A stretch of DNA of 64,000 nt from Bilabrum cf. latius (GCA_965178125.1 OZ237752.1:806001-870000); one strand, 5' to 3'. Shown: positions 1 to 64,000, counted from the first letter of the stretch. Made by a program: numbers and translations. Notes: a model not told the origin generated them from the letters alone.

Positions 1-201
1 GACTTCCATCCCAATAACAAATTCAAGTACGCTGAAAATAGGCAATGAAAATCCAAACCACCATAAGATGGATTTCTTCTAATATCTGCACGTTACAAAG
101 CTGGTGTGATGACCAGATTCAAACGGATATCAAAATGACCGCCCAGACGTCGCTTTTATCGGTATCTTGACTAATTGATGCATAGCCATCCTAATTAAAG
201 T

Positions 202-3200
202 ATGAATCATGATGATGGTACTTCTAGAAGGTCGATAGACCGCAGTGATGGACCTCTATCTTCCGAGTCTTTTCGAGAGTTCGTAGATAGAACCGAGTCT
301 GGAGCACCGTACGTGGTTTTGAATCGTATCGGAGAAGGAAGCTTTGGCAGGGTGTATCGTGGGAGACGAAAGGGGACCGGCCAAATCGTCGCGTTGAAAT
401 TCATCCCCAAGAAAGATCGAACTGCCAAGGACTTGGATGCGCTGCGCACCGAGATAGACATTCTGCGTCGGCTGGAACATCCCAACATAATTAGGATGCT
501 AGATGCCTACGAAACTCCAAGAGAATTTTGTGTTGTGACTGAGTATGCCCCGGGCGAACTGTTTCGCATTCTGCAAGATGACAAGTCTTTGCCGCTGGAG
601 GTTGTGCGAAGCGTGGCCGCGCAGCTCTGCAGGGCTCTGTCTTACTTGCACGACCACAGAATCATCCACCGCGACATGAAACCTCAAAATGTCCTTATTG
701 GCGCCAACGGTAGGGTGAAACTGTGCGACTTCGGATTCGCCAGGGCCATGAGTCTCAAGACTCTCGTGCTCACCTCCATCAAGGGCACGCCGCTGTACAT
801 GGCCCCTGAGCTCGTTCGGGAGCAGCCGTACGACCACATGACGGACGTGTGGGCGCTTGGCGTTATCCTGTATGAGCTATTCGTGGGCGATCCGCCGTAC
901 TACACCGACAGCATATACCGCTTGGTTCAGCTTATCGTCAAGGAGCCTGTGCGGTTTCCGAGCAGCTGCCCCGCCGAGTTCCGGTCTTTCCTCGGTCGCA
1001 TGCTCGTGAAAAATCCGCGCGGGCGGGCAGTGTGGCCTGAGCTTCTCTCCCACCCGTTCATCGATGGAGCGGTCAGGGCGCTGGACGAGGAGGACAGGCG
1101 GGTCGAGCGAGGCCTTGGGGGCGCAGAGGGCCAGGGGAGTGTGAGTGTGGGTGCAGATGGTGATCTATCGGACGGGTCAAGCCAGTTGAAGGGTAAAACT
1201 TCCCGAGTTCACGCGCTCTGCGCCCCTCAGACCCGCCTGGCTTGGTTTCTAGATCTGCACAGATCAGGCAAACTCGACCTGCACGATGGACCTGGCATTG
1301 CCTCCGGATCTCTGAGCAAGGAGGTCTGGGAGGATGACAAGCTAATCATCGTCCCGCTGCGAGATGTGCTACGGCAGCCAGTGGCCCGTCCACATGGAGA
1401 CGCACCGGGCGATGGTGCTGGTGCTGGTGCTGGTGCTGGTGCTGGTGCTGGTGCTGGTGCTGGTGCTGGTGCTGGTGCTGGTGCTGGTGCTGGTGCTGGT
1501 GCTGGTGCTGGTGCTGGTGCTGATGCTGGTGCTGGTGCTGGCGCCCAGGCAGGCCCGCCCTCCCCACCTTCGTCACCGTTTGGACATGAGATGAACTCGA
1601 ACGGTGATTCGTTGCACAGTATGGAAGACACTAAGGCGCCAGAGTTGCCGCTAGAACGCGCGAATGAAGGCGCTTTGGGTACCTCAGAATCGCGCGGGAG
1701 CCCAACTGCAACGGAGGCGGCGCGTGAAGATGCAATTGATGGATCGCGTGATGGATCTGGATCTGGATACTAGACCTCTGTGGAGGCTCGTAGCAGGTTT
1801 GAAGGCACTGGTGAAGGCAAGTTGGGGGACTCTGACTCGGATGGTGCTGCTGAAGATGATGATGACGAAGAACAGCAAGCGCTGCCTAGAACCGCCGATC
1901 GAGAGCAGCACGCTGTCGCTTCTGAGCAGGTGGAGGGTGGCGCGCTGACTCCAACACGCTCGGCTGTGAAAGCACCAGCAGGTGCCGGTGCTCTCGAGGC
2001 CGGCCTGATCAGCCCCGTGGGTCCTCGCGAGCGCGGGGGGCTTCATAATGAGTCTGGGGTGAGCGAGACGGGCGTTGGGCAAGCGAGGTCACTTGCAGCG
2101 GCGCTGGCTGGAACCGGTGTCGGTGCAGAAGAAACAGGAGCGTATCGCGATGGTGGTGATACAACAGGCGAGAGGCAAGATGCCCTTGATTCGAAGGGCG
2201 TCTCGAGGTTGAGAGAGTCAATTGATGAGCTGGGCTGGGGCGGGTCCTTTGAGGAGAGAGAGGGCGAGATGCCGCTGTCTCCTTTTCGGCCCGATAAGCA
2301 AGAGGCAAGCGAAGCGCAGCACGGTGCCGATAGCTCGGCATTAAACCTGACTGGAAACCGTTATGCTGGTCGCGCGTCCCAACAAGTAGCCAAACTGCCA
2401 AGCGAAAGCGCAATGGATGCAGCGGCCCGTGACTCGGAAAGTGCGCCACTGTAGCCGAAGCTGCACTCCCCTCCCCGGGTGCCGAGGCAAGAAAAGCAGC
2501 CTGCTGGTAGCCCCAGGGGTCCGGCAAGGCCCGCCGTAGACGTGGACGCTGGCTAGGCAGATGTTAGGGCGGCTATTTCAGCTCTGTCTGGATCCGGCTA
2601 CTTCGATGATACGCCCAGAGGCAAGTCAGAGTCACGGGATGCGGCGAAGGCTGGAGGTGCGAGGACAGGCGGGTCTAACGCAGAATCCACTGCAGCTCCT
2701 GATGCATTGGCTGGGGATATCCGCGAATCTGTAGGATCTACGAGCCTTTCGAAGACACTGCTCGTCGACGCGAGGCCCTTGGATGAGCGCACACCAACCG
2801 GTGGCTTTGGTAGAACACAACCGGGGCCGGCTTCGAGCCAGCCGGCGAGCAAGTCGGTAGAGCCCGCTTCGAGCGATCATGGCTCTCCTGATGCTGGTAG
2901 TGCCAGGAAGAGCTCACCTCTGAACGCCTTCGAGTGGATTGGAAGCAGCGTTGGCGGACCGGTAGCTGCTGGTACCACCGGCCGCCTAGCGACTCTTGAG
3001 CAGTTTGCGAGAGGGACGGGCGCGGTGCATCTACATTCTTCGGAGCAACTAGCCCCGCATGATGTGTGGGATGCTTTGCTACTGTCAGTTCCGACGGATT
3101 GGCTGGGGGACTAGCAATCCGGGTGTCTACCTGCCTTGGCGGCCGCGCATGGTTCGGCAGTAGAGCGCTTGGTGTCTGGGCGTGGACAAGCCCGACAGCT

Positions 3201-5397
3201 TGCGCAAGCCATGGAGCAGTTCCTCCGGTTGCCTCCGTCTTCACCTGTGTTTTCTTTGGCCCTGCTCTCTTCGATGCGCGCTGGGCTTATGCTCGTGTTT
3301 CTCGTTTACGGCAGCGACCCGCTGCCTGGGCAATTTAGCTCCCACCTAGGCGACGTGGTTCAACGATCTCAGGCTGTGCTACGGGAGCTTGCAGCCAAGG
3401 GTGGGGCGTTTGAGGACGAAAGACACGCGCACTTTGTTGCCCTTGCGCTGGCGTTTAGCTCGGCTGCCCTGGCTGTCCATGACGCGGCTGCAGCTGCGAG
3501 CACTGGTGTCCTGCCACCGTCCACTGGAGTGTTGTCAGCTACTATGGTGTTGCAAGCAACGAAAATACGAAGCAGTGTCATGAGCAAGAGCAGTGGCACC
3601 ACTGGTGGATTGCTGCTGTTGTCGCCAGCGCAATCCACCGGAATCCAGGCTGCATTGCGTGGGCTATCAGCGGGTCGCTCGGGGCCAGTCCATGCCGCAG
3701 TAGTGTCCTTGGCCAGTATGTCTGACTCCGCAAGAGATGTGGAGAGTGGGTTACACCTCCTGCCTGCTTTGTTGCGCGCACCACATGCGGATTCCAGCTT
3801 GAATTACAGGAGAATGCGCGATTGGCAAGCAGCAGCGGCGCGCAGATTTGCGGAGTCCGTTTGGGTGCGGGAGTCCATGGCAGCCACAATTATCGGCGGT
3901 ATCGGTCCAACCGCCAAAGTTGTTTTGTAGGCTTGCGCAGAGTGGTCAACAGCTATCGGAGGGGATGCGTGGGATGATGTTATCGCTATGAGCGTGCCAA
4001 GGCAAGATACAGGAGCCTAGATGTTCCTGCAGTGCATGCGAGTGCTTGCACCTGTGTCCTTGGCAGTGCACACCAGCGCAATGAAAGCAATGCGGAAATA
4101 CGGCGGCAGGAGGGGCCTGTCGGCATGCATTGAAGCCCTACTTGTTGCTGGCCGCGCTCTTGGTGTTGCTTGGGCCGTGCACTCGCGTGCCCGCACCCAA
4201 GGGGGCGCTGATGCAGCTAGTGCGGCTGGTGAGACTGGCGATGTTGCACTCGCTGCGGTGCTTGACGAGTCGCGGGTCGCCGTGGTATCTCTGTGCAGGG
4301 CCAGGGACTCCCTCGCAGCAGAAGTGGCTGCGAGCACCCGCTCAATTGCAGAGGCCGCCGCCGCCTAGTCTTCATTGGTCGATCCTGCAGTCATGGGCCT
4401 GATTCGGAGCGGACTGGTGGCCCTGATTGCGTGTGGAGCACTTGTGCTTGCTTCGAGGACTCCGGCGCCTCGGCCCGTGTCCCGACCTGCAGGACCTGGA
4501 ATTCCCGGTGCCAACACGAGCGACGAGGTGGCTGCAGGGAACCGGCAGCTGGGTCTATCGCCTCCAGGGACCGGCGAGTCGCACGCTTCCAAGGTCGTGG
4601 GCGCGCTGGCAAGCGCGGCGAAGAAATCGGCCCAGGTCTCCAGCGTGATTCTCGGCCCAGAGTCAGCGAGGGCCGCGCCTTCCACGCTCTCCTAGCAGTG
4701 CGCAGCTGTTGCGGCGATTGGCATTCGCGGCCCGTCGCCGTCTCTGTCTGCAAAGATGTCGTATCTTGTCGGGAATATCTGCAGGCACCACGTTCGGGCG
4801 GTGAGCTGGATTGCGCGCAGTTCCGTCTCCTCGCCAACAAAATCGGCCGTGGACGACCGCGACAGCATTGCTACTGCCCTGTGCCACGCTGCGATGCACG
4901 GCTAGACAGACTCCAAGCGAATGGCAATGTATGCGATCGGGAATGCTGCGTACCAAGGGCCCGGAATGAACTCGACTCTCGATCGGTCGGGCTGCCTGCA
5001 GGCGCTCCTCCGTGCATGCAACCCCCGGAGCCCGTCGCCGGGTGGAGGTGCCTTTGACGAGCGGGCCGCTGCGAACGCCGCAGGTGCCGTCGGGAATTTG
5101 GCGCGTCACGATGCCTCTATGGTAGGCAGGATGATCGAGACCCGAGCGCATGAACTGCTGCTGTCTGTCTGCAGGAGAGCAGTGGGGTCAGCAGCAGTGG
5201 CCGAAATGCCAGCTTATGTACTGAACTGCCTGTTTTCGCTCGGCACTCTACTTGTTCACGACTCAATCCGTCGGGTTGTTCTTGAGTCCAACCCTGGTAT
5301 TGTTGCAGAGCTCAATGGGTGGATAGGAGCAGCTGGCAAACGTGGGGTTGCTTGGGATCGGTACGTGCAGCGAGCGCTAGGGCGATTTGGGCAGTAA
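202..5397 (+). CDS. STK36: Fused/STK36 (TIO-like) Ser/Thr kinase with C-terminal ARM/HEAT repeats, ~1730 aa, read through multiple TAG codons
   Basis: N-terminal kinase ([40 protein letters not shown]). ORF pieces at 202, 1780, 2707, 3136, 4021, 4375 and 4921 share one frame and are separated by TAG. The C-terminus has Fused-type motifs ([22 protein letters not shown]). Ends at TAA 5395-5397. Confidence 0.9.
1413..1540 (+). repeat. (GGTGCT)n coding microsatellite encoding a Gly-Ala run in the STK36 linker
   Basis: About 21 near-perfect hexamer copies with one GAT variant. Confidence 0.95.
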
Positions 5398-5399
5398 TT

Positions 5400-5461
5400 G
5401 CGCTGGATAGGACTGATGCGTGTTTTAAAGGCGCTGGATAGGACTGATGCGTGTTTTAAAG
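5400..5461. repeat. Perfect 31-bp tandem duplication between convergent STK36 and NFXL1 ends
   Basis: GCGCTGGATAGGACTGATGCGTGTTTTAAAG occurs twice in tandem. Confidence 0.9.
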
Positions 5462-5528
5462 GCTATCGGTCAAACGTGTCGAGAACCTACTTGTGCTGTT
5501 GTTTTGACCATAACTCATTCATCATGGA

Positions 5529-8500
5529 TCATCCCAACTGCGTGGCCCACCAGACACTGACAGCCGCAATGAGGATGGCGATTAGAGCCGCAACCGCAAT
5601 CGAGACGCCGTCTCTCGAGGCCCACCCCTGGGCTTGCTCAACGTTCCTGCCTGCACCTTCCTCATTGCCCTACATCGCAGCTTGCTGCCTCTGCGCCTCG
5701 GCCTCAAGCTCTCGCCGGGCAGCCTCTTCCTTCAGCCGCTGCTTTTGCTTCTTACTCGTTTTGGCAGGCCCTGCTTGGGCTGCCGCATCGTCCGCCTCTT
5801 TATCACGCTATGCCTGCTCCTGAGCCGCGGCTTTAGCTTTTTCGCACTCCTTGTCGCATGCCAGCAAAGAAAGTCTGGTCGGATCGATGATGCCCTGTGC
5901 TGCGCGCATCGTTATGGCTCGCTCGCAGGCCGATTCCTCTGACAACCGCCCGCACGGGCACTTGAGCTGCACCCGCACCTGACAGCTTTGCTGGCCGCTG
6001 GCTGCATCGCCTGCTGCAGGGCACGGTCCGTGGTGGCACCGAGCTTGGCACCTATGAGTGCAGAAAGGAAGCCGCTTGCTGCATACCCTGTCGCACGTTG
6101 CGCCTGGCAGAGAAAGCCATTGCATACTGGTGGGCTGGGCAGCGGTAGCTGCGCCAGCGGGGGCAGGTGCGCGAAGGTGCTGCAAGGCCTAGTTATGCAA
6201 CACGGCATCAGCAAAACCACCTTCGTAGCCATTCCACTGAAGTACGCGCGCTACTTCGCCCCATGCGCGCCCTTGCAGCTGTTTCCGCCGACTTCCTGCC
6301 CCTGATGACGCTGTGGACACACTGGAATCCACATCTCCAAGATACTCTTGGATTGCTGCTTCAACTCCCCGAGCCGGATCACCGCTTGCTCCACCGATGG
6401 CTTGCTGTGACGGCAAAATAATGACCTGTGGGTCAATGCGCAGCGTACCTACTGGTGCCAATACGTCATTTTCAATACCCAGGGCCGCCTATGCAATGCT
6501 GCTGGCGTCACCCTTTGAATCAGAGCTCCCGCTACTTGAGTGTTTAGCAGCAACAGCTAGTATCGACCGGATGGCAGCCTAGTGAAGCTCGGTGCAGGTA
6601 AGCCTGACACTTGCAGAGCCACAGGCACACCTTGACTCGATTGCGATTCGGCAAGGCGGGCAGCTCCCTGCGTGGCACAGGCCTCCAGGCCGCTGTGCAC
6701 ACCTGTGCCCGCATGGCCTCCGCGTGTTGCACTGCAATTGGCACGGCCCACACGGGGCTGGCAGTTTGTCCTCGCCTAGTTTGCTGAGAGCATGGCATTT
6801 CCGTGTGCATTTGTGCTTGCCGCAGCCCAGCATGTTTCCGCATGGTTCGTCGCAAGAGAACAGGGCAGGCATGCAGCATGGCTAGTTTCTGCGAGTGTGG
6901 CCGCCCACGCACGTCCGTTCAACCTCGACCTTGCAGGGCGGGCAAGCGTCCGGGTGATGACACGGCAACGTGCAAGGATGCTTGCACTTGTCGTGTAGCA
7001 ACCCGCATGGCTGCGTGCAGCGAGGGCATGGTCCGAAGTGGCAGCTGTGCATCTGGGGCTTCTCGTGGTGGCAGTCCGGCGTTTTCGTGCACGGTCTCAT
7101 GCAAGTAGGCGGCTTCGTATCTGCGCCGTCTCCGCAAGGCAACTCAACCACCTCGGACCCGCACGCGCACGTCACTACGTCAACTTCTCTGCACGGGAGG
7201 CAGGGCCCGTCATGGCAGAATGCGTCGCAGCGATGCTGGCCGCATGAGAGCATCCGGCCGCAGGCTCGCCTGCAGGGCCTGCACTGCTTGCCTCCGCAGC
7301 AGCGCTTTCTGCACACGTGTCCTGCCCTACCGCACGACAGCTGCCTCCCGCACACCTTGGCGCATTGAAAGGGCTCCGCCTCGCTGCATGGACGCATCGC
7401 TTCCGTAGCTCCGCACTGGCACGTGCGTTTCCTGCGCTCTGGACACGGCCCACAGCTGCCAGCATGGCCGCATTTCAGCTCGCATGAGTGTCGGCCACAT
7501 TCCAGTCGCTTCCCGCAAGTACCACCACAGCTTGGCTAGGATGCATCGCACGGCAGGTCGGGGAAGGAGTTGGCGCCGCAGCCGCAGGTGACTGGCTTGC
7601 CTCGCATCGGGCATGGCATGTGCTTCCCGTCGCAGCAAATCCTACTGCATTTGTGCCTTCCGCATGCAGCGACGTGGGCGCACCTCGTAGCACATGTGAA
7701 CACGGAGTCGCAACAGTCTACCGCTCGGGAAACTGAACCGCAGCGGCACGTCGCATGCACTGCCTCGCGGCAGGGAAGGCAGTGCGCATGGCATGGCTGC
7801 GAGCACCGGTGGCTGCACTCCCGACTCCTGACGATCCAGCGCCCGTCCTTTGCGCTCTCTAGAAGCATTTCCTGCAGGGTATGGAAATCCTGGCTCCAGC
7901 TATTTTGCTGCGTCGCGAAATCTGCGGCCACGTCCGGATGCACCGGCTCTCCATCTACCATCGGCACCAGCACAAAGTCCGTTGAACGCATGTGCCCCAA
8001 GGCTGGGTCGCTCGTTTTTGATTCAGAATGTCCGCCAGATCGGCTTGAGGCAGCCCCAGCCCCAGACGCTGCTGCACTGCCAAGCCCATGGGAAACGTCG
8101 TCCTCCTCGTCCTCATCCTCGTCCCAGTCATCGCGCATCGATCGCATGGCGGATTCCAGCTGCTCCTACAACTCTGGGTGCTGCCTCACCGCTTGCGAGA
8201 CGGCGCCACCGGGAAGCGGAGCGCACACCGACCCATGCTCCTTCTCGCCAGTGCCGACGCCCTGGCAGTCTGCTCGCACCTAGATATCCACCCACCACTG
8301 CCTCAATGGCTTCCCGCAGGCAGTCCCACAGCTGATGCGCGGAGCCCCGCATCGTCTCACAGCCTGTACGCGTCCGCAATGGCACGATTGCCTGACGGTT
8401 TGCGGGCAGGGTCCGCAGGGCCCTCTGTGGCACTGCCCGGAGCAAAAGTGGGGACAGCCGGGCAGCTGCCTGCCGCAAACTCCGCCGCACGAGTGAGGTT

Positions 8501-9185
8501 CGCTGAATCCGTGCGGGGAGGGGTCGGCCTCCTTACCGCAGAAACAGCGGTATGTTCTCAGGTCGGTTTCTACGGGATACATGCAGCCGCATGCGCTGTT
8601 TGGGCAGTCCCACACGAGGCCGCCCCCAGCACCCGCTGCCTTGGACAACCTCGTACCAACGTGTTTCCGTGCCCACCCTTGCATACAACTAAGATGTGCT
8701 AGCCCGAAGCACCCCTCCGAACACTGCCATGTACTGTCTGCTGCTGAAACTGGCTTGCCGCATGCGATGCAATCATTGCCCAGATGCAACGGCGGCCGAA
8801 GCCTCCTATCGTACGCATCAGCAGTGCGATTAACACGGTGCTTGATAGCGCTATGGGATACTTGATTTGCACCAACAACATCCGCATCATCGATGGCTCC
8901 ACCTTTGCCCCGGAGGACGCGCCCGCTTCGAGGTTTAGCAGCAGCTGCAACTGTGCTTGCGGAGCTTGTCTCGCGACTAAGTGTCACAGGATCATGGCTA
9001 GACCGTGTATCATGTTTTCCACTGGATCCGGGTGGCTGGCCTGTTCCATGACCCGAGACTTCCCCGCGCCCTCGACCTCGTCCAAATGCAGCCAAAATTG
9101 AAGCTGTTTCTTGCTCATGGGATCCTTGAAGCTTTCTCCGGCCTCGGCCTCGCCCGCCACTAAACACACCAGACAAACTGTCCAT
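5529..9185 (-). CDS. NFXL1: NFXL1/NFX1-type zinc-finger protein with RING-like domain, coiled coil and C-terminal TM anchor, ~1220 aa
   Basis: N-terminal CIAC...WQC...HLSCMQGW...WDCP, YRCFCGK, PHSCG and many C-x3-C-H-x-G-x-C-x-P-C NFX1 repeats. C-terminal hydrophobic segment VSIAVAALIAILIAAVSVWW. Same-frame fragments joined across TAG; ends at TGA 5529-5531. Confidence 0.87.
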
Positions 9186-9520
9186 TAAAAATCTATCAAA
9201 CCAGCATGCGATTAGCCGTAATATTGCTTTGAAAACGACTTGCACTTGTTCGTTTAGATGCACGCAACAAAGCGTACCAATACCAGACACTCGAGTAGGC
9301 CATATAAACAGAAATATAGTCGGCTGAGTTTGAGTTTTGGCCGTGTTGATCACGAGATTGTATAATTAGGGTATACTTACCTTGCTTGGGATACCTGAGA
9401 TTGTTTGTCAGCACATTGCTGGTATTCAGGACAGCCCGATTCGTTTGAATCTGCAATCAGACTTTGACTGCATTGCCTTCCCATCGCTTTGCGGGACAAT
9501 TTAGGTGGCTACCCGATATC

Positions 9521-12500
9521 ATGAGCGATAAAGCTACAGATGTATCACATGAGGGGCATGCTGCAAGACTCGGTTCACTTGGAAGCCTGAAGGTATCGCC
9601 TGGCCGTGCCGCTGCTGGCCCTCAGGTAGGTGCAGAGATTCACAATGGGCGAATATAGTCGCCTCCAAAGCAGCAAGTGGGCGCATTCATAGTACAAGAT
9701 GATGATGAAACACCCCAGAGACCTGGGGCGGCCGCAGACATGACAGCAGAAGCTGCACCTATTGCTGCGTCCAGCTCGGCCCGCGGCACGGAGCCGAATT
9801 CCACATCGTCTGGCGCGGCTGCTAGCTCTGGCCCGATGCCCGATAGTGATACACACGCATCGTCATCCTCCTCATCGCTGCCGGGCCGAGCTGACCTGGA
9901 GGCAGACGGTTCCGCGGAGGAGCTGCAGGAGCAACTTGAAGGGCTGAGGAGCCTCATGGCCCCTTTGCGAGCATCTCCAAGGAACGCAGGAGCACAGGGC
10001 AAAACTAGCCCCGTCGATCTGAAGGCCATTGTCAGTGGCCTGCTCGCTGCAGATGCCATCAGCGCCAGCGAGGTGCTGCCCAAGGAAGCGGTGCACGCAG
10101 TCGAGCACTGGGCTGGGCCTCGAGGCCGCGAATCAGCCGTCTCCTCTGCACCGCCTCTTCCTATCGAGACCGAACTGAGGCTGAAATGCGCGATATGCAA
10201 ACACGTTCCCCAGGATAAATTGCCTTGCCCGCTCAGGGACCTGGTGCTGTCGCCCCCACAGCCACAGCTGCACCTCACCTGCTCGCTGCTGCTGCTGCAG
10301 CTCAGGCAAGTGCTTGGCATCGCCGACGGAGACGCGCACGAAACTGGACAGCTCATCCTAGCCGAAGGGGAGGATCCCCTCGACGTTCCCTCCGATTATT
10401 CTTACTTTTCGTGGACAGGCCTGGACCCCGAGACGGGCGCAGGCATGGCGGACCCCCTGGCGCACGGACTGGGCCACGTGCTCGGCGAGGAGCAGGCGGC
10501 CGGTGTGATCGACCGAAGCATCGCCGCCTCTTCGAACCTGGCCATGCCGGCCCCACCGCAGTCTTCGTCTTTAGGATCCGCGTTTGGGATGCCACCTGGT
10601 CCTAGCGAGAGGTTGGCTGTCCACCCTGCAGGGCAATCGGGCGGACAGCCCAACCCTCCGGCAGGCCAGGCTGCCATGCAAGATGACGAGGATGAGGACG
10701 GGGAAGTGGGCCCGCAGCAAAACGGTGGGAAGGATGAGCAAACGTGTAATGCTGGTGATGCCATGGACCCTGCTGCGGAAGCCCTCGCCGTGCTGAAGCA
10801 GCAGCGGGGCGACAATGACGGTGACGAGAGCGCTGGCGATCAATCCGATGAGGAAGAGGGCGAGGATGGCCTGAAGCCGCCTGAAAACAGCCAGTCGCCA
10901 TACCCCTTGCAGCTGCCAGGGCCCGGAATGGGCTTGCCCCGCCCGGCAAGAAACGAGTGGACTTCCTCCCAGTGGGCCGTCGGGGCTTTCGCAGGGATAG
11001 GCCCGCCCAAAGGTGCGCATCGGGCGGGGCGGGCCGGGGCGCGAGCATCGCGGATGGAAGAGGACGATGCGATGGAGCCGCTGCAGGTGACGATCGGGGC
11101 TGGGACTGGCGCATCGGAGTACTTCGCGGTTGTGCCCCAGGGGCCCGTGGCCCCCCTGCTGCTGTGTGCAGCGTGGAGGGGCCAGCTTTCCCTGAACGGC
11201 TGGTAGCGCGAGTTTCTTCGTAGGTGCTTCTCGCCGCCTGAGCACCCCGGCTAGCGAGTCATTGAACTGACACGTGGTAACGGCAGCCTGGTGCACACGC
11301 GGTATGTGCCGCGCGTCTACAGCGACTTTGAGTCCCTGCTTGCCGAGGGCCGTCGGGGCAACGGCGAGCTCACTGAGAAGAGGCAAAGGGCAGCAGACGC
11401 CGCCAAAGAGACCACGTCTCTACGCAGTGAAATCCTTCGGCTGGAAGCCGAGGAGGAGGTTGCCAAGCAGAGAGCGGAGGGTGGTGATGAGGAGCATACC
11501 CCCGAGGCCGGAGGCAGTGGCGGTGATGGCAGCGAGGACAAAGCAGTCCCACAGGAGGATTTAGGCGGCAGCTCTGCTGCTTCTGGCAAGCAAATTGAGC
11601 AATCGGCAGTACCTATGGAAGACGGAAAGGACGCTTCGGATGAAGCCAGCTCTGGTGCGCAGCCTAGCGATACAGGAAGCAACCAGAGCAGCAAGCCGGA
11701 CGACCCAAAGGTCATCACCCAGCAGGGCGCGACCGCGGCTGCGGCAACTTTTTTGAGGTATTTTGCGGGTCCCAAGGATTCAAGTTCGGCCGGGACCCCC
11801 GAGAAGATCGACCCGGTCATCCGAAAGATCCGCACCATGCAAGTGCTCGGAACACACCACATTTTCCTGTGTGGCAGGTGGGTGGCGTGCGGCCTGGGCA
11901 AAGGCAACTTCTGCAGGAGATTCAGGGACGCGGGCTCATTACCAGGGCGCATGCTCTTTGCTCTGTACCTTGACTTGCAGGAGCTTGTGCTTCCTGGATC
12001 TCTTGAAGCAAGCGCGGATCGGTCAGTGCAGGAGGAATGCGAGGGTGCCCGCAGGCGTGTGGAGAGGCAGGAAGGCAGGCGGGACGCGCTTCGACGGCGG
12101 CTAGAAAAGGTCAAGACCGCTCGTGAGCGCCGGCTCGACGAAGAGAAGCGGCGCAAGGAAGCGAAGGAAGCTGCCGAGAGGGCCGAGCAGGAGATGCGCG
12201 AAGCGGCAGCGAATGGGACGGACATCCCCGACGCGTTCCAGTGGCTGTCCTTCTGCGATCCAGTCAGGATCCGCATGATGCCGCCGAGCGTGAGGCGGCC
12301 GTTGCACGACGTGTCGTGGGACGAGGCCACGCCGTCTTCGCCGGATGCCGTGCAAGATCAGGACCAAGAGGAGGATCCACTGGAGAGTGCAGAGGAACGC
12401 AAGGAGCCAAAATCGCTTCATGTCGACGAGGTACCGGCCCAAGCCGCCATGTAGGATGAGGAGGGCGAAGATAGCGAGTTCATCTATGCCAGTACGCCTC

Positions 12501-15091
12501 CGGCTGCGGGCATAGATCAGAAACAAGCTGAGAGTGGCTCCAGCAGCAACCACAGCAGCAGCAGCAGCTCGAGTGCTGGTGCAACAGCGCAGCCATCCCA
12601 CGACGTGCGCCCAGCAACTGTGCCGCTCAAATGGTCTGGTGGCAAAGGGCCGTCTACCGGCCTTCAAGCGCTCGCAGTGGTCGCAGATTCCCAGGCAGCC
12701 GCCCAGGGCAGCGATGAAGCAGGCTTGGTCCTCGATGGAGAGGAAACATTCGCCAGCAGGCTAGACTCGGGGGTGTCGTTCCGGCATGCAGTGGCGCTGC
12801 CGAGACCAGAGCTGGTGCCTCTGCACCTGAAGATCCGGCTGAGGCGGGTAGGCAAACCCGTGCTTCCGAACCCACCGGTGATTGCGCACAAGCTGGCCAG
12901 CAGACGCGCGCGAGAAGCGGCCAAGCCCGTCCAAGTGGAAGCGGAGAGGCTGATGAGGCTGGCGGCAAGAGAGCGAGCCGACGCTGCTGCTTCTGTCGCT
13001 GCAGATGCGGGCGCATTTGAGCAGACTGTCCAGTCGGGTAAAGGAGATTCTCACAGTACTAGCGCATTGACAGGCTCCGCTGAACCGCCCAGCGACGCGG
13101 CCATCCAGGTCCCTATGGAAGGCGGTGACGGATAGAGTCAGCTTGCAGGCCGTGATCCAACCGGCGACGGGGCTGAGAGGGGCACTGGGGAGCGACGCAA
13201 GCGCAGGGCTGCAGCGGCGCGCGTGAGCTATGCCCTTGATGACGATGACGACGACGACGATGACGACGACGATGCGGTGGACGCTGGGGCCATGGTCGAT
13301 GACGATGACTCCGTGGTCGGTGGCAGCGACGAGGACGACGAGGAGGAGGACGGGGCTGCTGGTGGTGGCGCTGTGGAAGAAGTCGACGCGTCGAGCGACG
13401 GAAAAGTGGTGATCCCATTGGAGCTCCTCGAGTCGCTGGACCCGTCCGAGTACGCCCACCACGGCCTCTTCCACAAGTTTGACTGGAAGATGCCAGCAGA
13501 TGGCCAAAGTCGCGCCGTGGCCCGGCGCCTGGCTCGCGGGCAGGACCCGGGCGGCAAACAGAAGGCAGCTGATTCGGGCACCGAAGGCGACGCAGACGAT
13601 GAGGGATTGGCACTGGACGGAGACGCTGACGAATCGAGCCCAACAGCCAGTGGCCAAATCGCTGGCAGTGGGGGTGCTGCACCTAGCAAGAAAGTGTACG
13701 ACTTGAAATCGATCAAGGTGGTGGAGGAGGCCGACGAGGACGCAATCTCCACATCTGACGACGAGAGCGTCATGACAGACATCGTGCGGTGCATGGACGA
13801 TGCCGCTCTGCTCGCGTATGAGGACGAGAGGCATGGCGCGGACGACTTTATCATCTACGGGGTTCGAGCCCAGGACCGGAGCCTGTGGGTGCCCCTGATG
13901 CCGGAGCGGCTGCAGGTGGGTGCGGCTCGCGTTGCATCCATGGCATCGAATGACATGTTGATTGCTGCCGGCAACGCCCTGAACAAGATGCAGGAGGCGG
14001 CAGCGGCCAACGGCGATGCCGGTGCTGTTGCGTACGAGCAGAGACGTCGGGAGGATGAGGAAGCCAGAGAGCAGCAGCGCAGGCAAGATGAGGAGGAGCG
14101 CGAAAGGCAGTACCAAGAGCAGCAAGCAGAGGCCCGGAGGCAGCTGCAGCATCGGCCTGCCATCACCTCTGTTCACGTGGAGGATGACGACGATGACGAC
14201 GATGAGGCGTACACCGCCCCCAACCCCAAGTCTAGGAAAGGTAGGGCCAGGATGAAGCCGCGCGGGCCAGAGCCGAAGAAAGAGACGGCTGGACCCAAAT
14301 CAATCACGTTCAAGGTGCAAGCGGCTCCTGCCACAGAGGACCTGCGCCTTAGACCGATTCTGGCTCACCTGATTGACTGGCGGGCGGACGTGGGGTTCAG
14401 GTGCAGGGTTAGGATCAGCCCAATGTCGCGTGACGTCTCGCAGGTCCTTGCCGAGCGGGAGCGAAGCCCTGATTCGGAGGCAGCAATGGTCGAGAGCGTG
14501 TTGTCTCTGCCTGGATGGAGGCCTGCGAACGACGGCAACGAGACAGCTGGGAAGCAGGAATCAGGCACTACGGCGAGTGCAGATGCGGCGGCGGACGCAA
14601 GTGCAGCGAGCGGTAGTGCCTCTCCGTCTGCCTCCTCATCGGCAACGAGCCCGCCGGTCAAGATCCGCATCAAGCCATTCCCCGGCATGCATGATACCTC
14701 GCGGGCTGGCGCTTCGGCCGGCTCGAAGAGGAGCAGACCGGTAGAGGAGAGTGCAGGCGAGCCTGTGGATCGGTACAGGTCCACACCGCTGGTGGAAGCA
14801 TCCGTGAGGTACCCGCGGTACGGCAAGCAGGGCGCGATGAAGGCCCTGGTCCGTCGCGGCCTTCTGAATCGATTGCCCCTTGACCAAGGGCCCAGGGCCA
14901 AGCTCTTCAGGAAGCAGAGGAGGCAGGCAGAGCGAGCGGCGCAGCAGGGTGGGGCAGGGAAGGAGGACAGCGAGTAGGACGAGGAGACGGCGGCAATGGA
15001 GCGAGCAAGGAAGACAAAGTCAGGGCGGCTGTCTGTGTCGTCAAAGCGCTTGGTGGAGCAACTTGGGACAGCTGGCGGCGAGTTGCTCTGA
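9521..15091 (+). CDS. Large hypothetical protein, ~1850 aa, acidic/low-complexity with coiled-coil segments
   Basis: ORFs at 9464, 9677, 11291, 12605 and 13223 share one frame and are separated by TAG; ends at TGA 15089-15091. No family motif recognised. Confidence 0.7.
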
Positions 15092-15309
15092 ATAACGACT
15101 ATCCTATTGTACGCCTCCTGATCGAGACCTAGACCTTGATCTGGATGCTGGTGATTGACGACTGGCTGTCATGGCACTGGAAGGGCATCCGATCCTCAAT
15201 ACATCCAAATTAGCACGCATGCAATCACGCAATTCCTGTAGAAGTCCGGCCCATGCGATAACCGCGTATGGGCTCAGTCCGAGCAATGCGCATGCAGCTG
15301 TCCTTGCAG

Positions 15310-15389
15310 GCAGCTGCCCGTCAGCCCGCGCTGTTCGAATCCCTACAGGGAGGTCGAGTTCCAGCACGGGGCGTCATCCGGTATTCTGC
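15310..15389 (-). promoter_or_regulatory. SECIS element (type II-like) in the 3' UTR of the deiodinase-like gene
   Basis: Minus strand reads ATGAC-GCCCCGTGCTG-GAAC-TCGACCTCCCTGTAGGGATTCGA-A-CAGCGCGGGC-TGAC. This gives an AUGA/GA core, a ~10-bp helix II, unpaired AA and an apical minihelix, ~100 nt after the TAA. Confidence 0.8.
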
Positions 15390-15479
15390 GTGAGCTTCGG
15401 TGATGAACCCATCCCACGGTACACGTTTCAAGCCACACAACCAGTGCAAGCAGCCTGCAATCATGCCTTTTGTGTCACA

Positions 15480-18359
15480 TTAAGACGACGAACCAGCGCC
15501 AGAGGATGCAGCGGCAGGCCACGCCGCAGCAGCGACCGCCTTCCCCGCAAACTCCTTGCTCCCACTGATGAACATCCTGCAGCGCTCCACGAAGTCCTTG
15601 ACGTTCACGTCGGCGCCGTCAGGCTCGCTGATGACTGCCACCTACAGGGTCATGCAGTCCACCATGTAGCAACGCATGGGCCAAGCGCGCATCGACTCAC
15701 CAAACGAGTTGGATGGCGCATCGTCCACCCAGAACCCGTGCTTCCACTTGAATCGATCCACCATAAACTTACAGGCGCGTTGCCGGGAAAGCATGTCTTC
15801 TGTCTGGTCCAGGTCCACAGCCTCCTCCTTGGCATTCCCCAGAAACCTACCAGACCGCACGGGCCACTGATTCCGAGCATGCGCCTCGGCAATGTAGATC
15901 CCGATCATGGTTGCGTCCTTAGCCTCCAGCCCCAAATCGGCCTCAAGCTCCTTATAAATAAGGGCGAAGCCGCGAAACGGGGGTCAGGATGCGCTGCCCG
16001 CCGCAAGGATGGCCCAACGCCTGCCATCGCGCAGCCACAGGTCGCTGCACCGCTGCCGCAAGGAAGCGTACCTCCACTTGTGTGCCTCGATTGGCCCTGC
16101 AGCGTCCGTCTTTGACTCACTCAGCCTTCTTTCGTCACTCGCAGCTGAGGCGCTGCTGCCTGCAGGGCTGTGAAACTTCCGGATGGCATCCGCTGCAGCA
16201 ACCTTGCTGTCAAAATCGGCCAGCTGGACGCCGCACGGCACGCCATCGCCTTCCTGCAGTAAGCCCCATGCGCACCGATTGTGCTTGCCTGCGATAGAGT
16301 GCTCCGGAAAGTCCCACTGCGCATTCCGCAGCGCAGCCAGGGCCAGCCTCTCGCTGCCGCCGAAGTACGCCAGAAATTCGGGCGATTCTGCGACCACCTT
16401 CCTCTGGATCTCTGTGGCCTCGTCCATCCATTCGCTGGCTGCGGTGCTCTCTCTCGAGTGCATGGCAACCTGCCTCTCCTCTGACCGCCTCATGTCGTTC
16501 TCCCTCTTCACCAGCGAGCCGGTGAGGTGATAGTACTTTGGGTCTGTTGACATGAGGTGCGCCACGCGCTCTAGCAGATCTTGGGAAGCTGCACCGTCCG
16601 CGTATGGGTTGGAAGACACCGGTACGCTGCTGCCTGTGGCCAGCAGAGAAGCAGACGGAGCAAAGTCGCCAGACGTTTTAGACTCCGATGCACCGGCTGA
16701 TGTGGCAGCGCTTGGAACCGCTGCAGGTCGCGAGGGGATGATACCTGCTGCTGGCATGTGATCACCGATGCCACCGAGCACCAGCACGGCAGTCTCCTCC
16801 TCGGCTTCGGTGACTGCACTGGCATCTTCTTTCTCAGGCTTGTCAAGACCAAGCAGACCGGCTACCTATATGGCCTGCTTCGCGAGGGTGGGTCCGGCGG
16901 GGCAGATGATGGACCTGCCTCCGCCCACGCCCGGCACCGCAATGTCTAGCTGCGGCCACCTCACGGGCACATTGCCCCGGGAAACAGCGCACTTGCGCAC
17001 CTCTGGCAGCGATAGCAGCTCTGACACGGGCATGTCTGGGCGCAGCTTTGGCACGATGACCGTGCGGCCGACACCATCGGATTCAGGTGACTCGACAAGG
17101 ACGGTGAATGTCTCCGGGTTTGCCGAGGGTGCGATCGGAGCGCCGGCCATTGGATTCGCACTGGGGCCTTGCGGCCAAGTTGGGGGTGCTGATCCCTTCT
17201 CTGCCTCTACTGCACGAATGGCTCGACTTGTCCCTGGTGATTCGCTTGCTGCTGGTCTTGCTGCTGCTACATCTGCTCTATACATGATTGCATCTGCGAG
17301 ACTCCGTGGACCTGGGCTGCTCCCGCCAGATACTGATGCTTCGCTTAATCTTTTCGATGGTCCTACTGGTACTACTTCTGCATACGAGGCTCCGCTAGCC
17401 GCGGTCGCGGAGGAGGGAGGTCGCAGTTGCGGTGTGTAGATCGCCCTGAGGGCGCCTACACACAGCCCGTGAATCGGATCGCCAGGATGCAGTGCTCTCG
17501 TCACGCGAGGACCGGCAGGGGCAACTGCCAGGGATGGGCGAGCAATTCCTGCGCCTGCTCGCCTGCCCACGCGGATTCGGATCGTTGACGGGAGCACCTG
17601 CTCGGATACCTTGCTCGCCTGGTATGGCGCGGCCGTGGTAGCTGCCACATCATCAATGGGAATCGCAGCGTCTTCTTTACGCTCCGCATCAGACCCATTG
17701 CCCAATTTAGCTGGAGATTTCAGTCTTGCCGCCAGCTGCCCGCTTCGCCACGCAATTGCTCCGAGGTCTCGTACTGTTGCAGCCCTGGGGAGCCCATCAC
17801 AGCCATCAGGATCGCCTTCAAGGACAGGTACAAACACACGAGACTCTATAGCAATTGGCAAACTGCAGTCCATGCGATGTGAAAGGCTTGCCCGAATCGA
17901 AGCCGCCAGCTCGACCGCCACAACTTCACTCGATGGACGATGAAGCCGGAAAGCACTCATTTTCCCATCTGGCAGCAAAACAGGCACCTGCATAGATGAT
18001 TTGGCTGACTATCTTTTTACAGAGTCTCGCGCGTCCAACTGAGATCGAGCATGAAGCGATAACGCACCCTTGATTCGCGACAGATTGCCAGCAGCGGTGG
18101 TAAACTCTCTTGCCAATGCCTTGTTCTCGACGTACTCTCTCCCTTTCTCGAGCGAGAACATATTTGAGGATGATCTTCCTGGGATAATGCACAAAGTAAC
18201 CTTGGGGTCTAGATACAGAGCCGCCACGGCGGCGTTCTCGACAGCATCACGCAAGCTGCCGATCTCGGCTACCTGATCTGCCAAGACTCGAACTTCTATC
18301 TGCCTGTCGCGAAGCCTCCGCCTGGATATAGGCAACTTAACTTGCACGCTAGCCTTCAT
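15480..18359 (-). CDS. Iodothyronine deiodinase-like selenoprotein (thioredoxin fold) with long N-terminal extension, ~960 aa; UGA at 15984-15986 read as Sec
   Basis: ILAAGSAS-TGA-PPF followed by IYIAEAHARNQWP, WVDD and AWPMRCY matches the deiodinase GSxSUPPF / YIxEAH motifs. ORFs 18009-18359, 16866-17993, 15984-16787 and 15642-15935 are in one frame. Ends at TAA, with a SECIS downstream. Confidence 0.85.
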
Positions 18360-18497
18360 TAGGAGAGATCCTAGCCCTGTATCGGGTGCAAGTGCCTCGT
18401 CTTTCGGAAAATCCGGTATATTTGATTAGCATTGCAAAACTGCTCGCAACCAATCCAGCCGTTTGACAGCATCTTTCGGACGCAATATCACCGAACC

Positions 18498-21400
18498 ATG
18501 GCAGGTTATTCTTATGGACGGGATGGAAACTATATGGGAGGTCTTGAATCTAGCGGCGAATAGGATCGCGGATTCGGTTACGGCGATGATCTCGGTGGAA
18601 GCGATAGTTTTGGGAATTCTGCCGGGAACGGTGGATACGACGACAGTGCTGACTACGACTTTGGTATTGAGGATGCAGCAGCATAGGAGGGTGGTAGAAG
18701 TGCTTCTCCCCCAAAAGGGCGTGTGAGTGGGAAGGATGCTTTGGCCCAAGCAAAGGCTGCGTTGGCCAAGGCTGGATTTGCAGGCGGTCGTCACGGTGGC
18801 TTCCGATCCAATCGCACGAAGGAAATTCCAACCGCTCAGCCAGGCAGTGCGGCTTCAGGAAGAAGCAGCGGATTCGGTCGCGATCGGCAGTCCCCTGGTG
18901 CGGCTCCAGGCGGCGGCTTCGCGATCGAAGACGACGAGGACTCTTCAGTGAGCGACTTCGAGTTCGACGCCGGCGGCGAAGGCGGAAACCGCACTCCGCA
19001 TTTGGCTGGAGGTAATCATGCAACAGGAATGACTAGGCAAACCGCAGCTAGAGGTAGTGGTGGGCTGAGTGGCTGGGAAGACGACGACGACAGAGCCGGC
19101 GGCGGCCTCGTGGGTGGCTTGGACGGGGGGGCGCCCATCCCGCCTACTGCTGCGGGCCTGGGAGACGGGGACGATGACGATGACGATAACGATGACGATG
19201 AATCTATTGAACTGAATGCAGAGGGGCTGGGCGTGGCGGCTCCGCGGCAGGGCAGCAGCGGCCGCAACCACCAGGCAGCATCGACCAGACACCCAGGCGC
19301 GGCCAGGACGGCCGCAGGCTCGGGCGGGTCTGCCGGTCGAAACTCTTCACCGGTGGATGAGTTCGTGCTGGAGGATTCCGACTCGTTTGGCTCCTCTGAC
19401 GCGCGCCCCCTGTCCCCGGGCACTCTGAGACAACAGGCCGCCGCCCGGGTCGCTGCACGGAGGGGAGTGACGAGTGCTGGGGGTGTGATGAGTGGCCCCA
19501 GCGGTGGGGCCGCTGGCACCGGCAATCGGCAGTCCTCCATTGCGTCGGTTCTGGCGGGGATTGGGCCTCACGGCGGGTAGGGCAGGCAACCAGTGGGACC
19601 GGGCGCGGTGGCTGGCCACTACGGTGACGTGAGCGCTGACTCGATCCCTGACGACGATGACAGCCTGGAAATTGACGCGGGGGCTGGTGCAGGAGCTGGA
19701 GGTGCTGCTACAACCGCTGCTAGATATGCCGTTGCCACGCAGGGCAGCGGGGCTGGCAGCACACCAGCCCACCATCCGATCCCAGTTGGGACCCGAGTGA
19801 CGGCGCGATTCGGCGGGTCGTCAGGGGATGAGTGGTACGGGGGCAAAGTCATGAACTGCAGGCACGTGGGCGCCAAGACCGGCGAGGATCCTGCCGTTGC
19901 CTGGATCTACGAGATCGACTACGATGACGGCGACCATGAGGACGACTTGGAGGGCACTTGGGTCAGGCCGAAAGACGGCGAGGTGGGCCGGATGATGCAG
20001 CAGCAGAGGTAGGAATAGCAGACGGCGCCTCAGTAGCATTCGGGCAGCAACTCGCGCCCGACAGCAGGCCAGTCTCAACCTCTCACGGAGCAAGGGTCGC
20101 ACGTGCCCAGCGTGGCTGGTGGAGACACCGCCTCCGAGATACCGGACGACGACGAGTCCAGCCAGCGGGCATCACAAACCAGCCCACGGCCAGGATCCGG
20201 CTCGCAAGGCCTTGCACGGCAGCAAGGTCAGGGCTAGGGCTAGCTTAAGTTCATAGGCTCGATCGGGAGGTAGTCGAGCAACCTGACCGTTGGCACGAGG
20301 TATTCGGAGGATTTCGAGGACGAAGAGGGCGAGGGTGAAGGGGTTGAGGAGGATGGGGACGGGGATGGGGATGCTGGGGAAACCGGGCGGGTGCACACGC
20401 ACGCAGACAGCGGCAAGCCGCCTCGTGCTGCTGCTGTGCAGCCATTTGCTGGCAGCGCGGTGCGGGGTGGCGACGTGGCCAACTCGCCCACAGGTACCCG
20501 CGACAACGAAGCCGAGGACACGTACGGCTCAGAGCAGTTCGAGTCGACGGGCATGACTGGCTCGCTAAGGCGGTCGGGTGTTGGTCGCCTGTCAGGACAG
20601 TCGCCTGCCAGTGGGCAGGCCCGCCCCAGCCAGCACTCTCGCGTGGCGTGGAGCCGTGACCTGGAGTCAGATGGCAGGCCAGCAGTTGCACAAGTTCGGT
20701 CTGTGGGCATATAGTGCGATTTAGCAGCACCCACCGGAGGTGGCAGGGGTCCTCCGTTCGCCCGGATTGGCAGGGATGCTTCCCTTGGACGATCGGATGC
20801 TGGCACTGGACCCGACGGTGAACAGCATCAGCATCAGCACGTACCCCAGGGCCAATCGGCTGGCGGCGTGTGGGCATGGCACCCTGCTCTTGGACAGGTC
20901 TGGGTGCCGAGCCCAGCCAACGCTTCTTCCTTCGGCCGGGGAGTCCCTCCCCCGCCCCCTCCTCCTGCCCACCAGCACCAGGTTATGCCGCCACAGCTGC
21001 CGCACATGGGTATGGGAGGCATGGGTATGGGACCAACAGGACCGAGCATGGCAGGACCCTTCGCGGGTGGGGCGTGGGGGTACCCGTCCGGTCACGCGCA
21101 GTTCGGGGGTGTCTATGGCGGCCCGTGGCAGCAACCAACACCAGCTGCAAGCGCGCAATCTACGTTTTCTGGAGACAATGCGCGCCTACAGCTGCTGGCA
21201 CGCGCGGTGGAGGGCTTGGGTGGTGTGTCGGGGCATGCTGCGGCCTCGCGAGCTGCCTTCGCCGGGGGGGCGAGCGCTTCGGGACAGCGCGCAAAAAGTA
21301 CGCAGAATGACGGGCCTGGTGGAGGTGGTGCTAACGAAATACCATCAAAAGTTGAGTCCGTTGGACCCAGCAGAAGTGATGCTGGAGCACGGGGATCCGC

Positions 21401-21833
21401 TGCGGCAGCAGAGTCGGCAGCAGCAGCATCACAGCAGCAGCAGCAACCGCCCCAGACCGCGGCAGGACTCGGACTCGGACTCGGAGGGAGCCTGTTCCCC
21501 GGAAGCTCCCCCCTCGCGCACGCACTGGCCACCGTACTGTCGCGCCGGTCCGCAACGAGCTGGTCTCAGCCACTTTTGCCTGGGCGAAGCATGCGCTACG
21601 CGGACAGGGTATTGTCCCACCTGCAGGTCGTGCGCCAGTCGTTGAGGCAGACCCGAGAAGCTGCTCAGCTGCGGCAGATGCCACAAAACACAGGCTAGAG
21701 CGGTGGGAAGGACACGCATGGGGTTGGGACGAGGGATCCGCTCACCGGATGGGACCTCAGCCGGCGGCCGCAGGTGGTGGGTCCTGCCCAAGCCAAGGAC
21801 ATCGTCGCAGAGCGGGAGGCTGCAGGACTGTGA
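18498..21833 (+). CDS. Gly/Asp-rich disordered protein with a central Tudor-like domain, ~1110 aa
   Basis: GTRVTARFGG...EWYGGKV...YEIDYDDGDHEDDL at ~19785-19965 is Tudor-like. Same-frame fragments joined across TAG; ends at TGA 21831-21833. Confidence 0.72.
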
Positions 21834-22201
21834 AACGAATCAAGAGGTGGGCGGCGCGTCGGAGAGGCGTGCTTGCGTTATTGAGTAGAAACAAAGATGG
21901 AATGTTGTGTGTTTAACGGCATTTGGATCCACCATGTGTTTGTCTAGGTGCACTTTCACGCCAAAACACGCTACCCGATCCAAGCCCGGCAGACGAAAGA
22001 CAGGCTCAAGTGATAGAGTCAGCTGCTGCCAAAGTCCCAACGAGATCACACGGAGCAGTCCATGCATACCGAGAGAAGCGCAGTCTCGACCTGGATTGAG
22101 ACCCTTGGAGACAGCGATTCGCCCATCTCCCTCGATCCGATGGTCCCTACCGCAGGTGCAACCACACCACCGCCGCACATTCGCTCGAATGCAACGCCAC
22201 A

Positions 22202-25200
22202 TCACGGCTTCAGCTTCAGCTGATCTCCTCCGTACGACTCCAGGTCCATCGGCAGGTACTCGCCACGCGCCCACTTCTCAAGCAGCGCCGTGTACCCTGT
22301 AGAAAACTCGTTGCCGTCCTGCCCAAGCGGATTGAGGTACCGAGACGCCGGCATGTCCCCGAGGTCTACGATCTGCCGGTAGGACGGCCCCGCCACCTGA
22401 TGCATGTCGCCGTTAAGATCGTCCAGCGCAAACATGCCCACGTTCACGCTGCTGCCGTCGCCCCCGTGCCCGATCTCTCGGTTGGCCATGCACTTGAGGG
22501 GTGACTGGCCCAGGATGATGTGCGCGAACAGGCCCTTGTGCAGACCAACGCCCCACTGGTACTTCTCCGGGCCCTTGCTGCCTCGTGCCACAGCGTGCAC
22601 GAGCTCGCCGTGCCTGTGCTCCACGTCGCTCAGAGACTGAGCCAGGAGGACGCCGCAGCCGTCGGGACACGACGAAGCATCGCCGCCGGTGAGGGCGTTC
22701 CAAAGCCACCCAGGGTCCCTCCAGATGATGCCACCCGTGCTCTGCTCGGCGCGATGCGCCAGGGCGCGCCGCCACATGGACACCAGGGTTGCCTCTGGTG
22801 AACCCACCTCCATCTGAACGGTCCAGTTGGCCAGGTTGCGGACGGCCTCTGCCGCGGTGGAGGACAGCGACAGCGGAGCTTCGGTGGCCTTTGGCCCCGC
22901 GAGCCCGAGCTGTACGGCACCCCTGAGCATGTCTGCTGCCATGTAGGAGCGGTAGTCCAGCTGGATGTTCGGCATGTCGTCCCGCGTGAGTTTGTGGTTG
23001 GCGGCTTCGGCCTAGCACACGAGGTCGGTGATCCTCTTTGCCCTATATCCCACGGACCCAGAGTCCCAGTCGTAGGTGATGGCATGCGGGTACGTAGGCG
23101 GCGTAATCCGGTTGTTGGCCGTGACGATGAGGTCTTCGGGGGGGTTCAAGGCCGCGGGCATCTGGTCAAAGTCGAGGATGCCCTTCCAGTCGTACTTGGG
23201 GTCGCCCTCCCCGGGCACCACCCAGCTGCCAGAGAACGACGGGTCCCGGATCGGCACCTTGCCCGTCATGCGGTAGGCAATGTTGCCCTGGGTGTCCGCG
23301 AACATCATGTTCTGCGAGGGGTTTACGAACGTTCGCAAAGCGTGCTCCCACTGGCCGTGGTCCCTGGCCTGCTGGATGCGGAAGAAGGACTCGTAGGTCG
23401 TGTCGTTGATGCTCGGGTCGGAGCCGATCCACCGCAGGGCGACGGGAGGGTGCGACTAGGACGGCCGGTACTTGGCGAACTGCATCAGGTCTGTGATGAC
23501 GGGCCCGTAAGGAGTCTCCCGCACGTTGAGCACCTCTGGTTTCTTCTTTCCCTTGATCACAATCTCTTCCCTTCGGATGTTGTAGTCCTTCCAGACCCCC
23601 TTGTACTTGTACTGGGGAAAGCCTCCCTCTGGGTTGGGCCTCTCGTTCATTGCGAACAGGTCCTGCACGTCTGCTCCCGAGTTCGTGACTCCCCAGGCGA
23701 TGTGACGATTGCGTCCGATCACGACCGAGGGCAACCCAACGAAGACCGCTCCCATTGCATCCAGCTGAGGGTCGCTGGCCGTTCCGTTCCCAATGGCCTT
23801 CAAATGGGTAGCGACCCAGATGGACGGGGCCATGAGAGTCAAGTGCGGGTCGTTGCACAAGATAGGCTTCCCTGTCTTGGTCCTGCTGCCTCCGATGACC
23901 CAGCCATTCGAGGCCCCCAGCCCGTCGCTCTTGAGCATCTTCCCGAACTTGCCGAACTTGAGCCCCTCAGGAAGCACCAGGTCCAGCCACGACGCTGAGC
24001 CATCCCCTTCGTCCGCGTCGTCTTCTTCCTTCTTATCAGAGCGGAAGAAGCCATCGGACTCCGTGCCTTCTTGCGAAAGGACGTCGCCGTATGCCTCCTG
24101 CATGGCCCGCCGGATGCGGGCCAGAGCCTGCTGCGAGTCAGCGTCTGGAAGCTCGGCGCCCATGGCTCCCAGCACGTCCGCCGCTGACACCGAGGCTGCG
24201 CCCTCCACCGAGGCTGAACTCTAGAGGCTATCCGTGGAGCTGTTGGACCACGGGTTGCCCCCTGCGTCTGGGTTGCCCGCAGGGTCCGTGTAGGGGTACT
24301 GGCACCCGTACACGTTGGCGGGGTCAGACCCCGGGTGCCCCGCGGGATCGATTCCCGCCGGTGATAGCGCGATGGGGAAGCGGCTGGTGTTGTACGGGGG
24401 CATCAGCTGCACGGTGCGCTCCTCCGAGAGCCCGCTCAGCTGGTTCAGCTCGTATCTATCGAGGCACTTCTTTAGGTTGCCCGCTAGCTCCCAGGCCATG
24501 ATCTTCTCCCACACCAGCGAGTCCTCTATCCTCCATGGGGCCAGCTGCCCGGTCTTGACACCGAGCACGGTGAACTCCAAGGGCCGTTGGGAGTGCTTGG
24601 ATTGCACCCACTGGTTGATGCCGTCGGCGTAGGCCTGCAGGACCATGGTGGCTTCTGCCGAAAGGCTCGGCTTGGCTCGCTTGGCGGCCTCGTACACGTT
24701 CAGCGCTCGCATGAGCTGGTCCATTTCCAGCCCTCCCTTGCCCACGATCTCGCTCAACCTGCCCTGTCCGACCCTCCTCTGGAACTCCAGCTGCCACAGC
24801 CGCATGGAGGCGTGGTTGATGCCGAGTGCGAACGCCGCGTCGTGCATCGAGTTCGCGTTAATGTGAACCGTTCCATGCCCGTCGTGTGTGTGGCCCGCAC
24901 CGCTGTATGTGATAGTAACTTCGTCTTGCAAGTGCCCGAACCGCATCGTGCCGGTGCGCCTGACTTTGGCAGCGCCCCTGGCATACACTACGGCGAAACC
25001 AAGTACCCATGTGAACACAACGGCGAGCACGCAAACTGCCCTCATGGTCCAAGCAGCGACACAAAGCGGCGTGCTGGATTTCATTGATAGCGAAGAACCG
25101 CCTGCGTTCGCGCTATCTCCCCATTGGTTTGCATTACCGCTGGTTCTTTTGTTTACGGCAGTATCGCCGTAAAACCCATCTTCAGTCTTAGATTCTTCCA

Positions 25201-25609
25201 CCGAGGGCTGCGAGAAGGCGTCGGCGTCAGCAAATGGCGAAACATATTCTCCACTTGCAGTTGGCCCAATCTAGCCCCGTTGTACGGCGGAGGCACCATT
25301 CGCACCTTGGCCAAGGAGGCCACGGGAGTCTTCACTTGCACTCCCTTTCCCCTCGCCAGACGATGGACAAAGGCAATTCCCAAAAACTGACACCCACACG
25401 TAGACCAGAGGTAAGAGCACGCCTCCTAAGGCGCCTACGATAACAAATGCCACGATGCTGCTGCACCAGTGCATGAGAATAGTCAAACTAGCTCCCATGC
25501 AGCTGAGAGCGGCAATCGATACAATAGCTGCACCAACATGCACGTATCGCTCTACAAATACTGGTAAGCAGCAGCAAGTTCCACTAGCATACCGCTCTGT
25601 GGTAGCCAT
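22202..25609 (-). CDS. Penicillin amidase/acylase family S45 (Ntn hydrolase) with N-terminal TM helices, ~1135 aa
   Basis: FALGINHASMRLWQLEFQRRVGQGRLSEI, A|SNGWVIGG (catalytic Ser), LCNDPHL, IGRNRHIAWGVTN, QNMMFADTQGNI, TANNRI, YRAKRI, GPSYRQIVDL. Three hydrophobic segments lie upstream. Ends at TGA; the start codon is inferred. Confidence 0.9.
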
Positions 25610-25765
25610 GCTTGGGTGTTCACGCCAAGAGTGCTGTTTGTGTGGCGGGCAGGCGCAGGTGCGGCTTTGTTCCATCAGCTTGGCGCCGCGCAATAGCGGA
25701 GCGGAACATGGGGCGCCGGTATTCGAGACATCTCTTTGGTACCGTTTTTCTGACGATTCAATGAA

Positions 25766-27820
25766 ATGAAGTACACGCAAAGGCTACCTAAATTGAGTGT
25801 TTTATATAGCGTATTTCGAAGCACCCGGGAAACTTCGTTTCCGAGGCCGCCGAAGCCTGGGGGGTACAGGGACTCCAGCGAGGATCTTTCGGGGGCTTGG
25901 TCGAAGCTTTGCTGGGACCACAGCGATAGATCAGTATGTTCGAGCGATAAGTTGGATTCAATTAGTGCTATAGACAAAGATAGCATACTCTGGGCAAACA
26001 CCCCGCTGGCAACGGACCACCCACTGTAGCTTTCTGACGGGAAAGCATGTGTCATCGGGCACCCTCCAGAGTCGCACGAGCTACTTGATAACAAGGGCGC
26101 AACGTCGTGCTTGCTTCGGTAGCAGCATAGTCGGTTTGTCAGTGGATCTCTTCTGTGGGCAAGCGAGTCTGGCCTGAATCGAGCAATTGCGGCGGCAGCG
26201 CCCACACGAGAGGCAAACTTGGGCTACTTGGACACGCACGCAGTTCTAGGACCAACAGTGCAATGTGGCGTTCTTCCTATTGAGTCCAAAGACGATTCCA
26301 GCGCAGTCGCAGCATGCTTGAGAAAGTGGAACATCGAGCTGCCGGTCGTTGGGAAGCCGGTCGCTGGTAGGGGGAGCGAGGGGGTCGCGGTGCTCGAGAC
26401 TGAGGAACAACTGGCGGATCACTGCAGACGCATTGCGTCCACCATGCTTAATGCACCTAATACTGGCAGCGATTCCAGCGATAATCGCGCTCTCAGGTAC
26501 GGCGAGGCGATCCTGGTAGAGCAGATGCTCCCTGGGCAGGAATTGACTATCGCGGTGATGCCGCCGGGTCTATACTGGCTTCCTTGGCCACAGCTTACAC
26601 CTCGCACATCCCAAAGCATGGAAAGTGTAGACAATAACCATGGCGATCCAAGGACACTGCGCTCAGCAGCTTGGACGGACTAGTGGTGGTGGATGCACCC
26701 CGCGTCGCAGGCGGCAGTGCAACCCCACCAGCACACAGAGGTTCTTGCGGGGCTCTCGGCGAGAGCATACGCGGAAGCGCTTCAAGCAGTGCAAGCTGCC
26801 ACAAGCGAGACCGCAGGGGTGCGCGCAGTCATGGATGCCATCAATAGAGACGAGCAACGCATCAAGGCAGGGCATGGCGGGAGTGTCGAGCTGTTTGGCA
26901 CAGCAGCAGACGCAGCCGCTGCACTCTAGAGTGTATCTTTCTGGGGCGAACAAGCCACGGGGCTGACCACTTTAGCTGCGTTCTTGCGCGGGCAAGATCC
27001 CAGATGGAGTGCGCAACAGCATGAAGTCACACGAGAACAACCTGTGGAAAGAGGAGCAAGTGGCGGCATCGGGCACGGGCTCGCGCTCGTTTCTTTGAGC
27101 CGGCATTGGGCACTGCCACCAATCTTGAGGGGCGGACCGGCTGTAGTCACATCCGGGGAACAACCGCGCGGCTGCGATGACACTTTTCGGGGCAGCGTCA
27201 TGCCGTACAATGGAACTGTCCCTGTAACAGCGAACTCGCGCAGCTTGACTGCAGCCGAGGCGGAGGACTGCATGATGGGCAACGATGGTACTGCTCAAGA
27301 GAACAGCGATTCATCAGGCTCTAGCTCGTATGATTGCCGTGCTGATGGTCCGGGAGGCTGGCTTGGCACGGCCATGCGCGATTGCGAAGATGTGGCACGG
27401 TTAGCGGGTGCAACCGCGCCGATTCGGATCGATTGCAGGGGCACAAGAGCTTCGACGAGCAGTGCAAAGGCTTCCCAGCCTGCAATCAGCAGTACGGCTG
27501 AATCAAATTGGCCGTACCCCACTGATCCACATGGTGGTGGCATGATTGGCCGGGCGTTCGTGGCAGAGGACCCCATCGCTTTGTTCGACGTGAACGCCAA
27601 GCCCAATGCGACGGGGCCTCGTGGTCAGATCGGGAGGGACGGACCCACTCCTGCGGGACTGCTAGCCATGGCAGCTGCCGCCCCTCCCATTGGCTGGACG
27701 TACGAGCAGTTCGTGCTCAACACTGCCATGCAGGCCCTGCCGATGGCTAGGCTGAACAGCATGGGCCCAGAGGAGCTCTACAGAGACGGGGTGGTCGATT
27801 CGTCGACAGGGCGCCACTAA
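25766..27820 (+). CDS. ATP-grasp (D-Ala-D-Ala ligase/glutathione synthetase-like) enzyme, ~680 aa
   Basis: KPGGYRDS, ILWANT...HPL(TAG), VVGKPVAGRGSEGV, LVEQMLPGQELTIAVMPP, PYNGTVPVTANSR, APIRIDCR, LFDVNAKPNATGP. One frame across TAGs; ends at TAA. Confidence 0.8.
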
Positions 27821-28006
27821 CTGCAAGCGGGTCTTAAATAAGTGGGCACTCTACAAGACGGAAATAGGTGCATTGTATGGCGTTAGGTGGTCGAGAAACT
27901 TGCCAAGAATGGTAGAGCCAACGCATGTGGGCAGCATGCAGCAGCAGCAATTGTAGAGACGACTGGGACAAGGGAAAGATACACAATGCTATTGCCGCCA
28001 GCTACA

Positions 28007-29591
28007 TCACTTGCTCTCCTTGGCGGTCGTGACACCACGACTGCCATCCCCGCTCGATGGCTAATCTACCGTTCCGGATGCACTGCTGGCCGCGGCAGGG
28101 GCCTTGGTCTTCTTGGAGGGCTCAGCATCGATCCAGTACTTGCGCAGCACCCGGGCCGGAAGGGCCCGAACCAGTGCCTTCGGCCAGCTGCCGTGCTCCT
28201 GCGAGTAGTGTGGGGTTGAATTGAAAGAAGCTGACTGGGCGTGCGGAATTGGAAGGGTTTGTCGGGGTTTAGGCAGGAACGCGCGCAGTGGCCCTTGCAT
28301 CTCGATCCTCTTCTTGTTCTCCATATCGGATACAACCGTACTCACCCTGAACTCTGTGATTGCCAGAACCACATGGTCGATGTTGAGCACGACTCGCTTG
28401 TGCGCACCCGCTGATGGCCTCACGCCTCCTTTGCCAGCAGGCGCGGCAGGTCCCGCACCGATTGCATCTGATGCACCCTCCTTGTCATCGCCGTCTGAGG
28501 CAAACTCTAGCATGCGACCGTCGCCATCTGCTGCAGAGACAGAGCTCTTTATCGTTGGTTCCTTTGCTGCCTATTCACCAGAATATTCACCGGCTGCAGG
28601 CGAAGACCCAGACCCAGACCCAGACCCAGCCCTCCCCAGATTGGATGGGCCCAGCTTGGGTCCAAGCTCTCGCCTGGCTGCCTCCACTTCTGCGCTGCGA
28701 CCCGTGGCTGCCTCTACCGGGAGCCGCGCGTGCCGTACGCTTGCCTTGCTGGCCTCTTTGAGCGACATGCCCGGCCTCACGGTCTGGTCGATGATGCCTC
28801 CGATCACGTATAGCACCCCCTCCTCGAGCGACTCCAGCACGTTGGGGGAATCTGGAGATAGGTACACCACCTTGTCCTTGCCCCCCGCCCACATGTCTTC
28901 TGGTCGCTCGGGGCTCCACTGCAGCGGCCACTTGTCGATTTCCCACGTGTGGCCCACGCTCGCCTTGAGCTCGTCGTCCGCGCTCGTGATGTGGATGGGC
29001 AACGGGGTGGGCGACCTTCGCGCGATCGCGTATGAGTTGCTGATCTGCTTTCCGATGCTCGTGCGCCACTTGCTATGGCGCTAAGACGGCCGGTACCGAA
29101 GGTCTATGGCAAGGGCTGGGCCTTCCTTGCTATAGGAATCTCGCAATCGCTGGAGCCCCTCCGCGAGCCGTTCTCTCTTCGATCGTCGCTCGCCGGCCCA
29201 CTCGGCCTTCTCAGCTGCAAGTGTATAAATTGCAACATATTCACAAAATTATAAACATAGGACAATCCAGAGAATGAGGAGTTGCTTGCGCTGGGGTGCA
29301 TCGCTCATCGAACTAACACTTTGACATGGAGGCAAGCATTGCTGCCCTGTTGTCTTTCCTGTGCTATCGTTTCGCCATTTTGGACTCGTACTTCATACGA
29401 GCCATCTCTGCCTTTCGTTCCTCGCGCCGAACCGCCTTCGACTTCCTCATCAGCCGCCCGAGCTGCCTCCCGACCGGGGAAGACCTCCATTGCGAGTACG
29501 TTCGTGCTAGCCCAAAAGCCGTAACGACTGCTACGATACCGCCCATTGCAGCATATGGAATATATTTTCTTGTTTCGACTTGAGAAGACAT
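28007..29591 (-). CDS. TRMT10: tRNA m1G9/m1A9 methyltransferase (Trm10 SPOUT family); intron ~29215-29317
   Basis: VVYLSPDSPNVL, YVIGGIID, HARLP, VLNIDHV, W..ALVRALPAR. A GT-AG intron restores the frame; ends at TGA. The start is uncertain (29546 or 29591). Confidence 0.82.
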
Positions 29592-29684
29592 TAATTCTCT
29601 GATATGCAGAGTTTGTGCTATGCGCGGAATCCGAATCGCCCAACTGCAACTGCGGCAACTCCATCGCATTGGTTCTAGCAATTT

Positions 29685-31649
29685 ATGCAGGATGTAATCT
29701 CTATTCTCGATGGTGGTCTTGCATCCGAAATTGAAAATCAAGGGATAGATATCTCTGGGCATCTCTGGAGCGCTGAACCTCTTGCACAAGAGCCGGCAAT
29801 CGTTCGCAGAGCACATGCGAAGTTTGTGCGCCAAGGCGCCAATATACTGATATCGGCTTCGTATTAGGCCTCACGAATAGGACTCTCTGCGCTTGGGTAC
29901 GACTTAGGTGAGTCAGATGAGATTATCGGGAGAAGTGTCGATGTGGCCCGCAGCAGCAGCCGTGCTGCTTCGACCGTGCTAGTCGCTGCTTCTTTAGGCC
30001 CATATGGGGCCTGCTTAGCCGATGGAAGCGAGTATAGCGGTTCGTATGCAGCGAAAACGTTGCCACCGGTTCCATTCGATACGGTAACGTGCGGTGCTGT
30101 GCTTGCGCACGTTCACAAACACGATAGATCCAAGCATGCAGCCAGCGACCAGCGGGAATCAGTGGACAAGGTGGATTTATCAATGCGATCAGGTTTGGAG
30201 GATTTAGTAAAAGCAGCACTGCCAAAGCCACGCGCTCCAGCAGTAGGAGCTGGGCGAGAAAGTGAGACCGTGCGAGCGGCCGCTGCTGGCTCCAGCTCCA
30301 GTTCCAGCACCAGCCCCGTCGACGACGATGCCTCGGTTTTGTGGCTCAGAGACTTCCACGCCCCAAGGATCGCCGCACTCATCAGCAGGCACCCAGACCT
30401 GATAGCTGCTGAGACGATCCCTTGCATAGCAGAAGGGATCGCCATCTGCTCTCTATTGAAGGAAGCCAACGAGCGCGCGCTGGCCAATGCGAGCCGCTCG
30501 GATGAGTTGATCCCGGTCGAAGACGTGGCCGCATGTTGCAAAAAAGAAAGCAGAAAATCAGGCGACTACAGCGGTGCAGCTGCAGCAGCACGGTCTCGAG
30601 CGGCAGCACCGGTGCCTGGCTGGATCTCATTTCAGATCAAGAGCAGCACGCAGCTGGCCAGCGGAGAGTCGGTCGAGGACGCTGTGCGGCAGGTGATTGA
30701 AACAGCAGGGGCTCATCGTCGTAGCGTTATGGCTAAAAATGCCTGTCCTGTATCTGCAGGAGCAGTTGCTGCAACTAAACCCCCGGAAATACGCAGCGAC
30801 ACGGAGACGGAGACCTCCGGGTGCTTCCCGCTCGTTGGTGTAGGGGTGAACTGCTGCCACCCGGAACACGCTGTGGAAGCAGCGCACACAATCGCGAGAG
30901 TATTAGATGAATTTGAATGGAGCTACAGTGCGTTTCCAGGGCCCCGGCCTGGGACCTCGGGCTGTGGTCCAGGCGCAGGCAGTCCGGCAGATGCGGCGTC
31001 GTCCACTATTGACCAGCTTGGGGACCCGTCGGCGGCGAGAGGTGGCCCGCACTCTGGATCATAGCACCCTGCCAGTACCCGCAAGGATGCCTACACACCA
31101 ATACGAGAAGATGCGAGTCACCACTACATGAAGGGTGCATTAGATCGGTGGCATGCGCGTGTTCGAGCGGACCTGCTGGCCCTGCCAGTGTTTAGCAAGA
31201 ACAGTCTAGGGACGCGACAGGCAACACAAGGCTCAGGCCAACCTGTGGCGGCCCATATTAAGGAGTCCAGCCCAAAGGAATCAGTCCGTGAGGCAGCAGC
31301 CACGCGCCCAGAGAGACCTGCTATTGTGCTGTACCCAAATCGGGGTGAGGCTTGGGACGCGACCAAGGCTGAGTGGGTTGCTGTCTCACCACCAGAATCT
31401 GAAGGTGTCAGCAGGCCGGGCTTCCCAGCTGCAGCAACTCCTGGCACGAGCTAGTTCGTGAGCAGGATGATTGTCACTGCATAGCGCTTACATGAGGCCC
31501 ATAGCCAGGCTTTCGTACTGGGTGGTTGCTGCAGGGTATCGCCTGCATTGATCGGGGAACTGGCGGCGGCAGTTAGGGGCAGATCCAGCTCTGGCAAGCA
31601 AGGCACGGTTAGTAAATTAGTAGATCCCGAGGAGCTCCCGGCTGAATAA
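29685..31649 (+). CDS. HMT: Homocysteine S-methyltransferase, ~650 aa with low-complexity insertions
   Basis: ILDGGLASE, LWSA, GANILISASY(TAG)AS, VAASLGPYGACLADGSEYSGSY, AETIP, VGVNCC, LYPNRGE, LGGCCRVSP. Ends at TAA. Confidence 0.92.
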
Positions 31650-31753
31650 ACTATCGGACATTAGTATTTACAGGACTTTAGATGTCTTGAATAGTACACT
31701 CGGGCTGGAGATGTACGGGCTTGCATCAGTAAATGTGAATCAGTAAATGTTAT

Positions 31754-34700
31754 TCAATCCCACGGACCCTTCTATTTGCCGCGATACAGAGGTGTGATTC
31801 CCTCCGTGAGGCCACCTGACTCAGCCACGGCCTGCTCCGATGCATTTGCATGCCCGTGCACCGACGAGGCCATAGCCAGCGACCTCACCTTGCCCTGCCT
31901 GAATGCCTCTGCCAGCACTGCCGACACCTCCGCGTCCTTCTTGCTGGGACCGTCCTCAAGTGGGGCATCCAGGGCGCGCCGGCGCTGCCCGAGAGCACCT
32001 GGACTATCGTCTAGTTTTCTTTGCCGATGCTTCTTCTCTCGTTGCCTCCTCCTATCGCGCGATCTAGAAGCCGGTACATCCGACCGAATCGTGCCCTCCA
32101 ATGGATCATAGTCCGTGCACCCTTCCGCCGTACCCTCCTCCTCCTCGCCGCTCTGTTCTACCACCGCAGGAAGACCCCTCCCGCCGTAAGCAAGGCCTAA
32201 CGGAGGCAGGGACGGCAGACGGCCGGAGTCACCAGATGACCTGCCGCTGGATGCCATTGGTGTCAGTTTCCTTCCCCCCCCAGCACCTGTGTTGCTCCAA
32301 GCCGATACCGTCACCTGCTAGATAGCGCCCCTACCGGTCGATGCAAGCAGTGTGTCTTTCTCCTGACCAGCCATAGCTTTCAATGCACCAGACGGCTGGG
32401 GTGCCCTTGTAGATTCCGACACGGAGTCTTGGCTCCCACTTGAGCTCTTACCTGCCGGACGATGCTTCGAACTCCGCCCGATGTGCCGAATCACGCCAGT
32501 CTACCGATCCACCGAAACCAGAGAGGAGCTTGGATCTCCCCGGTTGGATGTTGATCCCCCGTACAAGGATTGCTCCAGCCGTTTGCGCCACTACTTTCTG
32601 CTCTCCTGCACGCTATTGCTGCTACCGTCGCGCTGAGCACGCGAAGAGCCTGAGGTGGTGCGAGACAGGCCACCAAGGGCCACTCCTACCTGTGGCTACC
32701 GGCCCTCACCACTGCCCTTCATCGAGTTACTTGGGTTAGCACCAGCTCCACTACTCGGCTCCTGCTTGTTTGGCTTAGAAGAATGCAGGAGAGCTCCTGC
32801 AGGTGCATGCTGCCGTCCAGCGGTGGCTCCCGTGCCAGGGCCAGGCAACTTGGAAGTGTCATCGCCAGTCGCGACGGTTGCATGCGATTCTTGCTCCTCT
32901 TCGTCCTCGCTGAAATCAGTCCCGGCCACGTACACGTCATTCATGTCCGGCGGCATGCCCCGCCAGCCCCCGATGCGGTCCTAAAGCGGGCTCAGCGGCA
33001 TGTTCGCGACAACCCCCCTTGCGTACCGAATGAAGTCCACGGCGGAGGCGCGATCCTCGAAGCAGTTATCCGTGTCGAGCGTCGTGGTGCACTGCCGTCT
33101 ATCCGCCAAGGGGGATTTCCTGGCATAAATGTTGTCCCAGTCTACCTTGGAGAAATAGGGGTGCCGCATCAGGTGCCTTGCTCCACCGCGAGCACCGTAC
33201 CGCCGCATCGGGTCGTGCTCAAGAAGTCCCACGATCAGGTCCAGGAGAAGCGGGTCCATCTGACGGGACAGTCGTTCCCAAGCAAGCCGTCCAGCTTTGG
33301 TCTACTGCAAGGCCTCTTTCGTGCTGGACGCCTGGATGGGCAGCATGCCGCAAGCAAGCTTGAAGGCGCACACGCCCAACGAGTACCAGTCGCTGCTGAA
33401 GCCTCTGAAGGGCTACCCTTTGATGATTTCAGGGGCAATATATGCCGGAGACCCCGCGAACCCTTTTGCCACCTCCTGCTTCAGCTCAAGGATGGGAGAG
33501 GCGCTCTGGGCGAGAGCCCGCTCGATGTCGCTGCGACGCGTGAGACCCTTGGCGGAGAAATGTTTCTCGATATTTGGAGGGATCGGGGCCGTCGCAGCCG
33601 TTTTGAGGTCGTCCGTTGACGAGTACTGGTCTGGATCGTACTCCTAACCTGGGCGGGCTCTGATGGCTCCTGAACCGTGAAGCTTCTACGCTTGTCCTAC
33701 TTTTCGAGACGTCGCGTTACCTTCAGATATGTTGGACAACCCAGCCACTGCCGGTTGCTCCATGCTCCCCGTGTCACTGAGAACTGGGGTATCATTAAAT
33801 ATTGGCTCTGGTAGCTTCATTGACTTAAGCTGCTTGACAGGCCTCAACAACGTCCCTGCAGTCGACTGGGTGCCTCCGGAGGCAGACAAAACAGAGACGG
33901 CGGGAGGCTGGGCGAGCAGCTTGACCGGCGCGGAGAGCTGCAGCGGGTTTGAACCTGCGGCACACTATGCGTTCAGACCCTGCCATCGGGCTGCCCTGGC
34001 AAACCCCCTGAGAACGACTTGCCTGTAAACCTCTTCCACTGGGGCCACAGGGTCCAGACAAATCGACCCAGGAGCCACTAGCCGGAGCACAGTCCGGATG
34101 CTGGCTCCCATCTCCGGGGCCAGGTTGTCTTTGAGGACCACAACTATCCTCGGGGCGACGAAGGGGAGGGCTGCCTGAAGAGTCGCGCATGGAATGCCCG
34201 TCGATGGCGACTAGAGATCTGCACCTGTGTTTTCGTCTTTATCGTTGGCGTCGGTGTCGACGTCCGATGGAGGGCTTTCTTGGCGGCCAGACTTACCATG
34301 AGCTTTCTCTAGACCACCCAAAGGTGCACATATCTCAGAGAGAGCCCGCTTGTACGAGTGCTACACGGATGCAGACAGAAGCACCAACAAACCCACGGTG
34401 CTTTCGACATCTTCAGCGTCGGTTATCATCACTGTATCAAAGTCAGGCCCGTCTGTCTCAATAGCACTGTGTAGCTGGCTTGTACTCCACACAAGCGATG
34501 GCGTGACACGTTGCTCTTGATCTAAGCACTGGAATACATCGGTGCTCTCTTTCAACCTAACACGTGCTTCCCGCGATGTCAGCGTCGGGAGAGCCACACG
34601 GGGCTTGTGCGCAAGCACTTTGAAGAAAGGGTTCTTAGACAGATCATTGCTGCCAATGTCATCCTGTACTTCCGATGCGTGAATTCTCCGGCGCGTTTGC

Positions 34701-37700
34701 TTGACGCTGTCTTGAAGAGTGCCCTTCGGTAGCTTGCTGTCCTCGTCCCAAAGCGGCATGACGGGATCTCCCAAGCGAGTGTGCGAAAGCCACTGCATAG
34801 GGGCATCTGACAAGCGCATGATCAAGTGATGGAGATCGCCAGCAGACGACAGCAGCTGTCTGCCAGCGGTGCCGAGCGTTGGTGATGTGTCATCCCCTGG
34901 AACAGCTGCATTGGTAGCATGTCTGGCCTTGTCAGGCCCTGCGGCTGCGTCACCGGCGGCAACTGGCATCCGATCATTCCGACGGAGTCGAAGGTACTTC
35001 CTGCCCAACCGCTTGGCGACATCTGTGTGCTTACCACCAGCGATGTTCTAATCAAACACTAGGAGACTCATCGACGTCATGAGTCGCATCCGTCCGGACC
35101 TCACTGATAGCGGCGTCATCTGCACACCCGAGGCCCCCCCTGACGATGGCAAAGCCCCCAGCATCGGCGATCCCATCGTGCCAAGGGATGGAAGCGCGCT
35201 ACCGGATCTCATGGCAGCCATTCTCAGGTGGGCCTGCTCTAGAGTCAAGCAAGGTGACACGTGCTCTAGCTGCGTGAACAGCTCAGTGGTAGACGTCTAC
35301 ACATGGTGGGTTCCAAATGGCACCACTTGCGCTTTCTCCGATGCCGTAGTTAACTTCGACTCAGCATTCCCTCCCGCCAGTTGGTCCGAAATCGTCTCGA
35401 AGGATGCGGCCTAGTTGGGCGGTGGTGCAGACCGGATATGCAGCCTCTTGGCCAGCCCGAAGTCGATCAGCTTACAGTGACCAGCTTCGCTGCCGGACAC
35501 CATGATGTTGGCCGGCTTAATATCCCTGTGCAAAATGCCAGACTCGTGGCAAACGCCGATGGCACACACGAGCTGTGCAAGCACAATCTGGAGCGCGTGA
35601 GGCCGAAGCCGGGTCTTTCCGTTCACAAGGGTTGATAGCGTTGTTCCCTTGATGAACTCTGTGACGAGTGCAACACGGTCAGTCATGGCAAGGCACATGA
35701 TAAGCCGCATCACGCCAGGATGCTGCGGAAGAGCAGCCAGAGAAACCACTTCGGACCTGACTTCGTCTCGCAGGATCTGCTTTTTCTGGAAGAGCTTCAA
35801 GGCGGCTGGAGCACCGCTAGCCACATCCCGTACCATGAACACCTTGCCGAACGCTCCCGCACCCAACAGCCTCAATCGCTTCAGCCGCGCCAGGAAGATC
35901 GCAGCCCAGTGGGACTTGTACCCAGCTCTCGTGGCTTTCTGCGAATCGACTACGGCAGGAACCGCAGACGTAAACGACAGCACAGAGCGCAGCTCACTAT
36001 CGCCCCGACCCTGTTGTGAGGGTGAACCTGCCACGCTCTCTGACATTTTGCCATGGTGACTCATGCTCATTGAAGCACGCATGCTCGAAAGGCCATGGAT
36101 CACGCTGGAAGGTGCCTGACCTGCCTGCAGCCAGCGAATCATCGTTTCGACCGTCGGTACCTCGATCTGGGACGATCGGCGTCGCTTAAGCATGGAGCCC
36201 ATGGCCGGAGACGACGCGCTGCTGTCGCTGAAGCTGAGGTCACTAGCCCTGCGCACGCCCGCCAGACTAGGGCCACCTCGGCTGCTGTGGGACACCTTCA
36301 ACTGCCCAACGGCATCCGCAGAGCCCTACGGTTCAAACTTTGAGCAGCAGAGTTTCAGGATACGGGCATGCATTGCCGTGGTCCAAGCCCCTGCGACGCC
36401 TCGAATCCTCAGCCTTACCCGCTCAATCACCATCTCTTCGGCGCTTTCATCCGTGCCTACTGAAGTGGAGCTCCCTTTACTGTAGCCGTTCGAATCATAG
36501 CCTCCGTGGTCTAGATTACCGGTTTGATCATCCGGCCGGACCAGTGACCCGTCTGTGTCCGACCCAAACGCACCGAACCCATCGTCTGTGAGGTAGCCTG
36601 TGTGGCGATGCGGCACTTCCTCTGCCTCTGCAGCACCGCGTGCTTCTCCACCAGCCTTGGGGCCTGTTTGGCCGCCAGCTACTGTCCCGGAGATGGAGGA
36701 TTCCACGCTGATCTGGCCTGGCACTCTAAGCTTAGTACCATTGGCCAAAACAGCACCTCCCAACCCCCCATGGCGGGTTGTTCGTGGATTTCCCCCGTCA
36801 TCAGCGTCAGATTGCCCTCCTCCACGCCGCTCGCTGCTCTGAAAGAAACGCCGCGACCGGGATGTGCTGGATGCGCTAGCGAGACTGTTGCCGGACCTAA
36901 ACCTTCGAAGGGACCGCTGCTTCTTCGGGCCCAGGCACATGGTCATGCCTTCAAGCAGCTGGTCAGCTGGAACGTTCGTCTCCTTGACTGATTCGCTTGA
37001 AATGGCAAGACTAGACCTATCTGGCGGCATCACCGCCGCTGAGGCGGACGCTAGGGCGGCGGCATCAGAAATGCCCCTGCCGTAGGCATCCCACGCCTGG
37101 CCCTCGGCACCCATAGTTCCAAGCACGACCCCACCCACGTGCACAGCGGCTGAAACTGACAGGATCGCGCCAAGGCGCTTCTGCAAGGCCTCGATGCGAG
37201 CAATTGCCGCAGACGCCGCATACGCTGCGTGAAGCATCGCAGAATAACCCCCAACTTGCTTGTGCCCGCGGGCATTGAGCTTGAGTGGCCTTTGGTCCAG
37301 AAACACCACCGTCATGCCATATCCCTGCACGTGCACTCGTATCCCAGCCAGATTGCGCTACTCCCTTGATGTACCACTTGTCCTCATCTGCTTCTCTCTA
37401 CCCAGCGTGTCAACGTACCACACATCATCGCCGCCGGGGAATGGAATCGAGCAGCACTCCTCCACAACCGCTGCCATCATGCGCACGAGACGGAACAAGC
37501 TGACAGCAGAGACGAGGGAGTCAAGCATCTGCGCCACCCGGAAACGTACCGCCAGCACTGCCCCAACGACCCGAGGTGCGATTACGAGTCTGTCCGAGAC
37601 GCTGCTCTGCCCTCTACGAGTGTGAACCGCATTCACCTTCTTGAGCTGTCTTGTCATGTGGGATTCTTCGCGTGGGTGCGCGCCACCCATCTGGCCCGAA

Positions 37701-40700
37701 AAACGTGAGCCGGCCACGTGGACTCGCCACGTCGACGGGAGCCTGTGCTAATCGGACAGGCTACCGGCGTCAATCGTAGGCACCGTTGACGTTGAGTGCG
37801 AACCCTTGCTTCCGCTGCCTAGCGTAGTTGCGGACTGTGGGTCATACTGTACTACACGCTCAGAGCTCGACGTGTCTGCCGGCAAGCTTTGGATTGCATC
37901 CAGCAAGACGGGCGGCATGAGTCTCGTGATAGCAGCGAACACCTTCTTCTTCCTTTCTGTCAGCTTGGCTGACAGCTTTTGAAGCTCGACCAAGATCTAG
38001 TCTCCCAACTTGACAATGACCGCGCCCTGCTAGTCGTGCACAAACGCGCTGACCAGAGCAAGAAGTACGCCTTGCAGGCCTAGCAAAACGCGCCAAAGTG
38101 AAGCTACTCGCGTCTGGAGAGGCTAAAACTCTCCATCACACAGCATGACCGGTTCAGTTGCCGCAGGAGAGGAAGGAAGCTCCCCACCTGACGCCGCATG
38201 ATTGCCCCATTCTGTGGAAGAAATAAGCACGTCCACCAAGGCGACCGTGGAGACAAAACAGAGGATTACGAGCCTGCCGCATTGCGTGGGCCTGCCAAGT
38301 CCGTGAAGGTCTGTCCCGTACAGAAAGACCGTGGCCAGAAGCATCATGATGGAAACTGAGGCTGGCAAGAAGGCCATCGTCAGTCGGCTGATGCATCCAG
38401 TTGTAGCGCCCATAAGGGCTCGACCTCTAGATAGCCATGAGCACACCAGCAGCACTGTCAGCATGACAACATTTCCCAGAGCGTACCATCTGCCATCTTC
38501 ACTGTCACCCGTAAGCAGCACAGCGTGCTCAGTGTCCCGGGCGCCTCGTTTGCACCGCCTGCGGAGTAGCAGAACACCGGAAATGCAGACCACCAGTGCA
38601 CCGCCAAGAATGGAAGGAAGAGCTGCAATGACTGCGTCTGTCCCAGCCGTAGATCTTTTGCTGACAGCTACCGTCGCTGCAGTTCTTCCAGCGTAGAGCA
38701 GGCTGTATACTAGTAGGAGCGCAGCGCACCCAGCTGCCATGAAGGGACTCTGGACTAGCCTGGTCGATGCAGACCTTCGGAAGCGGAATTGGTCCGCCGT
38801 AAGCTGCTTGTCGAACCGATTGGAGTTCAACAAGCTGCTGCTAGCTACTGGTTCTCCCTCTGTAGAAACCTTTCGCATGAGTCGCTGTATTGGTTTCGTG
38901 TCGACCTCCCTATCAGTCCCCCATGACGTGGGCTCCACCGCGGCATTCAACCTATCACCCGATGACTGGTCCTTCCAAAGCGACTGAGCTGCCCGAAACA
39001 TGCGCTTTCCCTTGGCTGTGCTTGATTTGGACTGCTTGCCAGCCACTTGCAGGAGCACCTGCTCGGCGCCAACTTTGAGGCTGGGAATACCCAGCTCCTT
39101 GCGTATGCGCGCGTCTAGCGCCTTGCACGATTCTGCTGGGGTAGGGTACATGAAGTATCCTCCAGTGCTATCAGAACTGTCATACATCCCTGAAACGGAC
39201 TTGCCCGATTCGGAGGAGGAGCCCGGATCCATAATGATGCTGGAGCCGTCAGCCTCGCTCTCCTTGCTGGGATCAGCCTGCACGATCGGCCCAATAGGCG
39301 GATCGATGACGTTTCGGCTCATCACAGACAGGCCCTGCTCGGCATCTTCTGTCCTGGCACCACCAGCATCTGGCGCTGGAGCGGCGGACTCGTTCAGTAG
39401 CCCAGCTGCCTGCTCCTCAGATGGGTCATCGCCCTGCACGGCAGAGGCGAGGCCTTTGATCCGCTTGAGGTGCAGCACCACCCTGGCTTCTGCAGATGAA
39501 CTCTACCTGTAGTGCCGCTTTGGCAGATGGTGCTATACCACTCCTCCTGCTTGGCGCAATTGAGGGGTACGCACTTTCGCTGTCGATGCCTGGCTAGTAG
39601 CGGAGGCGCCATCAATCTGGTAGAAGTGGTTCGCTGGGACCGTTGCACCGAATGCAGCCGCATCGATGGGCATGGGCTTTCTGGGGCACAACGCAGAGAT
39701 CGCCTTGGCCTCCTTCCTCACCTAGTCCCTCCACTGCAGGAAGAAGTTGTGCTCCATGCGGGCGAGATCGTGCTCAGTCATGCGGCCGGAATTGCCCCTC
39801 CGAGCCACCACGCGCCACGGCGCGGCAAGCTTCCGACTGCGCCGATCCATCTCACCCTGCCCTATGGACTCGTCAACCGATGCGTACACAATGCCCCAGC
39901 AGGTGGGGCTCTGCAGCCTCTCCATGGCGCGCGCACTGAGCCTGAGCCCGGGGCCCTGGCTGGCAAGAGTCTAAGCCTCCGACGCTCCGTCCCCGAACAC
40001 GCTCCAGCGATGGGCAGACTTTTGCGAAGACATAAATCCGCACACTGACGTGCTTCCGTACGCGACACCAGCGCCCAGTCGGACAGAGCAACCCGGGTGC
40101 ACAGCATCTTTACGTTCCAGTGCTTGTGACGCCTTCACTGCCAGTTCGACCGCTGTGGAAATGTTGAAGCAGCCGGCTGCGTCTAGTGTGATGGGCTGCT
40201 CGCCCTCCCCCAGGTCAGCGTCAAGCCTCCCGGATGCAGAGGCAGAATCATCGTTGCCGCTAGCTTCTGATTGATCCTTCACCTGGCCGGCCATGTGATC
40301 AGCATTGTGGCTGGTCGCCCTCAGGTCTCTCTAGAACACCTCAGATCCCTCTCCGTGCACAGCCACCACCACGTCCTGGCCAACCACAGACACGCAGGTG
40401 GCACGCCCACGGAAGGTGGTTGACTTGAGGACCTTCTCGATGGCTCCCACTGCAAGGAGCGATGCCTTGGCTTTTAGCTCATCAAAGTGCTGCTGCCTCA
40501 TGCTGCTGCTCGTCCTGCCAAGGCGCCTATCACCTGGGCCCTCGCCGGGGATACGGCCATCGGCAGTCGCTGGCAGCTGCCCAGGACCCAAGAGGTTGCT
40601 GACCATGTCGGATCGCCTGCCAGCCTGGCTTGAGTCGCTGTCCGTGCTTATGGTGCTGGTGGAGTCGCTGTCCGAGTCACTCAGGTTGACCTCATCGAGC

Positions 40701-41923
40701 GCGCTTCGGTCGAGCAGCACGGGGACAGGCGCCGGGGTTGCGTCCGGCTTTGGATTCTGCTGCGCAGCGGCCAAGGCCGCGCTCACGTCCGAGTATATCC
40801 TCATGATGAGCACGGCGGTTGTCTGCTCCAATTCCACCCCTGTCGTGTCGCCGTGTAGCAGCCTAAGAGCAAAGGGGGGCATCTGCACGCGGGCCGCTCG
40901 TATGGCCAGCTTGTGGCTGGTTTCGACCTTCGATGCTGCAGTCAGGCAGTAGTGAACCCTATTTTGTACAATCGTCGCCGTGTATCGTCTCGCTGACACG
41001 TACACAAAGGCGAGCATAATGTACGGAGTAGTGTCCGTAAGCAGATGCACAGCCAGCGGGACCAGGCTCCCCCCGCCCGAGTACAGCAAGCTGGAGGCCG
41101 ATTGCCCGCGTCCAAGACTGAAGCACAGCGTCCATATAATGTACAGTGCTGATGAAACGCCGTAGCATGAGGCAAAGTACGAGAAGAAAGGCGTGGCTGA
41201 GGCAAGTACTGTGATTGGAGCCAGAAAGGACACGCACCATGCCCCTGCACCCGACCGGCTCTCCACCGAATCCACGATTATCCCGAAAAGCAGTGCCATA
41301 ACGAAAATAAAAAGGGAGGTCCAAGCTGCCGGTTGCCATTTAGCACCACACACTTCGATGGTCTGGAACAGCCACGCATCGGCGCACGACGCGCAGCCCC
41401 GGCCACGCAGGCTGGTAGTGTGCGCCAACATGGTACCGTCCACGGTCCCATGTGGTGCCCCATGCGTACCAGATTGAGGTTCATCCCCATTAGGAAGACT
41501 TGCCTTGCGCTCCCAGTCAATGCTGTGGCTGACGTAGTCATCCCTGGCAGCAACATGGTCTACAGCAACAGCGCCACGCTACTAGCCTGGCCGTGATGTA
41601 ATTATGATAGCTCGTGTTAAGCCTGACACTGCTTGCACCCTGGTAAACGCTGCCCAAAGCAGCAGCCACGCTACAGCAAGCAATGGATACAGGACAAAGC
41701 GAGAGGTTTCACCGGAGTACGAGTCCCACACGTCGGTAGGGGCTCCTGGAGAATTTGAAGCATCCTGAATCAATATCTTGTGCTGCAGCGGGCTCATCAA
41801 GAAAGCCAGGACAATGGCAGAACTGACAGCCGCGTGAAGTGCGATACCCGAACAGTCAGACGCACATGAGCCCGGTTCCAAGTCAAGTTGCAAGTATGGA
41901 AAGCACCGCAGCGCGTTATTCAC
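31754..41923 (-). CDS. Giant (>=3,390 aa) fusion: TM cluster - class III cyclase-like domain - TM cluster - second cyclase-like domain - AGC-type Ser/Thr kinase split by a ~660-aa activation-loop insert; 5' end unresolved
   Basis: Sixteen listed minus-strand ORFs share one frame; the ends I checked are TAG, and the final stop is TGA at 31754. Cyclase-like motifs: RLGAGVAYGS..CGF..RWSVFGDG and AAVHVGGVVLGTMG..WDAYGRG. Kinase motifs: LGAGAFGKV, AALK, HRDIKPAN, DFGLAK, then GSPAYIAPE, DWYSLGV, HPYFSKVDW. Confidence 0.78.
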
Positions 41924-42467
41924 AGAAACTTGCTAACGTTCAACTTCGCGTCGGCGATCTGCGACGATGTGGGACAATGGAGCATCCAAGTCACCGTGCA
42001 ATCAACACTGTTTGGAAATGACGTGATGGACGACAGCGCTGCGAGACTCTCGAAAACATACCTTGGTATAAAACAGCGAAAACTCTCTAGATCCATGCTT
42101 GCAGGGCAAACGGATTTGACTGGCTGTGCAGTACAGACGAAGAACTCTACATTTAGCTTGATTCAACCGATTGCAGGTCGAGACGCGCTACGTACGGTCA
42201 GCCGAAGCAACCTATTATCGAATCACAGAGCTTGGGATCGTGATGGGGAATACTTGCTGTCGGCCAACGCACGGGATTGGCCGCCACTCGTGTTCGAAGC
42301 CTCGTAAATTTAGCTTGCGACGCCACAAATCCCACGTCGCCTGTTGTGGTCGCAACACAATCATGCCTCACGTGACCGATCGGATCTTTGCGACAACGAT
42401 CTTGCTCTCCAGATACACTTCTTGGGCAACACTAGCACACCCTTGATACTTTTGTTTGTTTCCACAT

Positions 42468-43925
42468 TCATAGCAACGTCACCCGCCTTGCATCAACGGG
42501 AGAGAGGTCGGCGGGCCTTGCCATCTTCGCCAGAGCATCGGGCACCTGCAGCAGCCCGTCCCGAACAAACCAATCCCGCAGCGGCTTGCCGCCATCCGAT
42601 CCCGACTTAACTTCCCCGGAATTGCTGGCAGGCCCAGTGGCTCCGTCTGCATCAGCCGCGGCCAAAGCGGCCTCAGCCACCGCCAGCAGGTCGCTCGCCA
42701 GCGCCATGCCGTCACCGAGGTTGGAACCCTCGTAAGCGTACCGCAGCAAGGCGCATGTGCCGATCCACGGCGATGGAGCTGCAGGGGCGGTGGGCGACGG
42801 GCCCGCTGCTCCTGAAGCAGCCGCCGGTGCGGGCGCTGCCGCCAGCTCCGCAGCAGTACCCTACTCAGCCGTCTATGTCGAGGCAGAGCCAACGGCGGCG
42901 CCACCGCCGGTAGCACGCAGAGCAATGGCTTGCCTCATGATGCGGTGCGCCTGGCCACACAGGTCAACACCGAAGAACAGGGGAGCGACCTGCTCCGTGC
43001 TCGCCCTGGCGACCGCTAGATCGTGAGGGGTTACCAAGCTGGCGATTTCAGGGGGTCCTTTCGAGGGAGCAGCAGCAGTCTCCAAACTTGAAGGCGCGTC
43101 CCACCCCGTTGCTTCGGCCAGCCCCGCCACCCCGAGCTCCTTCGCCTCCGTGTCCCCGGCGCGCACTTGCCCAGCCTCTCGCGCTGCTCGGCGGATCGAA
43201 CTGCTTTCGGATCGTGCCGCAATAGCTTCGGAGGGGCTGCGGATATCAATGCCGAGGGAAGCTAGCGACTTGGCTGCTGGCGTGCCCGCTGAGGGCGAGC
43301 ACCAAGCAGGTGCCTCCGCAACAGAGTCCGAGCTGCCTACCGCTTGCAGGCCCGGCGCAACTAGAAGGAGGGAGCGTATGCTGGGAGTAGCAGAGCTAGG
43401 TGACACGGGTTTTAGCGCTTTATCAGGTCGGAGCGATGCATCGGTACCGCCAATGACCACGAGACCACGTGCTCGCAGGGACATCGCAACCGAAGCTATA
43501 TCGAACGCAGCTACTTCCTCGAGATCGTCTTCACAGTGCGTCCGCTACTAGATCAACACAATTCCGGTGTTTCCTGCGCCGCATGGCAGGAAGTGCACCT
43601 CTACTGCACTGCTTGGTACCCTTGCAGTAAACCCTCCCGTGCCTGCCAGTGGATGAACGGATTCCAGTGACAGACTCGTCGAGACACGGTCCGGCAACTA
43701 GTAACTAGCAAGAAGAATGTCGATAGCCATCTAGCCGATGTGACCGACGCCTACAGCTGGCTGCGACAGCGAAAAGCAAGGGGCGGCATCAAACCTTCAA
43801 GCGCTATGCACGATAGAATTCTGGCATAGTACAACCCCAATACTTGTTCTTACGCATACTACCAACGTATTGCGAGTGCCGATTGCATCCAGTACTGCCT
43901 GCATTGAATATACGTCTGCACTCAT
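42468..43925 (-). CDS. PSMG2: Proteasome assembly chaperone 2 (PAC2); intron 43761-43853
   Basis: TLVVC|PAVGVGHIG(TAG)MAIDILL, VLI(TAG)(TAG)RT and YEGSNLGDGMALA resemble the PAC2 motifs PAVSVGNVGQLAVDLL, QQRS and EGDNxxDA. Ends at TGA. Confidence 0.8.
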
Positions 43926-44034
43926 AGCGCACGCGAGAGTAACCTAGATCTATTCGGAGCACGGATCCGATCGGATCAAGGTGTCGGGCCAACCAAGCCG
44001 ACTTCCTAAAACTCCGATCGCAGGACTCTGCAAC

Positions 44035-47000
44035 TTAATACACCGACTGGGAGTCGCTGCCCCCCAGCATGCGGCTCCGCGTCATGTCGCCCATCACGGA
44101 GCGAGCCACGCGAGGCGAGCCCTGGACCAGCCCGCGGCGGGATGATGACCCCGGCGTCTCGAGCCTTGCCGGTCCACGGCGCCCCCCTCTCAGGCTCGTG
44201 ATGGACCCGCGCCTGCTCCTGCGCCCGCTCTTCAGGCCGCTGCCCATTCCCCGCTGCTGGAGGGGCTGGGGCGTGCGGGACCTGCGCCGGCTGCGGTCCC
44301 GCTCGTCCTCGTCGTCAGACCCTGGGAGCATGCGGGAGCCGCGCTCCTGCTCCCGGCGCCCGCGCGTCGATATGGAGCGGCCCCGCCGGACGTCAATGTT
44401 GCCGACACTACCGCGGCGGGAGGACCTGGACCTGCTGCTCACCCCTCGCTGGATGCCGCTGCCTCGCTGCTGCACGTGCTCGTGCTCGTCCTCCCCGCGC
44501 CTCTTGCTCTCCTCCTCCTCTTCATCGTCCTCGTCGTCCTGCACCAGCACGTCCCCGATGCCATCCGGCTCGTCACCATCGTCGTCGTCATCGTCCCTGC
44601 GCATGTTCCTGGCCGGCGACTCGTCGACGTCGCTCGCATAGTCCTCGCCCCCCTCCATACCCATCCCACCTCGGGGGGTAGACCGGAGCTGCTCTTGCTA
44701 TTGCTGCAGCTGCAGCTGCTCCTGCTGCCGAAGGGCGTCCTGGGCATCTCTGAGCCTGTCAAGTACCTGGCGCTTGGCACCGGAGCCGATCCCGCTCGCG
44801 TCGTCGTTGCGACTGACACCCACTGCCGTGCTGAAGGGGAACCGCGCCATGACCTCCTCGTCTTCGCTGTCAGAATAGATGGGCTCGTTCCACGGGCCAG
44901 CCCCCATGATGTCCCTGCCCTTGCCGTTGCGCTGGCCGGCGGCAAAACCGCTGGGGCCGGTGGTATCAGCGGGGCTCGTGGTCCAGTCCGCCGCTCTGAC
45001 ACCGCCGCCCGCCTTGGCACCTGGCATGCCCAAGGACCCGCCACCCAGCCAGCTGCTCTGAGCTGCGCCCAGGTCCTGGCCCACGTCACCAATGGCGGGG
45101 CGCCCCGCCACCCATCCCATCTCCACCTTGGACTGGTCGTCCGCGAAGGCGCGAGAAGCGATCGAGTCAGACGCGCCCCCGGCCGTCAGATACCCGTTGT
45201 TGTACCCGGGGGACATCCCGCCCTGCCGGAAGGCCAGCAGCTGCCTCTGCAGGAGTGCCCGCAGCTTGCCTTCTGCCACTTCAAACACGCACCCCGCGAT
45301 GTGCTGCTGCGCGCTCCGGAGCAGCGCCCGGAGCCCCTCCTGCTCATCGGAGGAGCGCACCACGTCCACGCACCCGCACAGCATGGCGTCGGCGCGGGTG
45401 ACCCGCCCTCGACCTCCTCCCCCCACCCGGCGGTCGCCGGACTGGGGTCCTTCCCTCGGGGTGTTCCCCCCCCTCCTCCTGTCGCTGTTGCCGTCCTTGC
45501 CCCCGTCAGCGCCCCCCGCGCCGCCGTTGGTCTCTCCTCCCAGGAGGCACACCACGGGCCGGGACCCGAAGACGCCCACCAGCCTTTCGCGCACCTTGGC
45601 GGCCGTGTCGCTGTCCTCCCACGCAGGGATGCGCCTGTCCTCAAAGCTCGGCAGGGAGCGGTCCTCGTCGATCGCGTGCAGGTACACCTGGGACATGTCG
45701 GCCGCGGGGGCCTGTGCGGTCCCGTTGCCGATGCGGGAGCCCTTCTTGGTGTGCTGGACCACACCACTGGCGGACATCTCGGCCTCGGTTGCGACCGCCA
45801 GCCACTCGAGAATCTCTGGAGACACGAGCACGATGTGCCCGCAGGCCTTGCCCTGGCCCGTCCACACCATCTTGGCGTAGCCCAGGAGGTCTGCCTGCAC
45901 CGACACGCTGGCGGTGCCACGGGAGGCGCGGTCCACGCCCTCCACGACCTGCTTGGCGTCAGGGACGGATCGTGTGACGAGTGCGATGCTCAGCGCGTGC
46001 TTGTGGTCGAAGTCCCTCACTTCGTTGAGGATGCTCTCGATGAGCGCCATGGCCTGCCTCTGCGCGAAGGGATCGTCAAAGCCGCCGGCTCGCTCGGACA
46101 TCATGGAATCGGAGTCGATGTCCTCGAGGTACGCAAACTCTCCCGTGGCCTCATCTCCCATGTAGTCGTCGTCCTCGGACGCGGGCAGGGACCTCTGGTC
46201 GTAAGATTCGATAGCCAGCTGCCTGACCCTGTCCGCGCGGTCCCTGCTCCTTGATCGGGCGGACTTGCGACCGGTCTTGCTGCCGCTGCCCGAGTCCCCC
46301 TAGGACAAGGACTTGGATCCCTTGGTGCCTTTCTTGGCCTCGTTGTTCTTGCGAGCAAACGCGAGGGGCTTGGTGTCGAGTACGACCCACTTGAGCCACC
46401 ACGCCATGCCACTGTACATGTTCTTGGAAACAAGGTCTGCAACGGCGTGCATGACGAGGCTGTCCTCCACAGAAATGACGCCGCTGCCCTCGGGGCCGAG
46501 CAGCCATAGGATGGGGAAGAGGCACCAGGACGAGAAGAAGATCGCCGCGACGCCCCACAGCCAAGAACGAGCGTGCTCGGGGTACGACTCGGATGCGCGC
46601 TGAAAGGTGCTGAATGCGATCCTGAAGAGAGCTGCTCCGGCAAGAAGGCCAACAGCAAACAGCGCCGCCTTGGCGATGCCCTTGTAAAAGATAGCCGAGA
46701 CACCCGCCACAATCATGACCTGATCAAGCACGAGTGCACCCAGGGTCGCCATCGGGCTCTTGAACTTCCGACCCTTCGGAAGGTTGGTGAGATTCAGCAG
46801 AAGCACTGGACATGTGCAAAGCCAGCCCCCATACCGAAGCCAGGCGAACGGGAGGCCGTCCTCCCCGATCGGGACCACAGTTTGGTCGGCGAATAAGAGG
46901 CTCAGTAGGTACGTTAAAGGCTCAACGGCAGCCACGTATATACTGCAAAGCAAAAACAAAAGCTTTTAAAATTTGAAAATATTGGTAGAATCTCATGTGC

Positions 47001-47311
47001 AGTGCTAGGTTGCAGCACAAAAGTCTTACACTTCCCAGCCGCACCTTCCGTTGAGTCGCTGCGCTACTAAAGGGAATTAAAGGCTACTGACATATGCTTC
47101 AGAGCCAGAATTATGGGAAGGGCATTTGCACAATTCACTGTTAGCTGCTTCACCTGGGTATAATAGAATCCCAGTTGCAGGATGCACACGAGTATCACTG
47201 TGGCGCCTGCATTGGGGGAGGATTGAATTCGGCAATTCTGGCGACATAATGAAGATTTTTGGATTCGAGCATCATACTTACTAAATAATCAACATGTTCA
47301 CTTGCTATCAT
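44035..47311 (-). CDS. Channelrhodopsin 1 (anion-channel-like) with degenerate receiver-like domain and long disordered tail, ~1000 aa; exons ~47278-47311, 47154-47206, 47030-47058, 44035-46942
   Basis: Spliced sequence reads CGWEVIYVAAVE, WLRYGGWLCTCPVLL, LVLDQVMIVAG, SWCLFPILWLLGPEG and ADLVSKN (retinal Lys). Continues through TAG at 46300 and 44698 to TAA. The first exon is tentative. Confidence 0.88.
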
Positions 47312-47669
47312 GGAGCTTCAGCACCAGAATCGCGTGCATGAATGCATGCCTGTATTGTCACAGTGACAACGCCACTTGACGAAGATGTCTCACTGGAGTA
47401 CACTCGAAGGTCAAGCTCGACATCGATTGGCATATTTTGTAATAATCACTCGTAAGTTTACTGCACGCAGCTACAACTTGCAGCCTTATGCAACCAGAAA
47501 GTGTAAAGTGGAGTGCCCCGGAGCGAGCACACAATTGGGAAGAGACGCGCGCCGCCGTCACACTCGCGTTTTGATAACGTGCTCACATCTTTGCCGACGT
47601 GCACCTGAACGGAAACAGGTTGACAGACGTATACATTGTCTCTCTTGCATCTACAAATACGTTTTCGGA

Positions 47670-50122
47670 ATGTCGGATGCAGATGGCGATTCTCAGATTG
47701 ATGGGGAGCTTGTGAGAGAGTCGAACAATGCGACAGAGCCATGTGGCCGACATCCAACCGTATTTTATGCACATCCCATGATATAGTTACTAGAGCCTTA
47801 CCGTCATTTTTCGCAGAACTTACGCATATACAGTAGTAAGTGCCGAGCAGACAGACCGATTCTGTGCGTCCACCACCCGCCGCGTGCCTTAAATACCCTA
47901 CTTGTACAACTGTGCTGATCCCTTTATTCGTATTGCAGCTGCTGTTGTGATCATCATATCAATGATTCAACTTGCATTCTATCTATACCAAAGGACAAAG
48001 GGCAAGGCTTCGTGGGAGATCATTTACGTCTCGTGAGCCACCGCAGAAATACCCTTGCGTACGAGACTTCATTTCCCGGTGTCTTGTCATGTAGCCGCTA
48101 AATACTATGAATGTGGGCCTGTAATGTTTAAAATACTCTTTTGCAGGTGTTTTGAACCTCTGTGCTATGCCATGGCACTGCTATTCGAGGGGGACGCGTC
48201 GGTCACACTCAGCAATGGAGGCTCCTTCGCGTGGCTCAGGTACGCCTCGTGGCTTGCAACCTGCCCAGCACTGCTTTGCAGTCTATTTTCTATGCCACTT
48301 ACGACCAGGTCACAGAATCCACGAGAGCTTCTCGCAGCTCTCCTCTTGGATCAGCTGATGGTGCTCCTCGGCGTAAGCTCCGTTTTCTACACCGGCACCA
48401 GCAAGACAATCCTCTTTGTGATGGCCGTCATGTGCGGGGTGGCTCTCCTGTACCTCGGATATCGTAACTACGAGCGCTCAGCCAAGAGTTACGAGGTGGA
48501 AGGCGTCCCAAAATCTGCAAAGGCCTGGCTGCGAGCTCTGGTGCTGACTTGGGCGGGCTCATGGGTATGGTTTCCCGTCCTCTTCCTACTGGGACCAACT
48601 GGGTCCAATGTCATTTCAGAGGGCGATTCCATTGTTCTTCATGCTGTTGCCGACGTGAGATGCTTTTGAACCCTTGGAGTCATGCGTTCGCCAAGTTGGT
48701 GGTAGCGTTCAACCGCCCCCACCGAGATAGGGTTCCTCCCCACCTCTCCCTCCACCGCAGCTGCTCAGCAAGAACCTGTATGGCACGCTCGCGTGGATCC
48801 TCAAGTTCAGCGTGCTGATCGAATACGACAGGCACATCGCGGCACAGGCCAAGAAGAGGGGAGTGGTTACCAAGGCCGCAAAGGACGCGACGCACGAGGG
48901 CCAGCGGGACGTCCTGACCCTCGCCCTCACCATGGCAGGCTCATCGAGCTCCCCCGCGGCCATCGGCTCCGGCGATGCCTCCGGCAGCTGGATTTCGCCC
49001 GAAGACGCCATCGGGGTCGCCGACACGCTCATCAGCTCCATCCGCAAGCAGTTCTTCCACACCCGGGCCACGGTCTACGCCATCGCACCGACACCGAAGG
49101 CCGCCCGAAAGATGCAGGCAGTGGTGCGGCAGTGCGGCAGCCAGGGAGCCGCCCGCTGCGTGGTGGTGCCCGTGCAGTCCCTGCAGCAATTCCGCTACCT
49201 TCTGTCCTCCAAGGCGATCGAGCGCAAGGCCCTCATCCTCGCCGGAGATGGCGCCATCCTCGACGCCGCCAACGAAGCGCGCCGAAGCAGGCAGCAGCGC
49301 GATGCGAAAAACGGCGACGCTGCCGCCGTTGACGCGCTCGACGAGAGGTCCGTGAACGGATGGAACCACGCCCGCCAGCAGAAGATCGAAGAGGTGGCTG
49401 GCCTCTTTGGCGCCATCTTCGGCGGCCTTCCGGTGGTGTGCGTCACCGGGATCGTGCCGAGCGCCGCCGAGCAGATGGCCTCGAGGCTCAGGGACGGCGA
49501 AGTCGCATCAAAAGCGACCCCGGCCGTGGACCAGCAGGCGCTCATCACCAGCAGCCCAGCCCCACAAGTGAGCTCCAGCGAGGCGGGCCAGCTTGGCTGC
49601 AAGGCATACGTTGACCTCTCGGACGGAAGCAAGGCTCGGCGCCAGGTGCGGGCCGTGTTCGACAACTTTTTCGCCGCAGAAATGGGCGTCAATGTGGAGA
49701 AGGCGGATGCGGTGCTGCTCGAGGACACGGCGTCCGGGCTGCTGACGCTGGTCAACGGGGAGGCGTACACGGACTCTCTCGAGGGCGTCAAGCCCCGGCA
49801 GCAGCAGCAGACCCCGTATGGTGACAGCGTCGGCGGCTCGAGCGGCGGTAGAGGCGGTCGCCACGGGTCGGTGGACCTCCAGGACGTCAAGCTGGCCCAG
49901 ACTGGCGCCATCCGGTTCGGGGGCTTGGCCATCGGGGACGCGACTGTGGTGGGACCCACCAGTTCCTTCGGGTCGTTCGGCGGGTCGAAGGCAAAAGGCC
50001 ACCGCGGGCTGGACGAGATCGACTATGGCGAGTCTGGTGGTGCCGTGGACGGGGCTGGCATCAAGTCCAGCATCTCGAGGGCGCAGAGCCAGATGGCCCG
50101 CAAGTGGGGCGCAGGCCAATGA
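47670..50122 (+). CDS. Channelrhodopsin 2 (anion-channel-like) with degenerate receiver-like C-terminal domain, ~674 aa; exons 47670-47711, 47817-47835, 47939-48032, 48147-48654, 48761-50122
   Basis: Spliced sequence reads SWEIIYVSCFE, WLRYASWLATCPALL, LLLDQLMVLLG, SWVWFPVLFLLGPTG and AD|LLSKN. GT-AG introns give a continuous 2025-nt frame ending at TGA. Confidence 0.88.
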
Positions 50123-50341
50123 TCGGCACAGGCCCTCTTGAGTGGAGTGTTGCACTATTGTATGGTGTCTATGAAAAGTTTTGAAACTTCTGCGCTGGGC
50201 AACAAGGTTCCTTGGCCGCCTGCGGTGCGCCGGCCTGCAGGGCTACTTTCAAAGTTGTTCCAGAACTTTACCCAGCCAGATTCCAGCGATTTGTGTTTGA
50301 AGAACAATGGCAACAAACACACGCAAGCAGGTCACACCTTA

Positions 50342-53300
50342 TTACTCTTCTTGTTTCTGTAGCTAAATGGCCAGCTGCACGTAGCTCGCCAGGTAATCCT
50401 GCAGCGATGCGGCTTCGGGTGACTGGAACTGCAGCTTCCTTTCGCAGTACGAAGCGGCGCCAGCAGGCCCCTCCGGTACGTCAGACTTTTTGGTCTCTTG
50501 CTCTTCTACCACCTCCAGCTGTAGCACGTCGTCCTGGCTGGACCAAGACTCAATGTCCGGTAGGTCGAACCCGGCAATCACCTCAAAGCTTCTGGCATCG
50601 ATGAGCACGGCACCACCCAGGCCGAAGCCCAGTCGAATCAACTCTGGCATGGGCTCGTCATACACGACGTTCATAGGCGGGACGGGCCTTACGGCAACCT
50701 GCATGGTGGCCGACAGCAGGTGGTCCTGTGCTCGCTGCAGGAAGGCTGCGCGAATGGCGGCGAGCGGCTTGCTCCGCGGATCGTGGTCACCAGCCAGCAC
50801 AGCTGACACTAGACTGGCCCATTCTTCGCTCGACTTGGAGCTGCGCATGGGCGGAGACACGTACTGCTGCACGCCAAGCCGAAGCACAGAAGCAGGGTCT
50901 GTCATGAGGTCAGTCCCATGGTCCACAGCCATGGCCATTGCGGCCATCTCGGCGCACCTAAGCTCGTCCTCCTCGGGCATCTCGCCCCTGCTCAATCGGA
51001 CGAGAGCCTCCTCAAACAGCACGTGCAGGAGCATGTCCTGACTCACTGCATCCACGTCCACGTCCACGACCAGCCACCTGCCAAACACGAGCCGGTAGGG
51101 CCTGTTCCTCCTGATCACCATGTCGAGCTCGTCGGCTAGGAAGGCGTCGCGGGGGAGGACCCTCCTCGCCTCGGGCTCGCTTGGCAGCGGCATGTGCCCA
51201 GTGGACTCGTCAATGGTCAGCAGCACGTCAGAACCGGCCGGAAGCATCTCCACAACCAGCACAAGCCCGGCGTCCAGGTCTTCGGGCAGACCCGCTGTCT
51301 GGGAACAGATCTGAGTCAGCTGCTCAACGGTGAGGTCCGGCGCGGCGGGTATGTCAATCAGGAGGTGGTCGCCTGCAGGCAGCTGCACATTAACCATATG
51401 CGGGAGACGGGAGTCATACGCATCGATCTCTCCGTGGCCTGGCACATACCCCGTGGGTCCGGAATCGCCCACCAGGTCCAGCAGCCGCATGCAAAAGTGC
51501 GCGTGCAGCGCGGCGCGATGCGACTTGTCCACCGCTTGTCCTAGGAAGTGGTGCACGAACGGGAGTAGGTCCTCCCTGGGCGGGAACGTGCCGGCCACCA
51601 TGCTGAGCAAGGACCAGTACTTGGCCCTGGTGGCCGACGACTCGTTGTGGGTGAGCTGTTTCATGAGCTGTATGTAGATCTCGTTGGAGAGCACGGGATG
51701 CGCGAGACCGATTCGGATGAGCTCGCGCGCGTACTGCGACGCAGTCTTGTCATCGTCCGGTGCAATCTCTCCGGCGTAGCGCAGAGCGCAGCCAAACGCC
51801 CGTTTTGCGTTCGTCTCAATGCCTCTGTCCTTGAAGTAGATCATAGAGCGCGCGATGTCGTTGGGCTGCCACTAGAACTGGTACTCCTTGGCACGCCCCG
51901 ACCCCATGAACAGATGGCGCACGAAGCTCTCGGGCGTGCGAAGCGGCTCGTAGTTTGTCCACTCGTACCGCGCGTAGGCCGCGTCTCGCAGCTTGGTCTC
52001 CCTCGCCTTGTCGATGCGCTCCAACTTGCGCTGCGTGTCCCTCAGTCTCTTTGCCCTGCACCCGATGAGGTCCCTCTTGCTGGCGCCCTTTCTGTCGGGC
52101 ACGAGAGTCGCCACCTTCTTGAGCCTGGCCTGGTCAGAGGTGCTCGCAGTCGGTGCTGCGGCGCGTGCCTTGGTGCTTTTGCGGAACGACACGTCGTACG
52201 CGGTGGGCGCGGCGCTTCCCGGCTCGCGGTTGGCGTCATCTTCGTCGTCCGATAGATCCACGTCATCGACCATCTCAAAGTCGGTTCCGAGGGTTGCGGC
52301 GAAGAAAGAATCGTCCGCATTGCTTGCAGCTGCAGTGGGTGCGGCAACAGGTTCAGAGGGAGGCTCACTAGCCTCTGGGCGGGATGGTACGGCAGCGGCT
52401 TCGCTGACACCCGATGCTGCATCCGCACCAGCGCCCGACGCAGCCCCACCTTTGCTCAGCCCTGTCGGTTCTGAATCACCTGCAGGCCCTTCATCTGTCT
52501 CTGGCTCTACTTTGCCCTCTTTTTGAACGGGGTTCTCGTCCTGCTCACCATCGTTGTCGGGCGGCAAGCTGTCGCCAGAGTGGCTAGCATCCCCGCCACC
52601 TATCCGTTTCTCACTTTTTCCCTATTCTTTCTCTTCTTCTTCCTCATCGTCCTCTTGCTCGTGCTGCTCCTCCACTGCCAAGAGGCTGATCCCACGAGGT
52701 TTGTGGACGGGGCTAGCACGCGATGAGGAGGGCGAGGCCGGTGTTGCGGGGGCGACCGGCGCTACAGCGGCCTCGCCCTCTGGCGCTGCCTCGGGCGTCC
52801 GCGCTTCTTTTGTCCCCGCAATTTGCTTGTCTGCCTTGGTCAGGGTTAGCGATCGCATGGAAAGGCTCAAGCTCGAACCATTCCTCTTGAATAACCCCAG
52901 CCCTGAACTAGATGCAGAGCCGGACTGGGCCTTGCCCTTGCCCTTGCCCTTGCCCTTGCCCTTGAGTCCCGCCTTGAGCATCTTGGTGCTGCCGTTACGG
53001 CCCACCGATGGCAACCTCTTCATGCTGGGCATCCGGTGCGGACCCGTGGTGATGTCTGGCAAGGTGCTCTTCTGCGATGCCGCCGCAGCTTCCGCGTCCC
53101 GTTCTTCGCTAGAGCGGCTCAGCTCTGCATGCAGGGCCTGCAGTGGGGAGGAGCCGTCGCCAGTCTTGTCGCTGCCTCCACCGCCAACAACTACCGAATC
53201 CAGCGTCTCCTTGAGCACGGTCCACGTGTCCTAACTGCCCGGCATCTGCTCATTGATCCCTCGGTACGACTTCAGGAGAGCCTTGAGGGCTAACAGACCC

Positions 53301-56300
53301 CTGCGCCCTTCAGCAACGCCCTCTTCCACGGCAGACTGACCGGTTTCCGGTGAGGCTGCGCCAGGGTCAGCCGCTGCTGCGTCCTCGGCGGGCTCTTCTT
53401 CGTCCTGACCTGCGTCGTCCACGGCAACTAGTTTGTCCGCACTCGCCTTTACAGCAGCGCACCATTCGGCGACTCGGTCGTCGGACACGGCGACGGTTAG
53501 GACGCGCCTCATCGTTGACCTTGCGGTCTTGACGGCGGCCAGCCCGGCCTGCAGCGAAGCGCCTTGCTCGGGATCGGCCTCGCCACCGCTCCGTGCAGCA
53601 TCGGCCAGCGCGCCGGTGGCCTCGAGCAGGTCGGTCACCGTGTCGCCTTTCTGCACGGCTCGGCTGAAAGCGGGGATTTCCTTGATCGCCGTGTGCAGGA
53701 ACAGGCCGACGCTTGTGATCGCCTGTGCCGCATCTGCGGCCCTCTCGCTCGTGCTCCTGGCCGCATCTGAGAGGCCGCTCAGCAGCGCAGCAATGGACCT
53801 GATCATCCCATTCGAAGCCTTGCGGCCCGTGCCAGCCAGTGCAGCGATGCCGCGGCCGGTAGACATGGCTGCGAGGCACGCGGAGACGTACCTGTAGGAC
53901 TCGGGCGGGAGGTTGCTATCGGACAGCAGCCCAGTGAGGAGCGCAGCTTCAGCTGCCAGGGACACGGAGTTCGAGCTCGAGGCCGCGAATGACCCGGGCC
54001 TTCCCCCTGGAGTGGCCACGTCTCGTGCCGCGGCGGTGCAGTCGACGAGCAGCTCTGAGATGGCGGCGATGAGGGTCGGGCTCCACCTCTACGAGTAGGA
54101 CGAGGGAGAGGATGAGGATGAAGGGTCTCCGGCAGAACCAGTGCCAGGAATAGAAGAGGTCGCAGCGGCAGTCCCTGATCTGCCCCTTGAACTGGAGCTT
54201 GCCGGCAGGATGGAGGAACCAGCAGGCGACAGTACGGAATCGATCATGTGCCTCGCTGCACCCAGCAGCAGCACGACTTGGCTAGTATCCTTGGCCGCAA
54301 TAGCACCGGCGGCTTCATCACCGGATGGCACGGATCCAGCGCCCGATGCTGCTGCTTTTTCGCCGCTCTTCGCCGTAGCAAGGGCTCCCCGTATGGCTTG
54401 CGCCAGGTGGTGCGCCACCACCTCAATACCCTTGGTGGCAGCTGCCAGCTCGGCGGGATCCATGCCCGTCTCGTCATCGTATTCGCCGGTCGCGTTGGAG
54501 GTGGAACTGTTCCTCGCGCGCGCTGCTGCAGCTGCTGCGTTGGCGTCTTCTGCGGCCGCGCGCTGCATGGCTCCCTGCATCTGCTCCCTCTTTTTGTTCT
54601 TGTCTCTGGCGTTCTATTGCAGCCCGCGTGTCATGACCGCCATGGAAGCGGCAGACCGGAGGAGCTTTGCCAGCTGCTTCCGGGATCGAGCCGGGGCTTT
54701 GAGGCCCGGTTTAGCTCCCGGGGCAACCTTTTGCTCCTTAGCTTCCTTTGCGATTGCCTCTGCCAGGGCGGGCGATGCTGTCCGGAGCAGCTTGTCCACC
54801 ACCCTCACCGCCCTCACCGCCGCCTCGTGCATGCTGCTCGTGCTGGCGCCCATCTTGGAGCGGCTGTCCTGTCCGCTTGCTTTTGAGGACACGAGCTCGC
54901 ACGCCTGCAGCAGGTTCAGACCGGATGCCACCAGCGCGGGCACACCGCCGCCCACGACGGCCCGGTCGCTGAAACCGGGCAGTGCGATACATGCTTCCAG
55001 CACAGACAGCTGCTGCAGGAGCGCGGCTGCCACCGACTTGGGAGACCCGAGGTCGACCTCGTCCACGAAGGCCCGTGCCAGCTCCTGATCCGCCGCGCTC
55101 GACCCCGGTGGGCTCTTGGCGTCCATGCCCAGCTCAACCATCGCCCCATCCACGTCCCTAAAAAGTGTCTCGTCCCCTTGAGAAGACCGGAGCGAGCGCG
55201 CTAGGATAGCCACAGCGGCCAATCTGCCTGGCACCGACTGTTCCCTGATGCTGGCCCTCGTGAGTAGGGCGAAGATCCCTCGGATGGTGTCGCTCGACTT
55301 GGCCACCTTGAGGGCACGCAGCGCGGCGGCAAGCTGACGCTCGTTCGCGAGTCGTGAGGCCTTGTCACCTCCTGCGGGTGCAGCTGCGGACAGCACAGCC
55401 AGCAGAGCCATCGCTGATGTCGCGATGGCAGTTGCCGTGGAGGGAGTAACAGCGGCGGCGAATGCGAGGTCTGGCTTCGAGGCCGCAGAGGCACCGCTGG
55501 CCTGCTAGCCCGCTTTGGATTTCTTCTTTCCTTTTGAAGCTGCCATCAACTTGGAGTCAAGCGCACCCACTGCCTCTAGGAGGGCAGTTGCGGCGGTGCC
55601 GAGTGCGCCAGCTCCGGAAGGTGGCGATGAAGTGGCGGCAGAGTCACCGGCGCCGTGCACGCTGTGCCCCAAGGCCGCCGCAGCGCCGGCCATGAGCCTC
55701 GCGATCGCGATGCCGTCCAGAGCATGACCCGCCCCACCTTCTGCGTCAAACGCGACCGTGGCGAACTGCACCAGGCCCGCCTCTGCGAGCACGTCATCTT
55801 CGAGCATCCCAGCCTGCGCGCTGGCCACCACCCGGGAGGCTGCCGCCAGGCACTCGGGATCCCCCGTGGCCCACGCGGGGAGCAGCTCACGGAATAGGCT
55901 CACCTGTACGTCCCTGATCTATACAGGTTCGGCTTTCCGCTCTTTGGCAGTAGCCTCCTGCCTGGCTTTTTTGAGCTGCGCCATGCCCAGCCGGACGATC
56001 CCGCCGGGCCGGCTCAGGAGGCTGCCCAGGGCGAGGTAGGCCGCCTTGGCGCCTCTAGGAATGGAGGCATCGCTGCCTGCAGACTTGGCGGAGGTGCTGG
56101 TTTTCGTTGCCTCTTTGACGGCGGCGAGTGCCGCGACGGAGGCCCCGCTCCGAGCGAGCGCTTCGGCGACTTGCGGGGACTTGCAGGCGGCCATGCGGCC
56201 CAGTGCGACCATCGCGCTCTCCCGCTGCTCCGGGCTGGTCGGAGCCTTCGTGCCCTTGCCTGCAGCGAACTGTACCAAACGATTAATGAACGCTTGGTGC

Positions 56301-57450
56301 TTGTGTTGCTTGGCTGCCCATTTATTGGACATGCATGCCGCCGCGAGTCGCTGGAGCGCTGCAAGGTCGAGCGCGGCCTCGGCTGCAGCATCGTCAGCAG
56401 AGTTGGCAGACTGCATGATTTCCTCGAGCGAAGCGGCTGCAACGGCCCCGAATACGTCGGCGTATGCAATTTTCGCAGACGCGCACGTGTCTTGGCACTC
56501 GATCCGAGTCAGGAGAACTCCTTCGATTCCGGCGGCTCTGCGGCAGGATGGTTGGGTAAACAGAACCGCAGCCATATCATGGATTCGATGCAATCGTTTT
56601 GTAACGAAACATTGGGCGCCAGTACATTGTCTTACTTGTTGATGGCATCGAGACCTCCTGGGTCGGAGCTCACCGCTCGCAGGAGGCGGGCCGCAGCTGA
56701 TGCGAGCTGCGGGCTGTGCCGTCCGAGGCCGGCCAGTTCCAAGGCCTCTTTCGCCTGCACGCAGTCGATTACAACCGCATGCCTTTCTGTGTTTGTGCCA
56801 TTGACGCAGCCGAGAAGACCCAGGAGGGCGCGGCGCGCCGTGGGCTCGCTCGAATCACCTCCGATCCGTTGGCTGGCAGGGGGCACGATCAAGCTCATCA
56901 GGGCCCGAGACACCCCCTTGACGTCAGCACCGGACTGCTTACTAGAGAGAAATGTGCTCATTACTGCCGCGGCTTGAGGCATGGTATCTGCCAGCTTGTC
57001 ATCCAGAGGCGCTGCTGCAGCACTTCCACCGAAGAGGCCAGTGACGTATGCTGCCACAGCCTCAGCTGCAACGCCCAAGGCCTCGCTACCCTACGACGTA
57101 TTACAGCTAGCATGCAATAGTCGGATGCACTGCCGAGCTACGTTGGAGACGTCGCCAAATTTGCTGAGGACGCGAGCTACGGCTGGGATCATTCCGAATT
57201 TGGCCGCAAGCTTCGCTTTCCGCAGCCATCCCTTCGCTGGACTTACGGCCACATCAGCGAGTGCCTGCAATAGTCAAGTGTGAATTGGTAGCTGGAGTCG
57301 AAAGTATACCTGTAATGCTGAGTGAAGGCAGCGAATCTGCATAGCACGAACCTCGGTTGCCCAAGCCGCTAGCCGCTTGAAATTGCGGTGCTTCTTGATT
57401 TCTTGCACAAGCTTTTGAACAGCAAGCTCATCATCTTGTTTTGAAGGCAT
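50342..57450 (-). CDS. Large ARM/HEAT-like solenoid protein with C-terminal MyTH4-FERM-like module and no myosin motor, ~2300 aa; introns 56538-56635 and 57265-57351
   Basis: MyTH4 motifs: AFGCALRYAGE, LSNEIYIQLMKQLTHN, YWSLLSMVAGTFPP. A FERM-like region follows. Ala/Leu-rich helical repeats lie upstream. Frame is continuous across TAGs and two GT-AG introns; ends at TAA. Confidence 0.75.
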
Positions 57451-58191
57451 TGTGGGATATGTCTGCAAGTCTGAGTGATCTTCTAAACTTGCGAGTCGAG
57501 TCGAGCGCTTTATTCGCCGGCGGCGAATGTTCCTTCAGAGTTCGCTTATGCCTGCGTGCGCTGCTGCTTTGATTGGGGAGGGAGGGCTCCAAGCGGCCGG
57601 CTCGCCCTCCCTCCGCCCTGCCGCTGCTGAATCCGACCGCGGGAGCGATTCAGGCTTCAGGGAGACGCCGACGCGCCGGCACAATGGACTCTATGAAGCT
57701 AATCATGGCAAATTGCATCGCCGCCGCCGACCGCCGGCAGGCACTCTGTACCTCGTGAGCTCATATAATGCTGACATCTGCGAGCTAGCGCCCTCCAGCA
57801 CCCCGGCAGCAGCACCGCGAAGCACCACGGCGGCAGCCAGTGGCATCCTACGGCTCACGTTCATTTCCCGACTCTGCGATGCCTCCATCGTGGCGGGCAC
57901 GCCCATTGTGCCTGACGCTCTCCTGCTTGCGACCATCGGCATCGCTGGCGCCTGGCTGCGACCCCCCGGCACACGACGGCAGCTCTCCACTCCCGCTACC
58001 CGGCCCACCACCCACTCCCATCTCCAGACCCATGGGTGGCGGGCTTAGGTCCTTTCCCTCTTGTCAGAGTTCGCTTAAACTTACAGCATGTACTAGAGAA
58101 CTACAGTAATTGATAAATATCTATCTCTTTGGCGCCAGTTGCGAAATCTGCTGAGTGGTGGGCCAGGCGTGCCATGGGGTTGGAGTGGCCA

Positions 58192-61100
58192 TCACCTCCC
58201 CACCCTCCTCCTCTTCATGGGATGCACTACATCGGGGTCCACCCCCCTCGCCATACGGGCCAGCACCGAGATGGCGTGCCCTGCAACATGGACCACATCG
58301 CCGCTGCCAAAGTCTCTCAGGCGCTTTAGGGGATCCACCGCACCGGCATCCACCACTGCCTGTGCCAAACCATTCGATCCTACGGCAATTAAAAGGAGCG
58401 TGCCCGCCGCAGCTGCAACATACTACTCATTGCTGAATCCCAGCAATGCAACCAGGCGAGTCAGGGCGTGCGCATTCACCACAGACTACTTCAAGCTTAC
58501 TGATCCAGCAGCCAAACCCCTAAGAGCTTCAGCGGCCCCTTGGACCATGTAGGCCTTGCCCGAGCCCAGCAGCGCCACCAGTCCTGGCAATGCGCCCGCA
58601 TCCACCACAGACTGCTTCGTGACATCCGATCCACTGGCTACACTCCGCAGCGCCCCAGCGGCACGCTCGGCCTCCCTGCCCTTGCCCGAGCCCAGCAGCG
58701 CCACTAGTCCTGGCAATGCGCCTGCATCTACCACAGACTGCTTCATCGCATCCGATCCACAGGCCACATTCCATAGTGCCCCAGCGGCACACTCTGCCTC
58801 CCTGCCCTTGCCCGAGCCCAGCAGCGCCACCAGTCCTGGCAATGCGCCTGCATCCACCACAGACTGCTTCATCGCATCCGATCCACAGGTTACAATCCGC
58901 AATGCACCAGCGGCACACTCCGCCCCCCTGCCCTTGCCCGAGCCCAGCAGCGCCACCAGTCCTGGCAATGCGCCTGCATCCACCACAGCCTGCTTCATCG
59001 CATCCGATCCAAAAGCTACATTCTACAGCGCCCCAGTGGCACACTCGGCCTCCCTGCCCTTGCCCGAGCCCAGCAGCGCCACCAGTCCTGGCAATGCGCC
59101 TGCGACCACCACAGACTGCTTCGTGACATCCGATCCATTGACCACATTCCATAGTGCACCAGCGGCACACTCCGCCTCCCTGCCCTTGCCCGAGCCCAGC
59201 AGCGCCACCAGTCCTGGCAATGCGCCTGCATCCACCACAGACTGCTTCGTGACATCCGATCCATTGGCCGCATCCCACAATGCACCAGCGGCACACTCCG
59301 CCCCCCTGCCCTTGCCCGAGCCCAGCAGCACCACCAGTCCTGGCAATGCGCCTGCATCCACCACAGACTGCTTCATCGCATCCGATCCATTGCCCACACT
59401 CCACAATGCACCAGCGGCACACTCGGCCTCCCTGCCCCTGTCCGAGCCGAGCAGCGCCACCAGTCCTGGCAATGCGCCTGCATCCACCACAGACTGCATC
59501 ATCGCATCCGATCTATTGGCCACATTCCGCAGCGCCCCAGTGGCACACTCTGCCTCCCTGCCCTTGCCCGAGCCCAGCAGCGCCACCAGTCCTGGCAATG
59601 CGCCTGCATCCACCACAGACTGCTTCATCGTATCCGATCCACAAGCCACACTCCACAATGCACCAGCGGCACACTCGGCCTCCCTGCCCTTGCCCGAGCC
59701 CAGCAGCGCCACCAGTCCTGGCAATGCGCCTGCATCGATCACGCTGGTCCGGTCCTTATCCCCATTGCTACAAATCCACAATAACAGCATTGTTGCCATC
59801 TCATGACTCAAAGGCGCACCACCGCATGACCTCAGGCTCCCAACGATCCTCTTTGTCTCTTTAGTGTCTACCATCACGTGGTCTTTGGCTTTCTTGCAGA
59901 TTTCACAAACAAGTTTTCGAACCGCTGACGAGTATTCCAAGGTAGCACCGGCACATGTCTCCAGCTACCGCAGCACTCGGTATACGCCGTCCCAGTTCTG
60001 TGTCGCCATGTAAGAATCTGCCATTGCCCGCACCTTTCCAACAGCGGCATCACAGCCAGCGCCGCCAGCTACCAACACTGGCAGATACTCACTAATGTCG
60101 CAGTCGGCTAGAACACGAGGACCGTCCAGCTTCATCGATCGAAGCAACCGCACTGCCTCCGCCATAGACATCCTATCCTCGGGATGGACACACAGCAGCT
60201 TCTTTACCACGTCCGTATACCATAATGGACGCTTCGAAAGCGCATCGTGCCCAGCTGTCTGGGACTTGCATGCATGTAGAGCAGTTGCAAGCTGCCCAGA
60301 ACGGGCCTTGCTCCCGTCCTGCAGACACACCGGATATCGGTCCCCGAATGGGTGCTATCCTCCTGTGGCCAGCTCATGCAACAGCAAGCCAAGCCCCCAT
60401 GACGCCTGTTTGCCAAAAGGCACTACAGCATCCATGTTACCTGCCGCCCCCCTGTGCCACCCATCCAGCACCTCAGGTGCAAGGTGGGCCTGGTTGCCGC
60501 CGATCCCATCGCCCCCATCTTTCAGGTACCGGTACGTGACCCGATCCAGCGCCTCCATTGCAGCCGATTCTGTTGAATCAGCACCGTATCCGTGTGACTA
60601 TAGGGATCCCGTCGTAGGAATTGAAGATGCCGCGGAAGAGGAAGAGAAAGAGGACGAAGACTTCGCGGCTGCAGCTGCTACACCGCCCGACCCTGCTGCA
60701 TCCACGTACACGCGCAAAGAGCACCCCAGGTCAATCAGCACCGCACGACCCACGCCTTCCGGACCCCCGTTCGAGTCCCACAGCACGTTGTCCAGCTTCA
60801 GGTCACGGTGCACCACCCCGTGCTGCAGCAGGTGATGCACGCCCTCCGCGATGTCGCTGGACAGCTGCACCAGCACATCGTCAGGCATGGATCCAGGCTT
60901 GCCTTCCTCCAAAATCGCCAAGTGGTCGCACATCCGCCTCTTCAGCAGCTCCATGCCCACCATCTGGGCCTTGCGCGGGTGCAGCGGGGCCGAAGCTCCA
61001 CCGGATGGCAGTTCCTCCTCGTCCTCGTCATCATCGCCGTCATCCACGCACACCAAAGATGGATCTGGTAGCATTCTCACCATCCACACGGGCGGGGGGC

Positions 61101-61530
61101 ACACACACTCGAACACGATGCGCGCCAGGTTGCGATGCTCGGGCAGGCGAGCGAGCACATCGAACTCCTTCTGGGAATCGTTGGTCTCCAGCCTGGACGT
61201 GGACAGACCCCAGTTGAAGACAGTCTTCACAGCAATGTAGTCATTCCTACGTTTTGTTTCTCTAGCCTTGGAAGCACTGTTGGCCTTTGGAAGCGTGACG
61301 CGAAACACGGCGCCGAAGCCACCGTGACCGAGCAAGACCCTGCCAGACTTGGGCTTCTTGCAGCGCTCCAACAGAGAATTTGCAAACTTGCGTCTCTGAG
61401 ACTAGGTTCCTGCCCTGGTCATGTGGTAGACATCTACCACGCTAGCTGGTAGAGCAGGCGGAGGATAAGCGCTTGGCTCTTGCGCACCTGCTCCGTTGCT
61501 CACTCCCGATGCAGCCATATGATTGGACAT
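58192..61530 (-). CDS. PINK1-like protein kinase fused to an armadillo repeat array, ~1110 aa
   Basis: LGHGGFGAV, IAVK, HRDLKLDNVL, LIDLGCS, GGNQAHLAPEV, ELATGG(TAG)HPF, followed by ~12 42-aa ARM repeats. Ends at TGA. Confidence 0.8.
58555..59740 (-). repeat. About 9.5 near-identical 126-bp tandem repeats encoding 42-aa ARM units
   Basis: Consensus SVVDAGALPGLVALLGSGKGREAECAAGALxxVxxGSDxxKQ; nucleotide period is 126 (e.g. CGAGCCCAGC at 58561 and 58687). Confidence 0.95.
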
Positions 61531-61776
61531 CGCTGCCTTCGTTGTGGCTTTAGTCAATTAAGGAGCAGTTTGGAAAACGAGTTTGAGCCCCTGGCGTCTT
61601 GCCTAGGATTCAATTGAATGATTGATCGCTGATGAAAGAATCCATGCGTGCAGTGTCTTCTTATCTGCTTCATCTTCATTATGGCTCTTTCTGAAAAAAC
61701 TGATTGTAATGCTCATAATAGTCTCCCACAGCGCAATTTCCAGTCAACTAAAGCACGTTTCCCGCAGATTATTGTT

Positions 61777-62916
61777 ATGGCATCAGTGAAGGTCGAACCA
61801 GAACTCAAGGCTTCGCCAGCGGCAAGAGATGAGCTGCGCGAGATTCGATCAAATTCCTTCGAGCACAGGGGCTGGCAGTTTTCATACACAGAGGGGCCCA
61901 TTGGAACTTCTTTGGAGGAAGAAGCAGCGCAGAAAGAAATAGGCCTTCCTCAGGGCGTGCCTCTCCCCGAGTAGCTGTTCGTGCACAACTCGGTGCGAGT
62001 GAAGCACGTCGCGAGCGGGCACAGCTTCACATTCTCCCCGGTGGGGGCCTTGAGACAATGGCACAGCCGCCAGGTACAGACATTATAGACGGATGACAAC
62101 CCCGTATCGGCCACGAACTGTGACCCGTCCTTCGTGTCTGAGTACTCGGGGGAGCTTGCTTGCAGCTCCATGGCAGGCAGCTCATCTGCAGCCGAATCTG
62201 GGGACGCTGGCACCACATACTCATGGCCATCACTAGCCAGTGATGTCAGCATCAGATTGAACAGGTCACCTGAAGCCTCGCTGCCGATGGACCGCCTCCG
62301 CCGGCAGGGTGACATTCTGTTCGCTTGCGAAGTGGTGCTCTTCGACGACGACCTGCACGACATGGGCATCAGCAAGGCCGTGGTGAAGCTTCGAGTCATG
62401 AAAGACTGTTTCCTGCTCCTCTACAGGCATTTCTATTACAATGCGCTAGACGCAACCGACAAGCTCCGCCTTCGCGATGTGCGCCTGGCCGCCTGCCTTG
62501 ACGAAGCACCGAGCAAGTGCTCGTGCGAGTTGGTCGCAGATATCTAGCTCCGCACAGGTGCAGCCATCGAGGTAGCCAGAAAGACTCCCGGACTCGGAGC
62601 CGGAGCCGCTCCCTGGGCCTCGGCCTCGGCTAGGCCTGTGCCTGGCGGCGCTTCGGCTGCTGCGACCGGCGGCAGCAGGGCAGGCGCCCCTGCAGCGGCG
62701 GTCGCCGGCAGCGCTGTGTCTCGGCCTGCGACTAGTGGCGCGGACTCGGGGGCGGGCGTGGCTGAATCAGCGCTGCGGCGCGTTGCACCAGCCCCTGATT
62801 CGATTAGCGCCCCAGGGTCGGATGCTGCGAGGGCCCTGCGGGTGACCGAGCAAGAGGTGTTTGCTGCCCTCGAGCCGACCGAGCACATTGTGGCTGCACT
62901 TCCACTGAAATCGTGA
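61777..62916 (+). CDS. TIPRL: TIP41-like PP2A regulator
   Basis: PLPE(TAG)LFVHN, ILFACEVVLFDDDLHDMGIS, VKLRVMKDCFLLLYR, LRLRDVR. Ends at TGA. Confidence 0.85.
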
Positions 62917-63095
62917 TTGCGTTGCTGCAGCAAGACCGTTGAACAGATAGATCTATTCGAATCTACACCGTGGGCATTTGTTCTCATTCTCATTTCATCG
63001 AGAACGAGGTTAAATGACCGCACAGTTTATTCGTTTCGACGTATTCACAGTTCAACGCAGGCTGTCTCACGCAGCTATAGTATTTTGACTCCGAT

Positions 63096-64000
63096 ATGAG
63101 CGGCATTTGGACCAAAGAGACAGTAGCAGAGAGAATCGGAGCGAATGCATCGGATGCCTTGCTGCTACCGCCAAAGGGAATGGGGACCACGCACGAGCAC
63201 AGCTCCATTGTTGAGGATGCGAATGTTACTCTGTACCATGCTTCTGCATAGGCACTTCGTAGCTGTAAATGGATGGAATCGAATGGGATTGTTGCGATCG
63301 TGAACGCTGCTGGTTTCGAGCTTCGAAAGTTTCCGCGAGAGGCCCTAAAGGCATCCGGTATTCACTTGCACGATATCGACATGGATGACTCTGAGAAGTG
63401 GGTCGGTAGCAACGATGCGGTGGAGTTCCTGGCGGCGGCAGCAGCGCATACGCAGGCAGGGCTGGAGCGAGCGATGTGGCTCGTTCTCGAGGCCTCAAAA
63501 CCGGGCAGCGCCGGGACAAAAGGGCGACCAGCCCATGCGAGCAGTACGATAGAAGATACACCTTACTCTGGGAACGCAGGCCCCTCCGCGGAGCCACCGC
63601 TGCCGAAAGCCGGCGTGCTAGTGAACTGCGCGATGGGCCGCAGCCGCAGCTCCTCGGTCGTCCTCTGGTGGATCCTGACTTACGCACAGCCAGACTGGAC
63701 GCTCCTGGACGCGCTGTGCTTCCTGCGAAGCAGACGCACGTGGGCCTACCCCAGGCTGTGCTTCCTCAAGATTCTGTACCGCCTGTCGCTCGTGCCCGGC
63801 AGGCTCCGCGCCTCGGTCGCTCGCGGCGGGGACCTGGACGAGCTGACAGTGCATCCAGTGGGCCATTCTATGGATGACACGGCGGCATCGGGCCATTCTA
63901 TGGATGACACGGCGGTATCTGGCCATTCTATCGATGACACGGCGGCATCGGGCGGGGCTGCGGCTGCCACGGATACGGTAGCTGTGGTGAAGGCGGGGTA
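63096..64000 (+). CDS. Dual-specificity protein phosphatase, 3'-truncated by the window end
   Basis: GIVAIVNAA, DIDMDD, VLVNCAMGRSRSSSVV (CX5R loop), WTLLDALCFLRSRR. One in-frame TAG; the frame stays open to the window end. Confidence 0.82.
63861..63950 (+). repeat. Three 30-bp coding repeats (GHS[MI]DDTA[AV]S)
   Basis: GGCCATTCTATGGATGACACGGCGGCATCG and two near-identical variants in tandem. Confidence 0.9.

Follow-up and report, generated by a model that had tools for sequence, protein, structure and literature searches.

The DNA analysed here, called the window, is a 64-kb stretch of nuclear DNA with a GC content of approximately 60% from a compact, intron-poor eukaryote. It is tiled by 16 long reading frames only when TAG is read as a sense codon (Table 1). 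The kinase domain of the first gene is 54–68% identical to that of Fused orthologues. The best homologues of the amidase are mostly bacterial, at approximately 30–35% identity, and the rhodopsin is best matched among solved structures by a Chlamydomonas ChR1/ChR2 chimera (112 bits; GtACR1, 53 bits). The giant membrane protein holds an AGC/Greatwall-like kinase domain that is split by an insert of approximately 650 aa, and the C-terminal region of the 50342..56854 gene is also matched by the MyTH4-FERM structures of myosin VII. The gene at 42468..43796 had been assigned to proteasome assembly chaperone 2 (PAC2) in a preliminary description of this DNA. This assignment was not supported, as Pfam gave no match even at E≤10 and the sole match was a phmmer alignment to human PSMG2 (E 0.6) that places GxMA against GQLA. 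Pfam found no match on either strand of a putative gene at 48.6–50.3 kb, and neither ARAGORN nor Rfam detected RNA genes, tRNA genes included, within the window.

Table 1. Reading frames in the window with TAG read as a sense codon, and introns removed in RNA contigs.
Feature	Position	Strand	In-frame TAG	Terminator	Remarks
Fused/STK36-type kinase gene	199..5397	+	9	TAA	1732 codons; Pfam Pkinase E 1.8e-74
NF-X1-type zinc-finger gene	5529..9365	-	9	TGA	Pfam zf-NF-X1
Frame without assigned family	9449..15091	+	6	TGA	1880 codons
Frame without assigned family	15984..18425	-	2	TGA	813 codons
Low-complexity, Tudor-like protein	18426..21833	+	11	TGA	includes QGQG-TAG-G-TAG at 20223-20243
Bacterial-type penicillin amidase, N-terminal membrane extension	22202..25801	-	5	TGA	Pfam Penicil_amidase E 6e-183
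ATP-grasp-like gene	25754..27820	+	4	TAA	weak Pfam ATP-grasp_4, below curated cut-off
TRM10-type tRNA m1G methyltransferase gene	28007..29599	-	3	TGA	2 spliced introns; Pfam tRNA_m1G_MT
Intron, TRM10-type gene	~28197-28344	-			147 nt
Intron, TRM10-type gene	29215-29317	-			103 nt
Homocysteine S-methyltransferase (HMT) gene	29595..31649	+	5	TAA	Pfam S-methyl_trans E 7.8e-47
Giant membrane protein	31754..42264	-	30	TGA	>3400 codons; Pfam Pkinase E 1.2e-45 and PDB alignments
Intron, giant membrane protein gene	~41959-42061	-			103 nt
Possible proteasome assembly chaperone 2 (weak)	42468..43796	-	6	TGA	
Channelrhodopsin-like gene (last exon), long C-terminal extension	44035..46965	-	2	TAA	includes CAG CAA TAG CAA; Pfam Bac_rhodopsin E 1.9e-30
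Protein with C-terminal MyTH4-FERM-like region	50342..56854	-	8	TAA TAA (tandem)	2170 codons; Pfam MyTH4 E 1.3e-20
Kinase with 10 near-identical armadillo (ARM) repeats	58192..61557	-	7	TGA	Pfam Arm E 5e-48
TIP41-like gene	61636..62916	+	3	TGA	Pfam TIP41 E 4e-20
Dual-specificity phosphatase-like gene	63018..63998	+	2		leaves window; Pfam DSPc, PDB search

When TAG is sense, the stop-to-stop frames that reach 400 aa or more add up to 25,702 aa in the window, the longest spanning 3416, 2171, 1881 and 1733 codons. The standard code gives a total of 6,065 aa and the reading of TAA as sense one of 6,485 aa, and the gain in ORF length is specific to TAG among the codons compared. The 16 frames contain 112 in-frame TAGs, at least two in each; 107 of these lie 3' of the first ATG in 18,112 codons, a density of 5.9 per 1000 codons. 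Internal TAA or TGA is absent from the same 18,112 codons, where approximately 410 would be expected from off-frame frequencies of 3.4 and 19.3 per 1000. Counted among the glutamine codons, the 107 TAGs stand next to 469 CAG and 184 CAA and make up roughly 14%. Pfam domains (amidase, MyTH4, ARM repeats) are found 3' of many TAGs, and a kinase C-lobe follows more than 20 of them. The presence of TAG as an in-frame sense codon in the 16 frames, reported in the preliminary description, is confirmed, and all coordinates quoted there were correct upon re-checking. These include CAA GGT CAG GGC TAG GGC TAG at 20223-20243, CAG CAA TAG CAA near 44700 on the minus strand, and TAGs at 58488 (ARM), 29865 (HMT), 43733, 43550 and 43547 (putative PAC2), 33415 (kinase) and 26027 (ATP-grasp gene). 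The statement that 16 complete gene models end in TAA or TGA holds for 15 complete frames (TAA 5, TGA 10), while the 16th runs off the window.

The TAGs were compared between assemblies from three studies, namely X1, X5 and, in part, X6 and X7. The window has 47 TAGs in 22001-42000. Contigs of run X5, which belongs to a separate study, span 46 of these without a difference, and contigs of X6 and X7 match the window TAGs where they overlap. X5 must be RNA because its contigs are without three GT..AG introns (103, 147 and 103 nt) that are kept by the X1 DNA contig; among the sequencing runs listed as carrying the organism none is recorded as RNA, and the RNA nature of both X5 and X6 is deduced from their spliced contigs. 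The splice joints of the TRM10-type gene in X5 and X6 show CT..AC ends, that is GT..AG on the minus strand. A single RNA contig of 10,446 nt covers 31716-41960 with no differences and resumes at 42064; the upstream end of the giant gene at 42264 is approximate and reflects some 200 further bases of RNA contig beyond 42064. RNA contigs over the amidase gene (22001-25631) and the ATP-grasp-like gene (25744-28199) are likewise identical to the window. With these three introns the genes are not all intronless, and the 5' ends of the frames 31754-42001, 28007-29248 and 44035-46965 are therefore not true N-termini.

The TAGs could in principle be untranslated as such, that is, they might stem from errors of sequencing or assembly, become CAG through mRNA editing, be remnants of introns or mark pseudogenes. 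No support for this was found, though introns do exist in the region. On account of the identity of the RNA-derived contigs at 46/47 TAGs, assembly error and editing are excluded as far as the contigs show. The preliminary description had named assembly error and editing or splicing at TAG as grounds for doubt, and they are contradicted by spliced RNA contigs that keep the T. Partial editing of TAG in the mRNA might formally occur, as minority variants hidden by contigs. In addition, the assemblies of three studies agree at the TAGs, none of the TAGs is located inside the three introns, and frames are broken by one of the three stop codons only, 112 times and without frameshift. In the gene 31754-42001, all nine differences among those listed in other contigs are at third codon positions and eight of the nine are synonymous, their positions lying near both gene ends; this pattern indicates that the reading frame is under constraint and further argues against TAGs being untranslated, which we regard as hardly credible. 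UAG is in frame within real, expressed and selectively constrained coding sequences.

Glutamine is the best-supported and most probable meaning of TAG, judged from homologous positions. The informative sites are few, comprising one hyperconserved family column and five sites in one close copy. The family column is that of TAG 29865 in the HMT gene, at which all 147 homocysteine methyltransferase homologues have Gln; E. coli MmuM (PDB 5dml) reads ASYQAT at this site and the close copy (P0241) also has Q. The proposal that SY-TAG-AS corresponds to SYQA is borne out by this invariant column. The close copy is 81% identical overall (786/967 aligned residues), and its residues at the five window TAG sites that it spans are Q, Q, Q, Q and S, the Ser falling in a variable stretch. 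Three of these sites match the window over six residues on either side, and the copy has Gln at all three. Log10 likelihoods for TAG, calculated from substitution frequencies in the same close-copy alignments, were −3.3 for Q, −6.7 for H, −8.8 for R, −13.5 for S and −14.2 for L, placing Gln more than 3 log10 units ahead of the next residue and about 10–11 ahead of Ser and Leu. Three of the five ORF fragments of the close copy terminate exactly at window TAGs, and the TAGs are therefore shared at those positions. P0391 and P0392 were the fragments compared with the giant gene, and P0392 ends at its near-terminal TAG. One TAG column of the ARM repeats is CAG in all nine sister repeats, in agreement with the earlier reading of K-TAG-S as a Gln column, and TAG also occurs within the Gln runs QGQG-TAG-G-TAG and QQ-TAG-Q. 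The TAG at residue 1568 in the C-terminal domain of the Fused kinase, the only TAG of that family inside a significantly aligned domain, falls in a D/E column (D 75, E 25, n=119) and is compatible with a polar residue. Where homologues are informative, UAG matches Gln.

Most TAGs are in insertions or variable regions beyond scoring, and several sites are not indicative of Gln. In the alignment of 120 amidase homologues the TAGs occupy insertions or a column that is unreliable and are therefore uninformative, and PDB searches with the ARM kinase and the phosphatase gave no TAG in a reliably aligned column. Residues within three positions of TAG were enriched 1.5-fold for Gln and 1.7-fold for His, and correlation of the profile did not single out Gln; this approach was set aside as uninformative. 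The TAG at 33415, in APEIIKG-TAG-PF, had been offered as evidence for Gln; it loses that weight, falling in a variable column where RSK kinases have Q or R. The MyTH4 TAG site is aligned to Ala. Several further sites would favor a sense codon for another residue, namely Ser, Leu, Glu, Lys, Tyr or Trp. In the TIP41-like gene LPE-TAG-LF aligns with LPEMMF of human TIPRL, placing TAG opposite Met, and one AGC-kinase TAG falls in a variable column that is Leu/Met in RSK. A second TAG column of the ARM repeats has TGG (Trp), one step from TAG, in five of the nine sister repeats and CGG/AGG in four. Two close-copy fragments end opposite window TCG (Ser) and TAC (Tyr), and Ser, found at one of the five close-copy sites, is the meaning of UAG alongside UAA and UGA stops in a green alga (PMC8271138), the rhodopsin here being of green-algal type. 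Against another residue stand the invariant HMT column, Gln at four of five close-copy sites including the three with identical flanks, the likelihoods and the ARM column that is CAG throughout. The window TAGs moreover stay out of conserved hydrophobic cores, in contrast to the Leu case of PMC5304391. Taken together, a meaning other than Gln is considered quite improbable. It should be kept in mind that the close copy need not come from another species and may instead be a duplicate within the one organism; it is therefore not phylogenetically independent. Diverged duplicate copies are reportedly present in Amoeboaphelidium genomes, a case that is kept out of the argument.

Whether TAG also terminates translation can be addressed at the gene ends. 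None of the 15 complete genes needs TAG as a terminator, although the sample is small. In two of the 15 a TAG lies 5–6 codons ahead of TAA or TGA (TAGs at 31774 and 50365), and occasional termination at TAG in some contexts is therefore possible. Such an ambiguous code, in which TAG is mostly Gln and a context-dependent terminator in some genes as in codes without dedicated stops, would also fit the end of P0392 at the same near-terminal TAG. The base 3' of in-frame TAGs is C in 38/110, compared to 23% C among first codon bases, while T or A follows 12 of the 15 terminators. C directly after a stop codon is associated with leaky termination. As part of the same alternative there might be no dedicated tRNA, with UAG being read by a near-cognate tRNA-Gln(CUG) against a weakened eRF1; near-cognate Gln readthrough of UAG is documented in PMC13192750. 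The 30 TAGs in one 10-kb mRNA would however be impassable by inefficient readthrough, and the two near-terminal TAGs do not differ significantly from the approximately 0.7 expected from TAG density. The longer tails of 37–46 codons after a late TAG look coding, with GC3 of 0.67–0.73 against 0.47–0.57 downstream of the stop; in the 9449..15091 frame the last TAG is followed by a 37-codon tail with GC3 of 0.70 against 0.47 past the stop. An ambiguous code is accordingly held to be unlikely. It overlaps with the explanation preferred here and differs from it only in mechanism and completeness.

The preferred explanation is that cytoplasmic translation in this organism very probably follows NCBI table 15, with UAG as a third Gln codon and UAA and UGA as terminators, which is also how TAG was interpreted in the preliminary description. 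Translation with table 15 renders the window TAGs as Q. From what is known of such codes (PMC5304391), UAG would be read by a tRNA-Gln with anticodon CUA that does not read UAA. This tRNA would probably have arisen from tRNA-Gln(CUG) by one anticodon change, and recognition of UAG by eRF1, for which the window has no gene, may have been lost or weakened.

The lineage of the organism is less certain. A stramenopile origin, suggested earlier, is unproven and is neither shown nor refuted. In trees of the Fused kinase the window sequence is on a long branch (1.2–1.5) without a supported partner and is not grouped with Viridiplantae sequences; its joining with Plasmodiophora in a Fused tree was flagged as long-branch attraction and rejected. 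The organism could conceivably be linked to the green lineage, given that its rhodopsin resembles chlorophyte channelrhodopsins, to which it is nearest among solved structures. The nearest Fused and HMT matches carry one organism name only, the chrysophyte Epipyxis for P0228, which is at most a faint hint of a stramenopile. A metagenome scan with the amidase gave six loci only, at 26–31% identity and with no close relative among them, and the TAG-free part of the rhodopsin matched generic rhodopsin clusters without taxonomic signal in the protein atlas. We tentatively entertain, with a confidence slightly short of even, that UAG alone was reassigned to Gln independently outside ciliates and metamonads in a GC-rich, compact and unplaced organism, probably with a flagellate stage (Fused kinase, channelrhodopsin), and that the reassignment is old enough for a copy whose protein sequence has diverged by approximately 19% to share individual TAG positions.

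Changes to the nuclear code are rare and the uncoupling of UAG from UAA rarer still, with few lineages named in PMC5304391 and PMC11687900. Each further independent case tests whether there is one repeatable route to UAG-only reassignment, through a CUA-anticodon tRNA and a change in eRF1, and bears on a possible role of GC content or genome compaction. If the origin proves independent and the organism culturable, it would offer a tractable non-ciliate system for the uncoupling of UAG and UAA. DNA and RNA of the organism are already present in public runs of four studies. Gene callers that use the standard code would fragment nearly every gene of the organism, and the related copy is present in public protein libraries only as fragments. 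Unless table 15 is applied, annotation, orthology and contamination screens will therefore be wrong for the organism and for any samples in which it occurs.

Known variant codes resemble that of the window to different degrees. In the UAR=Gln code (NCBI table 6) of many ciliates, hexamitin diplomonads, oxymonads, ulvophycean green algae and Amoeboaphelidium protococcarum, UAG is likewise read as Gln, with a mutated tRNA-Gln and altered eRF1 as presumed mechanism. In table 6 TAA is also sense and TGA the sole stop, whereas TAA ends 5/15 genes here and is never in frame; as reading TAA as sense moreover gives no lengthening of ORFs, this code was rejected. A code with all three stops reassigned, of the Condylostoma/Blastocrithidia type, was rejected on the absence of in-frame TGA or TAA. 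In Scotinosphaera (Ulvophyceae) UAG is, as here, the one reassigned codon and TAA and TGA still act as stops, but UAG is Ser (PMC8271138). The inference for the window is Gln, and the Scotinosphaera type was rejected on Ser at 1/5 close-copy sites against Gln at 4/5 together with the invariant HMT column. UAG alone is also reassigned, to Leu, in the rhizarian exLh and in three uncultivated phyllopharyngean ciliates, as given in PMC5304391 and PMC11687900. exLh was found in an insect transcriptome, and the window organism likewise occurs in runs under several different organism labels. The exLh UAG is at conserved Leu positions, 82/86 hyperconserved sites being reported in PMC5304391, whereas no window TAG is at a conserved Leu column and the likelihood of Leu is ~11 log10 units below that of Gln; the exLh type was rejected.

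The closest likeness is to the organisms of table 15, in which UAG alone is reassigned, to Gln, and UAA and UGA terminate. Those named in PMC5304391 and PMC11687900 are Iotanema spirale (Fornicata) and the ciliates Protocruzia tuzeti, Hartmannula sinica and Trochilia petrani. The code of the window is a rare, already described variant, and the earlier suggestion that it may be undescribed is superseded by these reports. A literature search of the articles proper turned up no reassignment of UAG alone to Gln in stramenopiles, green algae or any GC-rich non-ciliate lineage beyond those named. The window's Fused kinase is placed outside the ciliate clade in trees. In Iotanema and phyllopharyngeans UAA is described as the primary or preferred stop (PMC5304391 and PMC11687900), whereas TGA is commoner here (10/15). 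The host genome also differs from those organisms, being approximately 60% GC and compact, with short GT..AG introns and with genes that are very long and in which low-complexity sequence is abundant.

Reading TAG as a sense codon, with TAA and TGA retained as stops, resulted in an almost full tiling of the window by sixteen open frames on both strands, spanning 327 to 3416 codons, versus longest frames of roughly 500–700 codons under the standard code. Frames of at least 400 aa totalled 25,702 aa with TAG as sense; the standard code gave 6,065 aa, and taking TAA as sense 6,485 aa. A total of 112 in-frame TAG codons were counted in the sixteen frames, at least two in each, and 107 of these lie downstream of the first ATG (5.9 per 1000 codons). 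No internal TAA or TGA was found in the 18,112 codons of these frames, where approximately 410 are expected from the off-frame frequencies of TAA (3.4 per 1000) and TGA (19.3 per 1000) in this DNA. Fifteen frames end within the window, five in TAA and ten in TGA, and both codons behave as stops in 15 of 15 complete genes. The pattern of in-frame TAG with TAA or TGA ends, pointed out in the preliminary description, was thereby reproduced, every coordinate in that description was correct on re-examination, and the feature is real and robust. The data show that UAG, unlike UAA and UGA, specifies an amino acid, most likely Gln.

The ends of the genes were investigated further. TAG occurs within 50 codons of the end in six genes, versus about 4 expected from TAG density, and 5–6 codons ahead of the stop in two genes, versus about 0.7 expected. 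Tails of 37–46 codons past a late TAG (n = 3) have a coding-like GC3. C stands directly 3' of in-frame TAG in 38 of 110 cases, versus 23% C among first codon bases. T or A directly follows 12 of the 15 terminators; the MyTH4 gene terminates in a tandem TAA TAA.

GC content is 58–64% along the whole 64 kb. Pfam and frame analysis showed that the products are typical eukaryotic proteins, as listed in the table together with the spliced introns. No tRNA genes (ARAGORN, Rfam) or other RNA genes (Rfam) were detected in the window. Between 48659 and 50331 both strands are open, with 487 aa on the plus strand (1 TAG) and 540 aa on the minus strand (4 TAG), and neither frame had a family match.

Protein-coding genes and spliced introns in the window.
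Feature	Position	Strand	Remarks
Fused/STK36 kinase			frame with TAG as sense
NF-X1 zinc-finger protein			frame with TAG as sense
TRM10 methyltransferase			frame with TAG as sense
Homocysteine S-methyltransferase (HMT)	29595–31649	+	frame with TAG as sense
MyTH4-FERM protein			frame with TAG as sense
TIP41			frame with TAG as sense
Dual-specificity phosphatase			frame with TAG as sense
Penicillin amidase, bacterial type	22202–25801	-	Pfam E 6e-183
Giant membrane protein	31754–42264	-	split AGC/Greatwall-like kinase domain
Channelrhodopsin-like opsin	44035–46965	-	
Armadillo-repeat kinase	58192–61557	-	
Intron	28197–28344 (approx.)	-	GT..AG, 147 nt, spliced
Intron	29215–29317	-	GT..AG, 103 nt, spliced
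Intron	41959–42061 (approx.)	-	GT..AG, 103 nt, spliced

The 22001–42000 stretch is present in public sequencing runs of four studies, under four organism labels, and contigs of four runs (X1, X5, X6 and X7) were compared with it. A single contig of X1 spans the stretch with no differences, and the window may have been taken from this run. In X5, from another study, contig breaks coincide with gene boundaries, and the contigs omit the first two introns of the table, both of which have CT..AC ends (GT..AG when read along the minus strand, which is the coding one). A 10,446-nt X5 contig of the giant gene departs from the window at 41960 and re-enters at 42064, which fits the third intron. A 103-nt joint is also present in X6, from a third study. 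As introns are missing at GT..AG joints, the X5 and X6 contigs are derived from spliced RNA, despite the automatic label "probably DNA" for X5. Not every gene is thus intronless; the 20 kb examined contained few introns, so that the genome has introns but is poor in them.

Among the 47 TAGs of this stretch, 46 fall within the listed X5 pieces and show no difference there; the remaining one (29676) lies one base past a contig end. No TAG falls inside an intron. These RNA contigs speak against editing or splicing at the TAG sites and against assembly error, which the preliminary description had raised as alternatives. Nine differences were listed within 31754–42001, the main frame of the giant gene, from diverged contigs of X1, X5 and X6 and variants of X7. 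All are at third codon positions, eight of the nine are synonymous, and they lie near the 5' and 3' ends, the 3' ones after 29 TAGs; purifying selection therefore maintains the frame across its TAGs. The TAGs cannot be put down to assembly error, to pseudogenes or to complete editing. Partial editing of the sites in mRNA could in principle have escaped notice, as contigs conceal minority variants.

Most TAGs sit in insertions or weakly conserved stretches and could not be scored against distant homologues, and a test of residues neighbouring TAG was uninformative on its meaning. Glutamine at UAG, as initially proposed, is nevertheless the right reading and, judged from alignments, well supported on a few decisive sites. 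The HMT TAG at 29865 (ASY-TAG-AS), previously matched to SYQA, aligns with ASYQAT of E. coli MmuM. All 147 homologues compared have Gln in this column; they are the 150 top-scoring sequences of an exhaustive search minus three fragments of the close copy described below. In the armadillo-repeat kinase one TAG stands opposite CAG in all nine other repeats, in agreement with the sister-repeat comparison made earlier; in a second TAG column the other nine carry TGG (5), CGG (3) or AGG (1). TAG also occurs within Gln-rich runs (CAA GGT CAG GGC TAG GGC TAG; CAG CAA TAG CAA). The PAC2 site (HIG-TAG-MAID) put forward as Gln is opposite Q in human PSMG2, but in a weak pairwise match at E=0.6 for a family with no Pfam support. 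Similarly, the kinase site is Q or R in RSK kinases, though the column is variable, as is a second one with L or M. The Fused site falls in a D/E column, and weaker pairwise alignments place Met of human TIPRL and Ala of myosin VIIb opposite the TIP41 and MyTH4 sites.

Five ORF fragments from protein libraries represent a close copy of HMT (P0241, P0242, P0369) and the giant gene (P0391, P0392), with 786 of 967 aligned residues identical. Opposite the window TAGs that they span, the fragments have Q at four sites and S at one. At the three Q sites in the giant gene the six flanking residues on each side are wholly or largely identical, while half of the residues neighbouring the S site differ. 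With substitution frequencies counted in these alignments, the five residues had a log10 likelihood of -3.3 under Gln, compared with -6.7 (His), -8.8 (Arg), -13.5 (Ser) and -14.2 (Leu). Across all of the evidence on meaning, TAG as Ser, Leu or Trp is poorly supported.

Three of the five fragments terminate exactly at window TAGs, and there is therefore a standard-code stop at the same codon in the close copy. P0392 begins about 30 residues after P0391 in the window frame, and the longest contig of each is 33,759 bases; on these grounds the close copy also appears to carry TAG in frame. The other two fragments stop opposite TCG and TAC, each one step from TAG. X1 and X5 also include contigs that match short segments of the giant gene with roughly 85% identity and have a depth similar to the main contig. 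The close copy may thus be in the same organism and hence not an independent lineage; it could be a homeologue, in a hybrid or duplicated genome, or stem from a co-occurring sister species.

The giant gene encodes a multi-pass membrane protein of more than 3400 codons; within its kinase domain, roughly 650 aa separate the DFG region from the APE region as an insert. The catalytic part of the armadillo-repeat kinase is nearest PINK1 among solved structures (E 2e-7) and is followed by ten nearly identical repeats of 42 residues, which suggests recent expansion or homogenisation. A long perfect (Ala-Gly)n run is found in the Fused gene (~1400–1550, plus strand) and poly-Asp and poly-Ser tracts in several others; low-complexity expansions are common in the genome. 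The opsin is extended by about 750 aa in which Arg, Ser and Asp are abundant, and as its frame begins around helix 3, the exons upstream of it must be located between 46966 and ~48600. The penicillin amidase, with a membrane region added at its N-terminus and an insert of acidic character, has best homologues of roughly 30–35% identity, the named ones all bacterial and mostly Polynucleobacter. The gene looks like an acquisition from bacteria and is expressed, as it is found in RNA contigs.

The kinase domain of Fused is 54–69% identical to orthologues across eukaryotes. In two trees it formed a long branch that joined none of the supported clades, namely metazoans, oomycetes, ciliates, Viridiplantae and one clade including a chrysophyte. 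Among solved structures the opsin clearly resembles chlorophyte cation channelrhodopsins most, scoring 112 bits against the ChR1/ChR2 chimera and 53 bits against cryptophyte GtACR1; a single gene of this type can be transferred. No close relative with intact ORFs was found in large protein libraries or JGI metagenomes. A stramenopile origin is neither confirmed nor refuted.

Following reasoning in PMC5304391, a tRNA with anticodon CUA would be the only simple route to decoding UAG but not UAA. Such a tRNA would be one anticodon change from tRNA-Gln(CUG), and a loss of UAG affinity would be expected in eRF1.

The suggestion of an undescribed code was too strong, since the assignment equals NCBI table 15. 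The novelty may be the host lineage, the code itself being known: a full-text literature search, covering mostly open-access main texts, returned no report of the code in stramenopiles, green algae or GC-rich non-ciliates beyond those named here, and one on this very organism may therefore exist. Elsewhere UAG is read as Leu in a rhizarian from an insect transcriptome (PMC5304391) and in three uncultivated ciliates (PMC11687900), and as Ser in Scotinosphaera (PMC8271138, PMC11687900), while in the ulvophycean code UAR is Gln (PMC2984419). The window shares UAG as Gln with Iotanema spirale, where UAA is the main stop (PMC5304391), and with the ciliates Hartmannula sinica, Trochilia petrani and Protocruzia tuzeti (PMC11687900).
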